From positions 4,680 through 68,679 of the IMG/VR virus record IMGVR_UViG_3300025030_000011: DNA of 64,000 nt. One strand, given 5' to 3'. Source of the stretch: a virus. A program made the position numbers and the translations under genes. Below the pieces are notes generated by a model that did no database searches, was not told where the DNA came from, and saw only the letters and a list, made by a program, of their open reading frames with translations. Position 1 is the stretch's first letter. The number at the start of each line of letters is the position of its first letter. Shown piece by piece: positions 1-64,000 of the stretch.

Positions 1-2239
1 TAATGCATGGTTAGAATTTGGTAAATTACCGGCCTTGTTTAAATCTGAATTGCAAGGCGCTCTTACTTCGATGAATGCGGGTTTGCGTAGGGGTTCTGTT
101 TCTTTGGGGGCTAGTGGTGCTGATTTTGATTATGCTCTTAGCAACACAACAGTAAAAGATATGGGTATTGCTACTGCTGGTAGAAGTGACGATGCTATTT
201 CTAAAGATATTATTGCCGCTTTTACTAAGATCGGTAACACGCTTATTGAAAAGGTGTTTCCTAACATCATGGAATTTGCTACTTCTGCAAGTGAAACTGC
301 AACTGATGTTTGGACACGTTTATCAACAGCAATAATGGATGTAAACTTTGAATTAAGTAAAGTTGGTAAAACTTTACTTTCATCTAGTTTAGCTAATGGC
401 GATTTAGCATTCAGACTTCAAGAATTAATGGGGGGCGCTGAAGAATTTTCAAAAAGCATAGATACTTATTTCAATAGTATATTTACAGATACAGAACAAA
501 AAGCGGCAACAGCAGCACAAGCAACTCAACAAGTTAAGATTGCTTTTATTGAAATGGGTTTAGCTGTGCCTACAACAAGAGAGCAATTTAAAGGTTTAGT
601 TAATTCAATGAATTTAACATCTACTTATGGAGCTTCTACATTTGCAGCTTTAATGGGTATATCTGAAGCATTTGGCATAATGATAGATGCTTCAGATGAA
701 GTGAAAAAAGCGATTGTTGAGTTTGCAAACGATTTAACTGTGCGTACTTTAAAGTTGGATGGTTTAACTAAAGCTGCTGAATTGTTTTCATTGCGGATAG
801 CCCAAGAAATAGAATACAATGATGCTCTTGAAGCTGGTATGGATGTAGCTGCATTAGCAATAGTACAAAACAGAGAATGGGCTGCTGCAATAGCTGATAC
901 AACGGGGATAATTACAGATTCAATCACTCTCCTTATTAATGCTGCAAAAGATTCAGCTTTAGCTATGATCGATGCACAAACAGCAATATTAAACACGATG
1001 AAAAATATTAAAACCGGGCCTCTTGCTCAACTTTCACCAGAAGCAGCATACCAACAAGCCCAAGCATCATTTGCTGCTATTATGAATAAAACGGATATAG
1101 ATTCACTTAAAGCTTTGCCTCAAACCGCTACAAGCTTGTTGGAAGCTTCAAAAGCATATAATGCAAGTAGTGTCGGGTATCAGAATGATTTGAATATGGT
1201 TCTTGGTGTGTTAGGTAATGCTGCTGGAATTAACGGTGATTCACCAGTAACACAACTAGACCAACAACTTATTTTGCTTGAAAGTATAAAGCAAGCAATA
1301 GTTAAAGGTGATTCTGAAAATCTTAGTGCTATTTTAAGCGGTAACGAAGTTGTACCGGCTACAGTAAACGAACAACTTGCTTCATTACTTGGCCCTAATT
1401 CAACATTAGCAAGTTTGATTGGTGCTTGGAATGAAGCAACAGCCGCAAAATTGTTAGCTGAAAAGAAAGAAGTAGCAACAGAAGTATATAACAGAGATTT
1501 AAGTAAATTCAATACAGCAATGAGTGGAATCAACGATCAATTTACAAGCGGTACAACATCTGCATCTACTTATTTGGAACAACAAAATGCAGCATTAGGT
1601 ACACTAGGCACATCACATGCTGCTGCGACAGCATTGGGGGCCACTGTAGGGGCATTACCTACAGTGGGCACAATAGACCCTTCTCTTTTAGCAGCAAGGC
1701 AAGCCACAGAACAGGCAACACAATCTTTAAGTAACATAGATGCAGCTAAGATTGTACTGGATATGGCTATTGGTTTAACTACAGCAAAAATAATGTGGGA
1801 TTTGAATAAAGACGGCATTGTAACTATTGCGGATGCTTTGTTAGTTATGCAAGGTAAACGTCCGTTAGGTTCAGTGTTAAGCCCAACCGTACCAACATCA
1901 GGTTATAATCCAGATGGTTCCAAAACTATGGTATTTCCTGCTTTTGCTAACGGTGGCTTTCATAGTGGAGGCTTGCGTATAGTTGGGGAACGTGGGCCGG
2001 AAATAGAAAACACAGGGGCGGCACGTTATTGGACTTCTGAACAAACGCAAAAGTTTTTGAGTGGGTCTGCTGACAACAAAAGGATTGAAGAACTATTGGA
2101 ACAACAAAACAATTCTATTACTGCCCAAAATAAACTTTTACAGACACAATTATTGATTACACAAGAACAATTGAAAGAACAACGGCAATCTACTAAATCA
2201 CAACAAAGCATTGAACAAAAAACAAAATTGGTGGCATAA
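1..2239 (+). CDS. Tail tape measure protein, C-terminal part (probably 5'-truncated by the window edge)
   Basis: Long Ala-rich helical ORF with the C-terminal FANGG...RIVGERGPE motif typical of TMPs; lies upstream of distal tail genes. Confidence 0.85.
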   Translation, partial: NAWLEFGKLPALFKSELQGALTSMNAGLRRGSVSLGASGADFDYALSNTTVKDMGIATAGRSDDAISKDIIAAFTKIGNTLIEKVFPNIMEFATSASETATDVWTRLSTAIMDVNFELSKVGKTLLSSSLANGDLAFRLQELMGGAEEFSKSIDTYFNSIFTDTEQKAATAAQATQQVKIAFIEMGLAVPTTREQFKGLVNSMNLTSTYGASTFAALMGISEAFGIMIDASDEVKKAIVEFANDLTVRTLKLDGLTKAAELFSLRIAQEIEYNDALEAGMDVAALAIVQNREWAAAIADTTGIITDSITLLINAAKDSALAMIDAQTAILNTMKNIKTGPLAQLSPEAAYQQAQASFAAIMNKTDIDSLKALPQTATSLLEASKAYNASSVGYQNDLNMVLGVLGNAAGINGDSPVTQLDQQLILLESIKQAIVKGDSENLSAILSGNEVVPATVNEQLASLLGPNSTLASLIGAWNEATAAKLLAEKKEVATEVYNRDLSKFNTAMSGINDQFTSGTTSASTYLEQQNAALGTLGTSHAAATALGATVGALPTVGTIDPSLLAARQATEQATQSLSNIDAAKIVLDMAIGLTTAKIMWDLNKDGIVTIADALLVMQGKRPLGSVLSPTVPTSGYNPDGSKTMVFPAFANGGFHSGGLRIVGERGPEIENTGAARYWTSEQTQKFLSGSADNKRIEELLEQQNNSITAQNKLLQTQLLITQEQLKEQRQSTKSQQSIEQKTKLVA

Positions 2240-2241
2240 CT

Positions 2242-4701
2242 ATGACTGAGCGAATATATTTAATGATTTTGTCAGGAGTTAACCCAAACACTCTTACAAC
2301 AGGTTATCACTATTTTAGCACTAAAGGGTTTACTTCAGCACCTACAGATACACCAGCAAGTAAATATTTTGTTCCAAGAATAACTAATCCCGGCATGTAT
2401 CAGCAATCTATGTTCTCCCCCGGCCAAACCGGGGGAGATTCATCTAGTAATCAAGGATTTTGTGAATTAACAAATGTAGATGGAATTTTAGACAACCTTA
2501 TTGATTGGGGTTTTGATGGCGGAGTTTATCAGATATTAGAAGGCCCGGAAGATGGGGACTTAACTGATTTCGTCACAGTTAACTACGGTACAATAAAACA
2601 AGTAGAATCTTCTTGGGATACAATAACAATCCGATACAGGGATAATGGAGAATTTTTAGATAAACCTGTAATTTTGAATTATTATTTGGGGGATAATGTA
2701 TTACCTGCTGGATTAGAAGGCGCGTCTGAATTAAAAGATAAACCTAAACCTAGATTATTTGGGTCAAGAAGAAATATAACACCTATTTGTGTAAATACAT
2801 CTAAACTAATTTATCAGTATAATGATGGAGCATCGTCAAGTGTTGGGGCTGTTCGTGATAACGGCGTGGCTTTAACAGTAGGTGTAAATCATGCTGACTC
2901 TACAGCTATGCTTGCTGCAACAGTTGCAGCAGGATATTATGACACTTGCCTTACTGAAGGTTTCATCCGTCTGGGTAGTTCTCCTACAGGACTTATTACA
3001 ATGGATGCTGTTAGCTCTACAATTCCAATAGGTCAACAATATAAAGCTTTAGTTGAAGAAAAATTAGCTGTTGGAAGTGTAGTAGAACAATCAATTATAG
3101 AATTAGATCGACTTATACCGGCATCTATAATATGGGGATACTATACAAGTACAAAAATAGATACAACTAAAAATGTATTTGATGCATTGTCTAAAGCAGG
3201 TATTTGGTGGGGTTTTGATAACTTAGGTAAATTTTGGGCGAAACAACTTATAATCCCAACTTCAACTAATTCTATAACTACATTAAATGTAGATAACAGC
3301 GTGTCTATAGAACGTACTGCAACAAGTGATAGTGATAAAGGCATGCCTGTTTGGAAAGTTACCTGTAATTACAATCGTAATGAAACCGTACAAACAACTG
3401 TTGCAGGTAGTGTAAATGCATCATTGTATAATAGCGAGTGGCAAACGGCTATCTATTCAGACGTAACAATTAAAACTTTGCATCCTCTCGCTGAAGAATT
3501 GATTGTTGACACCCCTTTCAATACCTATGCAGACGCTTTGGCTGAAGCTACAAGACTGTTTAATTTAAAATCCGTAAGAAGGGATAGACTTAAAATTAAT
3601 TTGCTATACGGGGCAAATGGGCCACTTGTTTACATTAAAGGAGGATATTGGGAAACTGAAGCTATAAGTGAATTACCTATAGATAGATATAATCATTGCA
3701 GTTCAGTGTATCAAAATTATGTATATGTAATTGGTGGCTTTATTTCAGGTGATAGTACAACTAGCGTTATCAGACTTGACTTAGATAATCCCACAGGGGC
3801 TTGGGATGATACAGGGGTCACAGATTTACCGTCAAAAAGAATGAATGCAGCAAGCGTTGTATATAACAATTATTTGTACGTTATTGGAGGTACTGACGGT
3901 TCTGCTATGAGTGATGTTATCAGGCTTGATCTAAGTAATCCTACCGGGGCTTGGGATGATACAGGGGTTACTGATTTACCTGTTGCAAAACATTCTTTAG
4001 CGGCGGTTGTGCATGACAACTATTTATATACAATTGGGGGAACGGGTTTTGCATATTATGACGATGTTATAAGACTTGACTTAGATAATCCTACCGGGGC
4101 TTGGAGTTCTATTGGAGATGTAACAAGCTTACCTGAAACTCGTTGGCTTTTATGCGCAAATATAAATCTTGACTATTTATATGTTGCAGGTGGGTTCGGG
4201 CCTGAAGGTGCTTTAACTTCAGCTATCAGACTTGATCTAAACAATCCTGCTGGGGCTTGGGAGAATTTGGAAGATATGCCGGGGATAGGTAGGATTGGGG
4301 CTACTTCTACAATATGTAATGATTATTTATATGTTATTGGTGGATGGGATGGAGATGCTGCTTATACTAACAGCGTTATCAGGCTTGATCTAAGTAATCC
4401 CACAGGGGCTTGGGATGATACAGGTGTTACTGACATGCCAGACGGACGTTACAGGCTTTCTTGTAATACATATAATAAAGCGATATATTCAATTAGTGGA
4501 GCAACAGCTACACCAAAAAATAATACTTGGAGATTAAGGAGTAATGAAAACCCGGAAGATTATTCACAATTAAATAGTTTAGGTAGGATCATAAATGTCA
4601 AAATGCCTAGATATGAGTATAATGCAGGCAAGCCTATGAGAATGATTGGGCAAGAAATAAATCATCAAACTAAAGAAATAACTTTAGACCTTTGGGGGTA
4701 A
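2242..4701 (+). CDS. Tail tip/hub protein with inserted Kelch beta-propeller
   Basis: KPKPRLFG..N..P and C-terminal TLDLWG of phage tail proteins; about 6 Kelch blades (YVIGG...W) at ~3640-4540. Confidence 0.75.
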   Translation: MTERIYLMILSGVNPNTLTTGYHYFSTKGFTSAPTDTPASKYFVPRITNPGMYQQSMFSPGQTGGDSSSNQGFCELTNVDGILDNLIDWGFDGGVYQILEGPEDGDLTDFVTVNYGTIKQVESSWDTITIRYRDNGEFLDKPVILNYYLGDNVLPAGLEGASELKDKPKPRLFGSRRNITPICVNTSKLIYQYNDGASSSVGAVRDNGVALTVGVNHADSTAMLAATVAAGYYDTCLTEGFIRLGSSPTGLITMDAVSSTIPIGQQYKALVEEKLAVGSVVEQSIIELDRLIPASIIWGYYTSTKIDTTKNVFDALSKAGIWWGFDNLGKFWAKQLIIPTSTNSITTLNVDNSVSIERTATSDSDKGMPVWKVTCNYNRNETVQTTVAGSVNASLYNSEWQTAIYSDVTIKTLHPLAEELIVDTPFNTYADALAEATRLFNLKSVRRDRLKINLLYGANGPLVYIKGGYWETEAISELPIDRYNHCSSVYQNYVYVIGGFISGDSTTSVIRLDLDNPTGAWDDTGVTDLPSKRMNAASVVYNNYLYVIGGTDGSAMSDVIRLDLSNPTGAWDDTGVTDLPVAKHSLAAVVHDNYLYTIGGTGFAYYDDVIRLDLDNPTGAWSSIGDVTSLPETRWLLCANINLDYLYVAGGFGPEGALTSAIRLDLNNPAGAWENLEDMPGIGRIGATSTICNDYLYVIGGWDGDAAYTNSVIRLDLSNPTGAWDDTGVTDMPDGRYRLSCNTYNKAIYSISGATATPKNNTWRLRSNENPEDYSQLNSLGRIINVKMPRYEYNAGKPMRMIGQEINHQTKEITLDLWG

Positions 4702-4707
4702 TCATAT

Positions 4708-5583
4708 ATGAGTACAATAATGTCTTATCCAGATAGAACTTTATTAGCCACACTATCAGGAGGTTCTTGGAATAGTGCTTACCCTCTAGGTAATATACAA
4801 GACGATCAACTTTCAGTTAAAGCTAGGTCTACAAATGCTTTAACTACTTCCACAATTATTTTAATTGATTTGGGTTCAACAGCAAGAGCTATTAGGTGCT
4901 TAGGTTTACTTAGTCATACAATTTCTTATGCTGGTACAATAAGGGTTAGGGGGTATTCTGATAGTGGATATACAACATTAGTCACGGATGCTGATACGGG
5001 AACGGTTTATGCTTATGACCAAACATTAGGTTCTGAAATGTCAACAAATTACCCCGATCATTGGATTTATGCGTTTAGTTCTGCTAAAACGGCAAGATAT
5101 TGGAAAATTGAAATAACTGACACAACTAATGCAGCAGGGTTTGTTGAACTAGGTAGAGTTTGGTTAGGTGAAGGAACTTTAGCTCCAACAGTCTCAATTG
5201 CTTATGGAACATCTTTAGGTTATGAGTCTAGGGATGTTGTAGTAGAGTCTATAGGCGGAGCTATTTGGGGGGATTCCAAAGCTTCAAGACGTGTAATAGG
5301 AGGAACATTTGAAGCATTAACAGGGGAAGAACAACGAACAGCTTTGATTATGCAAAAAACTTTAGGTAAAACTGGCGAATTACTTTTTATATTGAATAGT
5401 GAGAACACAGCTATAGACATGCAATTACAATCATTCCCTGCTACTATGCGAAATGTGAATCTTTTGGAATTTTCTTATTTTCAAAATAGTTCAAATAGTA
5501 TAGATTTTGTAGAAATTCTAAATAACAACAATGTTGAATATATAATGGGGGGTGGGGCGTCTGATGTGTATGCTAGGCAATAA
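4708..5583 (+). CDS. Minor tail protein
   Basis: ARYWKIEITD...GFVELGRVWLG motif common in siphophage tail proteins; position. Confidence 0.7.
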   Translation: MSTIMSYPDRTLLATLSGGSWNSAYPLGNIQDDQLSVKARSTNALTTSTIILIDLGSTARAIRCLGLLSHTISYAGTIRVRGYSDSGYTTLVTDADTGTVYAYDQTLGSEMSTNYPDHWIYAFSSAKTARYWKIEITDTTNAAGFVELGRVWLGEGTLAPTVSIAYGTSLGYESRDVVVESIGGAIWGDSKASRRVIGGTFEALTGEEQRTALIMQKTLGKTGELLFILNSENTAIDMQLQSFPATMRNVNLLEFSYFQNSSNSIDFVEILNNNNVEYIMGGGASDVYARQ

Positions 5584-5595
5584 AAGGAGTTATTC

Positions 5596-6828
5596 ATGAG
5601 CATGACAACAATTAAACGTATTCAAGTGGCTTTTGATGTTGCAGCAAATTGGGCATCGGTCAATCCAATTTTAGGGAAAGGGGAAATAGGTGTTGAAACT
5701 GATGGCAGTTACCCGAAATATAAATTAGGAGATGGTGTAACAAATTGGAGTAGTCTCACAAAAGGTTTTTGTCCTGTGGGTGGCCCTGGATCAAATCAGG
5801 CATTTAGTATAGGAACACTAACTGTTGGCCCAGATAATACTATTCTACAGTATAGAACAGATAATACATCTGCATCAAAATATGTCTTGCAGGCATACCG
5901 GGGCAACGGGACTGGCACCAGCGGCACAATCATCACCACAGGTAATGCTTCCAACGGTGTGGCTTCGATAGGTTTTGGGATTGGAACATCGCTGGTTATT
6001 GCTGCGACAGCTACGGGGGCAATAGTAACAGGTACACTGTCTACTGGTGCGCTGACTGCGACTTCTGTAGTTACAACAGGGGATGGGCGTGTAGGTTCTG
6101 CTACAACTGTTTATAATGCCAGATTTGAAGTAATCAAAGGGGCGGCTGATGCTTACGTAAATGTCGGAGATGAATTTACAGCGGCAACAGCAAACAAGAA
6201 TATTGCACTTGGTACAGGTGGTTATCGTAATGTTCTTACTATAAATGGGCAAACAGGTTCGGTTGCAGCAACTAGGTCAACTACAGGTTTGTTGCTTAAC
6301 TCCTTTTATAGCTCCAATGCGTATGCTGCTGCTTCCCTGCTTGTAAACTGCAATACAGGTAATGGCACAATACATTTTTACACTGGTACAGGTTCAGTTG
6401 AGACACCTATAGAACGGGTGATGATTAGCTCAACAGGTCTTACTGTAGCAGGAGGTGTATTAAGACTATCCCAAGCAACTAATACAACAAATCTTGGTGA
6501 TAAGCTTGGTAGGGTAGAATTTCACTCATCCGACAGTTCAACTAATGCAGCAAAAGTCTATGGCTCAGTAAATGTTGTCGCTGATGCTAATTTTGATGGT
6601 GTAACTACACGTGGTGTTTATATGGCTTTCCATGTAGGCACACTTGCAACGCCTGATGTAGAATATATGCGACTTTCCTCAACTGGTCTCGCTGTAACAG
6701 GTGATGTAAGTGCAACTACACTTAGGATTAATACAGCACCATCAACGTCAACAGCAACAGCATCTACACATAAAGTAGCAGTTAACTTAAATGGTACTAC
6801 ATATTATTTACTTGCTACAAATGCATAA
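5596..6828 (+). CDS. Tail fiber / receptor-binding protein
   Basis: N-terminal W..VNPILGKGEIGVETD...K.GDGVTNW anchor domain; G/T/A-rich beta body; ERVMISSTG/EYMRLSSTG repeats. Confidence 0.75.
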   Translation: MSMTTIKRIQVAFDVAANWASVNPILGKGEIGVETDGSYPKYKLGDGVTNWSSLTKGFCPVGGPGSNQAFSIGTLTVGPDNTILQYRTDNTSASKYVLQAYRGNGTGTSGTIITTGNASNGVASIGFGIGTSLVIAATATGAIVTGTLSTGALTATSVVTTGDGRVGSATTVYNARFEVIKGAADAYVNVGDEFTAATANKNIALGTGGYRNVLTINGQTGSVAATRSTTGLLLNSFYSSNAYAAASLLVNCNTGNGTIHFYTGTGSVETPIERVMISSTGLTVAGGVLRLSQATNTTNLGDKLGRVEFHSSDSSTNAAKVYGSVNVVADANFDGVTTRGVYMAFHVGTLATPDVEYMRLSSTGLAVTGDVSATTLRINTAPSTSTATASTHKVAVNLNGTTYYLLATNA

Positions 6829-6920
6829 ACACTCTTACCACAGCTAGGCTTATAACCGAAAAGGAGAACCTTACTCCCTGCTGTGGCAATACCCATAAGG
6901 ACTATCCAAAGGAGATAGAA

Positions 6921-7226
6921 ATGAAAGTTAATCTGAATGTTCCACTTGTAGCGCTTGATGGAGAAGTAGTAGAGCAAGATAATAAAATTGTTATACTCAA
7001 TACTTTGTGTATCAACGCTTTACTACAATCAGAAGACCCAGCAAATAAGTTTAAATGCTTTACATTGGCAACTAAACTTAATAATGCTACAGGTGGGGGT
7101 ATTGAGATAACAACCGAAGAAGGGGCATTTATTAAAGAAATTATAAACAAGTCTCAATATACACCATTAGTTGTTGGTAGGGTTTTTGAAGCTATAGAAG
7201 GTAATACAACAATCATTGAGGGGTAA
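6921..7226 (+). CDS. Putative tail fiber-associated small protein
   Basis: AGGAG RBS; follows the fiber gene; YTPLVVGR motif. Confidence 0.5.
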   Translation: MKVNLNVPLVALDGEVVEQDNKIVILNTLCINALLQSEDPANKFKCFTLATKLNNATGGGIEITTEEGAFIKEIINKSQYTPLVVGRVFEAIEGNTTIIEG

Positions 7227-7229
7227 AAA

Positions 7230-7436
7230 ATGAAAAAGATCGTTCTTCTTATAGTCCTATCTGTTGTGCTTTCCGGTTGCATACGCCTTAGGGGTATTGA
7301 GCATAGCGTGTACGGCGGGATGTCCCGTAGTCATTCAGGCGGGGAGGTGTATTCGGAAAACCCCTCTGGGCATCAAGAGCAGGGTGGTGGTTGGAGCATA
7401 GGATCAAAAATCAAAACAATATGGGTAGTTAAATAA
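7230..7436 (+). CDS. Small lipoprotein
   Basis: MKK + hydrophobic stretch + LSGC lipobox. Confidence 0.65.
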   Translation: MKKIVLLIVLSVVLSGCIRLRGIEHSVYGGMSRSHSGGEVYSENPSGHQEQGGGWSIGSKIKTIWVVK

Positions 7437-7439
7437 AAA

Positions 7440-7470
7440 GAAACCCCCTAGATGTTCTTAGGGGGTTTTC
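7440..7470. terminator. Bidirectional intrinsic terminator
   Basis: AAACCCCCTA-loop-TAGGGGGTTT between convergent gene blocks. Confidence 0.8.
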
Positions 7471-7475
7471 TAATA

Positions 7476-7721
7476 TTAATCAAGTTTGATTTTTATTCCA
7501 ATTAACTTTGCTGCATATAAAGCTTTTCCAATACTTTCTGCATTTAGGATTTTTTCATATTGGTCTTTAGGTGTATCTTTGAATAAATAAGTATCCCCTT
7601 TTATATAGGCCACATACATATCTTTATTCATATAGCCTATTTCTTTTATATTACTGCTTTTTACTGGATGCATTACTAATTTTGGTTTTACTTGTTTAGG
7701 TTGTTTCTTAGTGGTTCTCAT
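7476..7721 (-). CDS. KTSC domain protein
   Basis: VKSSNIKEIGY...A.SIGK motif. Confidence 0.8.
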   Translation of the reverse strand: MRTTKKQPKQVKPKLVMHPVKSSNIKEIGYMNKDMYVAYIKGDTYLFKDTPKDQYEKILNAESIGKALYAAKLIGIKIKLD

Positions 7722-8083
7722 AGTCTAATCTCACAATTCATTTCATCTGAAGTTTGGTTAAATTTATCTTTTACAGCTAACCCTAAATCAATCCCAAGTC
7801 TAGCTGCTAATAAATCTGCATATATTATAGTATCGGCTAATTCTTTTGAAATTTGGTACTTTAGTGCTTGTATATCTAACTCTAGCATATTTGGTTTATT
7901 TTGATAATCTTTTAAATTATCTGTAATTCTTTTTAGTTTCTTTACCTTATTACAAGTCTCCCCTGCTTCCCCCGCCATAGCACAAGCCCAATCAGTTGGA
8001 CTCCAATCATCTATAGGATGAAATATACTTTCACACCTTTTTGTGTTTGTTTCACGTAAACTTTTAAAATCTAAATTATCCAA
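7718..8083 (-). CDS. MazG-like nucleotide pyrophosphohydrolase
   Basis: GEAGE..N.VKK...ELAD..IY motif; likely TTG start at 8083 after AGGAG. Confidence 0.8.
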   Translation of the reverse strand: MDNLDFKSLRETNTKRCESIFHPIDDWSPTDWACAMAGEAGETCNKVKKLKRITDNLKDYQNKPNMLELDIQALKYQISKELADTIIYADLLAARLGIDLGLAVKDKFNQTSDEMNCEIRL

Positions 8084-8675
8084 TTTGCGATACTCCTTTC
8101 TTTTTGGAAATTGTGAAAATTTTATCGGCTGATTCAGCAAGTGTTGTATTGTGTGTAACAAAGATAAACTGTAGTCCCAAACGCTTTGCAATAGACCCCA
8201 AAAGTTCACTAGCTTTTTCTTGATAACATGCACTCACATTTTTAAAAGGTTCATCCAGAAAGAAAATAGGGCGGGTTCTGTTTTGCTTTAAAGACCAAAG
8301 AGAAATACGTAAAGCAAATGAAGCAATATCTATAGCCCCTCCCCCTGAAGCTGAAATAGGTTTTATTCTTTCCCCGGCACGTACAAACCACAAATCACAC
8401 TCAATTTGTGATCTTCTATTTTGAAAATCTACCTCAAATTCATAACCATCTTCTTCAAATACAGCTTCTAAAGCAAGTGCTACAAGTGAACTAATTTGGA
8501 ATTTAAGAGACATTTGTGTAAGCCTTGCAACCTCCTGAATGATACATTGGGCTTGCTCTAGGTCTTTCATTCGTACCTGAAGCAAACCAAGACGTTCTAT
8601 AGCTGTTTCTAAAGATGATCTGCTTTGATTTCTTTCCCCTTTCTTCTGATTCAGTAATGCGGTGTAGTTTCTCAT
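8076..8675 (-). CDS. SbcC/Rad50-like ATPase, C-terminal half
   Basis: SGGG signature, FFLDEPF Walker B/D-loop, VTH H-loop; no Walker A. Confidence 0.85.
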   Translation of the reverse strand: MRNYTALLNQKKGERNQSRSSLETAIERLGLLQVRMKDLEQAQCIIQEVARLTQMSLKFQISSLVALALEAVFEEDGYEFEVDFQNRRSQIECDLWFVRAGERIKPISASGGGAIDIASFALRISLWSLKQNRTRPIFFLDEPFKNVSACYQEKASELLGSIAKRLGLQFIFVTHNTTLAESADKIFTISKKKGVSQIG

Positions 8676-8979
8676 ATGTTATCACGGCCATTTATATTTG
8701 ACTAAATATAAAAAATATAATCCTAGTACAGCTAAACCTAACACAATTAATACACTTGTTATTTTCAATACTAATATTAGCCCAAGAGGTATTATGATAG
8801 TCATTATTTAAAATCTCCTTTTCTATTTAATCGTAAGACGATCATTGATAAGACATTCATTGTTTGTATTATATAAATCAAAAGCACATTTACATTTAAT
8901 CCAATATTTGCATTTATAACAAGTTAAATCTTTCATTTTAAGTTCAACTCTAATATCAGTATCGACTATTAATTGTTCA

Positions 8980-9222
8980 CTACCACTCATAAGATTTCTC
9001 CAGTTTTTCGATAGCTAATTCAATTTCCGTTTCAATCTCTTCTTGATCTTTCTGCAACTTCTTTAATTTGAGTTGTGCTTTTTCTAAAGTAGTTACTCCA
9101 AAATCTTCTTTCAATCTTTGTAATGAGGATTTTAAAGAACCTTCAGCTTTAGCTTTCTCCAACTTTGCATTTCCGATTTCCTCTTTTAAGTCTACCAATC
9201 GTTGAATTGTTTTTTCTTTCAT
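8980..9222 (-). CDS. Small coiled-coil protein within the SbcCD cluster
   Basis: Heptad-like L/E/K composition; GGAG RBS before ATG 9222. Confidence 0.6.
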   Translation of the reverse strand: MKEKTIQRLVDLKEEIGNAKLEKAKAEGSLKSSLQRLKEDFGVTTLEKAQLKLKKLQKDQEEIETEIELAIEKLEKSYEW

Positions 9223-9232
9223 ATCATCTCCA

Positions 9233-9781
9233 TCAAAATGGTATATCATCTACAATCTTTAAGCTAATACCTACTTCTGCTATATCCTCTTTATCCCACT
9301 TGAACACATCACGTAAGAGTATTTTGCACTCCAATTCACTTTGACGTTTTGCTACCCCTAGTTTTCTACAATTATTACGATTAGGCGCAGGACACATAAA
9401 ACATTTATCTTTTTCTCTATCATAATACCAATAAAAAATAACCTCTCTTTCTTTTGTATTTACATATCCTTCTTTATCAATAGTCTTGATTGCTTTACTT
9501 TTCTTATTAACTATATTCTTTTTCAACTTTATGTCTTTTTTCTCAATCCTTGTATAATCCCCAACTGTTGCTTTGCAAAGAGTTATATCTAATTCATCTT
9601 TAGTTATATGATTCCAAAATTGTTTTAGTATTTGTTCATTTGGGCAAGTTATTATAACTGAACAATCTGGAATTTCATCTACTAATAAATAAGCTGAACA
9701 ACCAATCCAAATTTGAGCACCTAATTGAAATCCAATTTGACCGTCTATAATCTCAAAAGGTGTTACTTTAGGTTTAACCAT
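9233..9781 (-). CDS. Hypothetical protein
   Basis: 182-aa ORF in operon context. Confidence 0.55.
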   Translation of the reverse strand: MVKPKVTPFEIIDGQIGFQLGAQIWIGCSAYLLVDEIPDCSVIITCPNEQILKQFWNHITKDELDITLCKATVGDYTRIEKKDIKLKKNIVNKKSKAIKTIDKEGYVNTKEREVIFYWYYDREKDKCFMCPAPNRNNCRKLGVAKRQSELECKILLRDVFKWDKEDIAEVGISLKIVDDIPF

Positions 9782-9958
9782 CTACGATACACCCCCTTTC
9801 GTATTTAATTTCTGGAGTAAAGCAAGGACATTCATAAACTTCATTTTTGATATATGCTTCCACTGCTAATTCATTTACTCTTTCTTTAACTTTACAACGC
9901 CAACTAACATTACAGCCTTGACAAGGTTCTGGGGGTCTTTCTTCCACTGTTTACCCTC

Positions 9959-10861
9959 CTATTCCAAACATTCATGTATTACTTTTTCTATACTTTTACT
10001 TACTTTGTTTTTCTTTAGATATAGTTCCAAATTATCTGTGAAGCTTAATCCGATTTCTTTATTATCTTTCAGCTTGCTTACAAAAGCTTCTATTCGTTCA
10101 TTCTTATCATTCTTTACATCTATATGATTTCTGGAAATAACTCCTTTTTCAATTGGGATATAAACTCTTTCAACTTCATTTGTTTTTGCACACCAAAGAT
10201 ATATGCTCGGTTTGTGTTCTATTTGATCTGCACGAGTCCTCATAAAGCTACCGCTATTTACTAAAACTTGATTACCTAATACTTCACTAAAGCTTTGGTG
10301 ATTATCGCCAGATAGAATTAAATCGAAGCCCCACATTTTCTTTAATATACTTTTTGCTGTACCTCCTACATTTTCAGCCCCAGGAAAAGGAGGTTTAGAT
10401 TGATACACAAGATAATGAATTAAAGCTACTGCTGAATACTCCCCAAATCCTCTGTCTGTTGAAGCTAAAGGAGTGCCCCAAGGAAAGGCTTGATACATCA
10501 TGCCGTCATTAGCCCAATCAGAATCTTCAAGCAACAGTTTTATTTTACCTGCATCACTCAATACTTGTATAGAACTTTTTTCAATATCATCTAAACTATG
10601 ACCTGGTAAATCATGTTGCCCAGGTATGGCCCAAATTCTATCAGGAAGATTGCGTAAAGCCCAAGCAAGCAAATAAGGACTATTTTTCCATTTATCGAAC
10701 AAATCTCCAGAACATAGGATAGGACAATCATATTTTTCTTGTTGTTTTCTTAACCAAGCATATTTTCTTTCTTGTGTTTCCATCCAATTATCTAACCTAC
10801 AAGGTGGTGCTTTTTCGGTTATGTGTAAATCTGCCGTTAAGATAGCTGAAACATTTTTCAT
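9959..10861 (-). CDS. sbcD: SbcD/Mre11-like metallophosphoesterase nuclease
   Basis: ADLH, GDLFD, GQHD, GDNH, NSGS motifs. Confidence 0.85.
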   Translation of the reverse strand: MKNVSAILTADLHITEKAPPCRLDNWMETQERKYAWLRKQQEKYDCPILCSGDLFDKWKNSPYLLAWALRNLPDRIWAIPGQHDLPGHSLDDIEKSSIQVLSDAGKIKLLLEDSDWANDGMMYQAFPWGTPLASTDRGFGEYSAVALIHYLVYQSKPPFPGAENVGGTAKSILKKMWGFDLILSGDNHQSFSEVLGNQVLVNSGSFMRTRADQIEHKPSIYLWCAKTNEVERVYIPIEKGVISRNHIDVKNDKNERIEAFVSKLKDNKEIGLSFTDNLELYLKKNKVSKSIEKVIHECLE

Positions 10862-11029
10862 AAGTCATTCTTTCTTTTTAAGAGATATAAAGCAAGGGTT
10901 GCATATCCCCGGTAAAGTACATTTGTCACAAGGTTCACTTCCATCGTCATTAAGCTGATGTTTACAATCACCGCAAGCGTTACAAAAATCTACTAAAGGG
11001 CAATCATTCTGGCAATTCATCATAGCTCC

Positions 11030-12091
11030 TTATTTTCCACAAAGTGGGCAAATCATATTTTCTGGAAATAAATGTTTGTATTCTTTTTCTTTTTCTTCAA
11101 TCATACTTTCCAAATTATCTGATATTTTTTGGTATCTTTGTATGATTGCAATTATATCTTGAAGTTGTTGTATTTCTTTTTGCTGTTCTTTATATTCTGA
11201 AATAGATTTTAATACAATACTTAATTCTTTTTCAGCACTTAATATTTCTTCTGCTGTTTCTATTTTAACTTTATCATGCAAAGCTGATGCAACAATATTT
11301 GTGAGATCGTTTACATCTTGCTCTAAGTCCTCCCAATCTTTTACTTTTTGGATAATCCGCTGTACTTCAAATTCTAAATCTAAAAGCGTCTTTAACTCTT
11401 TTATTTTATCTTGTGCTTCAGTGATCTTATCAATCAATTTCTGAAGGCTTTGGATTGCTGTTAGACCGTCTTTCTCTTCTTCTAGCAACTCCTCATATGC
11501 TTTGACTTCCTTTTCAAGTTTGAGGAGGTATTTAAAGCCTTCCAGTTGACTTTCTAGCTCTGCTATTTGATTCTGTACCGTAATTATATCTCTAGCGTTA
11601 CTTTGGGTCTTTTTACGGGCATTGGAAATAGCTTTGTCTATTATTTCCAAATTAATACACTTGTTAAGAATTTTCCCTACTTCCCCAGGACTTGTGTCTT
11701 TAGACAATAAAAATGGAGAATCGAATTGCTCTTGTACATTGATTTCATCTATGTTGAGTGCTGTTAAAATATCTTGGGGGATTTCCTGTTTAAAAGCATG
11801 ATATTCGACTTCCTTCTTTCCTTCACATAAAATATAGGTATTTTCTTTATCTGTCTTTTCTCTGCTTATTTCAGCATCTTCAAATATCAAATCTACTGCT
11901 GTTGATTTACTGCCTCTTCTTCTAAATCCTTTATCATCACAACGATTGAATAAAGCCCAAGATATTGCACGAAATATGGCTGACTTGCCTGCATCCGTAT
12001 TGCCTACTAAAGCATTTACATTTGGAGATAAAACTAATTCAGTACGTTTATGACTTTGAAATTGGGATAGTAAAACTCTTTTTAGGTGCAT
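11030..12091 (-). CDS. SbcC/Rad50-like ATPase, N-terminal half ending at the zinc hook
   Basis: FQSH, GNTDAGKS Walker A, Q-loop, coiled coil, terminal CPLC. Confidence 0.85.
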   Translation of the reverse strand: MHLKRVLLSQFQSHKRTELVLSPNVNALVGNTDAGKSAIFRAISWALFNRCDDKGFRRRGSKSTAVDLIFEDAEISREKTDKENTYILCEGKKEVEYHAFKQEIPQDILTALNIDEINVQEQFDSPFLLSKDTSPGEVGKILNKCINLEIIDKAISNARKKTQSNARDIITVQNQIAELESQLEGFKYLLKLEKEVKAYEELLEEEKDGLTAIQSLQKLIDKITEAQDKIKELKTLLDLEFEVQRIIQKVKDWEDLEQDVNDLTNIVASALHDKVKIETAEEILSAEKELSIVLKSISEYKEQQKEIQQLQDIIAIIQRYQKISDNLESMIEEKEKEYKHLFPENMICPLCGK

Positions 12092-12320
12092 TTTTAATCC
12101 TTTGCTGTTCTTTATGACAATCATCCCAAATTAAACAATCAAAACAAGCTTCATCCCAATCACAATCTTTACCAAATATATGACCAAACTTACATTTATT
12201 TTTTTCTGTAAAGCTAAATGATTTTCCACAAGTCAAGCAAACACAATGTATTTCATCTCTTTCCTTCAATTCTGATACTTCTTTTATGCAGTTACAATTA
12301 GGACAAAATCTAGCGGTCAT
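12048..12320 (-). CDS. Cys-rich putative metal-binding protein
   Basis: CPNC, CLTC and C-terminal C..FG.DC....C..C..W..C. Confidence 0.6.
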   Translation of the reverse strand: MTARFCPNCNCIKEVSELKERDEIHCVCLTCGKSFSFTEKNKCKFGHIFGKDCDWDEACFDCLIWDDCHKEQQRIKNAPKKSFTIPISKS

Positions 12321-12820
12321 AATTTAAATCTCCTTGCAAATTCTCCAATTAATATACCATCTGCATCTTTAGAATATAAATGTTTAAATTGCGGGAATAA
12401 ACGTGTTCCAATGTCAAGACTTGCTTTCTTTAAAGCTTCACCTTTAACACCTTTAGGTAACATTTCTTTCTGCCATTGCTTTGAATCAATAAACATGTAA
12501 GGTATATTTAAAATCTCAAATACAATAATTGTTGCTTCTAAAGCCCGTAAAGCTGAAGCAGTAGCTTGAAACCTTCCCGGATTAACCATAGGTCTTTCAA
12601 GTACAACAAAGGGATTCTTTACTCTTTCAAGAATGGTATGTAGTTTCACATGATCTATTCTTGTTACATTTCGTTTTTCTTTAGTGTAGTTCAACACACT
12701 TATTGTTGGTGTAAGGAAAAACTTAGTTAGTGTATCAGACACAATACCTATTGAACCTGATACACCATTATCTATACCTACATAAGTTTTTTGACAGTTT
12801 ACCGTTGTTGTTCTACTCAT
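12317..12820 (-). CDS. RuvC-like Holliday junction resolvase
   Basis: YVGIDNG, VLERP, W.K, DADGILI motifs. Confidence 0.75.
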   Translation of the reverse strand: MSRTTTVNCQKTYVGIDNGVSGSIGIVSDTLTKFFLTPTISVLNYTKEKRNVTRIDHVKLHTILERVKNPFVVLERPMVNPGRFQATASALRALEATIIVFEILNIPYMFIDSKQWQKEMLPKGVKGEALKKASLDIGTRLFPQFKHLYSKDADGILIGEFARRFKL

Positions 12821-13955
12821 AACGCCTCTTTCGATCTAGTTTCAAATTGTCTTCAATAGTTTTCCAGACTTTACCTACTAAATGCTTAAGTTGTGATTCA
12901 AAATCTTTATCTTCAATCAGGTCTATTAATTTATTTCTGGTTAAAGGTTCTTTTGCAAAGTAACCTTTTGTATCAATCTTAGTACCACCTTTCCAAAACT
13001 CTTCTTCAATCAGAAAGTCAATGCAACTCCCAATGTCGTCAATTCCCATGTCGTAGAAAATTGGAATTTCGACTTCTCTACATTTACCTGTAATCTTATT
13101 CTTTGTTACTTTAACAATACACTTAACACCAATCACTCTGTTGCCTGTACCTTTTAGTTTACCTCCATTTGCCGTCCAGAGTTCGTGAGTAGCATAAAAT
13201 TTAAGTGCCTTACCTCCTGATCTAGTTTTCTTCTCAAAAGACATTGGGTTAATGTTATCTCTTGTTTGGGATATAATCAAAAGGATTGAATCAGACTTTT
13301 CAAGTTTCCCGCAACAGTCTTTCAGAATATCACTATTCTTTTTAGCTTTTGCCATTCCGTAACTACCTGATACATCTTTTACCGCTTTAGCGTCTTCTCC
13401 TTCTTTTGCTTTCTCTAAAGCCTTTCGTTTCTTTTCATGATTCTTCATAAACTCTTCCATTTTTTTCTGATCTGCTTCAGAATCTAAAGCATCCATAGAA
13501 TCAAGAATATAAATGAAAGGGTTTATTTTAGCTAATGCTTTCCTAAGATTAACATGGAAATCTTCAATAGTTTCACTAGGGCAATCTTCACCTTTAAGTA
13601 TAGCAGGGGGTTCTATTCGTTTTGCTGTTTTCTTACCAAATAGTTTTGGAATATCAAACATATTTGCATGTTCAGCATCGTCCATAATTAATCTGAAATC
13701 ATCATAGTCTTCATCATTAGCAGCTTCAGCAAATGTAGTTAAAGCTAAAAATGTTTTACCTGAAGAACTATCCCCGATAATATTTGCCATTTTACCTTTT
13801 TGCCAACCGCAATTAATGTTATCGGTTAAGGCAAGATTCAATAATGTGCTTCCTGTGGAAATAAATTCTTCTGTGTTAAAATGTGTATTTTCTACTTCTT
13901 TAGTTGCTCTTTTTTCTATTTGGGATTTTAAACTTGTTCCGCTTGTTCTTCCCAC
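12813..13955 (-). CDS. recA: RecA/UvsX-like recombinase
   Basis: ISTGS.LLN.AL, GDSSSGKT, DAEHA, ILDS, ISQ.R, SGGKALKFYA. Confidence 0.92.
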   Translation of the reverse strand: MGRTSGTSLKSQIEKRATKEVENTHFNTEEFISTGSTLLNLALTDNINCGWQKGKMANIIGDSSSGKTFLALTTFAEAANDEDYDDFRLIMDDAEHANMFDIPKLFGKKTAKRIEPPAILKGEDCPSETIEDFHVNLRKALAKINPFIYILDSMDALDSEADQKKMEEFMKNHEKKRKALEKAKEGEDAKAVKDVSGSYGMAKAKKNSDILKDCCGKLEKSDSILLIISQTRDNINPMSFEKKTRSGGKALKFYATHELWTANGGKLKGTGNRVIGVKCIVKVTKNKITGKCREVEIPIFYDMGIDDIGSCIDFLIEEEFWKGGTKIDTKGYFAKEPLTRNKLIDLIEDKDFESQLKHLVGKVWKTIEDNLKLDRKRRYE

Positions 13956-13964
13956 AATAACCCC

Positions 13965-14222
13965 CTATTTGTTTTTCCTTTTCTTAGTAACAATATTTTT
14001 ACGATCATCTAACACAGCTTTCCCAGAAATAAAGTTTATAAACAACTCTTCAAATATAAACCACTGACAACCTAATCCCCCAGGCTGATGCCCCAACTTA
14101 TGTTTTAAACACCACTCAATCAATGTTGGTTTAGTTATATTGATTCCGTATTTTTCAGCTATCAAAATAGCTTCATTCATCTTTATTTTTTTTATTGATT
14201 CATATTTAATGTAGTCTAACAT
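13965..14222 (-). CDS. Putative small winged-HTH DNA-binding protein
   Basis: ITKPTLIEWC...W.I pattern, excisionase-like. Confidence 0.45.
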   Translation of the reverse strand: MLDYIKYESIKKIKMNEAILIAEKYGINITKPTLIEWCLKHKLGHQPGGLGCQWFIFEELFINFISGKAVLDDRKNIVTKKRKNK

Positions 14223-14255
14223 GTCTTCCCCATTTTTAGTTTTCCTTTAGATATA

Positions 14256-14297
14256 AAAATAGGGATGATACGCTTTAACACATACCACCCCTATTTT
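14256..14297 (-). terminator. Putative terminator hairpin
   Basis: AAAATAGGG...CCCTATTTT inverted repeat. Confidence 0.55.
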
Positions 14298-14458
14298 CAG
14301 GATACATTTCTTTTGTTAATTTGAATTACAGGATAAAACTTATATCAACATGCGTGACGGGGTTAAACCCACATTTTCATTTTCGACTAGCTACTTCTTA
14401 CTAATGTTTATGTCGTGACCGCCTCCAGCTTGTCCTTGGGTTTTATCCTGTAAACTGT

Positions 14459-15802
14459 TTACCCTTTAGCTTTTTTGCATTTCTTCCACAAATCACACTC
14501 AAAACATTCATCAAATTCATCACAGTCTTCTCCAAATGTGCCCTTCTTGACGGGGCATACTTGTTCATCTTCACCTTTAGCTTTGCTTTTGGGCTTTTCT
14601 CCAGGTTCTTCCTCTTTAGCTTTTCTACTACGTTTAGGAGGTTCTTCCTCTTCTTTTTTCTTCTTTTTCTTAGGCGCTTCAGCTATAACAATCGTTACAT
14701 CTGCGATCTTGAATGTTTGTTCATCACCATCAGCATCTTCAATTGTAATTTTCTTTGAAGTAAGAGTGGTAACAGTTCCAGTAGCTTCATCACCATCTTC
14801 ATCTGTTATAGTTACATAAGCCCCTTCTTCGGGTTCATAGTCTTCAGGCTCCGGTTCTTTCTCTTCACTCTTACGACTACGCTTTGGAGCTTCTTCCTCT
14901 TCTTCTACGGCTTTCTTTTTACGTTTAGGCGTATCTTCTTCGGGTTCCTCTTCTTTTGCCTTCCTAGAGCGTTTGGGTGCTTCCTCTTCAGGTTCTTCTT
15001 TGCTCTTGCGGCTACGTTTAGGCGGGTCATTGTCTTCTTCATCTTTTTCATCTTCTACTTCAAGGAATATCTTTTCCAGTTCATCATATGATTTAACATC
15101 AAGGATTGAATCAAGATCAAAACAATCTTCCAAAATATTTTCATCGTAATCACCACGATTTTCAAAATCTATACGATCCGCAAAAGGAAATGGTTTATTG
15201 TTAGGCCCATCACCTATTGTTTTTTCATCAAAACGAATAGTAAGGGTAGCTCCACCTTCAAGCAATGCAAAACCTGATCTATCTTTTCTTGTACTATCCC
15301 TAATTTCCTTTTCAAGCAAATCACCAACAAGAGGATATGAACTATTCCAAATCTGAATACCTTTCTTTTCTTCTGTTGCATCTGTTATATTAATAATGTT
15401 TCTAAGTTCACGTACCCTAGCTTTCAGTTTACCGGCAAGGGCTTTAGATTCTGCTGTGCCTTCTGCATACAAAGCGGCTCTTGCTTCACAGATAGGGCAT
15501 TTTTCCCCGATAGTTTTACGGCAAAGGTATTTTTTGTTCGATGCACCTACTTGGTCATGGGCATATATTAATCGCCTATGAAACAAATCACCTTTTTCCA
15601 AACCATCAGGATTGCCTTTAGGTTTAGTTACTTCATAAGGGATTACATCTATTTCATAAGTACCTTTTTTGGGATTAAAGTATTGAACTTTAGTTTTTTC
15701 AGGAATAATTAGGTAGGGATAAAAACCAGAACTTTCTGCTTCTGCTGCCCTTTGTTTTGTTTTGTCTCTCATTTTCTGGGAACGATCATTACTTTTTGCC
15801 AT
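14459..15802 (-). CDS. Putative ssDNA-binding protein (gp32-like) with long charged repeat tail
   Basis: H...C...CPIC core; PKRSRK/EEEP repeats; ATG 15802 after AGGAG; beside recA. Confidence 0.6.
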   Translation of the reverse strand: MAKSNDRSQKMRDKTKQRAAEAESSGFYPYLIIPEKTKVQYFNPKKGTYEIDVIPYEVTKPKGNPDGLEKGDLFHRRLIYAHDQVGASNKKYLCRKTIGEKCPICEARAALYAEGTAESKALAGKLKARVRELRNIINITDATEEKKGIQIWNSSYPLVGDLLEKEIRDSTRKDRSGFALLEGGATLTIRFDEKTIGDGPNNKPFPFADRIDFENRGDYDENILEDCFDLDSILDVKSYDELEKIFLEVEDEKDEEDNDPPKRSRKSKEEPEEEAPKRSRKAKEEEPEEDTPKRKKKAVEEEEEAPKRSRKSEEKEPEPEDYEPEEGAYVTITDEDGDEATGTVTTLTSKKITIEDADGDEQTFKIADVTIVIAEAPKKKKKKEEEEPPKRSRKAKEEEPGEKPKSKAKGEDEQVCPVKKGTFGEDCDEFDECFECDLWKKCKKAKG

Positions 15803-15908
15803 GCAGTATATATCTCCTTTAGGTAGGTTTGTTTTTAAATTAAATTGGGGTACTCGATGCGAGATAGGCACGTTACTAGTTCCCGACTTTCCCCCAAACT
15901 TTACAACC

Positions 15909-16184
15909 TTATTTCTTCTTAGCTTTTTTCTTTGTTTCCAAAACAACTACCGTTTCTTTAGCTGCTTTGAAATGCAACTTTGATTTAGCCGGGATTTCAA
16001 CTGAATCACCAGTTGCGGGATTACGCCCTGTCCTTGCTTCACTTGTAGTACGTGAAAATGTACCAAAACCACGAATGATTACTTTGTCTCCATCTTCTAC
16101 AAGTATAAGAATACTATTAAATATTTCTTCTACTACGTCTTTCTTTACTCCTGCTTCTTTGCCCAACTCTGCCAATCCAGCCAT
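15909..16184 (-). CDS. hup: HU/IHF family DNA-binding protein
   Basis: GFGTF...ARTGRNPATG..V.IPA...FK. Confidence 0.95.
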   Translation of the reverse strand: MAGLAELGKEAGVKKDVVEEIFNSILILVEDGDKVIIRGFGTFSRTTSEARTGRNPATGDSVEIPAKSKLHFKAAKETVVVLETKKKAKKK

Positions 16185-16215
16185 TGTGTTTCCTCCAAGG
16201 GATATAAATTACGTC

Positions 16216-16419
16216 CTAAGACGCTTGCTGCATACTTTGTTTAAACATGAAGCTGTAATAACCTTTTGCTTTGTGATTCATCTCTCTCCAAAATTCTTTA
16301 GTTCTTTTAAAATGTTTGTCGTTATACTCCTTTCCTTTACTTTTATAACTATCATCATGCAATGCCCCAAAAGTTTTGATATGGGCTTTCTTCAAAAGCT
16401 TTACTGTTTTACCTCGCAT
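16216..16419 (-). CDS. Hypothetical basic protein
   Basis: ORF with AGGAG RBS. Confidence 0.5.
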   Translation of the reverse strand: MRGKTVKLLKKAHIKTFGALHDDSYKSKGKEYNDKHFKRTKEFWREMNHKAKGYYSFMFKQSMQQAS

Positions 16420-16498
16420 TCTATCTCCTTTTTAATTGAAATAGTAAATACCCCGCCGCCTAAAGTTTTCGAGCCGTCAAGCGGGTGATGGTATTATG

Positions 16499-16705
16499 TT
16501 ATGCGGTTCTCGCTACCGTCAGCGCTGCTGTTATCATATCCAACTCTTCCCACCGGAACGCCCCGGCCATCATCAACCGGCAATCTTCACCGTGTACCAT
16601 AATGTTTGCACCTTCCAGGCTGCTCCAGGTGTTGACCGTCACGAAAACACCGTGACCTTTCATTAATATTTCCTTGCTGTCTTTGATGATTGTTTGCAGT
16701 TTCAT
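16499..16705 (-). CDS. Hypothetical protein (GC-rich segment)
   Basis: ORF coupled by ATGA overlap to the upstream ORF. Confidence 0.55.
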   Translation of the reverse strand: MKLQTIIKDSKEILMKGHGVFVTVNTWSSLEGANIMVHGEDCRLMMAGAFRWEELDMITAALTVARTA

Positions 16706-16860
16706 GCCTTCCTCTTTTTTAGGTCGTCATACCATCTGATAGCCTCACACTGTTCACACCAGCATTGCCCCCCACGCGGAGGAAATTGAACATGGTCTTG
16801 TACGGTCTTTGCCAACTTCACTATTTTTCTGAGCAGTGCCAACTCTTCTTTGACAGTCAT
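16702..16860 (-). CDS. Hypothetical 52-aa protein (MTVKEELALL...CWCEQC...), absent from the ORF track
   Basis: Read manually; ATG 16860, TGA 16702 overlapping the next ATG. Confidence 0.5.
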   Translation of the reverse strand: MTVKEELALLRKIVKLAKTVQDHVQFPPRGGQCWCEQCEAIRWYDDLKKRKA

Positions 16861-16882
16861 AAAACCCCGCATAACATAATCG

Positions 16883-17440
16883 TTATCTCCTTTTCATTTT
16901 ATCTTTAATTCTATCTTGTACCGATTTACTCTTATCTACTTTCCATTGTTCAATTGCTTCTGGGCCTATATCACGTGGTTCTTGCGGTTCTCCGTTATAC
17001 TCTTGCCCTCTTAGTCTCACTTCATTTTCCAAAGCCGATTTCCTAGCTTGGAATGCAAATATTACATTAGTCATAAGGTCTGAATAATACTCAGCTTCAA
17101 TAGATGCCTTTTTAACCTCCTTATAATCAGAATGATCTCTATAATATGCTTCCACATTAGGTGCTGTAGGTTTAATACCTTTTCCCATTACTTCTGGGTT
17201 TTCATTTGCTTCTTTGATTAATTGACTACGCATAGTTTTAACACGTTCATCTGCCAACTTTGCTCTTTTGTTTGCTGAAGCTGCTTCTTTAGCATACTTC
17301 ATAAATGTTTGGGCATGTGTCGCAAATTCAAAATCAAGTCTTATCAAATCAATTTCAAGGTCATTTTCATAATCAAACCCTTCTCTCTTACATTCTTTTT
17401 CTTCACTTTCTATTTGTTTCCGTCCTGTTGATCTGGGCAT
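16883..17440 (-). CDS. Putative UvsY-like recombination mediator
   Basis: DLEID...LD.E, coiled coil, AFQARKSALEN pattern. Confidence 0.5.
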   Translation of the reverse strand: MPRSTGRKQIESEEKECKREGFDYENDLEIDLIRLDFEFATHAQTFMKYAKEAASANKRAKLADERVKTMRSQLIKEANENPEVMGKGIKPTAPNVEAYYRDHSDYKEVKKASIEAEYYSDLMTNVIFAFQARKSALENEVRLRGQEYNGEPQEPRDIGPEAIEQWKVDKSKSVQDRIKDKMKRR

Positions 17441-17597
17441 TATTTTTCCTTTCTTGTGCTAATCTATCTTTAATTGCAGTCCAAATAAATGCAGATATAT
17501 TATCACTTCCAACAAGGTTCTTCATTTCATCATATTCAGTATCGCTCAATCGGCAAGACACAACATTATATCTAGGGTATTCTTTCATCTTTCCCAA
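17403..17597 (-). CDS. Ribbon-helix-helix regulator, HgtR-like
   Basis: MGKMKEYPRYNVVSCRLSD resembles the PRYNV.S.R.SD motif I recall for Geobacter RHH repressors. Confidence 0.65.
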   Translation of the reverse strand: MGKMKEYPRYNVVSCRLSDTEYDEMKNLVGSDNISAFIWTAIKDRLAQERKNNAQINRTETNRK

Positions 17598-17609
17598 TTT
17601 ATTTCTCCT

Positions 17610-17867
17610 TTAACGACAATGACAATTATAACAATCAGGTAAAGCCCTTATATGTGAGGCTTGACACAAGTTTGGAGAATCTTCAGGTGTAGGTTTGGTG
17701 GGAATAATAATTATCATGATACAAAACAGTATCAATACAATTATTATTTGAATGATATTATTTCGGAGTTTTTTTCTTTTGCGTTTTAGTTGTGCTTGGT
17801 AAGAGTATTCTCTGGAGAAATCTGAAAAGTGCATTTTGAAACCTCCTATAAAAATCAATAAATACAA
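17610..17867 (-). CDS. Small membrane protein with C-terminal CXXCH
   Basis: Basic patch + TM helix + CYNCH. Confidence 0.5.
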   Translation of the reverse strand: MYLLIFIGGFKMHFSDFSREYSYQAQLKRKRKKLRNNIIQIIIVLILFCIMIIIIPTKPTPEDSPNLCQASHIRALPDCYNCHCR

Positions 17868-17879
17868 TTCATGTTTACG

Positions 17880-17908
17880 CTTATAATCCTTTGTTATATG
17901 ACTGTCAA
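17880..17908 (-). promoter_or_regulatory. Sigma70-type promoter
   Basis: TTGACA-17-TATAAG on the minus strand. Confidence 0.55.
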
Positions 17909-17942
17909 GAAAAAAGTTTACAGGGTTAATATTTTTTACAGA

Positions 17943-18857
17943 CTATCCGCAAACTACAGAATAAGCAGCTTTTGTGATACCTACTTTACCTGTATTATAT
18001 GTATTTTCACTAAAGCAATCTATAATTAACCATGCTCTAGGATTGTCACTTTTCAACAAAACTTGGTTACAGTAACCCAAAATTGCATACCTACTTGTTT
18101 CTGGTTCTGTTGATAATGTAGATATTATTTTAGCAATACTTTCCCATTTAGATTTTGGATCAAGCAATGCTCTACAAAGGTCTATTATTTGTGCTTCAGA
18201 TTCAGCCGATTGTTCAGCAGCAGCTAGCATCTCTTTAGAAGGTAGATCAATCACCCTTTCTAATTGCTTCAATGCGGCTCTTGGATGCCCTTGTGCATCG
18301 TTTACAATCCTTTTTAATACATCAGCCGGGACTTTCTTTTCTTCCCCCTCTACAACCTCTTCCAGCATCTCTAGCATTTCATCGTCTGACAAAGGTTTGA
18401 CTTCAAATATTGTGCATCTGTCTTTAAACGTCTTAATCAGTTTTTGCGGGTCTGTGGTTGAAAAAATAAAGAAAGCATGTTCCGGGGGTTCTTCTAAAGT
18501 CTTGAGTAAAGCCTCTTGAGACTTATCGGTCAAACGATGGGCTTCATCCATGAACCAAATTCTTACATCACCCTTCATAGGCGGATAATGAACATTCTTT
18601 GCTAACTCTCTTGCTTCTTCAACTTTCCCATATACTGCGGCATCTATTTCTTGAAACTCAAACGGATTACATTTCAAATGATTTGCTACTATACGGCCTA
18701 ATGAAGTCTTACCACATCCTTTTGGGCCTGTAAAAAGATACACATGGGGGATAACCTTTTTAGGTTTTTTAAGTATAGTGCCTAATGATGATTTAAGTGC
18801 TTTGTTGCCGTATACTTCATTTAGATTTCTTGGGCGATAATCACTATCTAAAGACAA
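17943..18857 (-). CDS. dnaX: DNA polymerase III gamma/tau-like clamp loader
   Basis: YRP....V.G, GPKGCGKT, DEAHRL, ALLKTLEEPP, DRC. Confidence 0.9.
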   Translation of the reverse strand: MSLDSDYRPRNLNEVYGNKALKSSLGTILKKPKKVIPHVYLFTGPKGCGKTSLGRIVANHLKCNPFEFQEIDAAVYGKVEEARELAKNVHYPPMKGDVRIWFMDEAHRLTDKSQEALLKTLEEPPEHAFFIFSTTDPQKLIKTFKDRCTIFEVKPLSDDEMLEMLEEVVEGEEKKVPADVLKRIVNDAQGHPRAALKQLERVIDLPSKEMLAAAEQSAESEAQIIDLCRALLDPKSKWESIAKIISTLSTEPETSRYAILGYCNQVLLKSDNPRAWLIIDCFSENTYNTGKVGITKAAYSVVCG

Positions 18858-18858
18858 G

Positions 18859-19533
18859 TTAAACCTCCTTATTTATATCATCAAAAATAATAGGCATTTC
18901 TTTTTTAAATTCAGCAAGCAAAGGATACATAAGCCACTGCATTGATTCATCAGCATGGCTATCTGCACGTTGTTTAAATATATGTCTCCATTCTTCCAAA
19001 TTTGCAGTAAGGATTACTTCTGTCTTTGCATCATTAGGTAGTATCCCTCTTGCTCTTTCAGGTTTCCAACCCTGCTTAACTAACGTATGATAAGATTCTT
19101 CAGCTTGTAACACTTGACTTAACCACACTCTTGCACCGTTGCTTGGGGGATTTATATTAATTTCTGATTCATTATGATAAACCCCTTCAGGTATAGCATC
19201 ATGTAAATAAAATGGTATTACATAAACAATTTCACCGTTATTCTTTTTACTATAATTACAATATCTTTGTGATTCTTGAAGAAAGTGAGCCAACCCATGT
19301 CTAACTAATTGGTGGGAGGTTCCCCTACTACAAATAAACCTAACGGTTGCTTGCTTATGCCTCAATATGGAATAATGATGTTTATCATTAACAATCATAT
19401 CCATAAATTTTGTAGCTGATTCTAGGGTTATTCTATCTTCGCTTTTGTAACAATTTCTCCCAAATAATTCTAAATCAGTATAAAGATTTTCTGGGATATA
19501 CTCAATTTTAAAACTAGGCTTTACTAACAACAT
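18859..19533 (-). CDS. thyX: FAD-dependent thymidylate synthase (variant motif)
   Basis: QLVRH...QESQRY, ARGILPN..KT, WRHIF..R. Confidence 0.85.
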   Translation of the reverse strand: MLLVKPSFKIEYIPENLYTDLELFGRNCYKSEDRITLESATKFMDMIVNDKHHYSILRHKQATVRFICSRGTSHQLVRHGLAHFLQESQRYCNYSKKNNGEIVYVIPFYLHDAIPEGVYHNESEININPPSNGARVWLSQVLQAEESYHTLVKQGWKPERARGILPNDAKTEVILTANLEEWRHIFKQRADSHADESMQWLMYPLLAEFKKEMPIIFDDINKEV

Positions 19534-19756
19534 TTTCTTTCTCCCTTTTTTGAATTTCACGATTAATATACCAAATAGCTTTTTTCATATCTTCTATCAC
19601 ATCATTTTTTAAATCCGCTCTCCAAATATATTTGATTGCATTACCTAAGTTGAAACCCATATGTTCAACAACATCAATGCATTCTATCCCAGAAGGATGA
19701 TTGTTATAATGCTTTGGATGATTTACAGGGTCATGTTTACTCATTCTTTCCTCCAT
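19514..19756 (-). CDS. DUF3310-family protein
   Basis: DPVNHPKHY..IECID..FNLGNAIKYIWR..ED.KKA.WY. Confidence 0.85.
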   Translation of the reverse strand: MEERMSKHDPVNHPKHYNNHPSGIECIDVVEHMGFNLGNAIKYIWRADLKNDVIEDMKKAIWYINREIQKREKENVVSKA

Positions 19757-19882
19757 TTCTTTGATAGATTATTTGATATAGCAACTAAAGCAAGAAATTG
19801 ATAACACCAAATTAAAGTAAACCAAAAACTCCATGCAGGATGCTCCATTAACATCTTCAATACAAATTCATAGAAATTCATT

Positions 19883-20221
19883 TTAAATCCCTCCTTTTAG
19901 AAATTGTGATTTTACATTTATACTTTGATTAAGCATATTAGCACTAAAAAGACGATCTTTTGGAATTTTATCATAAACCTTTACTTGTATCTGTTCTGGA
20001 GGCACTATCCATAAATGTAATCTTTGTGCATATTCATTATGGTTTAGGTATTCAGATTGTTCCAAATATACATACTTTTTCAAATCCTCTAATAAATCGT
20101 CCAATGCTGACATATGCTCAAATTTAACTTTCCTACCGTCTAAAGTTAATCTATGCTCAATTAAATCTTCTGGCCGAAAGCTCATTTCCCGACTTACGAT
20201 CTCCACAGGATAATAGCTCAT
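19883..20221 (-). CDS. Hypothetical protein
   Basis: 112-aa ORF directly after the polymerase gene. Confidence 0.5.
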   Translation of the reverse strand: MSYYPVEIVSREMSFRPEDLIEHRLTLDGRKVKFEHMSALDDLLEDLKKYVYLEQSEYLNHNEYAQRLHLWIVPPEQIQVKVYDKIPKDRLFSANMLNQSINVKSQFLKGGI

Positions 20222-20223
20222 AT

Positions 20224-22119
20224 TTACTCCTTCTGCTTTTTCGTTACAAATAAGTCATAACAACAATTCACATAGTGGTTATAATCAATATCATTAGGCA
20301 AGGTTTTAGGTAACGTCATTAAAGGCTGCGCGTTATCACTACCTCCAACTTTGTTACCTGTTGTTTTATATTCTATGCAACCTTGCGCTTTTGTAGAAAT
20401 ATAAAAACGTACAGCCTTACCGAGATAAACCCTGTTCTTTACAGCACCCCCATTTACTTGTACTACGGTTAGAAATTTCTTTATATCTTCACATTTCCTT
20501 ATTGTCTCTTCAAAAGGTATTCCAAATTTTATATATTCAATCATAGCATCTGAGCACACTTCGTTCATAGGGGTTTTAGCTAATTTTGATTTGCCGAATA
20601 TACCTTTTCGTGTCACACTTCCGTCATGTTTAATCCCAAGATAATTATTTATGTCGCGTGAATAAACCCCTATATATTTATCACAAGTTAATTCAAATTC
20701 TGTTTCTTTCATCCAACGATTAATCATTGATTGCATTAAATCTTCTTTGTCTTTAGGACACTTTATAACAATACCGTCTGTATTGCCAGATATTACAGAT
20801 ATTCCTTTACGTTCTAATCTATCAATCAACATCAGTATTGCTAGTTGACCTGTAATAGTCACTTGAAGCATTAAATCAGGAGCATACAAGATAGAGTACA
20901 ATTGACCTAATTTCCCAAAACTTCCATTAAGGAGAATTTTAAGTACATCAGCTTTTACTTTATCTCCAATACTTTTTGCTTCAACTCTTTCTGTGACAAC
21001 CCCCCCATAAAAAGGAATGAATGCTTTACCTAATTGTTTTGGATATAAACCGCAATTTAATATAACTTGGGGATAGTAGCTCGTAACATCATATAGAAAT
21101 ATAGAATGATGGTTATTCTCTGTATGAAAAGCAGACTTCTCCGTACTATGCAAACCACCTTTCCCTGTAGTATATGTTGAACTACCTATTTTTACTTTAA
21201 AGCCTTGCAGTTCTTTTGGCGAAACAGTCTTACCTTTATCATTTATCGTAAAAGGTTTTGAATCGTATATTTCCAAAAGTTCATTCAATCTAGGATTTTT
21301 GAACTTTATAAATTTTGGGGTTTTGTAATGAAATTCTTTTTTACTGAACCCCCCTTTTTCAATTTTCTTTCCTGTTATCTTTTCTACTTCAGCTTTAATT
21401 ACTGCTTCAGCGATTTGAGCATCAGATTTAGAACATAAATCAAGATTATACTTCTTGGACATTACCCGCCTTAGTTCTATTTGCTCAAACCTATCAAGAT
21501 AAATAAGTTTAGTGTTTATCAAGTCATTATCGTTATACTCTGAAACATCGTCCATTTGTTCTTCAGTCAATTCAGATTCTTCGGGGTAGGGTAAGTCCTG
21601 CATCTTCTCACAATGTAATCTTCCAGCAAGTAATTTTAGAGATAAATTTGCAGGGCATAACTCTTTCAAGTCGATATGTTTTATATTCAACTTTTCCAAA
21701 TTATGTTTTTGTTCAAACTGCCATATCTGTATATCTGTTTTGATTAGTTCATCTGTTGCTTCTTTTAATGCTTTGTTTGATGCTCCTGACAAAGCTAGGT
21801 TTAAAAGAGGTATATCAAATCTATTCCCATTAAATGTAATTATTTCATATCGCTTTAATATTCTTTTGATTAAATCAACATCAAGCGAATATCCTTTTAA
21901 CCTTTCAAACGCATATATTCTTTCATCATGTATTCGCATAAACTTGGCAAGGAAATAATTTTGATAACATTCAATGTCAAAGATCATTTGATTTTCTGAT
22001 AATTCAGGTTTATCTTTTTTAGGCTTTTTTACTTCATCAGGAAACTTTACTTTAAGCTGTTGTGGTATGGGTTTTCTTTTATTCGATTGCAAACTTGAAG
22101 ATATAAAGAAACCTTCCAT
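20224..22119 (-). CDS. Family B DNA polymerase with 3'-5' exonuclease
   Basis: FDIE exoI, FNG.RFD exoII, YN.ND exoIII, DVTSYYP, K...NGSFGK, NTDG. Confidence 0.88.
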   Translation of the reverse strand: MEGFFISSSLQSNKRKPIPQQLKVKFPDEVKKPKKDKPELSENQMIFDIECYQNYFLAKFMRIHDERIYAFERLKGYSLDVDLIKRILKRYEIITFNGNRFDIPLLNLALSGASNKALKEATDELIKTDIQIWQFEQKHNLEKLNIKHIDLKELCPANLSLKLLAGRLHCEKMQDLPYPEESELTEEQMDDVSEYNDNDLINTKLIYLDRFEQIELRRVMSKKYNLDLCSKSDAQIAEAVIKAEVEKITGKKIEKGGFSKKEFHYKTPKFIKFKNPRLNELLEIYDSKPFTINDKGKTVSPKELQGFKVKIGSSTYTTGKGGLHSTEKSAFHTENNHHSIFLYDVTSYYPQVILNCGLYPKQLGKAFIPFYGGVVTERVEAKSIGDKVKADVLKILLNGSFGKLGQLYSILYAPDLMLQVTITGQLAILMLIDRLERKGISVISGNTDGIVIKCPKDKEDLMQSMINRWMKETEFELTCDKYIGVYSRDINNYLGIKHDGSVTRKGIFGKSKLAKTPMNEVCSDAMIEYIKFGIPFEETIRKCEDIKKFLTVVQVNGGAVKNRVYLGKAVRFYISTKAQGCIEYKTTGNKVGGSDNAQPLMTLPKTLPNDIDYNHYVNCCYDLFVTKKQKE

Positions 22120-22197
22120 TTATTTACCTCTTTTTCTTAGGTTTCATTTCTTCCAATTCAATATCGTGTAGTTCTTCCGTAATTTATAGTTGCAAAT

Positions 22198-22386
22198 TTA
22201 CCTTGCATCTTGACACTCCTTCAAAGGGCAAAATTTAGGTGGTTTTTCATTCCCGACAACTCTTCTATTTTCACCGTATGGGAACTTAACCATAATTTTA
22301 GGATTCCCACAAACCGACTTCTTCCCCATACAAGCATCAACATAACAAGGGCATTCATTACATAATTCAATCAATATAATTTTCAT
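22198..22386 (-). CDS. Cys-rich hypothetical protein
   Basis: CNECPC...P.FCPL; AGGAGG RBS. Confidence 0.5.
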   Translation of the reverse strand: MKIILIELCNECPCYVDACMGKKSVCGNPKIMVKFPYGENRRVVGNEKPPKFCPLKECQDAR

Positions 22387-22399
22387 AATTATAACCTCC

Positions 22400-22654
22400 T
22401 TATTCCGGGATTTCGTTCAACATACCAAAAGCTATTTTAGCTAAAGCAAGGCTAGTTTCTGCAAACATCATTCTACCGTCAGGCAAAGGAATAATGATCC
22501 CAACACTTGTCTTGCCTGAAGTCATACCCTTAGAAAGTGTCCCAATCGTTATTACATTATCATTCGGTACAATCAATACAGCAGATTCAGGCAAATCTTT
22601 AAGCGGGTTATTATCGGATTTATCAATATCTCTGATTACAGTTAGCATTGGCAT
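22400..22654 (-). CDS. Hypothetical protein
   Basis: GMTSGKTSV...AETS pattern; AGGAG RBS. Confidence 0.55.
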   Translation of the reverse strand: MPMLTVIRDIDKSDNNPLKDLPESAVLIVPNDNVITIGTLSKGMTSGKTSVGIIIPLPDGRMMFAETSLALAKIAFGMLNEIPE

Positions 22655-22655
22655 T

Positions 22656-23669
22656 TTATTTAGTCTCCTTTTTCTTTTGAAGTAACTTAGCAACATGTTT
22701 GAATTGTTTACCTTCAAACAACAACATTTTTTTTCCAATAATTATATCACCTTCAGACTTCAAAATAGTTTTTAGAAATTCTGGGGCAATATCAAACTCA
22801 ATTGCTTCACCGGCGTATTTAATCTTTGTGTCTTCTTTAAACCAACCGTTATCACCTTTTGTTGATACTTCTATTTCATTATCATCTATGCTTATAGTTA
22901 CACGTTCTCCATTTGACATTACAGCAGCACGATCAAGAATCTCATTCAAGTTTTTGGGAAATTCTATCTCTTCTCCTTCTACATCAAGAAATTCATCAAA
23001 GTCTGGGAAATCATCTTCAAACACACGGCATGAAAAAACAATATCTTGGTTAGTTTTAAAATGCAACCAACCCTCTGTTACCGCATATGATTCAAGATCA
23101 AGATTAACAAGATTCTTTGCGCCATTGAAAGGTATTAGCAATTCTTTCATATAACCTTTTTTAGCAACCTTCATTTGGTGTCTTGTGATTCTGTGATTAT
23201 CGGAAGATTCAACATAGTCATTAAACACATGCAGACAAGTTAAAATAGGTTTAGTTGCATCTTTGGAACAAGTGAACAGACAGAATTTAACAGCTTCACA
23301 AAATGTTTCAGGAAGTTCTAGCCAATCCTCTTCTTCAGGTAAGCCCATTTCGTTTATAGGCAAGGTTATCTTATCTTCTAAGCGTAATCCCGCCTTACCG
23401 CTTCCCTTGATTTCCAAAGTACCTTTTTGTGCCTTCAGTTCAATTTCTGCTTTTGTTGTCTTGTTGAGTAATGACAAAAACTCTTTTGCCGGTACAGCCC
23501 CAGTAAAATCAACCTCTATGGGATGGGAACAAAAGATTTCATCGTTATACGCTACAACATAACCTTCTTCAGTAAATATGAAACAACTTTCTTGTCCTGT
23601 AGAAGTTTGGGAAATTCCTGGCATTACTAATTGAAGAGCTTTTATCAAATTATCCTTTTTTATTTTCAT
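22656..23669 (-). CDS. dnaN: DNA sliding clamp (DnaN/beta-like)
   Basis: KPILTCLH..SSDNHR, FPDF; size about 337 aa; DnaX homolog nearby. Confidence 0.75.
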   Translation of the reverse strand: MKIKKDNLIKALQLVMPGISQTSTGQESCFIFTEEGYVVAYNDEIFCSHPIEVDFTGAVPAKEFLSLLNKTTKAEIELKAQKGTLEIKGSGKAGLRLEDKITLPINEMGLPEEEDWLELPETFCEAVKFCLFTCSKDATKPILTCLHVFNDYVESSDNHRITRHQMKVAKKGYMKELLIPFNGAKNLVNLDLESYAVTEGWLHFKTNQDIVFSCRVFEDDFPDFDEFLDVEGEEIEFPKNLNEILDRAAVMSNGERVTISIDDNEIEVSTKGDNGWFKEDTKIKYAGEAIEFDIAPEFLKTILKSEGDIIIGKKMLLFEGKQFKHVAKLLQKKKETK

Positions 23670-23872
23670 GCTGGAAATCTCCCCTTCCTGACTTTGCATC
23701 CTTTAGTAAAGCACCTAGCACAAGGATGATTTTTAGTAATCTCTACAAACTTTTGGAATACAGCGGGGTCTTTTTTACGTTCAACACAAAATACATAAGC
23801 ATTTACTTCAGGCAAAGCTTCTTTCATACTTCCTAAGTCTCCTAGATGAATTGGTTTTTTATTCTTACTCAT
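23666..23872 (-). CDS. Hypothetical protein
   Basis: Coupled ORF in operon. Confidence 0.45.
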   Translation of the reverse strand: MSKNKKPIHLGDLGSMKEALPEVNAYVFCVERKKDPAVFQKFVEITKNHPCARCFTKGCKVRKGRFPA

Positions 23873-24238
23873 TTAATCCCCCTTTGTTTCATATATTATA
23901 TTAATATCAATAATTTCTTTATTTCCTTCACCTATAAACAATTTAAAATAGGCTTGTATCAAAGCCTCCATTGTGTCTCTATGCAAATCAATTGAAGTAA
24001 CCCTTACATTGTCCTCAATCTTTACTATGCCTTCTTTAAACTCTTCAAAATGTTCAATACATTCTGGATGGCTGCTGAACATTTTTATTTTGAATGAATT
24101 ATTGTTTGTGTTTTCAAATAGTTCTATTTTTCTTTGTTTATCTAATATAAGACCAATAGCTCTAATACAATTGCATTTTTCATTGTCTAGTAAAGTTTTA
24201 CCACATCTTGAACAACCACCTAAATCAAAATGGTTCAT
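23873..24238 (-). CDS. Hypothetical protein with N-terminal Cys cluster
   Basis: CSRC...CNC. Confidence 0.5.
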   Translation of the reverse strand: MNHFDLGGCSRCGKTLLDNEKCNCIRAIGLILDKQRKIELFENTNNNSFKIKMFSSHPECIEHFEEFKEGIVKIEDNVRVTSIDLHRDTMEALIQAYFKLFIGEGNKEIIDINIIYETKGD

Positions 24239-24684
24239 TCAACTACACCCCCTGGTATGTATCGAATAGGTTTCAATTCAGCATTTTTAGAAATCTGTTG
24301 CTTTTGTTTCCCAGAAATTTTGACTACTGTGAAGTTAGGTAGGTTCCCCAAATCTTCATTCCTCATTACAGTTTCAACAATGAAATTGACTAAAGAATCA
24401 TAAACCTTGTTGTAATCTCTTGCTTTCTGATTTGTTGCATAATCAATGAGGCTATCAAGATAAACAATTTGTTTGGAAACTTGTTTATCTTCAAAAGCTA
24501 CTTCTTCCAACAATTCTATAGCTCTTGTGCAAAGGTGAATCATTCCGTTAACGTCCATAAATCTAAGGTGTTTAATTGAATAAGCGAGGATACAACCGAG
24601 GACTTGTTTGGGTTTAACTTGGAGCGGGGTAGGATAGTCATTAACATACAGCTTATACATAGTTGAAACCCTCCGTGAAATCAT
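24235..24684 (-). CDS. Hypothetical protein
   Basis: ORF in operon. Confidence 0.5.
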   Translation of the reverse strand: MISRRVSTMYKLYVNDYPTPLQVKPKQVLGCILAYSIKHLRFMDVNGMIHLCTRAIELLEEVAFEDKQVSKQIVYLDSLIDYATNQKARDYNKVYDSLVNFIVETVMRNEDLGNLPNFTVVKISGKQKQQISKNAELKPIRYIPGGVVE

Positions 24685-24696
24685 CTAAATTAAATT

Positions 24697-25521
24697 CTAG
24701 TGTATCTTTATCAATTTCATACCGTATTCGTTTACGCAATTAGGAATAACAACATTTTCTTTTAAAATCAACTTATTTTTTTTAAATTTGCTATAATTTA
24801 CTTGATGGTGCCATTTATTAAACTTCCAAACTACTTTTACTATATCGGGATGTTGTTCTTCCAAAGATTTTGCCATCTTCAATCTTCCATCATCTTTATA
24901 TAATTCGTCGGTGTTGCCTCCTTTCATTTGCATTGTCGGTGTTTTATCAGCAAGAAAAGCATTAATCAATATTGTACACCATTTATCTTTTAATACTCTT
25001 ATTGATAAATCTGTATCTTCATTGTATATGCCCCTCCATCTTTGTTCTAAGCTGTTATTTATCAAAATACAACTATAGATGCGGGTATTAAGATAATAAG
25101 GCGGTACGGGGTCTGTGGTTTTGCAGAAATAGTCATAATTGAATCCTGCTAAACCCACATTTGTGTATCGGTCTATAAAATCTTCTGTTGCTTTAAATAT
25201 TGCACTTGATGTAACTCTAATTTTCAAATTATGATTTAATCTATAAAACCCATCTATATTATCATCTAATATCCAATGTCTCTTTGCTCTTCTTGATATT
25301 GCATGTTCCCAAACAAAGTTTCTTGCAGGTATTGAACCTTGTCCTAAATTACTAAAAGGTAAAACTATAATTTTGGAAGAATCAATGTGCTTAACATATT
25401 TTTTATATTCTTGGGGTTCAATGACTATATGATAAGGCACTTTCATAACTTCTAATGCTTTACTTGTCATTCTTGAATCCCAACGCCCTTTAGAAATAAC
25501 GTAGATCGGATATTTATTCAT
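24697..25521 (-). CDS. GT-A glycosyltransferase, TET-associated (TAGT/GREB1-like) family
   Basis: PIYVISKGR, ARN, WILDDNI, NEDTDLS, GGNT motifs. Confidence 0.7.
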   Translation of the reverse strand: MNKYPIYVISKGRWDSRMTSKALEVMKVPYHIVIEPQEYKKYVKHIDSSKIIVLPFSNLGQGSIPARNFVWEHAISRRAKRHWILDDNIDGFYRLNHNLKIRVTSSAIFKATEDFIDRYTNVGLAGFNYDYFCKTTDPVPPYYLNTRIYSCILINNSLEQRWRGIYNEDTDLSIRVLKDKWCTILINAFLADKTPTMQMKGGNTDELYKDDGRLKMAKSLEEQHPDIVKVVWKFNKWHHQVNYSKFKKNKLILKENVVIPNCVNEYGMKLIKIH

Positions 25522-25768
25522 CTACATACCGCTTAGTTGAATCCATACAATTTTTACCTCTTACTAAAACAGGATGCCAAATTGATTTAGTATTCTTTGT
25601 TAATTTCTGTTCAATCAATTTTGCAAATTCTTGTACTCCTTCTTCACTCTCAAATCTTACAATCAATGTTCGATAAGGTTTTATATTCTTTTGGACAAAT
25701 TCAGGCATGTTACGCCAATTCTTTTTCCAATTTTCATCTATTTGGAAAAACCCTTCTTCATTTTTCAT
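25514..25768 (-). CDS. Small protein coupled to the glycosyltransferase
   Basis: W.NMPEF.Q...IVRF...F..LI.Q.....KSIW pattern recalled from phage DNA-modification loci. Confidence 0.55.
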   Translation of the reverse strand: MKNEEGFFQIDENWKKNWRNMPEFVQKNIKPYRTLIVRFESEEGVQEFAKLIEQKLTKNTKSIWHPVLVRGKNCMDSTKRYVDE

Positions 25769-25790
25769 ATTTATTACCTCATTGATAAAA

Positions 25791-25825
25791 TAAAGGGGAA
25801 GGGCTTTTAAACCGCTTCCCCTTAT
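25791..25825 (-). terminator. Intrinsic terminator
   Basis: AAGGGGAAG...CTTCCCCTT stem followed by a T-rich run on the minus strand. Confidence 0.65.
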
Positions 25826-25834
25826 TCCTACTTA

Positions 25835-26824
25835 TTAATCATTAAAGTCATACTGATTTTTCATATTAAGTTTACATACCCCTTCAGCTTCTAATACTGT
25901 CAAGGCTACACGTAACCATTCATTTGAATAATCTGCAACATATGAACAATCACGTTCTTTGCAATACTTTTTACCAGACCACTCTTTATGCTGTTCAAAT
26001 GTATGACAACGATTTGTTTTAATAGATTCAAGAATCGAATCCATACGCCCGTATGCTTTTGCTTTCTCTTTCTTTGCTGATTTAGGTTTATCTTTTTTAG
26101 CAGCAGGTTTAGTGTCTTTTTTGGGTTTTTCCTCTTCAACCTCTTCTTTAGCTGCCTTGCCCTTTTTAGCGGGTTTTTCTTCCTCTTTTGCTTTAGCACC
26201 TTTTTTGGGTTTCTCTTCGGGTTCAGGTTCTTCTTCCAGTTCAAGTGCTTCAATAATAGCTTCACGCAGTTCTTCAATTTTCTTTTTGGGGAAATCATCT
26301 ATATCTATATCAAGTTCTTTTTCTTCAACAAGTGATTTAAGCTGTTTGTAATCCATTTCATTTACTGTTTCAAGCGTAATTTCCTCTTCTTCGGGTTCAG
26401 GCTCAGGCTCAACCTTTTTACCCTTTTTAGCAGGTTTTTCCAAAGGCAATTCTTCCTGTACTTCTTTTTTACCTTTAGCACCTTTTTTGGGTTTCTCTTC
26501 TTCAGGTTCTTCTTCAACTACCTTTTTACCTTTAGCTGCTTTCTTAGGTTCTTCTTTTACGGGTTCAAGATCATCTTCAATATTGATACCAAGTGCTTCA
26601 ATCGTTTTCCTTGCTTCATCACTGAAAGGCCCATTTTCTGCATCTTCTGTAAAGTCGCTTTCCCGTACTTCATCCAAATTCTCTTTAATCAATTCGATTA
26701 AGTCTTCATCCGACATTTTACGTTTGATTACCATTTCAGGGTCAAGCCCCAGAACCGTATTTGCTTCTTCTACCAAAGATTCCAGTTCTTCACGTTCCAC
26801 TTCTACTTTCACTTTCTTTGCCAT
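25835..26824 (-). CDS. Highly charged Lys/Glu/Pro-rich protein
   Basis: KPKKGAK/EEEPE repeats; GGAGG RBS; own promoter and terminator. Confidence 0.7.
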   Translation of the reverse strand: MAKKVKVEVEREELESLVEEANTVLGLDPEMVIKRKMSDEDLIELIKENLDEVRESDFTEDAENGPFSDEARKTIEALGINIEDDLEPVKEEPKKAAKGKKVVEEEPEEEKPKKGAKGKKEVQEELPLEKPAKKGKKVEPEPEPEEEEITLETVNEMDYKQLKSLVEEKELDIDIDDFPKKKIEELREAIIEALELEEEPEPEEKPKKGAKAKEEEKPAKKGKAAKEEVEEEKPKKDTKPAAKKDKPKSAKKEKAKAYGRMDSILESIKTNRCHTFEQHKEWSGKKYCKERDCSYVADYSNEWLRVALTVLEAEGVCKLNMKNQYDFND

Positions 26825-26885
26825 CTGTACTTCCTCCGTTGCTTTGATTTTCCCTCATAGGGGATTTAAATTGTGCTTGGGCCTA

Positions 26886-26913
26886 AACTTAACATATCTG
26901 TAAACAGTGTCAA
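26886..26913 (-). promoter_or_regulatory. Sigma70-type promoter
   Basis: TTGACA then TGnTAAGTT extended -10. Confidence 0.5.
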
Positions 26914-27123
26914 GTATTATTTTTAGTTATATAAATAATTTTTCAGCTATTTCTTCAAGAGCTTTTTCTTGTTTGCTTGTTATATTAACTTTTGCGCCAT
27001 GTTGTTTATATCCTTGGGTTCTATCGAATATTAAACACATTTGAAAATCATCTAATAATTTATAATGCAAATTTGCTTCTTTCAAAATCAACACTAATCT
27101 TTTTAATTCCATATATCCTCCAA

Positions 27124-28650
27124 TTAATAGCTGAATAAGTACGGCTTTCCACAAGCTAAACTTTGCCCAATAGTTACGTTATATGATTCTCTGTATGCAT
27201 CTTCCCTTGTTACTAAAGGAGCTACACGACACAATCCTTGATCTTTTTCCTCTTCTGTCTGATTCAATGCATATGCAGCAGTAACATGGGCAAAAATACG
27301 TTTATCTTCACTGAAATTGCTTTTAGTAAGATTTGCAATATAATAACTTGCAGCATCAGCTTGGCTACATGAGATCAAACATAAATGCCTGTCTTGTGAT
27401 AATCTCCTTGCACGTTTCCACTTCTTATTAATTTGATTTCTGCTATCTTCATTCCCTCCTTCACTTGCTGCTATATCCATATAGTCTAAGATTAATACAT
27501 CGACTATAAAATCTTCCTGTTCTTCCCATTTCTTTAATTGTGAATCTATCATTGATATAGAACAACTATCACTAGAATGAGTTACAAGTTTAAATCCTTT
27601 AGACCTAATCAGCTTTTTATATTCAACACCGTTATCATATGCTTCTTTCCAACATAACGGTTCTACTTTCTTTCTTAGATAATACCAAACAGCACCTTTA
27701 AAGGGATTTTGCCTTATTTTCATTCTTGAACATTCAATACAAGGTATATGTTCATCATAATCATCAAAAGAACCTTTTACCCCGTCCTCATATACCCCAC
27801 CTTCGCCTTTTCTTTCTTTCCTATTGCAAATATCTTTTTGATTTAATTCACAATCTAAAACAGGTACTAGAATATCCCCACAGTACTTCTTTAAATCTGA
27901 CTTTCCTGCTAATGATATGTGTTGTCTTCTTACATATTGTTTTTCTGACATATCTCCAAGTTGAAATACTGCAACATTACATCTTGCTCTTCTAGCTTGA
28001 TCTGCAAAGAATTGCATCAGCCAAGTTTTCCCACGTTTTTCTGGAGCAAGAAAAAATATGAATGAATCCCTAACAAGTTGATCGTTCATCAATTCACCAA
28101 GTTTTCCTGGGACTTTAAACAAAGGTTCTTGTTTTTCCTCAAAAGCTGCTTTAATCACGCTTTCATCGTCTAAAGGGTCTATTCCGTTTGATAGGGTTAT
28201 CTCTACATGCCTAAATTCATTTAAAGCGTTCTCAGCCTCTTCCACGTCATTCTGTGATAGACTATGCTCTATGTCTTCAGCTAGGTTTTTCAGACTACGT
28301 GCTTTGAAATGAGACACAGCTTTATCTAAGAGGTAATCGGCATTAAACGAACTATGTTCAAATTCATCTGACAATGTTGCCAAAAACTCTTCTATAAATA
28401 TTTGTTGTTCAGGATTTGGATTTGTTCTAGTCCAATGATTAAATATTTGTTGTATCGCTTTTCCTGGAGCTTTTTCATAGCGTTCATAAAAACGTAAACA
28501 CCAAGTAGCTATAATTGAAGCATAGGATATTTCTAAATAGTCGTGATTATAAATTGGAGTTATATCTCTTAGGAATTGGTCTGATACTATCATCCCACAC
28601 AAAATTTGCTTTTCTAGCGAATGGTCAACCCTGACTCGTTTTACAGGCAC
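27124..28650 (-). CDS. dnaB: DnaB-like replicative helicase with Cys-rich insertion
   Basis: APEKRGKT Walker A, ILDYMD Walker B, SCSQ, SEDKR. Confidence 0.8.
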   Translation of the reverse strand: MPVKRVRVDHSLEKQILCGMIVSDQFLRDITPIYNHDYLEISYASIIATWCLRFYERYEKAPGKAIQQIFNHWTRTNPNPEQQIFIEEFLATLSDEFEHSSFNADYLLDKAVSHFKARSLKNLAEDIEHSLSQNDVEEAENALNEFRHVEITLSNGIDPLDDESVIKAAFEEKQEPLFKVPGKLGELMNDQLVRDSFIFFLAPEKRGKTWLMQFFADQARRARCNVAVFQLGDMSEKQYVRRQHISLAGKSDLKKYCGDILVPVLDCELNQKDICNRKERKGEGGVYEDGVKGSFDDYDEHIPCIECSRMKIRQNPFKGAVWYYLRKKVEPLCWKEAYDNGVEYKKLIRSKGFKLVTHSSDSCSISMIDSQLKKWEEQEDFIVDVLILDYMDIAASEGGNEDSRNQINKKWKRARRLSQDRHLCLISCSQADAASYYIANLTKSNFSEDKRIFAHVTAAYALNQTEEEKDQGLCRVAPLVTREDAYRESYNVTIGQSLACGKPYLFSY

Positions 28651-28671
28651 AAAGTACCTCCAAGAATTATA

Positions 28672-29253
28672 TTACACTTCAGTTTTTATCAAAGCGATAT
28701 TGTTTTGATCTAAAATAAACATAATTTCATTTTCAACAGTCCTTCTATTTGTTTCAGCATTCTTTTTGAGTATTTCCAACAATGAAGAATCTCTAAGTTC
28801 AAAAGTAAGTAATATTTGATTTATAGAAGATTTACTTTCTACTTTGTTTTCCAGTTGTTCTTTTATTTCTGCTGTTGTTACTATTCTTGGAACTTCAATT
28901 ATGCTTGATTTATCTCCATCACTTAAAAATACAGTAGTTTTTTGTTTAGGTTGTATTTCAATATGCTTTACAGCACTATGACTTTTACAATTTTTAGGCT
29001 TACTTGGGCCTTTCTGCTTCATATAACAAGTATAACAAAGCCCTTTTGCAACAAGTTGTGTGTTTTCTTTTTTACATGAGGGATTAATGCATGTTCCTTT
29101 TTTCGCCATAACAAATTCTCCTTTTTTAATTCTATTGTCGATCATAACAGGCCCACGCCAACCACAAGAATAACAAGCCGGGGAAAATATTACGCCCCTT
29201 AATGTTCTTTCTTCCTCCATGAAACATAATGAATTACATCTATCACATATCAT
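28672..29253 (-). CDS. Zn-finger hypothetical protein
   Basis: Several CxxC; KGLCYTCY; Arc-like RR..ENEI tail. Confidence 0.5.
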   Translation of the reverse strand: MICDRCNSLCFMEEERTLRGVIFSPACYSCGWRGPVMIDNRIKKGEFVMAKKGTCINPSCKKENTQLVAKGLCYTCYMKQKGPSKPKNCKSHSAVKHIEIQPKQKTTVFLSDGDKSSIIEVPRIVTTAEIKEQLENKVESKSSINQILLTFELRDSSLLEILKKNAETNRRTVENEIMFILDQNNIALIKTEV

Positions 29254-29260
29254 AAAATTC

Positions 29261-30173
29261 CTATTTACTTAAAAATAAAGCTTCTTCAGGCTTAAAACCT
29301 GCACTTATAAAAGCATCATATTTAGCTTTGCTATGTTTTGCATTTATTTCATAAAATTCCAGCATAGCATTGTATGTTTCATTCATTTCTTTAGTTAATC
29401 CCTTAATCATAAATACTTTTGGAATGTCGGGAAAGACAACTTTAAATTCATTTTTCATTTTATTTCATCCCCATATAACATTTTCAATAATCTGCCAATT
29501 TCTATATCTGCTTCAGTAATTTTATTTGCGGCTAATATAGAAATTGTAACTACTCCAAAGAATATCCCTAATACAAAACAAATAAAATATCACATAACTC
29601 AACCCTCCTTCAATATGTATTGAAAATCAGTTTGCCTGTCTTCCCCTCTATTGACACGCTTAATGATACCTCTTCCAAGCAACGCTTGTGCTGTTGGTTT
29701 GTACACCGATACCTTAACACAGGTGAAGGGTAGCTCTAACTTGCTATACAGATACCAAGCGAATGTGGTGCGATCTTGAAATAATTTAAAGTTCTGTTGC
29801 ATTGCTCCCAAAATTATTTGCATATCATCAGAAGGTTCTTTTAGTTTTTCTTTCCTATCCCCAAAAATTACATCACTGAATGTTGCTCCGTTCCTTGTTA
29901 TCATTGTTTCATCCTCATTATTTCATTGTATATGTTTTCTGCTTGTTTCAATTCTTTTTGTGCTTGTTCTAGTTTAGTTAGTACTTTAACAAGTATAAAT
30001 TCATGCGCTTCTTTCCAAGAATTAAAATAGTTACCCCAATTTGATCTTATTTTGCGTCTGTGTTTATCACCTTTTACCCAAATAAAAGAATCTGTTTCTC
30101 TTTCTACTTCTACAGTTGCTATTTTTGCTCCAGGTTTTCCGCAATATACTGATACCACATACATTGTTTTCAT
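29261..30173 (-). CDS. Cluster of small hypothetical ORFs (29261-29458, 29599-29904, 29901-30173)
   Basis: Tightly packed ORFs, some with overlapping start/stop codons. Confidence 0.5.
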
Positions 30174-30817
30174 CGTCTATCCCCTCCTCCCATTTCTATT
30201 ACTAATCCCAAACCTTTAACTCTTGAAGCAATCCGTTGACCTAATCTATCTTTAATTTGGTTCAAATCTAAATTGGAAGTAAACACAGTCCTTAATTCAT
30301 GTGTATATCTTTCATCAAGAATTAAATAAATTATGTTTATAACCCAATCTGTTGGCTTTTCAACCCCAATATCATCAATGTATAGATGCTTTACTTTGCT
30401 GAATCTTTCTATTATTTCATCTTCTGTTTCACCTTCATCATTGTTATAAGTTCTTTTTATTCTTTGAAGAAGTTTGGACATAGTTATAAATTCAATTTCA
30501 TATTCGTTTTTGTTCACATAGTCATTATGTATTAAAGCTGATGCTAAATGAGTTTTCCCACAACCACTTTCTCCAAAGATGTAGAGGCTTTTAGATTTAT
30601 CTACATCAGATAAAATCTCTGTATCAAAATCATCAAGTGTTGCTTTTTTATAAATTGGTGGGAAGTTTATCTTATCTTGAAATTTAATGTAATTCAATTT
30701 ACGTCTTACTAAAGTGTAATGGGGTTTACACCAATCACCTTCCATCCCAATAGGTGAAGTTATATGTATGTGACCGTCTTCTTTACAGCCATCATAAGAG
30801 CATTGCGGAGATTTCAT
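30170..30817 (-). CDS. DnaC/IstB-like helicase loader ATPase
   Basis: GESGCGKTHLA, LYIDDIG.E, TSN, RIASR. Confidence 0.88.
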   Translation of the reverse strand: MKSPQCSYDGCKEDGHIHITSPIGMEGDWCKPHYTLVRRKLNYIKFQDKINFPPIYKKATLDDFDTEILSDVDKSKSLYIFGESGCGKTHLASALIHNDYVNKNEYEIEFITMSKLLQRIKRTYNNDEGETEDEIIERFSKVKHLYIDDIGVEKPTDWVINIIYLILDERYTHELRTVFTSNLDLNQIKDRLGQRIASRVKGLGLVIEMGGGDRR

Positions 30818-31737
30818 TTAGGCAATCCTTTCGTATTTGTTATACACATGTCAACTTTAGATAAGTTAGTTGGTTCTTCAGATTTATCTTTTTTACTATA
30901 ATAATTCGGATTAAACCCTTTTTGTTGAGGATATTGTTTTCTTTGTTTCTTTTCAAACGATTCTTTAAAAAATAAACCAGTCCAACCATTTTTAATCGAA
31001 TCTTCTATCACCTCTATAATACCTTGAATATCTCGCTTGTAATATTTCCTCATGTCGGCAACAATTAATTCTACAGCACGTTCTGTAATGATTGCTTTCT
31101 TCTTTTTACGCATTGTTACATAACTTATCCACAATGTATTAAATTCTTCATTTTCTATATAAGTTTTTGGGAATTGTCCTAAATATAATTCGTCAATTTT
31201 AAATGTATCAATTTTAGAGGACTTCTTTTTCTTCACAACTCCCTGCTGATTCTCTTCAATGATTCTTTTCTTTTGAATCTCTTCTATAGGAGCGGTAATT
31301 TCTACCGGTCGGATTTGACCTTTTTTACCGGTCGGATTCGGTAAAAAATACCGGTCGGATTTTGTACTTTCTACCGGTAATTTCTTCCGGTCGGATTCTT
31401 CGTGTTCTGATACTTCATCATCTTCATCAAAAATATAATGCTTCACAAAAAAGTATTCGTTTGTTCTATGTTGTGCTTTTTCTTCAGGTGTAGGAATAAC
31501 AACCTTTAGAAAGCCTTTTTGTTCTAATCCATGTAAAGCGTCCCTTACAGTCTTTTCCGTCAACGCTAATTCAATAGCTATTGTTTTTTGTTTAGGGTAA
31601 CACGATCTATTCTTACCCATAAACTGAGCTAGTCTTGCCCAGACTACTTTTTCTACAAGTTTTAAACCTTTATACGTCAATAAACAATTCGGTAACTGGC
31701 ATCCAAAAAACTTGTTATATGGATTGAATAATTTCAT
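30814..31737 (-). CDS. Replication initiator (lambda O-like, N-terminal HTH)
   Basis: CYPKQKTIA...TV..AL..LE.KG wHTH; SI.NGW.GLF C-terminus; internal iterons; upstream of the loader. Confidence 0.8.
   Translation of the reverse strand: MKLFNPYNKFFGCQLPNCLLTYKGLKLVEKVVWARLAQFMGKNRSCYPKQKTIAIELALTEKTVRDALHGLEQKGFLKVVIPTPEEKAQHRTNEYFFVKHYIFDEDDEVSEHEESDRKKLPVESTKSDRYFLPNPTGKKGQIRPVEITAPIEEIQKKRIIEENQQGVVKKKKSSKIDTFKIDELYLGQFPKTYIENEEFNTLWISYVTMRKKKKAIITERAVELIVADMRKYYKRDIQGIIEVIEDSIKNGWTGLFFKESFEKKQRKQYPQQKGFNPNYYSKKDKSEEPTNLSKVDMCITNTKGLPK
31293..31397. repeat. Iteron array, probable replication origin
   Basis: TACCGGTCGGATT at 31303, 31326, 31349 (23-bp period), partial at 31372, variant at 31385. 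Confidence 0.8.
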
Positions 31738-32285
31738 TGTTTATTTCTTATAACTTGTTTCAATTTAGTGGATATTTTATATTTTTCTAGTTCTGCTACA
31801 GACGCCCAATCTGCATCTTTAATAAGTGTTGTGTTTTCGTAAATACTCATTAATTCTTCAACAGTTTCAATTTTATTAAAAGCGTGAACTAAACCTTTTT
31901 TAAAATGAGTTACATAATTTTCATTGTTATTTATAGGTAAACCTAAACATACAATGTCTTTAGTATTTTTTTGTTCTTCAATTACATGCAAACCGTTAAA
32001 AAAGCCTTTCAACATAAATTTTGCATTCAAAGAACATGATTTCATATATTTATTGAGTGATTCATCTAATTCATGTGTATCTGCATGACATTTATTACAC
32101 AAACACATTAACTCTTCTTTTGTATAATCCCAAATCATTGCTCCACGTTTGTAAAACGGATGATGTACATGCAACTCTGTTTCTTTGTCACCACATTCTT
32201 GACAGGTGTAATTGTGCAACTCTAAAACTTCTAACCTTTTCTTCTGCCATAACGGATGCTTCATTTGCCGGTGGTAGTTCATCAT
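31734..32285 (-). CDS. HNH endonuclease-like protein
   Basis: P.WQKKR, CQEC, LHVHH, LCNKCH. Confidence 0.8.
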   Translation of the reverse strand: MMNYHRQMKHPLWQKKRLEVLELHNYTCQECGDKETELHVHHPFYKRGAMIWDYTKEELMCLCNKCHADTHELDESLNKYMKSCSLNAKFMLKGFFNGLHVIEEQKNTKDIVCLGLPINNNENYVTHFKKGLVHAFNKIETVEELMSIYENTTLIKDADWASVAELEKYKISTKLKQVIRNKQ

Positions 32286-32436
32286 TTCTTTCTCCTTTTT
32301 TGGGGTTCAACGAAAAACCCCCTAACTACAGGGACAAGCTGCAATTAAGGGGTTCTCGTTCTGACTGTCGCAGTTAAGCAACAAATCATATCGTTACACG
32401 GCATCTTGTCCATACCGTTTTATGTAAGTGTTGCAT

Positions 32437-32465
32437 AACATATACAAAGCTTTTATTAATGTCAA
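32437..32465 (-). promoter_or_regulatory. Sigma70-type promoter for the HNH/initiator operon
   Basis: TTGACA-17-TATGTT. Confidence 0.65.
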
Positions 32466-32842
32466 GCTAAGTTTATTTAACTGCAATTCTAGCTAAACCA
32501 ACAACTATTAAAGCACCTAATACAACAAGTAAACCTATACCCCCTGTGGCTATTGTTACAATACCCAATAGTATAATCCAACCTATAACAGCCATTGTCA
32601 TCACCTTCCTTTCTTATGATATGAATTTAGATCAAGGCTATTTCTATTGCTTTCTGTCTCACCAAACAATAATACTTTCTTGCTGCTTTTCCTTTCCCAT
32701 TATATTTTCGTATAGCAGTTTTGATGCATCCTTTATTCTCTGATAATATTATATTCATTATATATTCGTATTGCTTTATCTGATGTTACTAATAGTTTAT
32801 TAAATTTATATCCAATTAAAGATTGAATTTGCATACACACTC

Positions 32843-33355
32843 CTATAATTTTGGTATATTTTGCAATTCTTTAATTATATTATCAGCGTATTTACGTTTT
32901 GTAATATCACCTCCATATTGATTTAAAGCTTTCTTTATATTACCTTTATTTTCTTTAACTAAATCTTCCAAAATACACTCTGCTTGTAATGCTTGCATAG
33001 TTGCGTCATGACTAACATAACCGTGTATTTTTGGATTTACTTGCCAAGCTCCTTGATATTGTTTTTTATAACCCCCTTTTCGACTAGTTATAGTTGCTCC
33101 TTCTTTTATTGCTATAGCCGCCATAAGACGTGGAGAATGTGTTTCAAGACAAGCTGTTGCTAATTGTTCTGCTGATTTCACATTAGCTTTTTTAAAATAA
33201 TTTGTTAATTTTTGATGTTTATAATTTATATCGTTATGACATGTAATGCAATTCAATCTACTTTCCACGTATCCTTGCGCCAAAACTAAACAAGGTCTTT
33301 CCATCTGTACTGGAGAAATCATCAAGAATGAAGATAATAGAATAGTATTTAGCAT
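32843..33355 (-). CDS. Lytic transglycosylase-like protein with signal peptide and CXXCH
   Basis: AAIAIKE, GAWQVN, KALNQYGG..Y. Confidence 0.6.
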   Translation of the reverse strand: MLNTILLSSFLMISPVQMERPCLVLAQGYVESRLNCITCHNDINYKHQKLTNYFKKANVKSAEQLATACLETHSPRLMAAIAIKEGATITSRKGGYKKQYQGAWQVNPKIHGYVSHDATMQALQAECILEDLVKENKGNIKKALNQYGGDITKRKYADNIIKELQNIPKL

Positions 33356-33367
33356 TAATACTCCTTT

Positions 33368-34297
33368 TTATTTTAGTCCAATGTCTTTCATCAAATAATG
33401 TGCTTCACGATCTGGCATATCACCGGGGTCTTTATATCCTTCTAATTCCAAGATTTCTACTTTTATCCCCCTTGCTGTTAATAGTGCCGCTAATTTTAAT
33501 GCTTGCTTTTGGGTAATCTTTCTTTTCTCTAAAGTTTCTTCAGCATCAAACATAATAAAGACTTGTTTATATCTTGAAGCTAATAAATTTACTTGATACA
33601 TCGTAAAAGCTATTCCAAATAAACATACCGCTCCATATCCTAACCTCCACAAATCTGCTCGGCCTTCCACAACTAAACATTTATCACCTCTTGTATGATC
33701 TAAACCGTCTAGGATATTTTGGTGATGTACTGCTTCATTTATTAGTTTACATGCTTTCCAAGGCTTTTCTGCTTTACCTGTTATATCCCTCCCTTGATAT
33801 GAGACAATTTTACCTTCATAATAAATTGGGGCTATTACACGCCACTTATAATCTCCAACAGCTTCTACACATTTTAATCCCCAAAGTTCCTCCAATTCTT
33901 CAGGATCAAAATTACGTCCTATGAGATAATCTTTAAATCTTTTAGTCAAAGGTTTAGAACCTTCAGGCAACCTACATTCTGAAATAGTCTTTACAGGCTC
34001 GTGGTTTGACTGTAGCGGGGTTTTTATCCTGTTACCCTGTTCACTGTATAGCTCATGTATATCAAACGCTTCTGAAACAGTTACATTCAACAATTCTTGT
34101 ATGAGGTCTATATGACTATGTGTTCCACATCTCCAGCATGATAAAGCCCCTGTTGCTAAATGAAATCCTAAGTTTGGGGAATGACTATTGCAGAAACAAC
34201 AAGATATATTTATCCAGCCTTGTGTTACTTTTTCACCTTTAGTAAAATACTGGATATTGAAATCAGTGTAAAATTTTATGATATTAAATACTTTCAT
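33368..34297 (-). CDS. DNA primase (Zn finger + TOPRIM)
   Basis: CCFC...CWRC, YL..R, YQGR, VVEG..D, MFD, KDPG. Confidence 0.8.
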   Translation of the reverse strand: MKVFNIIKFYTDFNIQYFTKGEKVTQGWINISCCFCNSHSPNLGFHLATGALSCWRCGTHSHIDLIQELLNVTVSEAFDIHELYSEQGNRIKTPLQSNHEPVKTISECRLPEGSKPLTKRFKDYLIGRNFDPEELEELWGLKCVEAVGDYKWRVIAPIYYEGKIVSYQGRDITGKAEKPWKACKLINEAVHHQNILDGLDHTRGDKCLVVEGRADLWRLGYGAVCLFGIAFTMYQVNLLASRYKQVFIMFDAEETLEKRKITQKQALKLAALLTARGIKVEILELEGYKDPGDMPDREAHYLMKDIGLK

Positions 34298-34715
34298 AGG
34301 TATGATTGATTATTGAATAAAGACCTTTGAGGTCATTTATTGAATTTTTAGCTTTTGTTTTTGTTTTATTTACAGAATGATTTTTCCATAATTTTTTACC
34401 TATTTTACAATAATCTACATAAAATTCATTTTTAAATTCCACTATTCTGACTTTTACTGACTCTTTCATTTATCCCCCTCTTTTTGTCTTTTATTTACAA
34501 ACGCAGATTTCTTGCTTTACTACACAAATCACAGGAATGACGCACAGCTTTAATGTATCGGAGGTAGTTGGTTCATGTTCTTCGGCATGAATGCATTTAC
34601 CTTTACAATTGTGTTTATCGGCTAAATTACAAACAACTTTTTTAATTTTGTTCATAATCCTCTCCTTTTTATTATTTAATGGTGTTAAAGGTGATTTTAA
34701 TTTTAAATCTTTCAT
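34284..34715 (-). CDS. Two small hypothetical ORFs (34284-34469; 34491-34715)
   Basis: RBS-preceded ORFs. Confidence 0.45.
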
Positions 34716-34729
34716 AGCTTTATATCTCC

Positions 34730-34879
34730 TTACCAAGACCTAGACCTAGACCAAGACATAGACCAAGACATAGACATAGACCTAGACCCAGACATAGACA
34801 TAGACCTAGACCTAGACATAGACCCAGACATAGACATAGACATAGACACTTTATTTAATATATGTATTGGTATTAACAT
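34730..34879 (-). CDS. Ser-X repeat microprotein copy 1 (49 aa, MLIPIHILNKV-SMSM...SW), absent from the ORF track
   Basis: GGAG RBS, conserved leader, TCT-NNN hexamer array. Confidence 0.65.
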   Translation of the reverse strand: MLIPIHILNKVSMSMSMSGSMSRSRSMSMSGSRSMSMSWSMSWSRSRSW

Positions 34880-34894
34880 AGCTTTATGCTCCAA

Positions 34895-35107
34895 TCACCT
34901 TTTGTGAAATTCTGGGCCGATTTTATGTTCATTGATTGCTTGATAAAGTAGTTTAGCATGAACAATGTTTATTGGGCGTAAATTACAACCGTTGTTTATT
35001 GATCTTACACAAACACCAGATATTTCAGATAACCTTTCATTTGATAGTTTCTTATCCTTTTTCTTTGCTGCAAGGCAAGGTAGTATAACATATCTAGGTT
35101 TATTCAT
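34895..35107 (-). CDS. Putative XRE-type HTH protein
   Basis: LSNERLSEISGVCVRSI pattern. Confidence 0.5.
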   Translation of the reverse strand: MNKPRYVILPCLAAKKKDKKLSNERLSEISGVCVRSINNGCNLRPINIVHAKLLYQAINEHKIGPEFHKR

Positions 35108-35122
35108 TTATAACCTTTTCTT

Positions 35123-35722
35123 TCATGTTGTCCTCCTTGATTTCGTTTTAGGTATTTTACAACTTAAATCATAAGTTCCGTTTTTTCTATTCCCTGTACT
35201 CCCACAAGAATATTCCCAAGTTTCTCTATACACGTTTTCATCTTTAATAACAAAACTTTCACAATGAGGGCATTTATCAGAAAGCATGTGATAATTTTGG
35301 GCTTGCATTACTTCTTTTCTTCTGATCGGGTCTATCAATTTAATATATGTTGTACAAAACTTATCTGCGCATTCAACACAAAGCAATACATCTACCCAAT
35401 AATTCTTTTTTTCGTCTATTCTTTTGTATTTACAGCTAATAGGAGGGTGTTTCATCCAACCTGCGTTTGGGCCTTCTGGTTCATGATGTTCTGTTTCTGT
35501 AGGTCTTTGCTTGCCCGTAGTTCTTCTACTCTTTTTGGGGGTATCTAGGGCTTTATCTATACCTATTATTGCTTCTTCTTTGTCCTGTACTTCAATTTCG
35601 TTTCCGTCAGGTTCAACAGTAAAATATTTACTGTTATCATACTTTCTGATTTTATAACCCCTGTAATCAATTTCATGATAGGCTGGGACAATTTGTTTTT
35701 TTATGCCTGTGGTTCTTGCCAT
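35123..35722 (-). CDS. Hypothetical Cys-rich protein carrying three RTT(G) motifs
   Basis: AGGAGG RBS; MARTTG start, internal SRRTTG, terminal SRRTT. Confidence 0.65.
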   Translation of the reverse strand: MARTTGIKKQIVPAYHEIDYRGYKIRKYDNSKYFTVEPDGNEIEVQDKEEAIIGIDKALDTPKKSRRTTGKQRPTETEHHEPEGPNAGWMKHPPISCKYKRIDEKKNYWVDVLLCVECADKFCTTYIKLIDPIRRKEVMQAQNYHMLSDKCPHCESFVIKDENVYRETWEYSCGSTGNRKNGTYDLSCKIPKTKSRRTT

Positions 35723-35930
35723 GTTTTTCCTCCTTTTAATATCGGTTGATAAAATGCTTCAGTTTTTATTTTTATCATATCTTGAAATTCTTTTGAATGC
35801 TGTACTTCAGCATCGTCAATTATTATTTGATTTGTAGTTTTTCCATGTAATGCATATTTCAAAGCATCTATTTGATGGTCATTTTATTGTGCTCCTTTTA
35901 TTTCCAAATCTATCGTAGCTTTATATCTCC

Positions 35931-36230
35931 TTATATAGACCCAGACCTAGACCTAGACCTAGACCTAGACATAGACATAGGCCTAGACCCAGACCCAGAC
36001 CTAGACATAGACATAGACCCAAAGGTAAACCTAGACCTAAACCCAGACCTAGACCTAGACCTAGACATAAACATAGACCTAAAGCCAGACCTAGACCCAG
36101 ACCTAGACCCAGACCTAGACATAGACATAGACCTAGAGCCAGACCTAGACCTAGACCTAGACCTAGACCTAGACCCAGACCTAGACCCAGACCTAGACAT
36201 ATCATTTAATACATGTATTGGTGCTAGCAT
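35931..36230 (-). CDS. Ser-X repeat microprotein copy 2 (99 aa)
   Basis: GGAG RBS; MLAPIHVLNDM leader; (TCTAGG)-type array. Confidence 0.65.
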   Translation of the reverse strand: MLAPIHVLNDMSRSGSRSGSRSRSRSRSRSGSRSMSMSRSGSRSGSRSGFRSMFMSRSRSRSGFRSRFTFGSMSMSRSGSGSRPMSMSRSRSRSRSGSI

Positions 36231-36231
36231 T

Positions 36232-37734
36232 TTATACTCCAATCAAATCATTAAATATTGAAGTTTCATTTTCTTCTACTCCATCCAACGCTTGATCTAT
36301 AATTTTTGATTTAGCTTCTAACTCTTTTAAATTATCTTCATCACAAGTATTAATTCCCACAAAATAATAAGCAAAAATACAATCTGCTAATTGACCAATC
36401 CGATTAACTCTGTCTTCAGCTTGGAGATGTTTAGCAGGACTATGTGAAAGTATTTCAATTGTAGCTGTTGCGCTTGCTGCTGTTAACGTTAAACCCGTGC
36501 CTGCTGCTATTATATTTCCAGACAATAACTTTATTTTGGGATTATTCTGAAATTCCTCTACAGCTTTATTTCTTTCATTTAAAGACATACCTCCATAAAT
36601 TCTTACAGTATTATCTTTAAATTCTTCATATACTAAATCAACTATTTTTCTATGATTTGCAAATACAACAAGCTTTAAACCACTTTCAAGATAATCTTCT
36701 ATCCAATTCAATGCTGCTTCAAGTTTACCTAAAGCTGCTGTCTGGGATAGTTTTTCAGAACGTGATAGATGATCTAATGTCCTATCAGCTTTAATTGCTT
36801 TATACACATTCATGTTGTCAATTTCAAGCGGTATTGCCGTTCTTATCAATCTAGGTAAATCTTTTAGTACATCACCTTTTAAACGTCTTATCATAATAGC
36901 AGATAATTTTTGGAAAAGTTCTGGTATATTTGTTGCCCCATTCTTAGTCATTCCAAAACCGTTTGCCTTTAAATCACAATACCTTTTTGCAAATTCCCAT
37001 CTACTTGGGAATAAATTAGGTTCCACAATATTTATTGCGTTATAAGCATCAATAGGTCTATTCTCTATTAAGGTTCCTGTTACTGCAATTACTTTGGGGA
37101 TATTTTTGGAAAGTTTTATTGTTGCTTTTGTTCTAGTTGCTTTAATACTCTTTATGGCTTGAACTTCATCAAGTATCAATATTTTTATTCCTGCTGCTTT
37201 TAATACAAGGTGCCAATCAAATAAAATATCATAGTTTATTATTATGATACCTGTTTTGGGGATATTCTTTATTTCTTGAAATTTTAAATCACCTGAACCG
37301 GATAAATAAACCTCTTGTATACTTTTCTTTATTTTGCCTGATACAACATAGACTCTGTTTTCTTCCCTACGTTCTAACCACATAAATGTTTCCTTAGCCC
37401 AGTTTAATTTTAATGTTGCAGGACAAACAACTAAAACTAATCTGTCATTAGGATGTAATTGTAAATAACCCAATGATTGGGCAGTTTTGCCCAGACCCAT
37501 ATCATCCCCAAGAATTGCTCTTCCTTTTTGTCTATCAATAAAATAAACACCGTCTAATTGATAGTCAAAAAGAGGTTTAGCAATTTTGAGGATATGAAAA
37601 TCTTTAGGTCTATTTAAAGCTTTATATTTAATTATCTCTCCTGCTTTATTATAACTGTCTTTAGGCTTGCTGGTTTTAGTTATAGCGGGGTTTTTCTTGT
37701 TTAGTAATGCTTTGACTTGCTTTAAATCTATCAT
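36232..37734 (-). CDS. SNF2-family (HARP-like) helicase
   Basis: GDDMGLGKT, VVCP, DEVQ, TGT.IEN, QAEDR..RIGQ. Confidence 0.9.
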   Translation of the reverse strand: MIDLKQVKALLNKKNPAITKTSKPKDSYNKAGEIIKYKALNRPKDFHILKIAKPLFDYQLDGVYFIDRQKGRAILGDDMGLGKTAQSLGYLQLHPNDRLVLVVCPATLKLNWAKETFMWLERREENRVYVVSGKIKKSIQEVYLSGSGDLKFQEIKNIPKTGIIIINYDILFDWHLVLKAAGIKILILDEVQAIKSIKATRTKATIKLSKNIPKVIAVTGTLIENRPIDAYNAINIVEPNLFPSRWEFAKRYCDLKANGFGMTKNGATNIPELFQKLSAIMIRRLKGDVLKDLPRLIRTAIPLEIDNMNVYKAIKADRTLDHLSRSEKLSQTAALGKLEAALNWIEDYLESGLKLVVFANHRKIVDLVYEEFKDNTVRIYGGMSLNERNKAVEEFQNNPKIKLLSGNIIAAGTGLTLTAASATATIEILSHSPAKHLQAEDRVNRIGQLADCIFAYYFVGINTCDEDNLKELEAKSKIIDQALDGVEENETSIFNDLIGV

Positions 37735-37748
37735 AGCTTTATACCTCC

Positions 37749-37970
37749 TTACCTAGACATAGACCTAGACCTAGATATAGGCCTAGACCCAGACCCAGAC
37801 CCAGACCTAGACCTAGACCTAGACCTAGACCTAGATATAAACCTAGACCCAGACCCAGACCTAGACATAGACATAGACATAGAGCCAGACCCAGACCTAG
37901 ACCTAGAGCTAGACCTAGACCTAGACCTAGACCTAGACACATTATTTAATATATGTAATGGTATTAGCAT
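37749..37970 (-). CDS. Ser-X repeat microprotein copy 3 (73 aa)
   Basis: ATG 1 nt after the upstream stop; MLIPLHILNNV leader. Confidence 0.65.
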   Translation of the reverse strand: MLIPLHILNNVSRSRSRSRSSSRSRSGSGSMSMSMSRSGSGSRFISRSRSRSRSRSGSGSGSRPISRSRSMSR

Positions 37971-37971
37971 T

Positions 37972-38292
37972 TTATTTTTGTTCCTTTGGTAAAGCATGTG
38001 TCCATGAATACACATCGACTATACTATTTATACTAACACGTACAGGAACATTAACAGGCTCAACTTCGTCCAATACTCCATCATTTATAGCTTGTGTAAA
38101 TCTCCCACTATCAGCAATCCATGCTGCTTCCTCTAAAAATATAAATTTATCCGTCACTTTAAAAATACGACCTGTCAAATGAAATGTTATAGTGCGAATA
38201 TAAACACATTCATCTACTATAAAATCTTCATTGTTGTTTTTCATCAAAGCTTTATAAACTTCCCCACGCACATTCACATTTGATTTTGTCAT
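37972..38292 (-). CDS. Small beta-rich protein, possibly Sm/LSm-like fold
   Basis: VYIRT..FHLTGRI..V....IFLEEAAWI pattern; AGGAG RBS. Confidence 0.6.
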   Translation of the reverse strand: MTKSNVNVRGEVYKALMKNNNEDFIVDECVYIRTITFHLTGRIFKVTDKFIFLEEAAWIADSGRFTQAINDGVLDEVEPVNVPVRVSINSIVDVYSWTHALPKEQK

Positions 38293-38678
38293 TGTTTCAG
38301 TCTCCTTTTGTTTTATGATTTGATTTTATGTTTATACTTTATTTTATTGTAAAAAGCTATTTAATTATTTCAAAACCGTAGTAAAATACCCCAGCACAAA
38401 TTGTATTATTATTGAATTTTATGTCGTATAATTCTGAATATGGGCCTAAATGCATATCTCCTATTATCCCCTAATGATATTTACTATATTCAGAATCTTC
38501 TATTTCCCAAAGATAGTATTCAATTAAAATACTATCCATAAAATTAGCTTGAATAATCCCTATATTCAAAGCCCCCCCCCCATGCTATGTTACATCTTTC
38601 TTGATAAATTTCTCCTGCCGTATAGTCCATTTTATTGTGCTCCTTTTATTTCCAAATCTATCATAGCTTTATACCTCC

Positions 38679-38936
38679 CTATATAGACCTAGACCTAGAC
38701 CTAGATATAGGCCTAGACCCAGACCCAGACCCAGACCTAGACCTAGACCTAGACCTAGACCTAGATATAAACCTAGACCCAGACCCAGACCTAGACATAG
38801 ACATAGACCCAAAGCTAAACCTAGACCTAAACCCAGACCTAGACCTAGACCTAGACATAGACCTAGACCCACACCTAGACCTAGACCAAGATCTAGACAT
38901 AGACACATTATTTAATATATGTAATGGTATTAACAT
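38679..38936 (-). CDS. Ser-X repeat microprotein copy 4 (85 aa)
   Basis: GGAG RBS; MLIPLHILNNV leader. Confidence 0.65.
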   Translation of the reverse strand: MLIPLHILNNVSMSRSWSRSRCGSRSMSRSRSRSGFRSRFSFGSMSMSRSGSGSRFISRSRSRSRSRSGSGSGSRPISRSRSRSI

Positions 38937-39111
38937 AGCTTTATGCTCCAATTATTGTTAATTATGAAAACCCCTTGGAATATCCCACGGTTTACATTAT
39001 AGGATTTTTCATTTTGTTTATCTCCTTTTAAATAGATAATGCAATATTGCTAGGATGATTAATATTAATATGTATTTCATTTTGCTTACCTCCTGAAGTT
39101 TCCCTGTTTAA

Positions 39112-40245
39112 TCATGTAAAGCTATGCATTTTTACTAATTCGCCCCAAGGGACAGTTCTTCTTGTGTTTTCAGTAGCTACCCAAAGAACTGGAAAATCAG
39201 GTTCATCCCCAAAACTGTCACATTCCAAATCCGTGAGATATACACCACAACATGGTAAATCTTCTTGCTTCATGCTCCATGCTATTGCTGGGGCAAAGTC
39301 AGTACCACCACCTCCTTTTGCATTCAATTTAACCGGTCTATTTTCGCTTGTAAACTCTTCAACATTAGTCACCCTTGTATCACAGTAAATCACCCTTGCT
39401 GTTGTGTTGTACTGCGTCAAAATGTCGTCAATTTCACTTGCAAACTGTTTTAAATCTTCTTGGTTAACACTCCCAGACGTATCAACATAAATATCAAGTG
39501 GTGGCATTTCATGATTATACAATGAAGGAAGGATAAAACCAGTCCCCATATATCTTGTGTTAGGGCGTTTCCACGTATAGTCATTTCTTGCTACTTGTTC
39601 CACAAAACGGTGTAAAGCCTCTCTCCAATTTACTTTTGATTCATTCAAATCTGATATTAATCTTGCAAGACTAGCAGGCAATTTCCCGCAAGCTTTAGCT
39701 TGATTTGCTGCTTGTGTTGCTGCTATTTGCCATTCCTGCTGTTGCAGTTCCTTTTCAGATTGACTTGCTTCTTCTGTTGTTTCGTCATTTCCTGTATAGT
39801 CTAGAACCTCTCCAGGAAGCGGCTTATTATCTTGTTGCTGTTGTTTCTGATACAAAATGTTATATACTTCGTCTGTTGTTTTCCCCAGAAAATCTTTATT
39901 ATACAAATACTCTCCCGGCAAAACAAAACCAACATCAAGCAAAATAGGATTAATCACATAATCAGCAGCTTGATTATAAATTTTTGCATCTCTGTTGCCT
40001 CTATTTACATGATGCCCAAACACACAGTGTAAAACCTCATGAGCATTCAATGCTTTTGTTTCGTCTAATGTGCATTTTTCGATGAAATCAGCATTGTAAA
40101 TCAGCTTTATTCCATTCGTCGCAATTGTTTTGCATAGTTCATTATTTTCTTCGATTTGCAGTTTTAATGCAAGTGTTGCAAAAAATGATTCCTCTAAAAT
40201 TAATGCTGAACGTGCTTTGACAATTTTCTTTAATATTTCATTCAT
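39112..40245 (-). CDS. Metallopeptidase-VWA protein (DUF2201-like)
   Basis: HEVLH HEXXH; VDTSGS MIDAS; GGGGTDF; YLTD. Confidence 0.85.
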   Translation of the reverse strand: MNEILKKIVKARSALILEESFFATLALKLQIEENNELCKTIATNGIKLIYNADFIEKCTLDETKALNAHEVLHCVFGHHVNRGNRDAKIYNQAADYVINPILLDVGFVLPGEYLYNKDFLGKTTDEVYNILYQKQQQQDNKPLPGEVLDYTGNDETTEEASQSEKELQQQEWQIAATQAANQAKACGKLPASLARLISDLNESKVNWREALHRFVEQVARNDYTWKRPNTRYMGTGFILPSLYNHEMPPLDIYVDTSGSVNQEDLKQFASEIDDILTQYNTTARVIYCDTRVTNVEEFTSENRPVKLNAKGGGGTDFAPAIAWSMKQEDLPCCGVYLTDLECDSFGDEPDFPVLWVATENTRRTVPWGELVKMHSFT

Positions 40246-40714
40246 TTTATCCCTCCATTGAATTATAAAGATATGATTCTTTAAATGTTGGTTTTCTTGT
40301 AATTTCAATAAGTAAAAAATTAGCTTCAATCCATTCAGGATACCAATATTCTGACGCGCTTTTTGTATTGTAATTTTCTATTTTAATAATCATGGCTTTA
40401 TACCTCCTTTTTATTGGTTTGATACTTCTATAATTTGCTATAACCTATAATCAGACTATAGCAAACTAACAAATATCAATTCCAGACTTTTTTAATAAAG
40501 CGACCTGTGGCATATCGCTTGACAATAAACTTTGTTCCACCTCTTGCATAAATATAAATCATACCAATTTTATCATTGTCAATTGCAGATTGTACTTTGT
40601 TGAGTGTCGCTTTATTCCCATGTTGTTTGACAAGCTTTTTCAGTTCCAGAAAAGTAATCGCAGTTTCCATTTTAAATCCTCCTTTAATACATTAAAAGGT
40701 TTATTAAGTGACTT

Positions 40715-41596
40715 CTACCCCATGAAACCAGACATTTGGTCTAAAATCTTTTGCGCTTGTTTTGCCGCCTCTTTCCTTTCTTTTTTATTATCCCGTAAAT
40801 CTTGGGGATTTAAATCACAGATTTTAACCTCAATCTCCTTTCGCATTTCTTCCAATTTTATATCATCCGTTAAATTCAGTTTTGGCAGCATTTCGACTAA
40901 TTCCATTACATTACCTATCAAACTGTTACGAAAAATAGCATCAGGCTCTTTTAACTTTTCTACAACAGCATTTATTTTATCATAGAGGCGCTGCCAAACG
41001 TCCTGCATAGCATTATTTATCGCCTCTTGTATCCTTGTGTTATTTTGCGCTTGCAAGTTTTCCAATTCTTCCTTTTGGAGTGCCATACGGAAATCTTGTG
41101 AGATAGGAAGCGGGATAACATTTGTGTCAAAATAAAACTTGTGCCGGAGTGACGACAAAACGGGATAATCATTTTCCTTGTACATTTTACCTAGCTCTTT
41201 TTGCGCCTTGATTTTGTGGTTTTCATATTCCTTCAAAAAGTCGTCTACATTGTTTTGTACTATGCTTTTAAACTTCCTCATTCCTTCCGTATAGTCCAGA
41301 TAATTCATACTTGTTAGTATTCTATATCCATCATCCGTCCACGGAAGGGTTTGGGAATAATGAAAAATTCTTGCTTGTGCAATTGCACTAGATATAGCTT
41401 TTAATGCCTCTTTAGCAACAATTGATTTGTAATATGTCCCACTTCCTGGGAGTGCTTCAAAATCGGTTTGGGCCTGATTTGATACTTCTTTATCTTGTTT
41501 TCTACCTATCCATTGGCCAATATTCAATGACACTAGCATTGCTTTTTCTGCTAGTTCATTATGTCCAGTTGCTTGTTTCATATTTGATTTAACCAT
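40715..41596 (-). CDS. Conserved phage protein of the AAA/VWA module (DUF3150-like)
   Basis: TLPW.D.G.R, DYP, FRNSL.....N motifs; context. Confidence 0.55.
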   Translation of the reverse strand: MVKSNMKQATGHNELAEKAMLVSLNIGQWIGRKQDKEVSNQAQTDFEALPGSGTYYKSIVAKEALKAISSAIAQARIFHYSQTLPWTDDGYRILTSMNYLDYTEGMRKFKSIVQNNVDDFLKEYENHKIKAQKELGKMYKENDYPVLSSLRHKFYFDTNVIPLPISQDFRMALQKEELENLQAQNNTRIQEAINNAMQDVWQRLYDKINAVVEKLKEPDAIFRNSLIGNVMELVEMLPKLNLTDDIKLEEMRKEIEVKICDLNPQDLRDNKKERKEAAKQAQKILDQMSGFMG

Positions 41597-41627
41597 GATT
41601 TTATATCCTCCCCTTTATAGTTTTATT

Positions 41628-41867
41628 TCATTCCCTGTAATCGTTATATATTTCTATTGTATCAGTATGTATAACAATTTGACCATATTCTGATATAAAA
41701 TTTTGCAATTGTTCAAGTGTATTTATTTCAATTTCAGGCAATAAATCATCATTTACAAAAATTTCTCCATCTTCATCTTCATCAAAGATAAAACCAAGTT
41801 TATGATATTTTTTTATTTCTTCCATATTTGTGAATAAAGTTTTACACATAATTAATTTGTATTTCAT
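41628..41867 (-). CDS. Hypothetical acidic protein
   Basis: C-terminal IEIYNDYRE; RBS. Confidence 0.55.
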   Translation of the reverse strand: MKYKLIMCKTLFTNMEEIKKYHKLGFIFDEDEDGEIFVNDDLLPEIEINTLEQLQNFISEYGQIVIHTDTIEIYNDYRE

Positions 41868-41906
41868 GACTTTGTTCTCCTTTTATTTGAGATAGTTTAA
41901 ATCAGT

Positions 41907-42887
41907 TTAAATCAATGTATCTTGATGTTTTGCACTCCAGGCAATAAATGCTTTAGTATTGCAGATTGTTTGATTTTGCTTGACCGAATCCCGTATCATC
42001 AAAACTTGGAATTCTGGAGGCATTCTATCAGTGAATTTTAGTATACGCTCTATTGTGTTTTGACTTGCCTTGCGTGCAAGTCCCAAAGATAATGCATATA
42101 TAACTGCCGGTTGTGTTGGCATTTCAATAGAATCTGGATTCAACAGTATTGCATCGATGCTGGGAAGTTTTGTGTATATCTGCATGAAACCTATAAACTC
42201 CGCCGCATAACCTTCACCAACAGCCCCTTTATAAGTTTCAAGTTGTAGATGTGCTGGGATATTCATACCCATTAAAGCTCCCAGACTTTCAACAGTTCTG
42301 GGACAAGGATTATTTACTAGATCGGCTGTGGGGTTGCCGGAATACATCAAACCCGGCCGGAACTTATTGAATGCTACCAATTCGACAGGTAAATTATCAA
42401 GCGCCCATGTATCAATCCAGTCCTCCATATCAAAGGCGACATGTATAATACTGTCGAATCTTGACTTGATAGGTTCAAGCAATCCAGATACCCCGGCCCG
42501 GTCTTCACGCCGATTTGTCGCACCTATTACAACTACATTTTTATTGTCCTTTACCCTATCTAGGAATGACATTTGAGCCGCTTGCACTGCCGGAGCACCT
42601 TGTCCAATATCATCAGCAAAAACAATATGCAGTTTATCAGCATTAAAAATACGTTCTAACTCCCCAAAAGGTTTTATTTCCGGTTTACCGTCAATGATAC
42701 ATGGCAAACCTTTGAAATCTGTTGGATCACTGATAGAACCGTAAATCACGGTCAAATCAGCATTCAGTTCTTTTTGTACTTCCTTCACAATTGCTGTTTT
42801 GCCAATACCTGGGGGGCCAACAAGCAATACACGACGACTAGCGTTTATACAGGCTGTTAAAATTGTTTTACAATCTGAAATTTTCAA
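41907..42887 (-). CDS. MoxR-like AAA+ ATPase
   Basis: GPPGIGKT, FADD, ATNR, SRF, PR motifs. Confidence 0.85.
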   Translation of the reverse strand: MKISDCKTILTACINASRRVLLVGPPGIGKTAIVKEVQKELNADLTVIYGSISDPTDFKGLPCIIDGKPEIKPFGELERIFNADKLHIVFADDIGQGAPAVQAAQMSFLDRVKDNKNVVVIGATNRREDRAGVSGLLEPIKSRFDSIIHVAFDMEDWIDTWALDNLPVELVAFNKFRPGLMYSGNPTADLVNNPCPRTVESLGALMGMNIPAHLQLETYKGAVGEGYAAEFIGFMQIYTKLPSIDAILLNPDSIEMPTQPAVIYALSLGLARKASQNTIERILKFTDRMPPEFQVLMIRDSVKQNQTICNTKAFIAWSAKHQDTLI

Positions 42888-43030
42888 GACACACCTCCAA
42901 ATTTAAGTTTTAAGCCGTTGTTTTAGCAATCGGCTATATACTGCTATTACTTTTTGATTTAATAGCCTTGACGGATAAACCAGATACATACAATGATACA
43001 AATTAAACCACCTATTGACATAAACATGTT

Positions 43031-43291
43031 TTAAACCTCCTTAGATTTAATATATAGAGCATCCCAAATACCTTCTAACATATAATACATTTCTTTTGCT
43101 GTTAATCTGTTATTTATTTCTCTAACAATATATCCACTACAATTATCAAGAAAATATCCACCAATATTCCATTCCCAGCCTTTTGCATTTCCTACATCTC
43201 TAAACTGCCCAAACGGTTTGTTCAACAGAGTGCAAATTAAAGCTAGTTTTTTGTTTAGCATTTCTTTAGTTATACGATATGCCATAACCAT
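43031..43291 (-). CDS. Hypothetical early protein
   Basis: AGGAG RBS. Confidence 0.5.
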   Translation of the reverse strand: MVMAYRITKEMLNKKLALICTLLNKPFGQFRDVGNAKGWEWNIGGYFLDNCSGYIVREINNRLTAKEMYYMLEGIWDALYIKSKEV

Positions 43292-43372
43292 CTCCTTTTA
43301 TTTGGGGTTTGTTGTTTCTATCGAATGCCTGAAACCTCATAAATACCAGGCATTCTAACAAGCAACAAACAT

Positions 43373-44068
43373 TTATTTAACAATGTGGTACTTTCCTTTA
43401 TCATCTTTAGTGATAAATCCTGTCAATAGAAGTAGTGGGATGCTGGAACTTGTGACAGTATTAACAAATGATTTTCCAGCGTCCCCACTTGTTTTATTTT
43501 CATGTTTCATAAATAAATCTTGGGCACGCTCTATGATTTCCTTTTGAGTACCACCCTTTTTCAATGCATCTACTAATGCATGACTTCTGGAGTATTTATC
43601 TTTTTTGACAGGTTTCACTTTTGCTGCCAGCTTGTCTTTTGCCGCTTGCTTTTCTTTGCTTATAACTTTTTCTTGCTTTACAGGTTTGCTTGCCACTGGT
43701 TTTACTGCATCAGGCTTGCTGGTTTTACCTGTAATGGGTTTTATTTCTTGTCTTCTGTCGTTACCTGCCCTTTTATCCGTAACAGCTTTGGCAGGCTTTA
43801 CAGGGGTTTTCTTTACGTCTGTTTTCTTTGTTGCCGGTTTCACGGTTTCTGCTTTAACGGGTTTTACTGTTTTTGAAGGAATAGCGGGATTTGTTTTTTT
43901 ACCTTTTGCTGTGGTTGTCTTTTCCATGGTTTCATTCTCCTTTTTGATTTTAGTGTGTAGTTTCTCAATTTCTAATTCTGTCATTTCCCCAAGTTCAAGT
44001 TTTGCATTTACTTCTGTCATGCCGTTTAATACAAAATGCTGATAAACCATTTCTTGGATTTTGTTCAT
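43373..44068 (-). CDS. Lys/Pro/Ala-rich basic protein (histone H1-like low complexity)
   Basis: KPVK/KPAK repeats; alternative RBS start at MEKTTT. Confidence 0.6.
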   Translation of the reverse strand: MNKIQEMVYQHFVLNGMTEVNAKLELGEMTELEIEKLHTKIKKENETMEKTTTAKGKKTNPAIPSKTVKPVKAETVKPATKKTDVKKTPVKPAKAVTDKRAGNDRRQEIKPITGKTSKPDAVKPVASKPVKQEKVISKEKQAAKDKLAAKVKPVKKDKYSRSHALVDALKKGGTQKEIIERAQDLFMKHENKTSGDAGKSFVNTVTSSSIPLLLLTGFITKDDKGKYHIVK

Positions 44069-44187
44069 TGCTCCCCCTTCCTTTTAGAGTGACTTCCTTA
44101 CGTTGCTTGCCAGCCGGATCGTCTCTTTACTGCGTCCAGTTTCAACCTGTTTTTTATTCATCTGGTTTGTTCCTCCTTCCTTTAAAT

Positions 44188-45646
44188 TTACACTTTGTTT
44201 GAATAGTAACATTCCAAAAAAGCATATATTTCTGAATCCCTACATTCGTCACACAACGACGATGAAAAATTATTAGGTTTTAGCTTGCATAATAACCGAT
44301 AACCTCTTGACGATTGCCCAGAATGGTAATCCATGAGAAATACCGCTAATTCAAAATAATCTTTCTTATATATTTTTTGCATGGTTATGCCCCCTTTTTT
44401 ATTTAAGTACTCTTTACGGCATACAAAACATTTAAGGTTGTATATATTCACATTTTAAAAAAATTGACTCTCCTTTTGCATGTAATCGTGCTTTTTCTTC
44501 AGATTTAAATCCACTTTTATGCAAATCAATAATTACCCCGCAATTACTACAATCAACATTATTTGATTGTATAACTATTGTTGGATAATACCGCCCTTTA
44601 AAAACCCTATACGATGTATGTATTTTATGCATTTTGATTTCCCCTTTAAACTCCCCGTCAATATTCCGGCCCCTAGGTCCTGTTTGAGATTTGAGCGTTT
44701 GCCGCTCGATGTTTATTGATAGTAGCAATCATTTTGATTTATTGCCACAATATTTTGACCACCAAAGTGATTATCAACAAAAATTTCAATATCACCAAAC
44801 TCATTAATACCGCGGAAATTGTATTGCTCTCCGGTATACAATAGTTGTTGGCCGTTTCTCCCATAACCTATACAATCGTTAATGATGATAATTACCCGAG
44901 TAATGCCGTGATTTGCTAATGTTGTTATTAATTGTTGTTTTGTCATTGTGTTACCTCCTCAAAGCGTAAATAAAATTTATTCAAATTAAGTTGTTTTGCT
45001 GCATTCTTTTCATCAATTGCATTTACCTCGGCAATAAAAGAACCTCTTTTTTCTTGAGTGTTACAGGAATTATTAAAAAACACTCTATAGGTTTTCATTT
45101 TAATTACCTCCCAAAGCTTTGATTAGTTGCATACCTTCATTTGTTTGTATTGCTCTGCTAACACCCTTTAAGAAATCAGAATCTTTTTTGTAAAGGTAAT
45201 CAATTGTTTGTTGCTTAACAAAAATGCCTTTTTCTTTTAGTGCATTTACTATGCTGTCAATAATAATGTTTTTCCTCATTTGTATTACCTCCCTTTTAGT
45301 TAGTTGTTTATAATGCTTTTATGACACTTGTTGACATTTCCGAAAAAACTTCACTGTTGATATTTGTTTTACTTGCTTCAATCATCATATTATAATCAGT
45401 TAGGCATTTATAATGACAATTGACAATAAATGTGTATGTGTAGATTCTGTTTTCGATTTCTTCAATCTTAATTTCTTTGTCATAAATCGCTTGTGATTCT
45501 TTGTCATAAATCGTAAAAAATACAGTATTTTTATTTTTTTGATTTAATGTAATAAATTGACCTGTTTCAAAACTCCTGATAAAATAATTTTCTTTTTCAA
45601 CAAAATATAAATCAATTGCTTTAATAATTAATTTTTGACTTTTCAT
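44188..45646 (-). CDS. Cluster of small early hypothetical ORFs
   Basis: Several short ORFs preceded by GGAGG/GAGGT RBSs. Confidence 0.45.
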
Positions 45647-46435
45647 TTTCCCACCTCATTAACACCGTATTGTGTAGCTATCTGCTTTGATTGCTTGTAA
45701 TTGTCACACGGTATTGCATTAATTAATTTGTTATTTTCATAAATATAAAGCATACCGCACGTGCCTAATGTTTTAAATTTAGCATTCATAATAATCTCCT
45801 TTTTTGCGCAGGGTGCTAAACATCTTAATATCTATAATACTAGTTATAATTTAGATTGCAACAAAAATCATATATAAAATAAGAATAGTTTGAAAATAAA
45901 TAAAATATATTCGGCATGAAATTTGCCCTCCAAAACTATACCCCGCAAACCTAGTATCCATGCGCCCCAAATCCTAACAGGTTCATAGACGCTATAAAAC
46001 AAAGTAACTAATACACGTGTCAACCCCCAACATTAGAACGTCATATAAAGCGAATTTGGAAGCCTAAACATATAATGCAACAATACCTATCAACCTATAT
46101 TCAAAACTCTTCATATAAACAAGCAATTAATGTGAAATATATAATCATATAAACTATACAAAATAAATACCCTTTTCCCCACTCAACAATAAAAGCTTAT
46201 ATCTGAAATAAATAACACCAAAGCCCTGATACAATCCCCAAACCTAATAAGAAATAGAAACAATAAAGAATAAATAACAGCATCCTCCAGAAACAACAAA
46301 TAAGAATAGTCAAGATATAGATAGAAACAATTGTAGATCAATAGAACAAACCCAAACGGATTGTATGACTATCAACAGAGTAACAGAGCATAGAACAGGG
46401 ATATATAAACAGAGAGTGTAGAGTATATCAGTTAC

Positions 46436-46487
46436 CCTAAAACCTAAAACCTAAAACAACCTAAAACCTAAAACCTAAAACCTAAAA
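46436..46487 (+). repeat. (CCTAAAA)x7 heptamer tandem repeat
   Basis: Three copies, a CAA interruption, then four copies. Confidence 0.9.
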
Positions 46488-47022
46488 TATGCTTACCTCT
46501 CCCTAACACGTCCCCAGACCTGATATGTATATGTGCATAAATAGAGCCGATCAAGCAACACCTACTATATATAGTATTAGCATTCATCCGGTTAACTCTC
46601 CCCAGACACACTACATATAGAACTATGCAATAAATAAAGGGTTTTTGTGCTCATAAGGACTATTATGACAAGTACGTTCCCAAAGTATTGTATTTACGAT
46701 TGTTTTCTACGTGTAATAAAAGGGGGTTTGTTATGCAAGGTTTATGGCCCAAAGCTATCAGAAAAGGCTGGAAATTCCGACGGGGGTAGGGCTGTTGATA
46801 ACTAGGTGGGGTTACAATACTCACGTTACAAAATAAACTTAATCTAAAATCAAACTTCCAAAATATTTCCAAATAAAATTTATACCTTTGTATATAGTGT
46901 TAGTATTCATACGTTGTACTATGAAGTTATTTTGAAAATGGAGGTTCAAAATATTTCCAGAAAAAATTTATATAGGTTTTGTTTTATTTATAAGGGTTGT
47001 TTGGTATTTATTTAAACTCTTA

Positions 47023-47051
47023 TTGACATTCATTTTTAGATATTGTAGTTT
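47023..47051 (+). promoter_or_regulatory. Sigma70-type rightward promoter
   Basis: TTGACA-17-TAGTTT. Confidence 0.6.
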
Positions 47052-47138
47052 ATCAATCGTATGAGTGTACTACGGTTTAGGCGATTTTGCCCCGGCGAGT
47101 TGTAGTAGGTTCATACGATATTACTTTTGGGAGGATTT

Positions 47139-47363
47139 ATGAAGCACAAGCAAAGTTCTATCCAATTTAAAAAAGCTATGTTAAATGTTGGGTTAGATAG
47201 AAAGAAATTAGTAAGTTTAAGCGGATTGTCTATCTACACAATTAGAGATTGGGAATTAGGGGTACATAAACCTAAAGATTGGGTTTATAAGTTTTTGGAG
47301 TTGTATGACAAGTTACAAGAAGTCAAAAAATTTGTGGGGAGATATGAAAGGAGGATTGAATGA
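47139..47363 (+). CDS. XRE-family HTH regulator
   Basis: GLSIYTIRDWELG..KP; GGAGG RBS. Confidence 0.7.
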   Translation: MKHKQSSIQFKKAMLNVGLDRKKLVSLSGLSIYTIRDWELGVHKPKDWVYKFLELYDKLQEVKKFVGRYERRIE

Positions 47364-47503
47364 AGATTGATTTGGTAATACACATTTTGCGTAACCCATT
47401 TAAGTACAGTGACGATGTAGTGAAGGAAGCAAGGTTGTTTGCTGCGGATAAGTTAGAAGGACTCCAAAAGCTAATTAAACAGTTTGGAAAGGAGGATTAA
47501 AAA

Positions 47504-47959
47504 ATGAAAGCTGTATTTCAAACAGTAGTAGACAAAGGGAAGGGTAATTGTGAACAAGCAAATATAGCATCGTTGTTTGATTTGGAATTAAGTCAAGTCC
47601 CAAATTTTATTTTGTATCCTGCTACAAAAGAATTACATTGGTGGAATGTATTTTATTATTTTATATACGGTCTGGGGTATGAAGTTAAAGGTTCAGGCTA
47701 CCCAGACGCAGAATTGAAATGTTACTGTAAAGATTTGTCAGATCAACCTACAGTGAACGGTTGTATTGCAGCTAGTGTTAAATCCAGAACTTTTGAAGGT
47801 GGGAGTCATGCTGTTATTATAAATACAACGGGGACAGTGATACACGACCCTAACCCAAATCAAAAGTTTTTGGGAGTAAATGTAATAGAAACAAAAGAAT
47901 TGTCACACTGGTATTTAATAGAAAAAATAGAGGTTATACAAAATGAAAATACTAGATAA
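47504..47959 (+). CDS. Hypothetical protein, possible papain-like fold
   Basis: GNC..A.IAS, HAVI, HDP. Confidence 0.5.
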   Translation: MKAVFQTVVDKGKGNCEQANIASLFDLELSQVPNFILYPATKELHWWNVFYYFIYGLGYEVKGSGYPDAELKCYCKDLSDQPTVNGCIAASVKSRTFEGGSHAVIINTTGTVIHDPNPNQKFLGVNVIETKELSHWYLIEKIEVIQNENTR

Positions 47960-48149
47960 TTGGACAAGAGATAATAACAAACCTTTGTTGTCTGAAATAG
48001 CAATAAATTGTAGTTGCCCTTGTTGCGGGAATTTACTATGTAGATATGATAACCCAGAAAAACATATGATTTGTCGATATACAAGATGCAACTTGTTCGG
48101 AAAGAAATTTAAGATACCTACAATAGTCTTGGAAGAAATACAAAACTAG
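47943..48149 (+). CDS. Small Cys-rich protein
   Basis: CPCC...C....C. Confidence 0.45.
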   Translation: MKILDNWTRDNNKPLLSEIAINCSCPCCGNLLCRYDNPEKHMICRYTRCNLFGKKFKIPTIVLEEIQN

Positions 48150-48160
48150 GAGTAAATAAA

Positions 48161-49006
48161 ATGGGGCGTACTACAGGAAATAAAATAAAGAAGAGAGAAT
48201 TTCCAAAAATTATAAAAAAGAGTTTAGAGTTCCAAAAAACTATTGACCTGAATAAAGATAAACCTATGCGTGGGGCACATCCAATGGCCCAAAGAAGGAT
48301 AGACTTGGGGTTGCCTACAAGGGTTGAAGAAAGAAAGAAGAAATTGGGGTTATCCCCAGAACCTATTTATGATGGGCTTAGATTTCCACACATAGGTTAC
48401 ACACTAAGCAAGGAGTACGGATTCACTCAAGCACAATTGGCCCAAGTTTTTGATGTAAAGCTGAATACAGTAGAAGTTTGGATGATTAAACACAAAGAAT
48501 TTGCAATGATGGTGAGAAAGGGGAGAGATGAATATGACGGTGCTAATGTAGAGAATGCATTATTGAAAAAATGTTTAGGGTATACCTTTGAAGAAAAATC
48601 AATAAAGAGAATAAAGATAAAAGGTAAAACAGCAGAAGGTTTAGAAGTATCTGTACCGGCCACAGAGATTGTTATGACAACTAAGCATATGTCTCCTGAT
48701 ACAAAAGCAATTATGTTTTGGTTGCAGAATAGAAATAGTGCTCGTTGGAAAAACATGACTTATATAAAAGCTGATATTGAACAGCATACAAGTCATGTAG
48801 AAGTGAATGCAGACATTACCAATATGAAATCAGAAGACATAAGAGCATTACGTGACATAATCGTAGCACAACAGCAGAAAGCGATTCCAGAGGAATGTGA
48901 GAGGGTTACGAATGCGGATTTAGACACTATGCTAGATAAGGCAAGAGGGGTTAGAGCTATAGAGGATGCTATCATAGTACCACAAATTGATTATAAGGAG
49001 GTATAA
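48161..49006 (+). CDS. terS: Terminase small subunit-like HTH protein
   Basis: W...H.EF..., VENALLKK..GY, PDT.A..FWL.NR. Confidence 0.7.
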   Translation: MGRTTGNKIKKREFPKIIKKSLEFQKTIDLNKDKPMRGAHPMAQRRIDLGLPTRVEERKKKLGLSPEPIYDGLRFPHIGYTLSKEYGFTQAQLAQVFDVKLNTVEVWMIKHKEFAMMVRKGRDEYDGANVENALLKKCLGYTFEEKSIKRIKIKGKTAEGLEVSVPATEIVMTTKHMSPDTKAIMFWLQNRNSARWKNMTYIKADIEQHTSHVEVNADITNMKSEDIRALRDIIVAQQQKAIPEECERVTNADLDTMLDKARGVRAIEDAIIVPQIDYKEV

Positions 49007-49823
49007 AATGAAATTAACTGATTTAGAACCGGCTTGGTTGTCCCCTGATGTATTTATTTTTAAGAACCCGACAGGTGGAAATGATTATCTTACTTGTAAA
49101 CGAGTTGTAATGTCATTTAAAGACCAATATGAATTAATCTATAAACAAAATCCTCAATATATTGGTAAATGTGTTGTTACTACAAAAGCAGATATGGCGT
49201 GGAAATTTGAAGGAAATGATTTTGATGCATTAACAGTAATGCCTAGCATAGATGCAAGTGCTAGTGGAAATTGGCATGGATTTATTACAAACGGTACTAT
49301 TATATAAAAAGGAGGTAAAGAATGTTAGAAGATGTAAAAAGGGTATTCCCAGAAATATGTATTGAGAGTGACGGTAATCCTAACACGACTTCAATAAAAG
49401 ATGATTCAGGAAATACTATTTTAAATGTAGCTTCAATAAAATGGGAAATTTCAGCAGAAAATATTGGTGAATTGACTTTGAAAATGTGCAGAAGTAATAT
49501 TAAAATAAAAGGTGTTCCAAAACTTATAAAAATGAGAAAATGGTTTAAAACACAAGAAGTATATCCAACTCATGTTGCTTCTTATCTTAATTCAGGCTGG
49601 AAAATAATATATAAAAAGGAGGTAAATTAGTGTGGTAATAAAAGTAGAATTAACAAAAAGAGTTGGGAATAGTAACAGTAACATTGATAAGAAGATAACA
49701 CAAATACATGATGTAAAAGATTGGGTTACTTTGTTGAATGCTGTATATCCTTCAATTGTAGAACATCAGCCTGATTTAATAGTATTTAAAAAATCTAAAC
49801 AGAGAGGAATTAAACACCTATGA
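49007..49823 (+). CDS. Three small hypothetical ORFs (49007-49307, 49322-49630, 49632-49823)
   Basis: Strong AGGAGG RBSs; the first has PSI...WHGFITNG. Confidence 0.55.
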
Positions 49824-50287
49824 CTAAAAAAGAAGAAGCATGTTTAGCAATGCATTGGGTAGCAACAAATGAATTAGGCGTACATGAAATTCCTGGGCCT
49901 GAATCAGAAGCACGTATTATAGAGTATGATTCACATACTACACTGAAAGCTACTTCAGATAGCACTCCTTGGTGTTCCGCATTTGCTAATTATGTAGCAG
50001 ACAGAGCAGGAGAACAATATAAATTTAAAGGTACGCATTCAGCAGCAGCAAGGTCTTGGCTTGATTGGGGTGTTGTTCTAGCTACTCCGGTCAAAGGTTG
50101 TATAGTTGTTATAGACAGGAAGGATGCAAACAATCCTAACGCCGCCCATGTATGTTTTTATGATAGTAATAACGGTAACGGTACTATAAAATGTTTGGGT
50201 GGAAATCAAAGTGATAGTGTTAAGTTTTCCAATTTCCCTACAACTAAAATAATAGCATATCGTGCGCCTAAAGTGGAGGAAGCGTGA
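49820..50287 (+). CDS. Endolysin, NlpC/P60-CHAP-like (TIGR02594-type)
   Basis: PWCSAF, ARSWL.WG, HV.F, LGGNQ. Confidence 0.85.
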   Translation: MTKKEEACLAMHWVATNELGVHEIPGPESEARIIEYDSHTTLKATSDSTPWCSAFANYVADRAGEQYKFKGTHSAAARSWLDWGVVLATPVKGCIVVIDRKDANNPNAAHVCFYDSNNGNGTIKCLGGNQSDSVKFSNFPTTKIIAYRAPKVEEA

Positions 50288-50532
50288 ACGGTAGATACTT
50301 TTGGAACAAACTTGTAGATCGGTTTCAAAGATTATGTTTAACGATAGTGAGTAAACAGTGGGTAGTTTTTGGGATAGCAACAGCATTACTTATTTATGAT
50401 TTTATAGGTGATGAAATTTGGAGCTTTCAAGCCTGTTTTATCATAGGTGCTAATGTATTCCAGAAATATAAAGGTGTAGGAGATACACCTAAAGCGTATT
50501 TAGGTGATACACAATCAAAGGAGGTTGAATAA
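50284..50532 (+). CDS. Putative holin
   Basis: Small with hydrophobic segments; overlaps the endolysin stop. Confidence 0.5.
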   Translation: MNGRYFWNKLVDRFQRLCLTIVSKQWVVFGIATALLIYDFIGDEIWSFQACFIIGANVFQKYKGVGDTPKAYLGDTQSKEVE

Positions 50533-50829
50533 ATGTTTAATGTGCAACTACCCTGGAAACAAATAGGATATGGGATGTTGATAGCATTAATAATTGGGAT
50601 TTTTTATTATTATGTATCGTATATCCCAAATAAGCTTGAAGAAGAAAGACTTAAAAATAAAGCATTACAGGAACAGGTAGAAATAGATAAAAAGACAGTC
50701 ACCCTTCAAACTGATACACAAAAAGCTAAAGAAAGGATAGATCAAGATGTTTATGCACAACTTTCAACGATACGGTTTAAACCTGTTCCTCATAGGACTG
50801 TTATTGTGCCTCATGGGGTGCGCCGATAA
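50533..50829 (+). CDS. i-spanin (Rz-like)
   Basis: N-terminal TM helix + coiled coil. Confidence 0.6.
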   Translation: MFNVQLPWKQIGYGMLIALIIGIFYYYVSYIPNKLEEERLKNKALQEQVEIDKKTVTLQTDTQKAKERIDQDVYAQLSTIRFKPVPHRTVIVPHGVRR

Positions 50830-51025
50830 GGTTTGCATAAGACCTACATTAGCGTATGAGCCTAATCCTTCTTTAATTGAAGTGGAGACAAACGATGAAG
50901 GCGGTTTAGATGAAGAAGAAGTAAAAGATATGTTAAGTAATTTGGAATTGTATCAAGGGGCTTTAGATAAATGTAACGAAACCTTACTTTTGTATAACTT
51001 CAGTATAAAAGGAGATGAACAATAA
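50747..51025 (+). CDS. o-spanin (Rz1-like lipoprotein)
   Basis: Overlaps the Rz 3' end; LLLCLMGC lipobox. Confidence 0.6.
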   Translation: MFMHNFQRYGLNLFLIGLLLCLMGCADKVCIRPTLAYEPNPSLIEVETNDEGGLDEEEVKDMLSNLELYQGALDKCNETLLLYNFSIKGDEQ

Positions 51026-51184
51026 ATGTCTAACTCTAATATGTTTAATAATGAGACTTGCGGGGATTGTAAGTTTTGTCTGGAAAAAGAATGGTGCTCT
51101 TGGTTTCGGCAGAATGTTGATTGCTTTCAAGAAAAGTGTAAAGCTTTTATAAGAAGGTAGTTAAATACATATAATTGAATATTT

Positions 51185-51218
51185 AAGCCCCTAATGCTTA
51201 CGGCATTAGGGGCTTTTT
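51185..51218 (+). terminator. Intrinsic terminator after the lysis cassette
   Basis: AAGCCCCTAATGC-TTACG-GCATTAGGGGCTT followed by Ts. Confidence 0.85.
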
Positions 51219-51342
51219 GTTTATAATCATACAAGCTTAACATAATTAATATATTTAACTAAATAAATAATTATATATTTATTTATTTATGTTTGTTATC
51301 ATTCATACATATACTAAATTTAAACGGCAAAGGAGTATGTGT

Positions 51343-51795
51343 ATGCCAAGACCGACTTTTGTAGTTACTGGAAGTATTAGCGTTACAACAACTAAAGTAG
51401 GCGCTTTTCAGATAACAACTCCCGCGACAGGTGTCCCAATTCTTTTAAATCCTACCAAACTATCTTCTTCTAAAGATAACGTAATTGTTACTTTGTTAGA
51501 AGACTATTCTTTTACAGATGCTCTTGAATCTGCTTTAACCCCTCTTGATATTAGACGCGCTGACCCTAGTGAAGCAGCAGATACAGCAGTTAAAGCGTAT
51601 GTAGATATAACGGCTGTTGCTGGAGCAGGTGCTTTAACTTTAGATAGTTATTCTTTTGCTGCTGCTTCTGATTCCGTTTCAGTTCATAATTCTTTCGTAC
51701 TCAAACCTAACACTACATATCTTCTTGCTATAACAAACAGTAACGCAAATACCGCAGTTTGCAAATATACTTTATCCTTTACTGAGGTTCATTAG
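51343..51795 (+). CDS. Hypothetical beta-rich virion-like protein
   Basis: LKPNTTYLL.ITN pattern; AGGAG RBS. Confidence 0.55.
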   Translation: MPRPTFVVTGSISVTTTKVGAFQITTPATGVPILLNPTKLSSSKDNVIVTLLEDYSFTDALESALTPLDIRRADPSEAADTAVKAYVDITAVAGAGALTLDSYSFAAASDSVSVHNSFVLKPNTTYLLAITNSNANTAVCKYTLSFTEVH

Positions 51796-51797
51796 TT

Positions 51798-52061
51798 ATG
51801 TCTGGAGATAAAGAGCTTATCCCAAGAGCTAGAACTTTAACTGAAGCGGATATGTTAGCTTTAACAGAGTTACTTAAAAACCAACATAATTGTAGATTTA
51901 ATAATGTGTCCCCAGAAGAAATGGATTTAGTAAAGGATTTATTGAATATATATAAAGAAACACGATCAGAAGTAATTAAATGGATTGTTAAAGGCATCAT
52001 GTATGCAATTTTGATTATTATTGTATTGGGCGCATATTTAAAATTTGGTGTAAAACATTAA
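51798..52061 (+). CDS. Small membrane protein
   Basis: C-terminal TM helix; H.CRF motif. Confidence 0.55.
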   Translation: MSGDKELIPRARTLTEADMLALTELLKNQHNCRFNNVSPEEMDLVKDLLNIYKETRSEVIKWIVKGIMYAILIIIVLGAYLKFGVKH

Positions 52062-52073
52062 ATTGAGGTAGTT

Positions 52074-53678
52074 ATGGTGAGGACAACAGGGATTAAATCT
52101 AATCGTATAATAACACAAGACGACACAGCTAATTTTACGATAGACCCTGTGAAAATACAAAGGTTGATGAACACACCTTTAGAAGCTTTAGATAAAGCTT
52201 TGGCAGAAAGACATTTAGCAGAGTTTATCAAACAGCATTGGATATTTATTGACCCACATGATTATGTTCACGGTTGGCACTTAGACGCAATATGCGAACA
52301 CATGGAAGCAGTTTTTGCAGGGGAAATACTAAGGTTAATGATTAACATTCCCCCGCGACATATGAAATCGTTGGGTATATCTGTTAGTTATCCTGCTTGG
52401 GTTTGGACAAAGAAACCTGAAACACAATTTATTACATTCTCTTATGCATCTACTCTCACAATTCGTGACGGTGTTAAATGTAGACGTATTATAGATAGTC
52501 CTTTGTATCAATCACGTTGGGGTCATAAATATCATCTAACAGGAGATCAAAATACTAAGATAAGATTCGATAATGATAAAGGCGGTTATCGAATCAACAC
52601 GTCTATAGATGGTGTTGGTACAGGTGAAGGTGGGGACGTTATTATCATTGACGATGCTAATAACGTAGCTGAAGCAGAATCAGAGATTACAAGGGTAGGA
52701 ACAAATATATGGTTCGATGAAACATTGCAATCACGTTTCAATGACCCCAAAACAGGGGCTTTAGTTTCAATCCAACAAAGAACACATTATGATGATCTTT
52801 CAGGTCATATAATGGATAAATATGGAAAGGATTATGTAGGTCTTATCCTTCCTGCCGAATATGAAGTAGAATCAAAAAGAAAAATGGCGTTAAGAACATT
52901 CCACGGCTGGAGAGGTGATCCTAGAACAGAAGAAGGTGAGTTACTTTGGCCGGAACGATTTGGAAAAAAAGAAATAGATAAACTTAAAATAGCTTTGGGG
53001 CCGTATGCAGCAGCAGGGCAACTCCAGCAAAGACCTTCACCGAGGGAAGGTGGGTTAATCCCTCTTACAAAGTTTCAAAGATATAGTGTAATGCCTGCGA
53101 TAGAAACTTGGAAAAGACTATCTCTTGTATTTGATACAGCGCAAAAGGAAAAAGAGTTAAACGATTATTCAGTATGTCAGGCTTGGGTTGAGACTTCACG
53201 GGGCTTATTTCTTCTATTCATTTGGCGCAAAAAGTGTCGGTATCCCGAACTAAGGCGCAATGCAAAATCGCTTTGCGAAGAATGGAAGCCCCATGAAGTT
53301 TTAATTGAAGATAAATCTTCGGGTTCTAGTTTAATACAAGATTTGCAGGAATATAAAAAGTTTCCGATTATAGGTATTGATCCTAAGAATATTGATAAGA
53401 CAATGAGGATGGAAACAGAAGCAACCGCTATTGAGGCTGGTTTAGTCTGGATTCCTGAAACAGCAGGGGTAGAGATCAACTTAGAGCATAGCGTAAAGCA
53501 ATGTCTTTGGTTGACAGATTTTGAAGAAGAATGTGCTCAGTTTCCAATGGGTCAACATGACGATCAAATAGACCCTATGAGTATGTATTTGAAACGAGTT
53601 AGAGAAAGACGCCAGAAACAACCTCCTGTAGTTGCTCCATTAATAGATGATTTTTCTGGAGAATCCCATTGGAGGTAA
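52074..53678 (+). CDS. terL: Terminase large subunit
   Basis: NIPPRHMKS, TGEGG, IIIDD, QQR, DTA, EDK.SG, HDDQID. Confidence 0.92.
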   Translation: MVRTTGIKSNRIITQDDTANFTIDPVKIQRLMNTPLEALDKALAERHLAEFIKQHWIFIDPHDYVHGWHLDAICEHMEAVFAGEILRLMINIPPRHMKSLGISVSYPAWVWTKKPETQFITFSYASTLTIRDGVKCRRIIDSPLYQSRWGHKYHLTGDQNTKIRFDNDKGGYRINTSIDGVGTGEGGDVIIIDDANNVAEAESEITRVGTNIWFDETLQSRFNDPKTGALVSIQQRTHYDDLSGHIMDKYGKDYVGLILPAEYEVESKRKMALRTFHGWRGDPRTEEGELLWPERFGKKEIDKLKIALGPYAAAGQLQQRPSPREGGLIPLTKFQRYSVMPAIETWKRLSLVFDTAQKEKELNDYSVCQAWVETSRGLFLLFIWRKKCRYPELRRNAKSLCEEWKPHEVLIEDKSSGSSLIQDLQEYKKFPIIGIDPKNIDKTMRMETEATAIEAGLVWIPETAGVEINLEHSVKQCLWLTDFEEECAQFPMGQHDDQIDPMSMYLKRVRERRQKQPPVVAPLIDDFSGESHWR

Positions 53679-53681
53679 TAA

Positions 53682-53888
53682 ATGAAATTCAGGGAAGTAC
53701 AGGTATTGAGAAATAAAACTTGGTATTTTGAACAATTTGATAATTTACTCAAAGATGATATTTTTTGTTTTGCCGATGCACCAAATAATATATTTCAAGC
53801 TACTTCTGAACCTGTACCTATAACTGACTTTGACGGTAAACATCGTGGTAATATGAGAATAGAACGAAAATGCTACTTCATGGAGTGA
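53682..53888 (+). CDS. Hypothetical protein
   Basis: GGAGG RBS; between terL and portal. Confidence 0.5.
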   Translation: MKFREVQVLRNKTWYFEQFDNLLKDDIFCFADAPNNIFQATSEPVPITDFDGKHRGNMRIERKCYFME

Positions 53889-53892
53889 TAAA

Positions 53893-55149
53893 ATGGCCCG
53901 TACAACAGGTAAAAAACCGTCTGCGAATCTTACGGAAATAGGCGGTACAGGTTTACGCGCATTCGGTGGGGTAATAGGTGAAGAATTTTTAAGACAATTA
54001 CAAGGGGCAAAGGGCTTAAAGATTTACAGAGAAATGAGTGATAATGACCCTATTATTGGTTCAATTCTTTTTATCATAGATAAGTTGTTAAGGAATGTAA
54101 CTTGGAAAGTAAACCCCACCGATGATAGCCCGGCAGCAAAAGAAGAAGCTGATTTTGTATCAAGTTGCATGATCGATATGGAACATTCATGGGAAGAATT
54201 TATAAGTGAATTACTTTCAATGCTTATATACGGTTTTTCATTGCATGAAATAGTTTATAAGATTCGTGAAGACGGAAGAGTGGGGATAGCTAAACTTCCT
54301 ATACGCGGTCAAGAAACTATTTGGAGATGGAATACAGATGGATGTATGAGGGATTTTGTTTCTATAGATCAACTCTTACCTACGGGCGGGAGTTTCACAA
54401 TACCTGCTGATAAATTGTTGTTGTTTAGAACACAAAGCTATAAAAATAATTTCCAAGGTCGTAGTATTTTACGAAATGCTTTTAGACCCTGGTACTTTAA
54501 AAAGAAACTTGAAGAGGTTGAAGCAATAGGGGCGGAAAGAGATTTAAACGGTTTCCCTGTTGCTTATGTTCCTCCAAATTTACTTTCTGCTAATGCTACT
54601 GATGAAGAAAAAGCAACACTAGCTGCAATTAAACGTATGGTTACAAATGTACGTATAGATGAACAAATGGGAATGGTATATCCTTTAGCATATGACGAAA
54701 ACAACAATCAGTTGTATAAGTTTGAACTTATGTCAACATCCGGGACAAGACAGCATGATACAAATTCTATAATTACACGTTACAGTAAAACAATGGCAAT
54801 GACAGTAGCAGCAGACTTTATATTTTTAGGTTTAGATAAGGTTGGGAGTTTTGCACTTTCGTCGGATAAGACTTCTACATTTTCTATGGCAATGGGGGCA
54901 TGGCTAAAAGCAATAGCTGCTGTATTGAATAGAAAGCTTGTCCCTAAACTAATGACGTTAAACGGTGTGCCTAAAGAATTATATCCCCAATTTGTCCCTG
55001 GGGATATTGAGAAAGAAGACATAGCTACATTTGTAGATGCAATTTACAAACTTGTTGGAGTTGGAGCATTGCAACCTGATGATGATATAGATGCAAAAGC
55101 AAGAGAGTTGCTTAATCTTCCAATTAAGATTTCTAACGGTACAATGTAA
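53893..55149 (+). CDS. Portal protein (DUF935/Mu gp29-like)
   Basis: EIG.TG, YGFS..E.VY, GRSILR...W.FK, GSFALS. Confidence 0.88.
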   Translation: MARTTGKKPSANLTEIGGTGLRAFGGVIGEEFLRQLQGAKGLKIYREMSDNDPIIGSILFIIDKLLRNVTWKVNPTDDSPAAKEEADFVSSCMIDMEHSWEEFISELLSMLIYGFSLHEIVYKIREDGRVGIAKLPIRGQETIWRWNTDGCMRDFVSIDQLLPTGGSFTIPADKLLLFRTQSYKNNFQGRSILRNAFRPWYFKKKLEEVEAIGAERDLNGFPVAYVPPNLLSANATDEEKATLAAIKRMVTNVRIDEQMGMVYPLAYDENNNQLYKFELMSTSGTRQHDTNSIITRYSKTMAMTVAADFIFLGLDKVGSFALSSDKTSTFSMAMGAWLKAIAAVLNRKLVPKLMTLNGVPKELYPQFVPGDIEKEDIATFVDAIYKLVGVGALQPDDDIDAKARELLNLPIKISNGTM

Positions 55150-56147
55150 TGGGAAAGAAGCAGGATGAACAATTAGCAGCTATGCAGCAAGCGGCTGATA
55201 GTAAAGTTCCAAAAATAAAAGCTGCTTTCATAGCTGCTGTAGTAGAAATAAGAGAGACTTTAGCAGAAGCAAAGAAGATAGAAGCGGCTTTAGCAGTGGG
55301 GGCTTTTGACGATGCTGTTTTAGCGACACGTATAGCAGAAATGGATTCGTTACTTTTTGGAATAGGTTTGGGAAACAACGCTTTTGTATTTTCAAATCAA
55401 CTTACAGAAACATTTAACCTTGGAGCAACAACGGGCATTAAACAATTACCTGAAGTAATGCAACAAGCAATCGGTTTTGATACTTTAAACAATAGAGCTA
55501 TAAATGCAATCAAACAAAATACTGGAAAAGTAATACAAGAATTAACAGGTAGTAGTAAACAAGCAGTAAGTAATTTAATACAACGTCTGTTGTCAGAGAA
55601 TATACCTCCTGCAAAGATGGGACGTGAAATAAGACAGTTAATAGGTCTAACTGATAGTCAGATGAAGGCTGTAACGAATTTTCGTCTTCAGCTTGAAACC
55701 AGAAGCATTCTAGGGTTAACCCCTCCTGAAGATAGGCGGTTGAATGCAATAGAAGCAGCACAAGTAAGACGACATATGAATCAAGGAACAATGCAACAAG
55801 ATAAAATAGATGAAATGGTGGAAAAGTATTATCAAAGATTATTGAACAAACGAGCATTAGATATAGCTAGAACAGAATCTATGCATTCGATTAATCAAGG
55901 TCAACAAGAAGCATGGATGCAAGGATTAGATCAAGGTGTTTTAGATATAAATAAAGATAGAAAATTTTGGTTAACTGCTGGAGATGAAAAAGTAAGAACA
56001 ACACACAGAGCTATACCAGCTATGAATCCTGGGGGAGTACCTATAACAAGTCCTTTTGCCACACCATTTGGATTTGTAATGTCTCCTGGGGATTATAATG
56101 TTGGACTTATCAACTGTAGATGTTCCGCAATTTTGATTTCAACGTAA
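55149..56147 (+). CDS. Mu gpF/SPP1 gp7-like minor head protein
   Basis: IARTE, W.T.GD.KVR.TH, INCRC. Confidence 0.85.
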   Translation: MGKKQDEQLAAMQQAADSKVPKIKAAFIAAVVEIRETLAEAKKIEAALAVGAFDDAVLATRIAEMDSLLFGIGLGNNAFVFSNQLTETFNLGATTGIKQLPEVMQQAIGFDTLNNRAINAIKQNTGKVIQELTGSSKQAVSNLIQRLLSENIPPAKMGREIRQLIGLTDSQMKAVTNFRLQLETRSILGLTPPEDRRLNAIEAAQVRRHMNQGTMQQDKIDEMVEKYYQRLLNKRALDIARTESMHSINQGQQEAWMQGLDQGVLDINKDRKFWLTAGDEKVRTTHRAIPAMNPGGVPITSPFATPFGFVMSPGDYNVGLINCRCSAILIST

Positions 56148-56156
56148 GGAGAATAT

Positions 56157-56564
56157 ATGACAGATAAACAGGCAATAATTTTTAAAGGAGAATTTACTGG
56201 AGAAGTAGATAAGGTAAATAAGATTGCTTACGGTTGGGCGTATGTAGCAAAAAAGGGTGATACTCAAATTGTAGATCATTCAGGAGATATTTGGGATATT
56301 AAAGAAATTGAAAAAACAGCACATGATTTTATAGCATGTCGCACTGGTGGAGAAAGTCATGTGTATAAAGGTGGTGCTGTACTTGTAGAATCCCTTGTAT
56401 TTTCTGAAGAAGTACAAAAAGCATTAGGTATTGATCTTGGGAAAATTGGTTGGTTTGTTGGATTTGAAATATTAGACGATGATTTGCTAGAAAAAGTACA
56501 GAAAGGAGAACTCTCCATGTTTTCCATAGGCGGGACTGGAGAAAAGGAGGAAATAAATGGCTAG
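56157..56564 (+). CDS. XkdF-like prohead serine protease
   Basis: D..GD, AH.F, GWFVGF, KGE..MFSIGG. Confidence 0.8.
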   Translation: MTDKQAIIFKGEFTGEVDKVNKIAYGWAYVAKKGDTQIVDHSGDIWDIKEIEKTAHDFIACRTGGESHVYKGGAVLVESLVFSEEVQKALGIDLGKIGWFVGFEILDDDLLEKVQKGELSMFSIGGTGEKEEING

Positions 56565-57594
56565 AACTACAGGAGCAAAACATAAACTTAGTAATGTGAA
56601 ATTGGATGAAATTTCATTCGTGGGTAAAGGTGATAATCCTGAAGCACATATTATCCTTCTAAAGAATCACCCAAGCATAATATTGAGCCTTGGGAAGAAC
56701 TATAAGGGTAAAGACAAAGCTGATGTGCTAAAAAAACATTTTGAAGAATCCAAGAACATACAGAAAGGCGATGGGGATGCCAAACTGTTTCAAGATATAG
56801 TTGATGATAAAGTAATCAGAGATAAGCTTTGGAATTTAGTTTGGATTTTAGAAGATTCAATTTCATCTATTTCGTATGATGATGAATGTACAAACAAACA
56901 GGAAATGATTGAACAGAGTGTTTCACAATTCAAAGACGCAGTATCACAACTAACAGGAGGTAACACCGTGACGAAAGAAGAATTGGAAAAAGCATTGGAA
57001 GTAGAAAAAGCAAAGTCTGCTGATCTTGAAAAGCAACTTGCTGATGTAAAGAAAGAAAAAGAAGATTTGGAAAAAGCTAAACCTGCACCTGGAGAAGTAT
57101 GTAAAGCGTGTGGACAGAAAATGCCGGAAGTAAAGAAAGAAGAAATTGATAAATCGGCACTTCCTGAAGCAGTAGTAAAACAGCTTGAAGAAATTGAAAA
57201 AGAAGCAAAACTCAACAAAGAAAAGATTGAAAAGTTGGAAGATGAAGCAATTACCAAAGAATGTATTGAAAAAGGTAAAACTGTTTCTGCGATTGGTAAA
57301 GCTGAAGTTGTTGGGGATATTTTTAAACAGGCAAGCAAAGTAAGTAAAGAATTTGCTGAAAGTATCTATAACATTTTCAAAACTGCGGATGCCCGTATCA
57401 AAGAAAGTGGATTGTTTAAAGAAGTTGGTGGTAGTGATGGCGGAGAAGAATTGACAGCTATTGATAGACTGAATAAAGCTGCGGAAGAACATCGTAAAGC
57501 TAACCCTACGTTGACAAAAGAACAGGCTTGGGATTTTGTATATAAGAACAATACGGAACTGCGTAAAGCGTATCAGGAAGAATCTCGCAAATAA
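56557..57594 (+). CDS. Protease-associated/scaffolding protein (nested GTG start at 56968)
   Basis: DEISFV....N.EA N-domain; coiled coil; internal AGGAGG-GTG in frame. Confidence 0.7.
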   Translation: MARTTGAKHKLSNVKLDEISFVGKGDNPEAHIILLKNHPSIILSLGKNYKGKDKADVLKKHFEESKNIQKGDGDAKLFQDIVDDKVIRDKLWNLVWILEDSISSISYDDECTNKQEMIEQSVSQFKDAVSQLTGGNTVTKEELEKALEVEKAKSADLEKQLADVKKEKEDLEKAKPAPGEVCKACGQKMPEVKKEEIDKSALPEAVVKQLEEIEKEAKLNKEKIEKLEDEAITKECIEKGKTVSAIGKAEVVGDIFKQASKVSKEFAESIYNIFKTADARIKESGLFKEVGGSDGGEELTAIDRLNKAAEEHRKANPTLTKEQAWDFVYKNNTELRKAYQEESRK

Positions 57595-57621
57595 TATAAA
57601 ACAAAAGAAAAGGAGAAGAAC

Positions 57622-58278
57622 ATGGCTTTGGAACAACCTGGATTTGAAATTGGTTTCATGGATGCGGCTGCTAGTCTTGCAACAAAACAGTATTACTGCG
57701 TAAAAGTTACTGCTGACCATGCTGTAAATATTTGTACTTCGGCTGGTGAGGATTTTCTTGGTGTACTTCAGGAAACTCCTGCTTCCGGTCAAGCTGCAAG
57801 AGTAATGAAGTCTGGTGTAACTAAAGTTGTTGTAGGTACGGGTAATCTTACTGCCGGTCAACAGTGGATGGCAGCTAGTGATGGTCGTGCTATTCCAGCA
57901 ACAGCAGGTCTTGTTGCAGCAGGTGTTTGTCTTATTGGTGCTACTGTTGGAAAACTTGCTACGGTTACTGTAGGTGAACAGACTGGTGCGGGTGGTGCGC
58001 TTGCTACAAACGGTCTTGTTTCTACTGAAGCTGGTAAGATTATGAAAATGGGTAGTATTACGGTTTCTGCTGCACAAGCTGCTGCAAACACTTGTGTTAT
58101 TGCAACAGGTCTTACTACTATTGCTTTTGCAATTGTCCAAGTTAAAGATACTGGCAATAATGTTGTAACGTCTGATGCCGATGTTACTTTTGCAAACGGT
58201 AATCTTACTGTTGCTGATGGCTCAACTTATAACACCGTTGAAAACTACATTATCACTTATACCGTTTACGGCGTTTAA
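57622..58278 (+). CDS. Capsid decoration/cement protein
   Basis: GVLQ..P..G..A.V...G..KV; precedes the MCP. Confidence 0.7.
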   Translation: MALEQPGFEIGFMDAAASLATKQYYCVKVTADHAVNICTSAGEDFLGVLQETPASGQAARVMKSGVTKVVVGTGNLTAGQQWMAASDGRAIPATAGLVAAGVCLIGATVGKLATVTVGEQTGAGGALATNGLVSTEAGKIMKMGSITVSAAQAAANTCVIATGLTTIAFAIVQVKDTGNNVVTSDADVTFANGNLTVADGSTYNTVENYIITYTVYGV

Positions 58279-58310
58279 TAACAAAACAAACATAAAGGAG
58301 AATACAACAC

Positions 58311-59279
58311 ATGCCTAATCCGACTTACCAAAGCACCCATATTGATGTAGCTTTGACGAATATGAGTGTAGCTTACAAACAGAGTGCTTCAAATTTTATT
58401 GCAGAACAGGCTTTCCCTAGTCTCCCTGTACCGAAAGAAACAGGTCTTTACTGGAAATATGAAAAAGGCGCATTCTTCCGTGACGAAGCACGTAAACGGG
58501 CACCGGCAACTGAATCTGCTGGTGGCGGGTTCAAACTTGGGACGGATAGCTATATCACATATCCTTGGGCAATTCATAAAGATGTTACACGTCAAGAACT
58601 GGAAAATGCTGATGAAGGTATTGATCCATTCAGTGATGCAACTGAATGGTGTATGCAGCAACTCCTTATTCGCCGTGAACGTCTGTTTGTAGACGCTTAT
58701 ATGAAAACTAGCGTTTGGGGAACTGATGTTGTAGGTAACACTAACTTTGCTTACTGGAATGATGAAGCAGCTAGTGACCCGGCTGAAGATTTTAAAGTAG
58801 CACGTAGAACAATACTCGCTTCTACGGCGCATAAACCCAATACGCTTATTGTTGGATATGATGTTCATGAAGCACTGAAGAAACACCCTCTTATCACAAA
58901 GAACTTCAAATATACTGGTGCAACTTCTATCACCAATCAGATGATTGCTCAGTATTTTGAACTTGATAAATATCTTGTATCTGAAGCTGTTTATGCCTCT
59001 TCGGATGAAACTCTTGATGCAACACCTACCATGAATTTCATTACTGGTAAAGATGCATTGCTTTGTTACTCGGTTCCTTCTCCTTCTCTTCTGAAACCGA
59101 CTGCTGGATATATCTTTACTTGGAGCGGTCTAACTGGTTTGAATAACGCAGGCATTCTTACTAAACGCATTCCTATGTCTCTTAAAGACGATGCAGAACG
59201 TGTTGAAAGTCAAATGAATGTGGAAATGAAGGTTGTTGCTCCTGATATGGGTTATTTCTTCTCAGGTTGCGTTTCTTAA
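58311..59279 (+). CDS. Major capsid protein
   Basis: H.D..LTN.SVAY.Q..FIA..FP, PNT, GYFF pattern; position. Confidence 0.85.
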   Translation: MPNPTYQSTHIDVALTNMSVAYKQSASNFIAEQAFPSLPVPKETGLYWKYEKGAFFRDEARKRAPATESAGGGFKLGTDSYITYPWAIHKDVTRQELENADEGIDPFSDATEWCMQQLLIRRERLFVDAYMKTSVWGTDVVGNTNFAYWNDEAASDPAEDFKVARRTILASTAHKPNTLIVGYDVHEALKKHPLITKNFKYTGATSITNQMIAQYFELDKYLVSEAVYASSDETLDATPTMNFITGKDALLCYSVPSPSLLKPTAGYIFTWSGLTGLNNAGILTKRIPMSLKDDAERVESQMNVEMKVVAPDMGYFFSGCVS

Positions 59280-59298
59280 ATAAGAAAGGAATAATACA

Positions 59299-59613
59299 AT
59301 GAGTGCTGGGGAATACGGTGGCCGTGTCCTACGCAAATTTGAGGGAGGGGGTAAGACCTGGATTTCAGGTGCAACCCTCTCCCCAGAAGATGTAGCTGAA
59401 TGGCCTTATGCAAATAAAATGGCTTTACATAGAGTTGGGAAAGTAGAATGGTTTGGGAAACCTGACGCTGAAGAACTTTCCGCAAGGGGAGTTAAAGATG
59501 TATCTAAAAAAGCTGAATCAAGCGAAACCAAATCACCTGTGAAGGCAAAAGAGGTACAGCCTAAGAGTAAGCGAACTACTAAAGCTAAAATCTCTCCCAA
59601 GGCTAAGAAATAA
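59299..59613 (+). CDS. Hypothetical head-associated protein
   Basis: Follows the MCP; basic tail. Confidence 0.55.
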   Translation: MSAGEYGGRVLRKFEGGGKTWISGATLSPEDVAEWPYANKMALHRVGKVEWFGKPDAEELSARGVKDVSKKAESSETKSPVKAKEVQPKSKRTTKAKISPKAKK

Positions 59614-59670
59614 ACCTAAACCACCTGTGAGTTTACCGGGGGTACAAACAAACCCTTAAAGGAGGGTAAA

Positions 59671-60114
59671 ATGCCGACAGGTTTTGTAGGAAGAACAAGA
59701 GGTAAGAAAGCCTATGATGCACTTTTTGTAGGTGGGAAACAACTGGCTACTGATGTTACATTTGCAATAGCCGCTGGCGGTTCAAATGTATGTGAAGTAA
59801 CTTTGCAAGTTTGTGATAAAGACGGTGTAGCAATAGCCGGTTGCCAAGTGCTTGATGTTTATCTTTCTGATGCAGCAACAGGAATTGGCATTACAGGGAC
59901 TTCCGCTTCTGGAACAGTACAAGCTAAATCTGCTTGCGGTACTGATGTAGGTATCCTTACTGCTAAAAAAGCTTTGCGTATAGTAACTCTTGCTGATGGT
60001 AGTTATATTCTTGAAATTACAGATAGTGCAAAAACTGGGTTTTATGTTGTTGCTACTACTTCTGTGGGCACGATTGAAGTTTCAAGAGTTCTGGCAACTG
60101 CTGATTTTGGGTAA
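59671..60114 (+). CDS. Hypothetical virion protein
   Basis: AGGAGG RBS; beta-rich. Confidence 0.55.
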   Translation: MPTGFVGRTRGKKAYDALFVGGKQLATDVTFAIAAGGSNVCEVTLQVCDKDGVAIAGCQVLDVYLSDAATGIGITGTSASGTVQAKSACGTDVGILTAKKALRIVTLADGSYILEITDSAKTGFYVVATTSVGTIEVSRVLATADFG

Positions 60115-60120
60115 TAGTAT

Positions 60121-60146
60121 AGCAGGGGCGTAAAAACCCCTGCTTT
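60121..60146 (+). terminator. Intrinsic terminator
   Basis: AGCAGGGG...CCCCTGCT followed by Ts. Confidence 0.65.
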
Positions 60147-60179
60147 AACTTTGTAAATAACCTCATAGGAGGATTATAT

Positions 60180-60623
60180 ATGACTTGGAGTTATTCTGGG
60201 AATCCTGCAAGTTCTGATAAAGACACAGTACGTTTTTTAGTAGGTGACACAAAAACAGATGATCCTTTAGTAACAGATGAAGAAATAGATTGGGCCATAA
60301 CAGAAGAAATAAATAAATATTGTGCTGCTGCATTGATAGCAGAGAGCATTTCAGCATATTTTGCAACACAAGCGGATTTAGTAAAAATTGGGCCTATTTG
60401 GGAACAGTATACAAAACGATCTGAGAATTATGCAAAGAAAGCAAAAGATCTTAGAAATAAATCAAGTAATAAAAATACCTTTGCTGTGTACGCCGGGGGA
60501 ATAGATATAGCTGATAAAATAAATCATTATAACGATACAACATTGATTCAACCTGAATTTACTAAAGGCTTTACAGATATGGACGCTGTTGATACAACCC
60601 CAACTGATGTAAGGTATAGTTAA
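60180..60623 (+). CDS. Head-tail adaptor
   Basis: MTWSYSG.P...D.VRFL.GDT...DEEI. Confidence 0.75.
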   Translation: MTWSYSGNPASSDKDTVRFLVGDTKTDDPLVTDEEIDWAITEEINKYCAAALIAESISAYFATQADLVKIGPIWEQYTKRSENYAKKAKDLRNKSSNKNTFAVYAGGIDIADKINHYNDTTLIQPEFTKGFTDMDAVDTTPTDVRYS

Positions 60624-60624
60624 T

Positions 60625-61251
60625 ATGTCTGACTTTTCAACTAAAATGCGTGATGGTACAGCTACACGCTTAATAACAAAATATGGAATAACTGTAACAT
60701 TTAGAAGGAATTACTCTAAAGTTCCAAATGCAGCAGCAGGTACAACAGTTTCAACAATATATAAATCTGGGGTAACAATAGCAGCAGTAAGTGATGGTTT
60801 CACAGATAGTGCAAATGAATTTGTAAGTAAAGGGTTTGCTGTAGGACAATATATAAATGTGTCTGGTTTTACTTCTGGGGGGATTAATACTGGATATACG
60901 ATTGCTACTGTTAATGCAAATAAAATAACAACCACGGTTGCTCCAAGCACTACAGAAATAGCCGGGGATATTGTAGCAATAGAAGCAAAATATATTTCAT
61001 ATACATGCAAAGGAATACAGCAAGCATATAAAGATAAAGATATTGATGGAACGATTATCCGAACAGGTGATATGCAACTTTTACTTACATCTACATATAC
61101 AGATAGTCTTGGAGTAAAACAAACATTGCCCGTAAACCCTATTCCAAAAGATATATTGATTATTCAGAATGCAGTTTGGCAAATAGTAAATAACGAAATT
61201 TTAGCTCCGGCAGGTATACCTATAATACATACGTTACAAATAAGAACTTAG
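60625..61251 (+). CDS. Head-closure protein with inserted beta domain
   Basis: RLI.KYG, IDGT.I..GD, PAG......Q.R. Confidence 0.65.
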   Translation: MSDFSTKMRDGTATRLITKYGITVTFRRNYSKVPNAAAGTTVSTIYKSGVTIAAVSDGFTDSANEFVSKGFAVGQYINVSGFTSGGINTGYTIATVNANKITTTVAPSTTEIAGDIVAIEAKYISYTCKGIQQAYKDKDIDGTIIRTGDMQLLLTSTYTDSLGVKQTLPVNPIPKDILIIQNAVWQIVNNEILAPAGIPIIHTLQIRT

Positions 61252-61259
61252 GTTATTTT

Positions 61260-61706
61260 ATGATTAAAGATATCCAAAAATTTAAATTGGATTTAACTAG
61301 GTTTTATGAAGTTGTTATACCGGCAAATCATTTGGAGTTTCAAAAAAAGATAGCTTTAAGATTACATCAACTGATTGTTACTCGAAATAGTGATATGCCT
61401 AAACATCCAGTTAAAACTGGATGGGCTGTAAATAATTGGGACTGTAGAGCCTATGCAACATTTAAGCGCCCTCCTACAAAACCTATAGGAAAACAACCCC
61501 CAGAAGAAGGTGGGCAAGTTCTAAGCGCGAGAAGTGTAACAAGTCAAGTATCAGCAGCTAAACCTTATGGGATAATTTGGATATATAATAATGTACCGTA
61601 TATAACAGTTCTTGAAAATGGGCATTCTACGCAAGCCTCTTTAGGTATGGTGTCAGGTGCATTAAATGATTTACAAATTTATATAAACCAAAAAGGATTC
61701 TTATAA
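61260..61706 (+). CDS. HK97 gp10-like tail completion protein
   Basis: PV.TG....W, NNVPYI..LE.GHS.QA..GMV. Confidence 0.75.
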   Translation: MIKDIQKFKLDLTRFYEVVIPANHLEFQKKIALRLHQLIVTRNSDMPKHPVKTGWAVNNWDCRAYATFKRPPTKPIGKQPPEEGGQVLSARSVTSQVSAAKPYGIIWIYNNVPYITVLENGHSTQASLGMVSGALNDLQIYINQKGFL

Positions 61707-62113
61707 TGGGCGTGAGTACAATACATACCGAAATAAGAACTAAATTTATAACAGTTTGGACAGATCAAACGACAATAGCTTTTCCCAATTCAGAATTTAA
61801 CCCACCCAATTTAGATACAGGGGAATGGTGTAGACTTACCATTGTAGATGGGGAACAACGACAATTAAATATAGGTGCTGCAACAAACACCTTTCGGGAT
61901 ACAGGTCAAATAATAGTACAAGTATTCACTCCGTTAAACACTGGAGAAACAAGAGGGTTAGTTTTAGGTGATACTATAGCAGATGCTTTTAGAAATTATA
62001 GCGGTACACAATTACGTTGTAGAGAAGCTAAAGTGAAAGGTATAGGAATAACAGACGATGGTTGGAATCAAACTAATGTGATAATTTCATTTCTTTGGGA
62101 CAATTTGTATTAA
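61706..62113 (+). CDS. Tail terminator protein
   Basis: PN..F.PP, G...VQVF.P..G, W.Q.NV. Confidence 0.7.
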   Translation: MGVSTIHTEIRTKFITVWTDQTTIAFPNSEFNPPNLDTGEWCRLTIVDGEQRQLNIGAATNTFRDTGQIIVQVFTPLNTGETRGLVLGDTIADAFRNYSGTQLRCREAKVKGIGITDDGWNQTNVIISFLWDNLY

Positions 62114-62136
62114 ATCACAGAAAAGGAGAGTAAGGA

Positions 62137-62325
62137 ATGATCGAACTTTTGGAAAAGCAGATGATTAATGGTGAAGAAGTAAGCGGTGGGGTTAAAATAT
62201 CATTAAGTGCTTTAGAAGAGAATGTTTTGGTTGCTCATGGAAAAGCTAAATTTGTGGAAGAAGAAAAACAGCTTACTTTACCTAAAGAAGAAAACACTTT
62301 CAAAAATAAAGGGGGTAGAAACTAA
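62137..62325 (+). CDS. Hypothetical protein
   Basis: RBS; upstream of the tail tube gene. Confidence 0.45.
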   Translation: MIELLEKQMINGEEVSGGVKISLSALEENVLVAHGKAKFVEEEKQLTLPKEENTFKNKGGRN

Positions 62326-63506
62326 TGGCCGAAACGACTGGGTATTCTGTTGGGACGGATACGAACAATCTTGTAGCAACATATTGCGTTGAAACTGCTT
62401 GGGGAGTTATTAATACTCCTGCTGATGGTAAAATTTGTAGACTTAATTCTGAAGGTTTTGGGAAAACTAAAACTAGGACTCGTCCTAGTGAGATTACTAC
62501 AGCAGGTCAAGTTTCTGGTGCTGTAACAACTGGCGTTTCTACCAAAGGTGATTTGAAAGTTAGTATTTCTGCTGGTTCTCATTTTGATTTGCTTGCTGCT
62601 TCTTTGATGAATGTTGCTGAAACAGCGGCCACTATCACAGCTATTACAATTGCTGCTACTGGAACAGGTTTTACAGATTCAGGAAATGGTTTTGTAACAG
62701 CAGGGCTTGTTGCAGGTCAATGGGTTAGGGTTACTGGTTTTGCTGGAGCTACTGTAAATGGATATTATCAGCTTCTTACGGTTGCTGCCGGTACTGTTAC
62801 AACTCTTCCTGCACCTGGGGCTACTGAAGCAGCAACACCTTCTGTAACTATCGCTGGACAACGTGTAAAAAACAGCAATTCTTTTTATAGCGTGTTTTTT
62901 GAAAAGAAACTGGGTACAAGTTTGTATCTTACTTACCCCGGTTCTTTTCCTACGGGTGGCTCAATTAGTGCAAATTCAGGTGGATATTTTGAAGGTTCAC
63001 TTAGTTTTATTGGGAAAGATGAAGTTAAAGGAACTGCAACAGTTTTTAGCGGTACAGTAACAGCAGCTAACTCAAACAATATTATTGATACTGTAGGTGG
63101 TTTTGGTGCAATCTATCGTGGTACTTCTTTGCTTGCAGGTACTATCACAAAGGTTGATGTAAACTGGAGTCAGTCTGCAAGAGAACAAAGAGGTATGGGT
63201 TCTTCTGCAACACAAGGCATAGGCAAAGGTCTTATCGAAGCAAAAGGCTCTATTGAAATGTATTTTGCAAACTTTAGTTTATATGATGAAGCTGTAAGCG
63301 AAACAGGCTCTATGTTTTCTTTCAGGGGTCTGGATGCTTCAGGCAACGGATATATTATAACGGGTGGTAATGTTAAACTGCTAAATCCCAAGATTGTTGC
63401 AGGTGGGCCAGGTCAAGATGTTATGGCGTCATTTGAATTAGAGTTTAATCCTACTTCTACAAGTTCTGTTTTTGGTGGAAGTACAATACAAATTGACAAA
63501 GTGTAA
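62325..63506 (+). CDS. Major tail (tube) protein
   Basis: E..WG..P, SEI, G.I.MYF....Y; position. Confidence 0.8.
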   Translation: MAETTGYSVGTDTNNLVATYCVETAWGVINTPADGKICRLNSEGFGKTKTRTRPSEITTAGQVSGAVTTGVSTKGDLKVSISAGSHFDLLAASLMNVAETAATITAITIAATGTGFTDSGNGFVTAGLVAGQWVRVTGFAGATVNGYYQLLTVAAGTVTTLPAPGATEAATPSVTIAGQRVKNSNSFYSVFFEKKLGTSLYLTYPGSFPTGGSISANSGGYFEGSLSFIGKDEVKGTATVFSGTVTAANSNNIIDTVGGFGAIYRGTSLLAGTITKVDVNWSQSAREQRGMGSSATQGIGKGLIEAKGSIEMYFANFSLYDEAVSETGSMFSFRGLDASGNGYIITGGNVKLLNPKIVAGGPGQDVMASFELEFNPTSTSSVFGGSTIQIDKV

Positions 63507-63519
63507 TTCGTCAAAGTTT

Positions 63520-63576
63520 GGCGGGTTACGACTTCCTCCCGTAAGTGAGAGATTTGCTCTCTTAGCCGCCTTTTTT
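63520..63576 (+). terminator. Branched terminator-like structure
   Basis: GGCGG...CCGCC followed by T6, enclosing two sub-hairpins. Confidence 0.55.
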
Positions 63577-63690
63577 GTTTTCAGGCAGGTAAGCACTAGG
63601 GGGAAAGGTAGAAAATAGCTTAGAATCAAAACCAAGACATATTTTAGCCCCTCTTCGGAGGGGTATTCTAGCAAAAGTGAGGAAAGTAAA

Positions 63691-64000
63691 ATGAGCAACC
63701 CGTATGAAGCGTATGAAACCGATGAACAGATTGTGGAAAGTGGTCTTGTATTGACGTATGACACATGCAAAATTAGAGTTACTTTTGCTGACTCTGAAGT
63801 AAACAAGATGTATGACAAGCTTCTGAAAGCTAAATTGAAACCGTATCGCCATCAAATTGACATCGAAACTTTCACAGACGATGCTTATTTCAATGTGCTT
63901 AAAGAAGTTTATGCTTCAACAGTAGTAAAAGGCTGGGAATCTAAGAATGAAGCTGGGGAATTTGTAGTAGGTATTCAAGATAAAACTGGAACAATTCTTC
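63691..64000 (+). CDS. Tail assembly chaperone (3'-truncated)
   Basis: MSNPYEAYETD...KPYR...VVKGWE; follows the tail tube gene. Confidence 0.7.
   Translation, partial: MSNPYEAYETDEQIVESGLVLTYDTCKIRVTFADSEVNKMYDKLLKAKLKPYRHQIDIETFTDDAYFNVLKEVYASTVVKGWESKNEAGEFVVGIQDKTGTIL

Follow-up and report, generated by a model that had tools for sequence, protein, structure and literature searches.

The DNA analysed here (the window, a stretch of 64,000 nucleotides covering positions 4,680 to 68,679 of the IMG/VR record IMGVR_UViG_3300025030_000011) belongs to a complete phage genome of 68.7 kb and carries the genes for the small and large terminase subunits (TerS and TerL), a Mu-type portal, a scaffold-like head protein, several recombination proteins and a zinc-cluster protein of 199 residues, here called unk199 (Table 1). 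The sequence-only reading had claimed that five unrelated proteins begin with M-x-R-T-T-G, and this was borne out for unk199, TerS, TerL, the portal and the head protein, as were the lysine within two residues after the glycine and the codons listed for the five tags. It had named mis-called starts as a possible refutation; in each of the five ORFs, no start codon precedes the tagged one, which has a Shine-Dalgarno-like site. The label "protease/scaffold" given to the fifth gene needs correction, since this gene encodes the 345-aa scaffold-like protein, while a protease of the Pfam XkdF type is encoded by the preceding ORF (56157-56564).

Table 1. Tag-bearing genes and individual tag copies in the window.
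Feature	Coordinates	Strand	Remarks
KTSC-domain protein	7476..7721	-	PF13619; start MRTTKK; lacks a Shine-Dalgarno site; no ortholog in relatives
Holliday-junction resolvase	12317..12820	-	phrog_1770; variant tag MSRTTTVN
RecA/UvsX-like recombinase	12813..13955	-	PF00154, phrog_97; variant tag (GTG start)GRTSGTS
185-aa protein adjoining the phage SSB gene	16883..17440	-	"UvsY-like" only putative; variant tag MPRSTGRK
unk199, two-domain zinc-cluster protein	35123..35722	-	199 aa; N-terminal tag MARTTGIKK
unk199, C-terminal copy	35126..35143	-	KSRRTT, then stop; family tails alike, basic R-R-T-x
unk199, internal copy	35513..35533	-	KSRRTTG, linker residues 64-70
Small terminase subunit (TerS)	48161..49006	+	phrog_309, E 1e-25; tag MGRTTGNK
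Large terminase subunit (TerL)	52074..53678	+	tag MVRTTGIK
Mu-type portal protein	53893..55149	+	PF06074, E 1e-36; tag MARTTGKK precedes conserved E-I-G-x-T-G-L core
Scaffold-like coiled-coil head protein	56557..57594	+	345 aa; tag MARTTGAK immediately ahead of conserved HKLSNVKL strand
C-terminal copy in 104-aa protein	59563..59583	+	KSKRTTK in basic tail; gene 59299-59613, 3' of major capsid gene

The near variants proposed for the recombinase, the 185-aa protein, the resolvase, the KTSC-domain protein and the tail tube (62325, MAETTG) are all present in the sequence, but the tail tube is not a member of the set, because its relatives start without the arginine (MATTGY, MPTSNF). The KTSC-domain protein is a possible, uncertain member. 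Enrichment at N-termini, a check that had been proposed against shuffled proteomes, was far above expectation: in a heuristic set of 105 genes, 0.001 x-RTTG starts were expected and five were seen (Poisson P for at least five, 3e-17), and 20,000 column-preserving shuffles gave no such start in 19,667 cases, one in 332, two in one and never five. RTTG occurs seven times in the whole proteome, five times at an N-terminus, once in the unk199 linker and once in the tape measure protein.

Relatives were gathered by a related-locus search; the comparison covered four long records (G001 to G004, the phage under study being G000) and related loci including L001, L003, L083 and L163. Starts of the form M.?RT[TK] number 7, 6, 4 and 5 in G000, G001, G002 and G003, respectively, compared with means of 0.06-0.08 after shuffling residues within proteins, and for each of these genomes none of 2000 shuffles attained the observed count. 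The N-terminal form is enriched in all four genomes and the internal form in three of them.

The form M-[AGSV]-R-T-[T/K] is kept by relatives on TerS, TerL, the portal, the 345-aa head protein, the RecA-like recombinase and the zinc-protein family, so that orthologous conservation of the tag extends to at least six families in G000-G004, L003 and L083. TerS, in which the tag caps a basic stretch of about 80 N-terminal residues, begins in relatives with MARTKGVSRK, MARTTIIQTK, MARTTIISTK or MARTTIFQTK, and the portal with MGRTKIPKK, MARTKGITK, MARTKFTK, MARTTKPT or MARTTAVS. The starts of the head protein are MARTKGKVKTHKLSNVKL, MARTTGPTHKL, MARTTAVTPK and MRTKKHKL; those of TerL are MRTTGYKQ, MRTTKPKY and MSRTTPVS, whereas the G001 TerL (MLNKQEQ) has no tag, which makes the tag dispensable on at least one carrier. 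Among the recombination proteins, the RecA-like recombinase starts with MARTTSTK in G001 and MARTSNKP in G002, the G001 ortholog of the 185-aa protein with MRTNKMK, and a RuvC-family protein of G002 (PF02075) with MSRTTGKK. MART opens 16 of 30 representatives of the unk199 family and MAR opens 20 of 30. It had also been proposed to ask whether close homologs keep the tag while distant ones lack it, and such a pattern was found for the portal (24 of the 50 closest homologues carry the tag, compared with none of the next 70). Besides a near-identical fragment (L001), 160 loci lacked the tag (162 scanned), nearly all of them with a TerL 40-46% identical.

The description of the motif as an N-terminal tag only does not hold, given that copies of the form [KR]-S-x-R-T-[T/K] also occur in a disordered linker and at C-termini. 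These copies lie in the unk199 linker, at the C-termini of unk199, the 104-aa protein and an HNH-AP2 nuclease, and inside an HTH_36 protein. Every copy lies in a segment that is basic and flexible, be it an arm, a linker or a tail. The first 20 residues of TerL form a predicted disordered arm that bears the tag (pLDDT 35-42, below 50), and in the AF2 model of unk199 (mean pLDDT 89) the ends and the linker have the lowest values (73 for the first 10 residues, about 70 for the linker).

Within a genome, the motif has one flavour, internal copies included: RTTG in the phage under study and RTKG in its nearest full-length relative. Lysine follows R-T in none of 11 instances in G000, 6 of 8 in G001, and none of 9, 6 and 5 in G002, G003 and G004, respectively, and the fragments L083 (two instances) and L003 (one) are of the K flavour. 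The equivalent place of the unk199 linker reads KSSRTKG in the G001 ortholog and the 104-aa protein ends there in KKSSRTK, both in the K flavour of that genome; N-terminal and linker copies agree in five of the six proteins of the unk199 family that have both. The RecA-like recombinase of G001 keeps T, unlike the K flavour of its genome. A quick tree of the portal makes G000 (T) the sister of a clade with K in six of seven rows and requires at least three changes of the K label, which points to repeated and recent switches between flavours. The co-variation is drawn from five long records and two fragments and amounts effectively to one well-sampled T/K switch.

The analysis thus shows a real motif under selection at the peptide level that is conserved, portable and co-varying within genomes. 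Co-variation of the copies fits one common, putative reader, and since all copies in a genome change together they are probably an address label for one putative partner. Our tentative preference, held at slightly less than even confidence, is to read it as a docking motif that is portable and serves a single shared partner, most probably a protein. On this reading it is a short linear motif whose core, R-T-[T/K]-(G), follows either a free N-terminus (M-x-) or, at internal sites, [KR]-S-x-. Among these uncultured phages, a lineage with Mu-type heads, it marks a fixed set of proteins: TerS, TerL, the portal, the scaffold-like head protein, the small head-module protein, the RecA-like recombinase and its neighbour, as well as junction resolvases, HNH nucleases, an HTH protein and the zinc-protein family with up to three copies. 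If the motif is bound, and if the binder is a protein, these carriers would offer an identical peptide to a common partner (a hub, a chaperone or a remodelling ATPase) that would gather or hold them at the site where phage DNA is recombined and packaged. The strict register, with the arginine as residue 3 after a small residue permitting removal of the methionine, suggests an epitope that includes the free N-terminus.

Searches of the literature for the motif strings and for the concept of such a tag returned no description of it. One account describes the internal proteins of phage T4 as diverse, with conservation only of the capsid targeting sequence (CTS), which directs their packaging into the scaffolding core (PMC3012670). 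The present tag resembles the CTS as a short conserved N-terminal peptide on otherwise unrelated proteins of one phage, but differs in that copies also lie in linkers and at C-termini and, on direct reading of the sequences, in that no conserved cleavage-type site follows the tag, whereas the prohead protease removes a CTS at a defined site. Another difference lies in the carriers, which here include TerS, TerL, a recombinase, resolvases and HNH nucleases, while the CTS marks head cargo; going by their families, terminases, recombinases, resolvases and nucleases are not head cargo. The bacterial clamp-binding motif and the clamp-binding tails of T4 are very short, lie in floppy segments of unrelated DNA enzymes, are all read by one protein and have a lineage-specific sequence. 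Our motif shares the very short length and the placement in floppy N-terminal, C-terminal or internal segments, but it is basic and polar where the clamp motif is hydrophobic, it is carried by head proteins, and the phage polymerase (20224-22119), the expected first client of the phage's own beta-like clamp, has no copy at either end. An "acidic loop" of the clamp was considered as a docking site and set aside as an ordinary conserved interdomain region. In model phages, the disordered N-terminal arm of TerL is the part that docks to TerS. The TerL tag lies on just such an arm of 20 residues; the same tag, however, is found on TerS itself and on many other proteins, and the G001 TerL is untagged while its TerS, portal and head protein stay tagged.

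Nearly all carriers handle DNA, which makes an arginine hook the main rival, though one that is unlikely in our judgement. In this case the arginine of x-R-T-[T/K]-G, flanked by Lys/Arg, would enter a DNA groove, as in AT-hook-like motifs, giving each carrier an additional non-specific hold on DNA, and the three-copy zinc protein would be an architectural DNA binder. By family annotation, 11 of 14 carrier families in five genomes act on DNA (TerS, TerL, portal, RecA-like, two resolvase types, two HNH nucleases, HTH_36, zinc-cluster and possibly SNF2); the hook would explain the Lys/Arg-rich flanks without any hub, one small protein holds up to three copies, and the disordered tail of the phage SSB has four to five similar basic blocks. 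AT-hook and AT-hook-like cores are R-G-R-P in HMG-I(Y), Q/RGR in H-NS and Lsr2, and VGR in Ler (PMC4466236). Compared with these, the tag is likewise short, centred on arginine, flanked by basic residues, present in several copies per protein and borne by DNA-associated carriers, but its core is x-R-T-[T/K] in all instances, arginine followed by threonine and not R-G-R, and most copies are exactly N-terminal. A generic DNA ligand leaves unexplained the uniform flavour within genomes, the divergence between close relatives and the arginine at residue 3. Moreover, the motif is missing from the polymerase, helicase, primase, clamp and clamp loader, and the scaffold-like and small head proteins have no evident need to bind DNA.

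DNA modification was also considered as a cause of the T and K flavours and was rejected. The sole DNA-modification gene found (TAGT) is confined to G000 and does not track the T flavour common to G002-G004, which also speaks against the hook, and a Tet_JBP search had no match anywhere, its controls included, so that it carries no information. Hexamer arrays adjoining unk199 were likewise dropped as a candidate DNA target, being absent from G001-G004.

A third possibility, which we regard as quite improbable, is that the motif is recognized by an enzyme as a substrate: either an unfoldase or remodeller (a ClpX-like one of the host, or the AAA ATPase of the phage with its metallopeptidase/VWA partner) would read it as a signal, or a kinase or other modifier would act on the threonine or arginine. 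In both cases it would control how long oligomeric assemblies on DNA persist or how active they are. Unfoldase signals typically lie where the motif does, at N- and C-termini and in a disordered linker, most carriers form rings or filaments according to what is known of their families, and the invariant residues are arginine and threonine. Signals for AAA+ unfoldases such as ClpX lie at termini or in disordered linkers of proteins from large assemblies, phage proteins included (PMC5415555; PMC3983244), a placement that the tag shares, but the tag matched no sequence class of ClpX signals. G000, G001, G003 and L163 share a conserved module made up of an AAA ATPase, a 293-aa protein and a DUF2201 metallopeptidase/VWA protein; no observation links it to the tag, however, and inspection of the ends of its proteins found no copy. 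Besides, no kinase or modifying enzyme was present among the 59 G000 proteins scanned with Pfam and/or PHROGs (about half of the ORFs, the rest being mostly small), cleavage at residue 3 has no evident purpose, and there is no obvious reason for a phage to mark its portal and terminase for turnover.

The sequence-only reading had held that selection acts on the peptide and not on a DNA or RBS repeat, and the synonymous codons agree, as they vary inside single genomes and from one genome to another: across 35.1-49.2% GC the residues stay the same, with AGA, AGG, CGT and CGG for arginine and ACA, ACT, ACC and ACG for threonine. An effect on translation start, whereby the codons or the nascent M-A-R-T-T would aid initiation or early elongation and the shared sequence would be a by-product of selection on expression, is very improbable. 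In its favour, the mRNA at tagged starts is slightly less structured (mean -3.5 vs -6.2 kcal/mol, P = 0.03) and the Arg and Thr codons of the tag lean towards A-rich ones in the GC-richer relatives (for arginine, AGA/AGG in 5 of 5 G003 tags vs 30% genome-wide), a bias indicating that nucleotide-level pressure of some kind also acts at these gene starts. Codons 2-7 are nevertheless not richer in A (0.40 in tagged vs 0.43 in other genes), CGT and CGG are tolerated, and neither the major capsid gene nor the majority of genes with a strong Shine-Dalgarno site carries the motif. The linker and C-terminal copies, which co-vary with the N-terminal ones, together with the codon variation and the co-varying flavour, argue against this effect and also against chance, mis-called starts or a DNA repeat. 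The reading of the motif as an artefact of the latter kinds (with the repeat spread among gene 5' ends by recombination) has the shortness of the motif as the sole point in its favour and is already refuted, as far as sequence analysis can do so, by counts never attained in shuffles, by tagged starts that are the first of their ORFs and have Shine-Dalgarno sites, by conservation at the amino acid level across relatives of differing GC content and by the different codons used within one genome, leaving it next to no likelihood.

A more specific form of the docking motif, which we consider improbable, is an address code resembling a histone tail, in which A-R-T-[T/K]-G, carried N-terminally and in internal copies by the proteins of the packaging motor, portal, scaffold and recombination, would be bound by a dedicated reader, coupling recombination-dependent replication, branch resolution and packaging at one site; reader and tags would co-evolve between flavours. 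The K-flavour tags would begin with A-R-T-K after removal of the methionine, as expected from the small second residue, and would thereby resemble the "ART" tail of histone H3, a comparison drawn in the sequence-only reading, as would the free N-terminus followed by a lysine-rich floppy tail and the small Cys-cluster domain of one carrier family. However, this is a bacterial virus, the resemblance comprises four residues only, and the best match of the zinc domain to a solved fold is not significant (E 0.09). Candidate readers would be the zinc-cluster family, whose own members bear as many as three copies, or else the conserved AAA/VWA module.

For unk199, there was no match in Pfam or PHROGs and nothing at E <= 0.001 in Foldseek against the PDB, while Foldseek against BFVD gave a single match (1e-4, TM 0.14) to an unnamed protein. 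Apart from this match, the resemblance in BFVD was confined to the small N-terminal domain, which is similar to DUF2188-like mini-proteins, and in the ESM Atlas unk199 matched viral hypothetical clusters only, with scores up to 0.83. A complex prediction of unk199 residues 80-192, made with the family alignment, against portal residues 1-30 returned "no answer" (score 0.00) and is neutral on binding. The SSB was rejected as a hub because the small beta domain embedded in it lacks conservation in G001. Searches of the window with Rfam at its gathering thresholds and for tRNA genes found zero matches each, and thus no known RNA partner was seen.

To our knowledge, the only shared terminal peptides known in phages to bring numerous proteins to a single partner are those of the T4 CTS head cargo and of clamp clients. 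Here, one label is found on the core packaging and assembly machinery (TerS, TerL, portal and scaffold-like protein) together with recombination enzymes, and it changes in concert between close relatives. With the tags occurring in two natural flavours, peptides would allow a direct test of the question. If a reader exists, the motif would provide a minimal portable tag of 5-7 residues for directing proteins to the site of that reader, and it would represent a new organising principle uniting recombination, branch resolution and packaging in tailed phages.

The five MxRTTG starts reported by the sequence-only reading, on unk199 (a 199-residue zinc-cluster protein), TerS, TerL, the portal and a 345-residue head protein, were recovered exactly, codons included, and in all of them a lysine follows within two residues of the glycine. 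No start codon precedes any of them in its ORF, and a Shine-Dalgarno-like site lies upstream of each. When N-termini were compared with shuffled proteomes, as that reading had proposed, 0.001 tagged starts were expected in a heuristic set of 105 genes (Poisson P = 3e-17), and 20,000 column-preserving shuffles never gave more than two; moreover, the number of M.?RT[TK] starts observed in four genomes was never attained by within-protein shuffles. Within the reach of sequence analysis, neither chance nor mis-called starts nor a DNA repeat remains as an explanation.

Relatives were collected through TerL and portal searches in a large protein collection, which led to a clade of environmental phages. 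In the portal, whose close solved homologues (11bp_A, 9mt4_B and 9c39_A; E 1e-67 to 2e-80) align from query residue 7, the tag adds 8-14 lineage-specific residues ahead of a conserved E-I-G-x-T-G-L core. The expectation that close homologues keep the tag and distant ones lack it was borne out, since M.?R[TS][TSK], scored within the first 60 residues, occurred in 24 of the 50 closest portals (at least 52% identity) and in none of the next 70. It stood at the called start in 22 of these, one residue in for P0124 and after an over-long gene call for P0164; most other close homologues still have M-A-R or M-R at the start, with basic residues next. For the form with glycine (M.?R[TS][TS]G), 162 loci were scanned, nearly all with a TerL of only 40-46% identity: real genes outside the source record (G000) began so only in L001, a 99%-identical fragment, and three further matches were antisense to other genes and had no Shine-Dalgarno site.

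N-terminal residues of tagged proteins and genome data for the source record (G000), four IMG/VR relatives (G001-G004) and two fragments (L003, L083); the last row gives instances with K after R-T over all instances
Item	G000	G001	G002	G003	G004	L003	L083
Length	68,679 bases	68.4 kb	51.7 kb	65.1 kb	18.9 kb		
GC	~35%	38%	47%	49%	49%		
Completeness		95%	71%	90%	26%		
TerS	MGRTTGNK	MARTKGVSRK	MARTTIIQTK	MARTTIISTK	MARTTIFQTK		
TerL	MVRTTGIK	no tag	MRTTKPKY	MSRTTPVS	MRTTGYKQ		
Portal	MARTTGKK	MGRTKIPKK	MARTTKPT	MARTTAVS	MARTTKPT	MARTKGITK	MARTKFTK
345-aa head protein	MARTTGAK	MARTKGKVK	MARTTGPT	MARTTAVT	MARTTGPT		MRTKKHK
RecA-like	GRTSG	MARTTS	MARTSN				
unk199	MARTTGIKK	MARTKGIAKK		MARTTGKP			
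K after R-T	0/11	6/8	0/9	0/6	0/5	1/1	2/2

The conserved object is the peptide, since arginine (AGA, AGG, CGT or CGG) and threonine (all four) codons vary across genomes of 35-49% GC that keep the tags, in agreement with the earlier proposal of selection on the peptide rather than on DNA. The tags of the GC-richer genomes lean to A-rich codons, arginine in G003 being AGA or AGG in 5/5 tags versus 30% genome-wide, and such a lean is expected near any start codon.

The motif also occurs away from N-termini. The unk199 family, for which no Pfam, PHROG or solved-fold relative was found, starts with MART in 16 and with MAR in 20 of 30 representatives; the protein of G000 has a second copy, KSRRTTG, in its interdomain linker and ends KSRRTT, and its G001 ortholog, which starts MARTKG, has KSSRTKG in the linker. 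The residue after R-T is identical at both sites in five of the six family members that carry both copies. KSKRTTK lies in the basic tail of the 104-residue protein whose gene follows that of the capsid, and the G001 ortholog of this protein ends KKSSRTK. The motif recurs in G002 and G004 at the end of an HNH-AP2 nuclease (RSKRTTK), in the tail of a small HNH nuclease (RSSRTTP), within an HTH_36 protein (RSKRTTN) and, at the N-terminus, in a RuvC-family resolvase (MSRTTGKK). For the internal form [KR]-S-x-R-T-[T/K], G000-G003 gave counts of 3, 2, 3 and 0, against shuffle means of 0.05-0.07; of 2000 shuffles each, 0, 3, 0 and (trivially, the count being zero) all 2000 reached these numbers.

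Besides, the residue after R-T, tallied over all instances per genome, varies in concert. Between G000 and its nearest sampled relatives all copies except RecA switched between T and K. In a maximum-likelihood tree built quickly from 55 portal cores, G000 was sister (support 91) to a seven-row clade with K in 6/7, and the K label required six changes, of which well-supported branches force three or more, so the residue has switched more than once. Basic arms of other kinds occur in other sublineages: the head protein has M-A-R-R-L-R, and a TerL (P0020, start MSINRIIRPQRSG) and a portal (P0154, start MAINRPSRSGS) have M-x-I-N-R. These last two, both encoded on contigs of 71,605 bases, are probably from one genome, and their arms would be a third, different N-terminal arm shared within a sister lineage.

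Other assignments of the sequence-only reading fared unevenly. The tail tube was dropped from the tagged set, its relatives missing the arginine; the KTSC protein, having neither a Shine-Dalgarno site nor an ortholog, is a doubtful member, and the label 'UvsY-like' for the protein at 17440 was not confirmed. Of the name 'protease/scaffold' for the 345-residue protein the second half stands, in that the protein is scaffold-like and coiled-coil; the protease is the 135-residue XkdF-type ORF directly upstream. The N-terminus of the tagged 345-residue protein contains an E-I-S-F-V-G-K-G-D-N-P strand of the kind found at protease-scaffold junctions, and the 218-residue ORF downstream also matches a PHROG scaffold family.

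The source record, of which the window covers bases 4680-68679, is a single contig classed by IMG/VR as complete with direct terminal repeats. Close cultured phages were not found, the closest TerL in the phage collection being 42% identical. The phage's replication genes encode a PolB-exonuclease-like polymerase, beta-like clamp, clamp loader, DnaB-like helicase, DnaC-like loader and primase; a SNF2 helicase, SbcCD, RecA/UvsX-like recombinase, SSB, resolvase and ThyX are also present, and the Mu-type head module comprises TerS, TerL, a Portal_Mu portal, a MuF-like protein, the XkdF-type protease and a capsid protein. The early region also holds a TET-associated glycosyltransferase (TAGT) gene, which suggests hypermodified DNA and was found only in G000 among the five records; a Tet_JBP domain search was silent, but equally so in control genomes. 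An AAA ATPase with a DUF2201 metallopeptidase/VWA module is conserved, occurring also in G001, G003 and L163, and the PHROGs label of its DUF2201/VWA-like protein, 'HNH endonuclease', clashes with Pfam.

Coordinates of features in the window
Feature	Position	Strand	Remarks
RecA-like	13955		
SSB	14459-15802	-	phrog_224
TAGT gene	24697-25521	-	PF20691, E 9e-44
6-bp array	34732-34848		about 19 copies
unk199	35123-35722	-	
6-bp array	35936-36198		about 44 copies
6-bp array	37751-37938		about 31 copies
6-bp array	38684-38904		about 37 copies
AAA ATPase (326 aa), 293-aa protein without family, DUF2201 putative metallopeptidase with VWA-like domain	39112-42887	-	
TerS	48161		
TerL	52074		
Portal	53893-55149		
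XkdF-type protease ORF and start of 345-aa gene	56157-56574		8-nt overlap; 345-aa gene from 56557

Several further observations concern the same phages. The C-terminal half of the SSB (~190 residues) is of low complexity and goes from a basic to an acidic block in each of 4-5 repeats (PKRSRK[SA]KEE...); a small beta-rich segment is embedded in it and Cys residues cluster at its end. In the G001 ortholog the repeat is another one, rich in Lys. Four tandem arrays of 6-bp repeats (TAGACC/AGACAT on the + strand) with conserved flanks bracket unk199, the SNF2 helicase and a 106-residue gene, and were absent from G001-G004. On the coding (-) strand each lies within a small ORF that starts MLIP[IL]HILN and continues with Ser-Arg, Ser-Met and Ser-Gly dipeptide repeats; flank conservation extends beyond the stop codon, so that these are perhaps DNA elements and not genes. 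The 14.4-kb contig L163, whose TerL is 67% identical to the window's, sits in a MAG bin named Draconibacterium orientale; since these phages use Shine-Dalgarno sites strongly, a Bacteroidota host is doubtful and the bin assignment may be spurious.

The tag may be likened to a short linear motif on floppy segments, because TerL residues 1-20 have a pLDDT of 35-42 in the predicted structure and in unk199 confidence is lowest at the ends and in the linker of an otherwise confident model. That the tag is uniform within a genome, differs between close relatives and keeps a strict N-terminal register leads us to favor, tentatively and at somewhat under even odds, a ligand of a single co-evolving protein partner. 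The strongest rival, a nucleic-acid hook, seems rather unlikely: nearly all carriers act on DNA, the flanks are Lys/Arg-rich and Arg-centred minor-groove motifs with small neighboring residues are a documented precedent (excerpts of PMC4466236), but the tag core is not R-G-R, a generic DNA ligand leaves unexplained both the concerted T/K switch and the absence of the motif from replication proteins, and TAGT, the sole DNA-modification gene found, does not track the T and K forms. An enzyme substrate signal, for unfoldase recognition or modification of the invariant Thr or Arg, is less probable again; the tag's spread over termini and a disordered linker parallels the signal distribution of assembly-forming ClpX substrates (excerpts of PMC5415555; title of PMC3983244) and the AAA/VWA-metallopeptidase module is conserved in the lineage, although no connection of this module with the tag was seen. 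A translation-start effect, which slightly less structured tagged start regions would favor, fails to explain the copies in the linker and at C-termini, which vary together with those at N-termini, or why the capsid gene has no motif, and codons 2-7 of tagged genes are no A-richer than in other genes.

The tag fits none of the known families of system with which it was compared. With the T4 capsid targeting sequence it has a common logic and a different clientele; clamp-binding motifs follow the same logic, but their chemistry differs and their expected first client is untagged in this phage. AT-hooks share the Arg and flanks, not the core, and the likeness to histone H3 'ART' covers only four residues, any reader being hypothetical. 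Searches of a paper library yielded no description of the motif or its concept. For the biology of these phages, the single hub proposed by the sequence-only reading, which would couple recombination to packaging, is a possibility.
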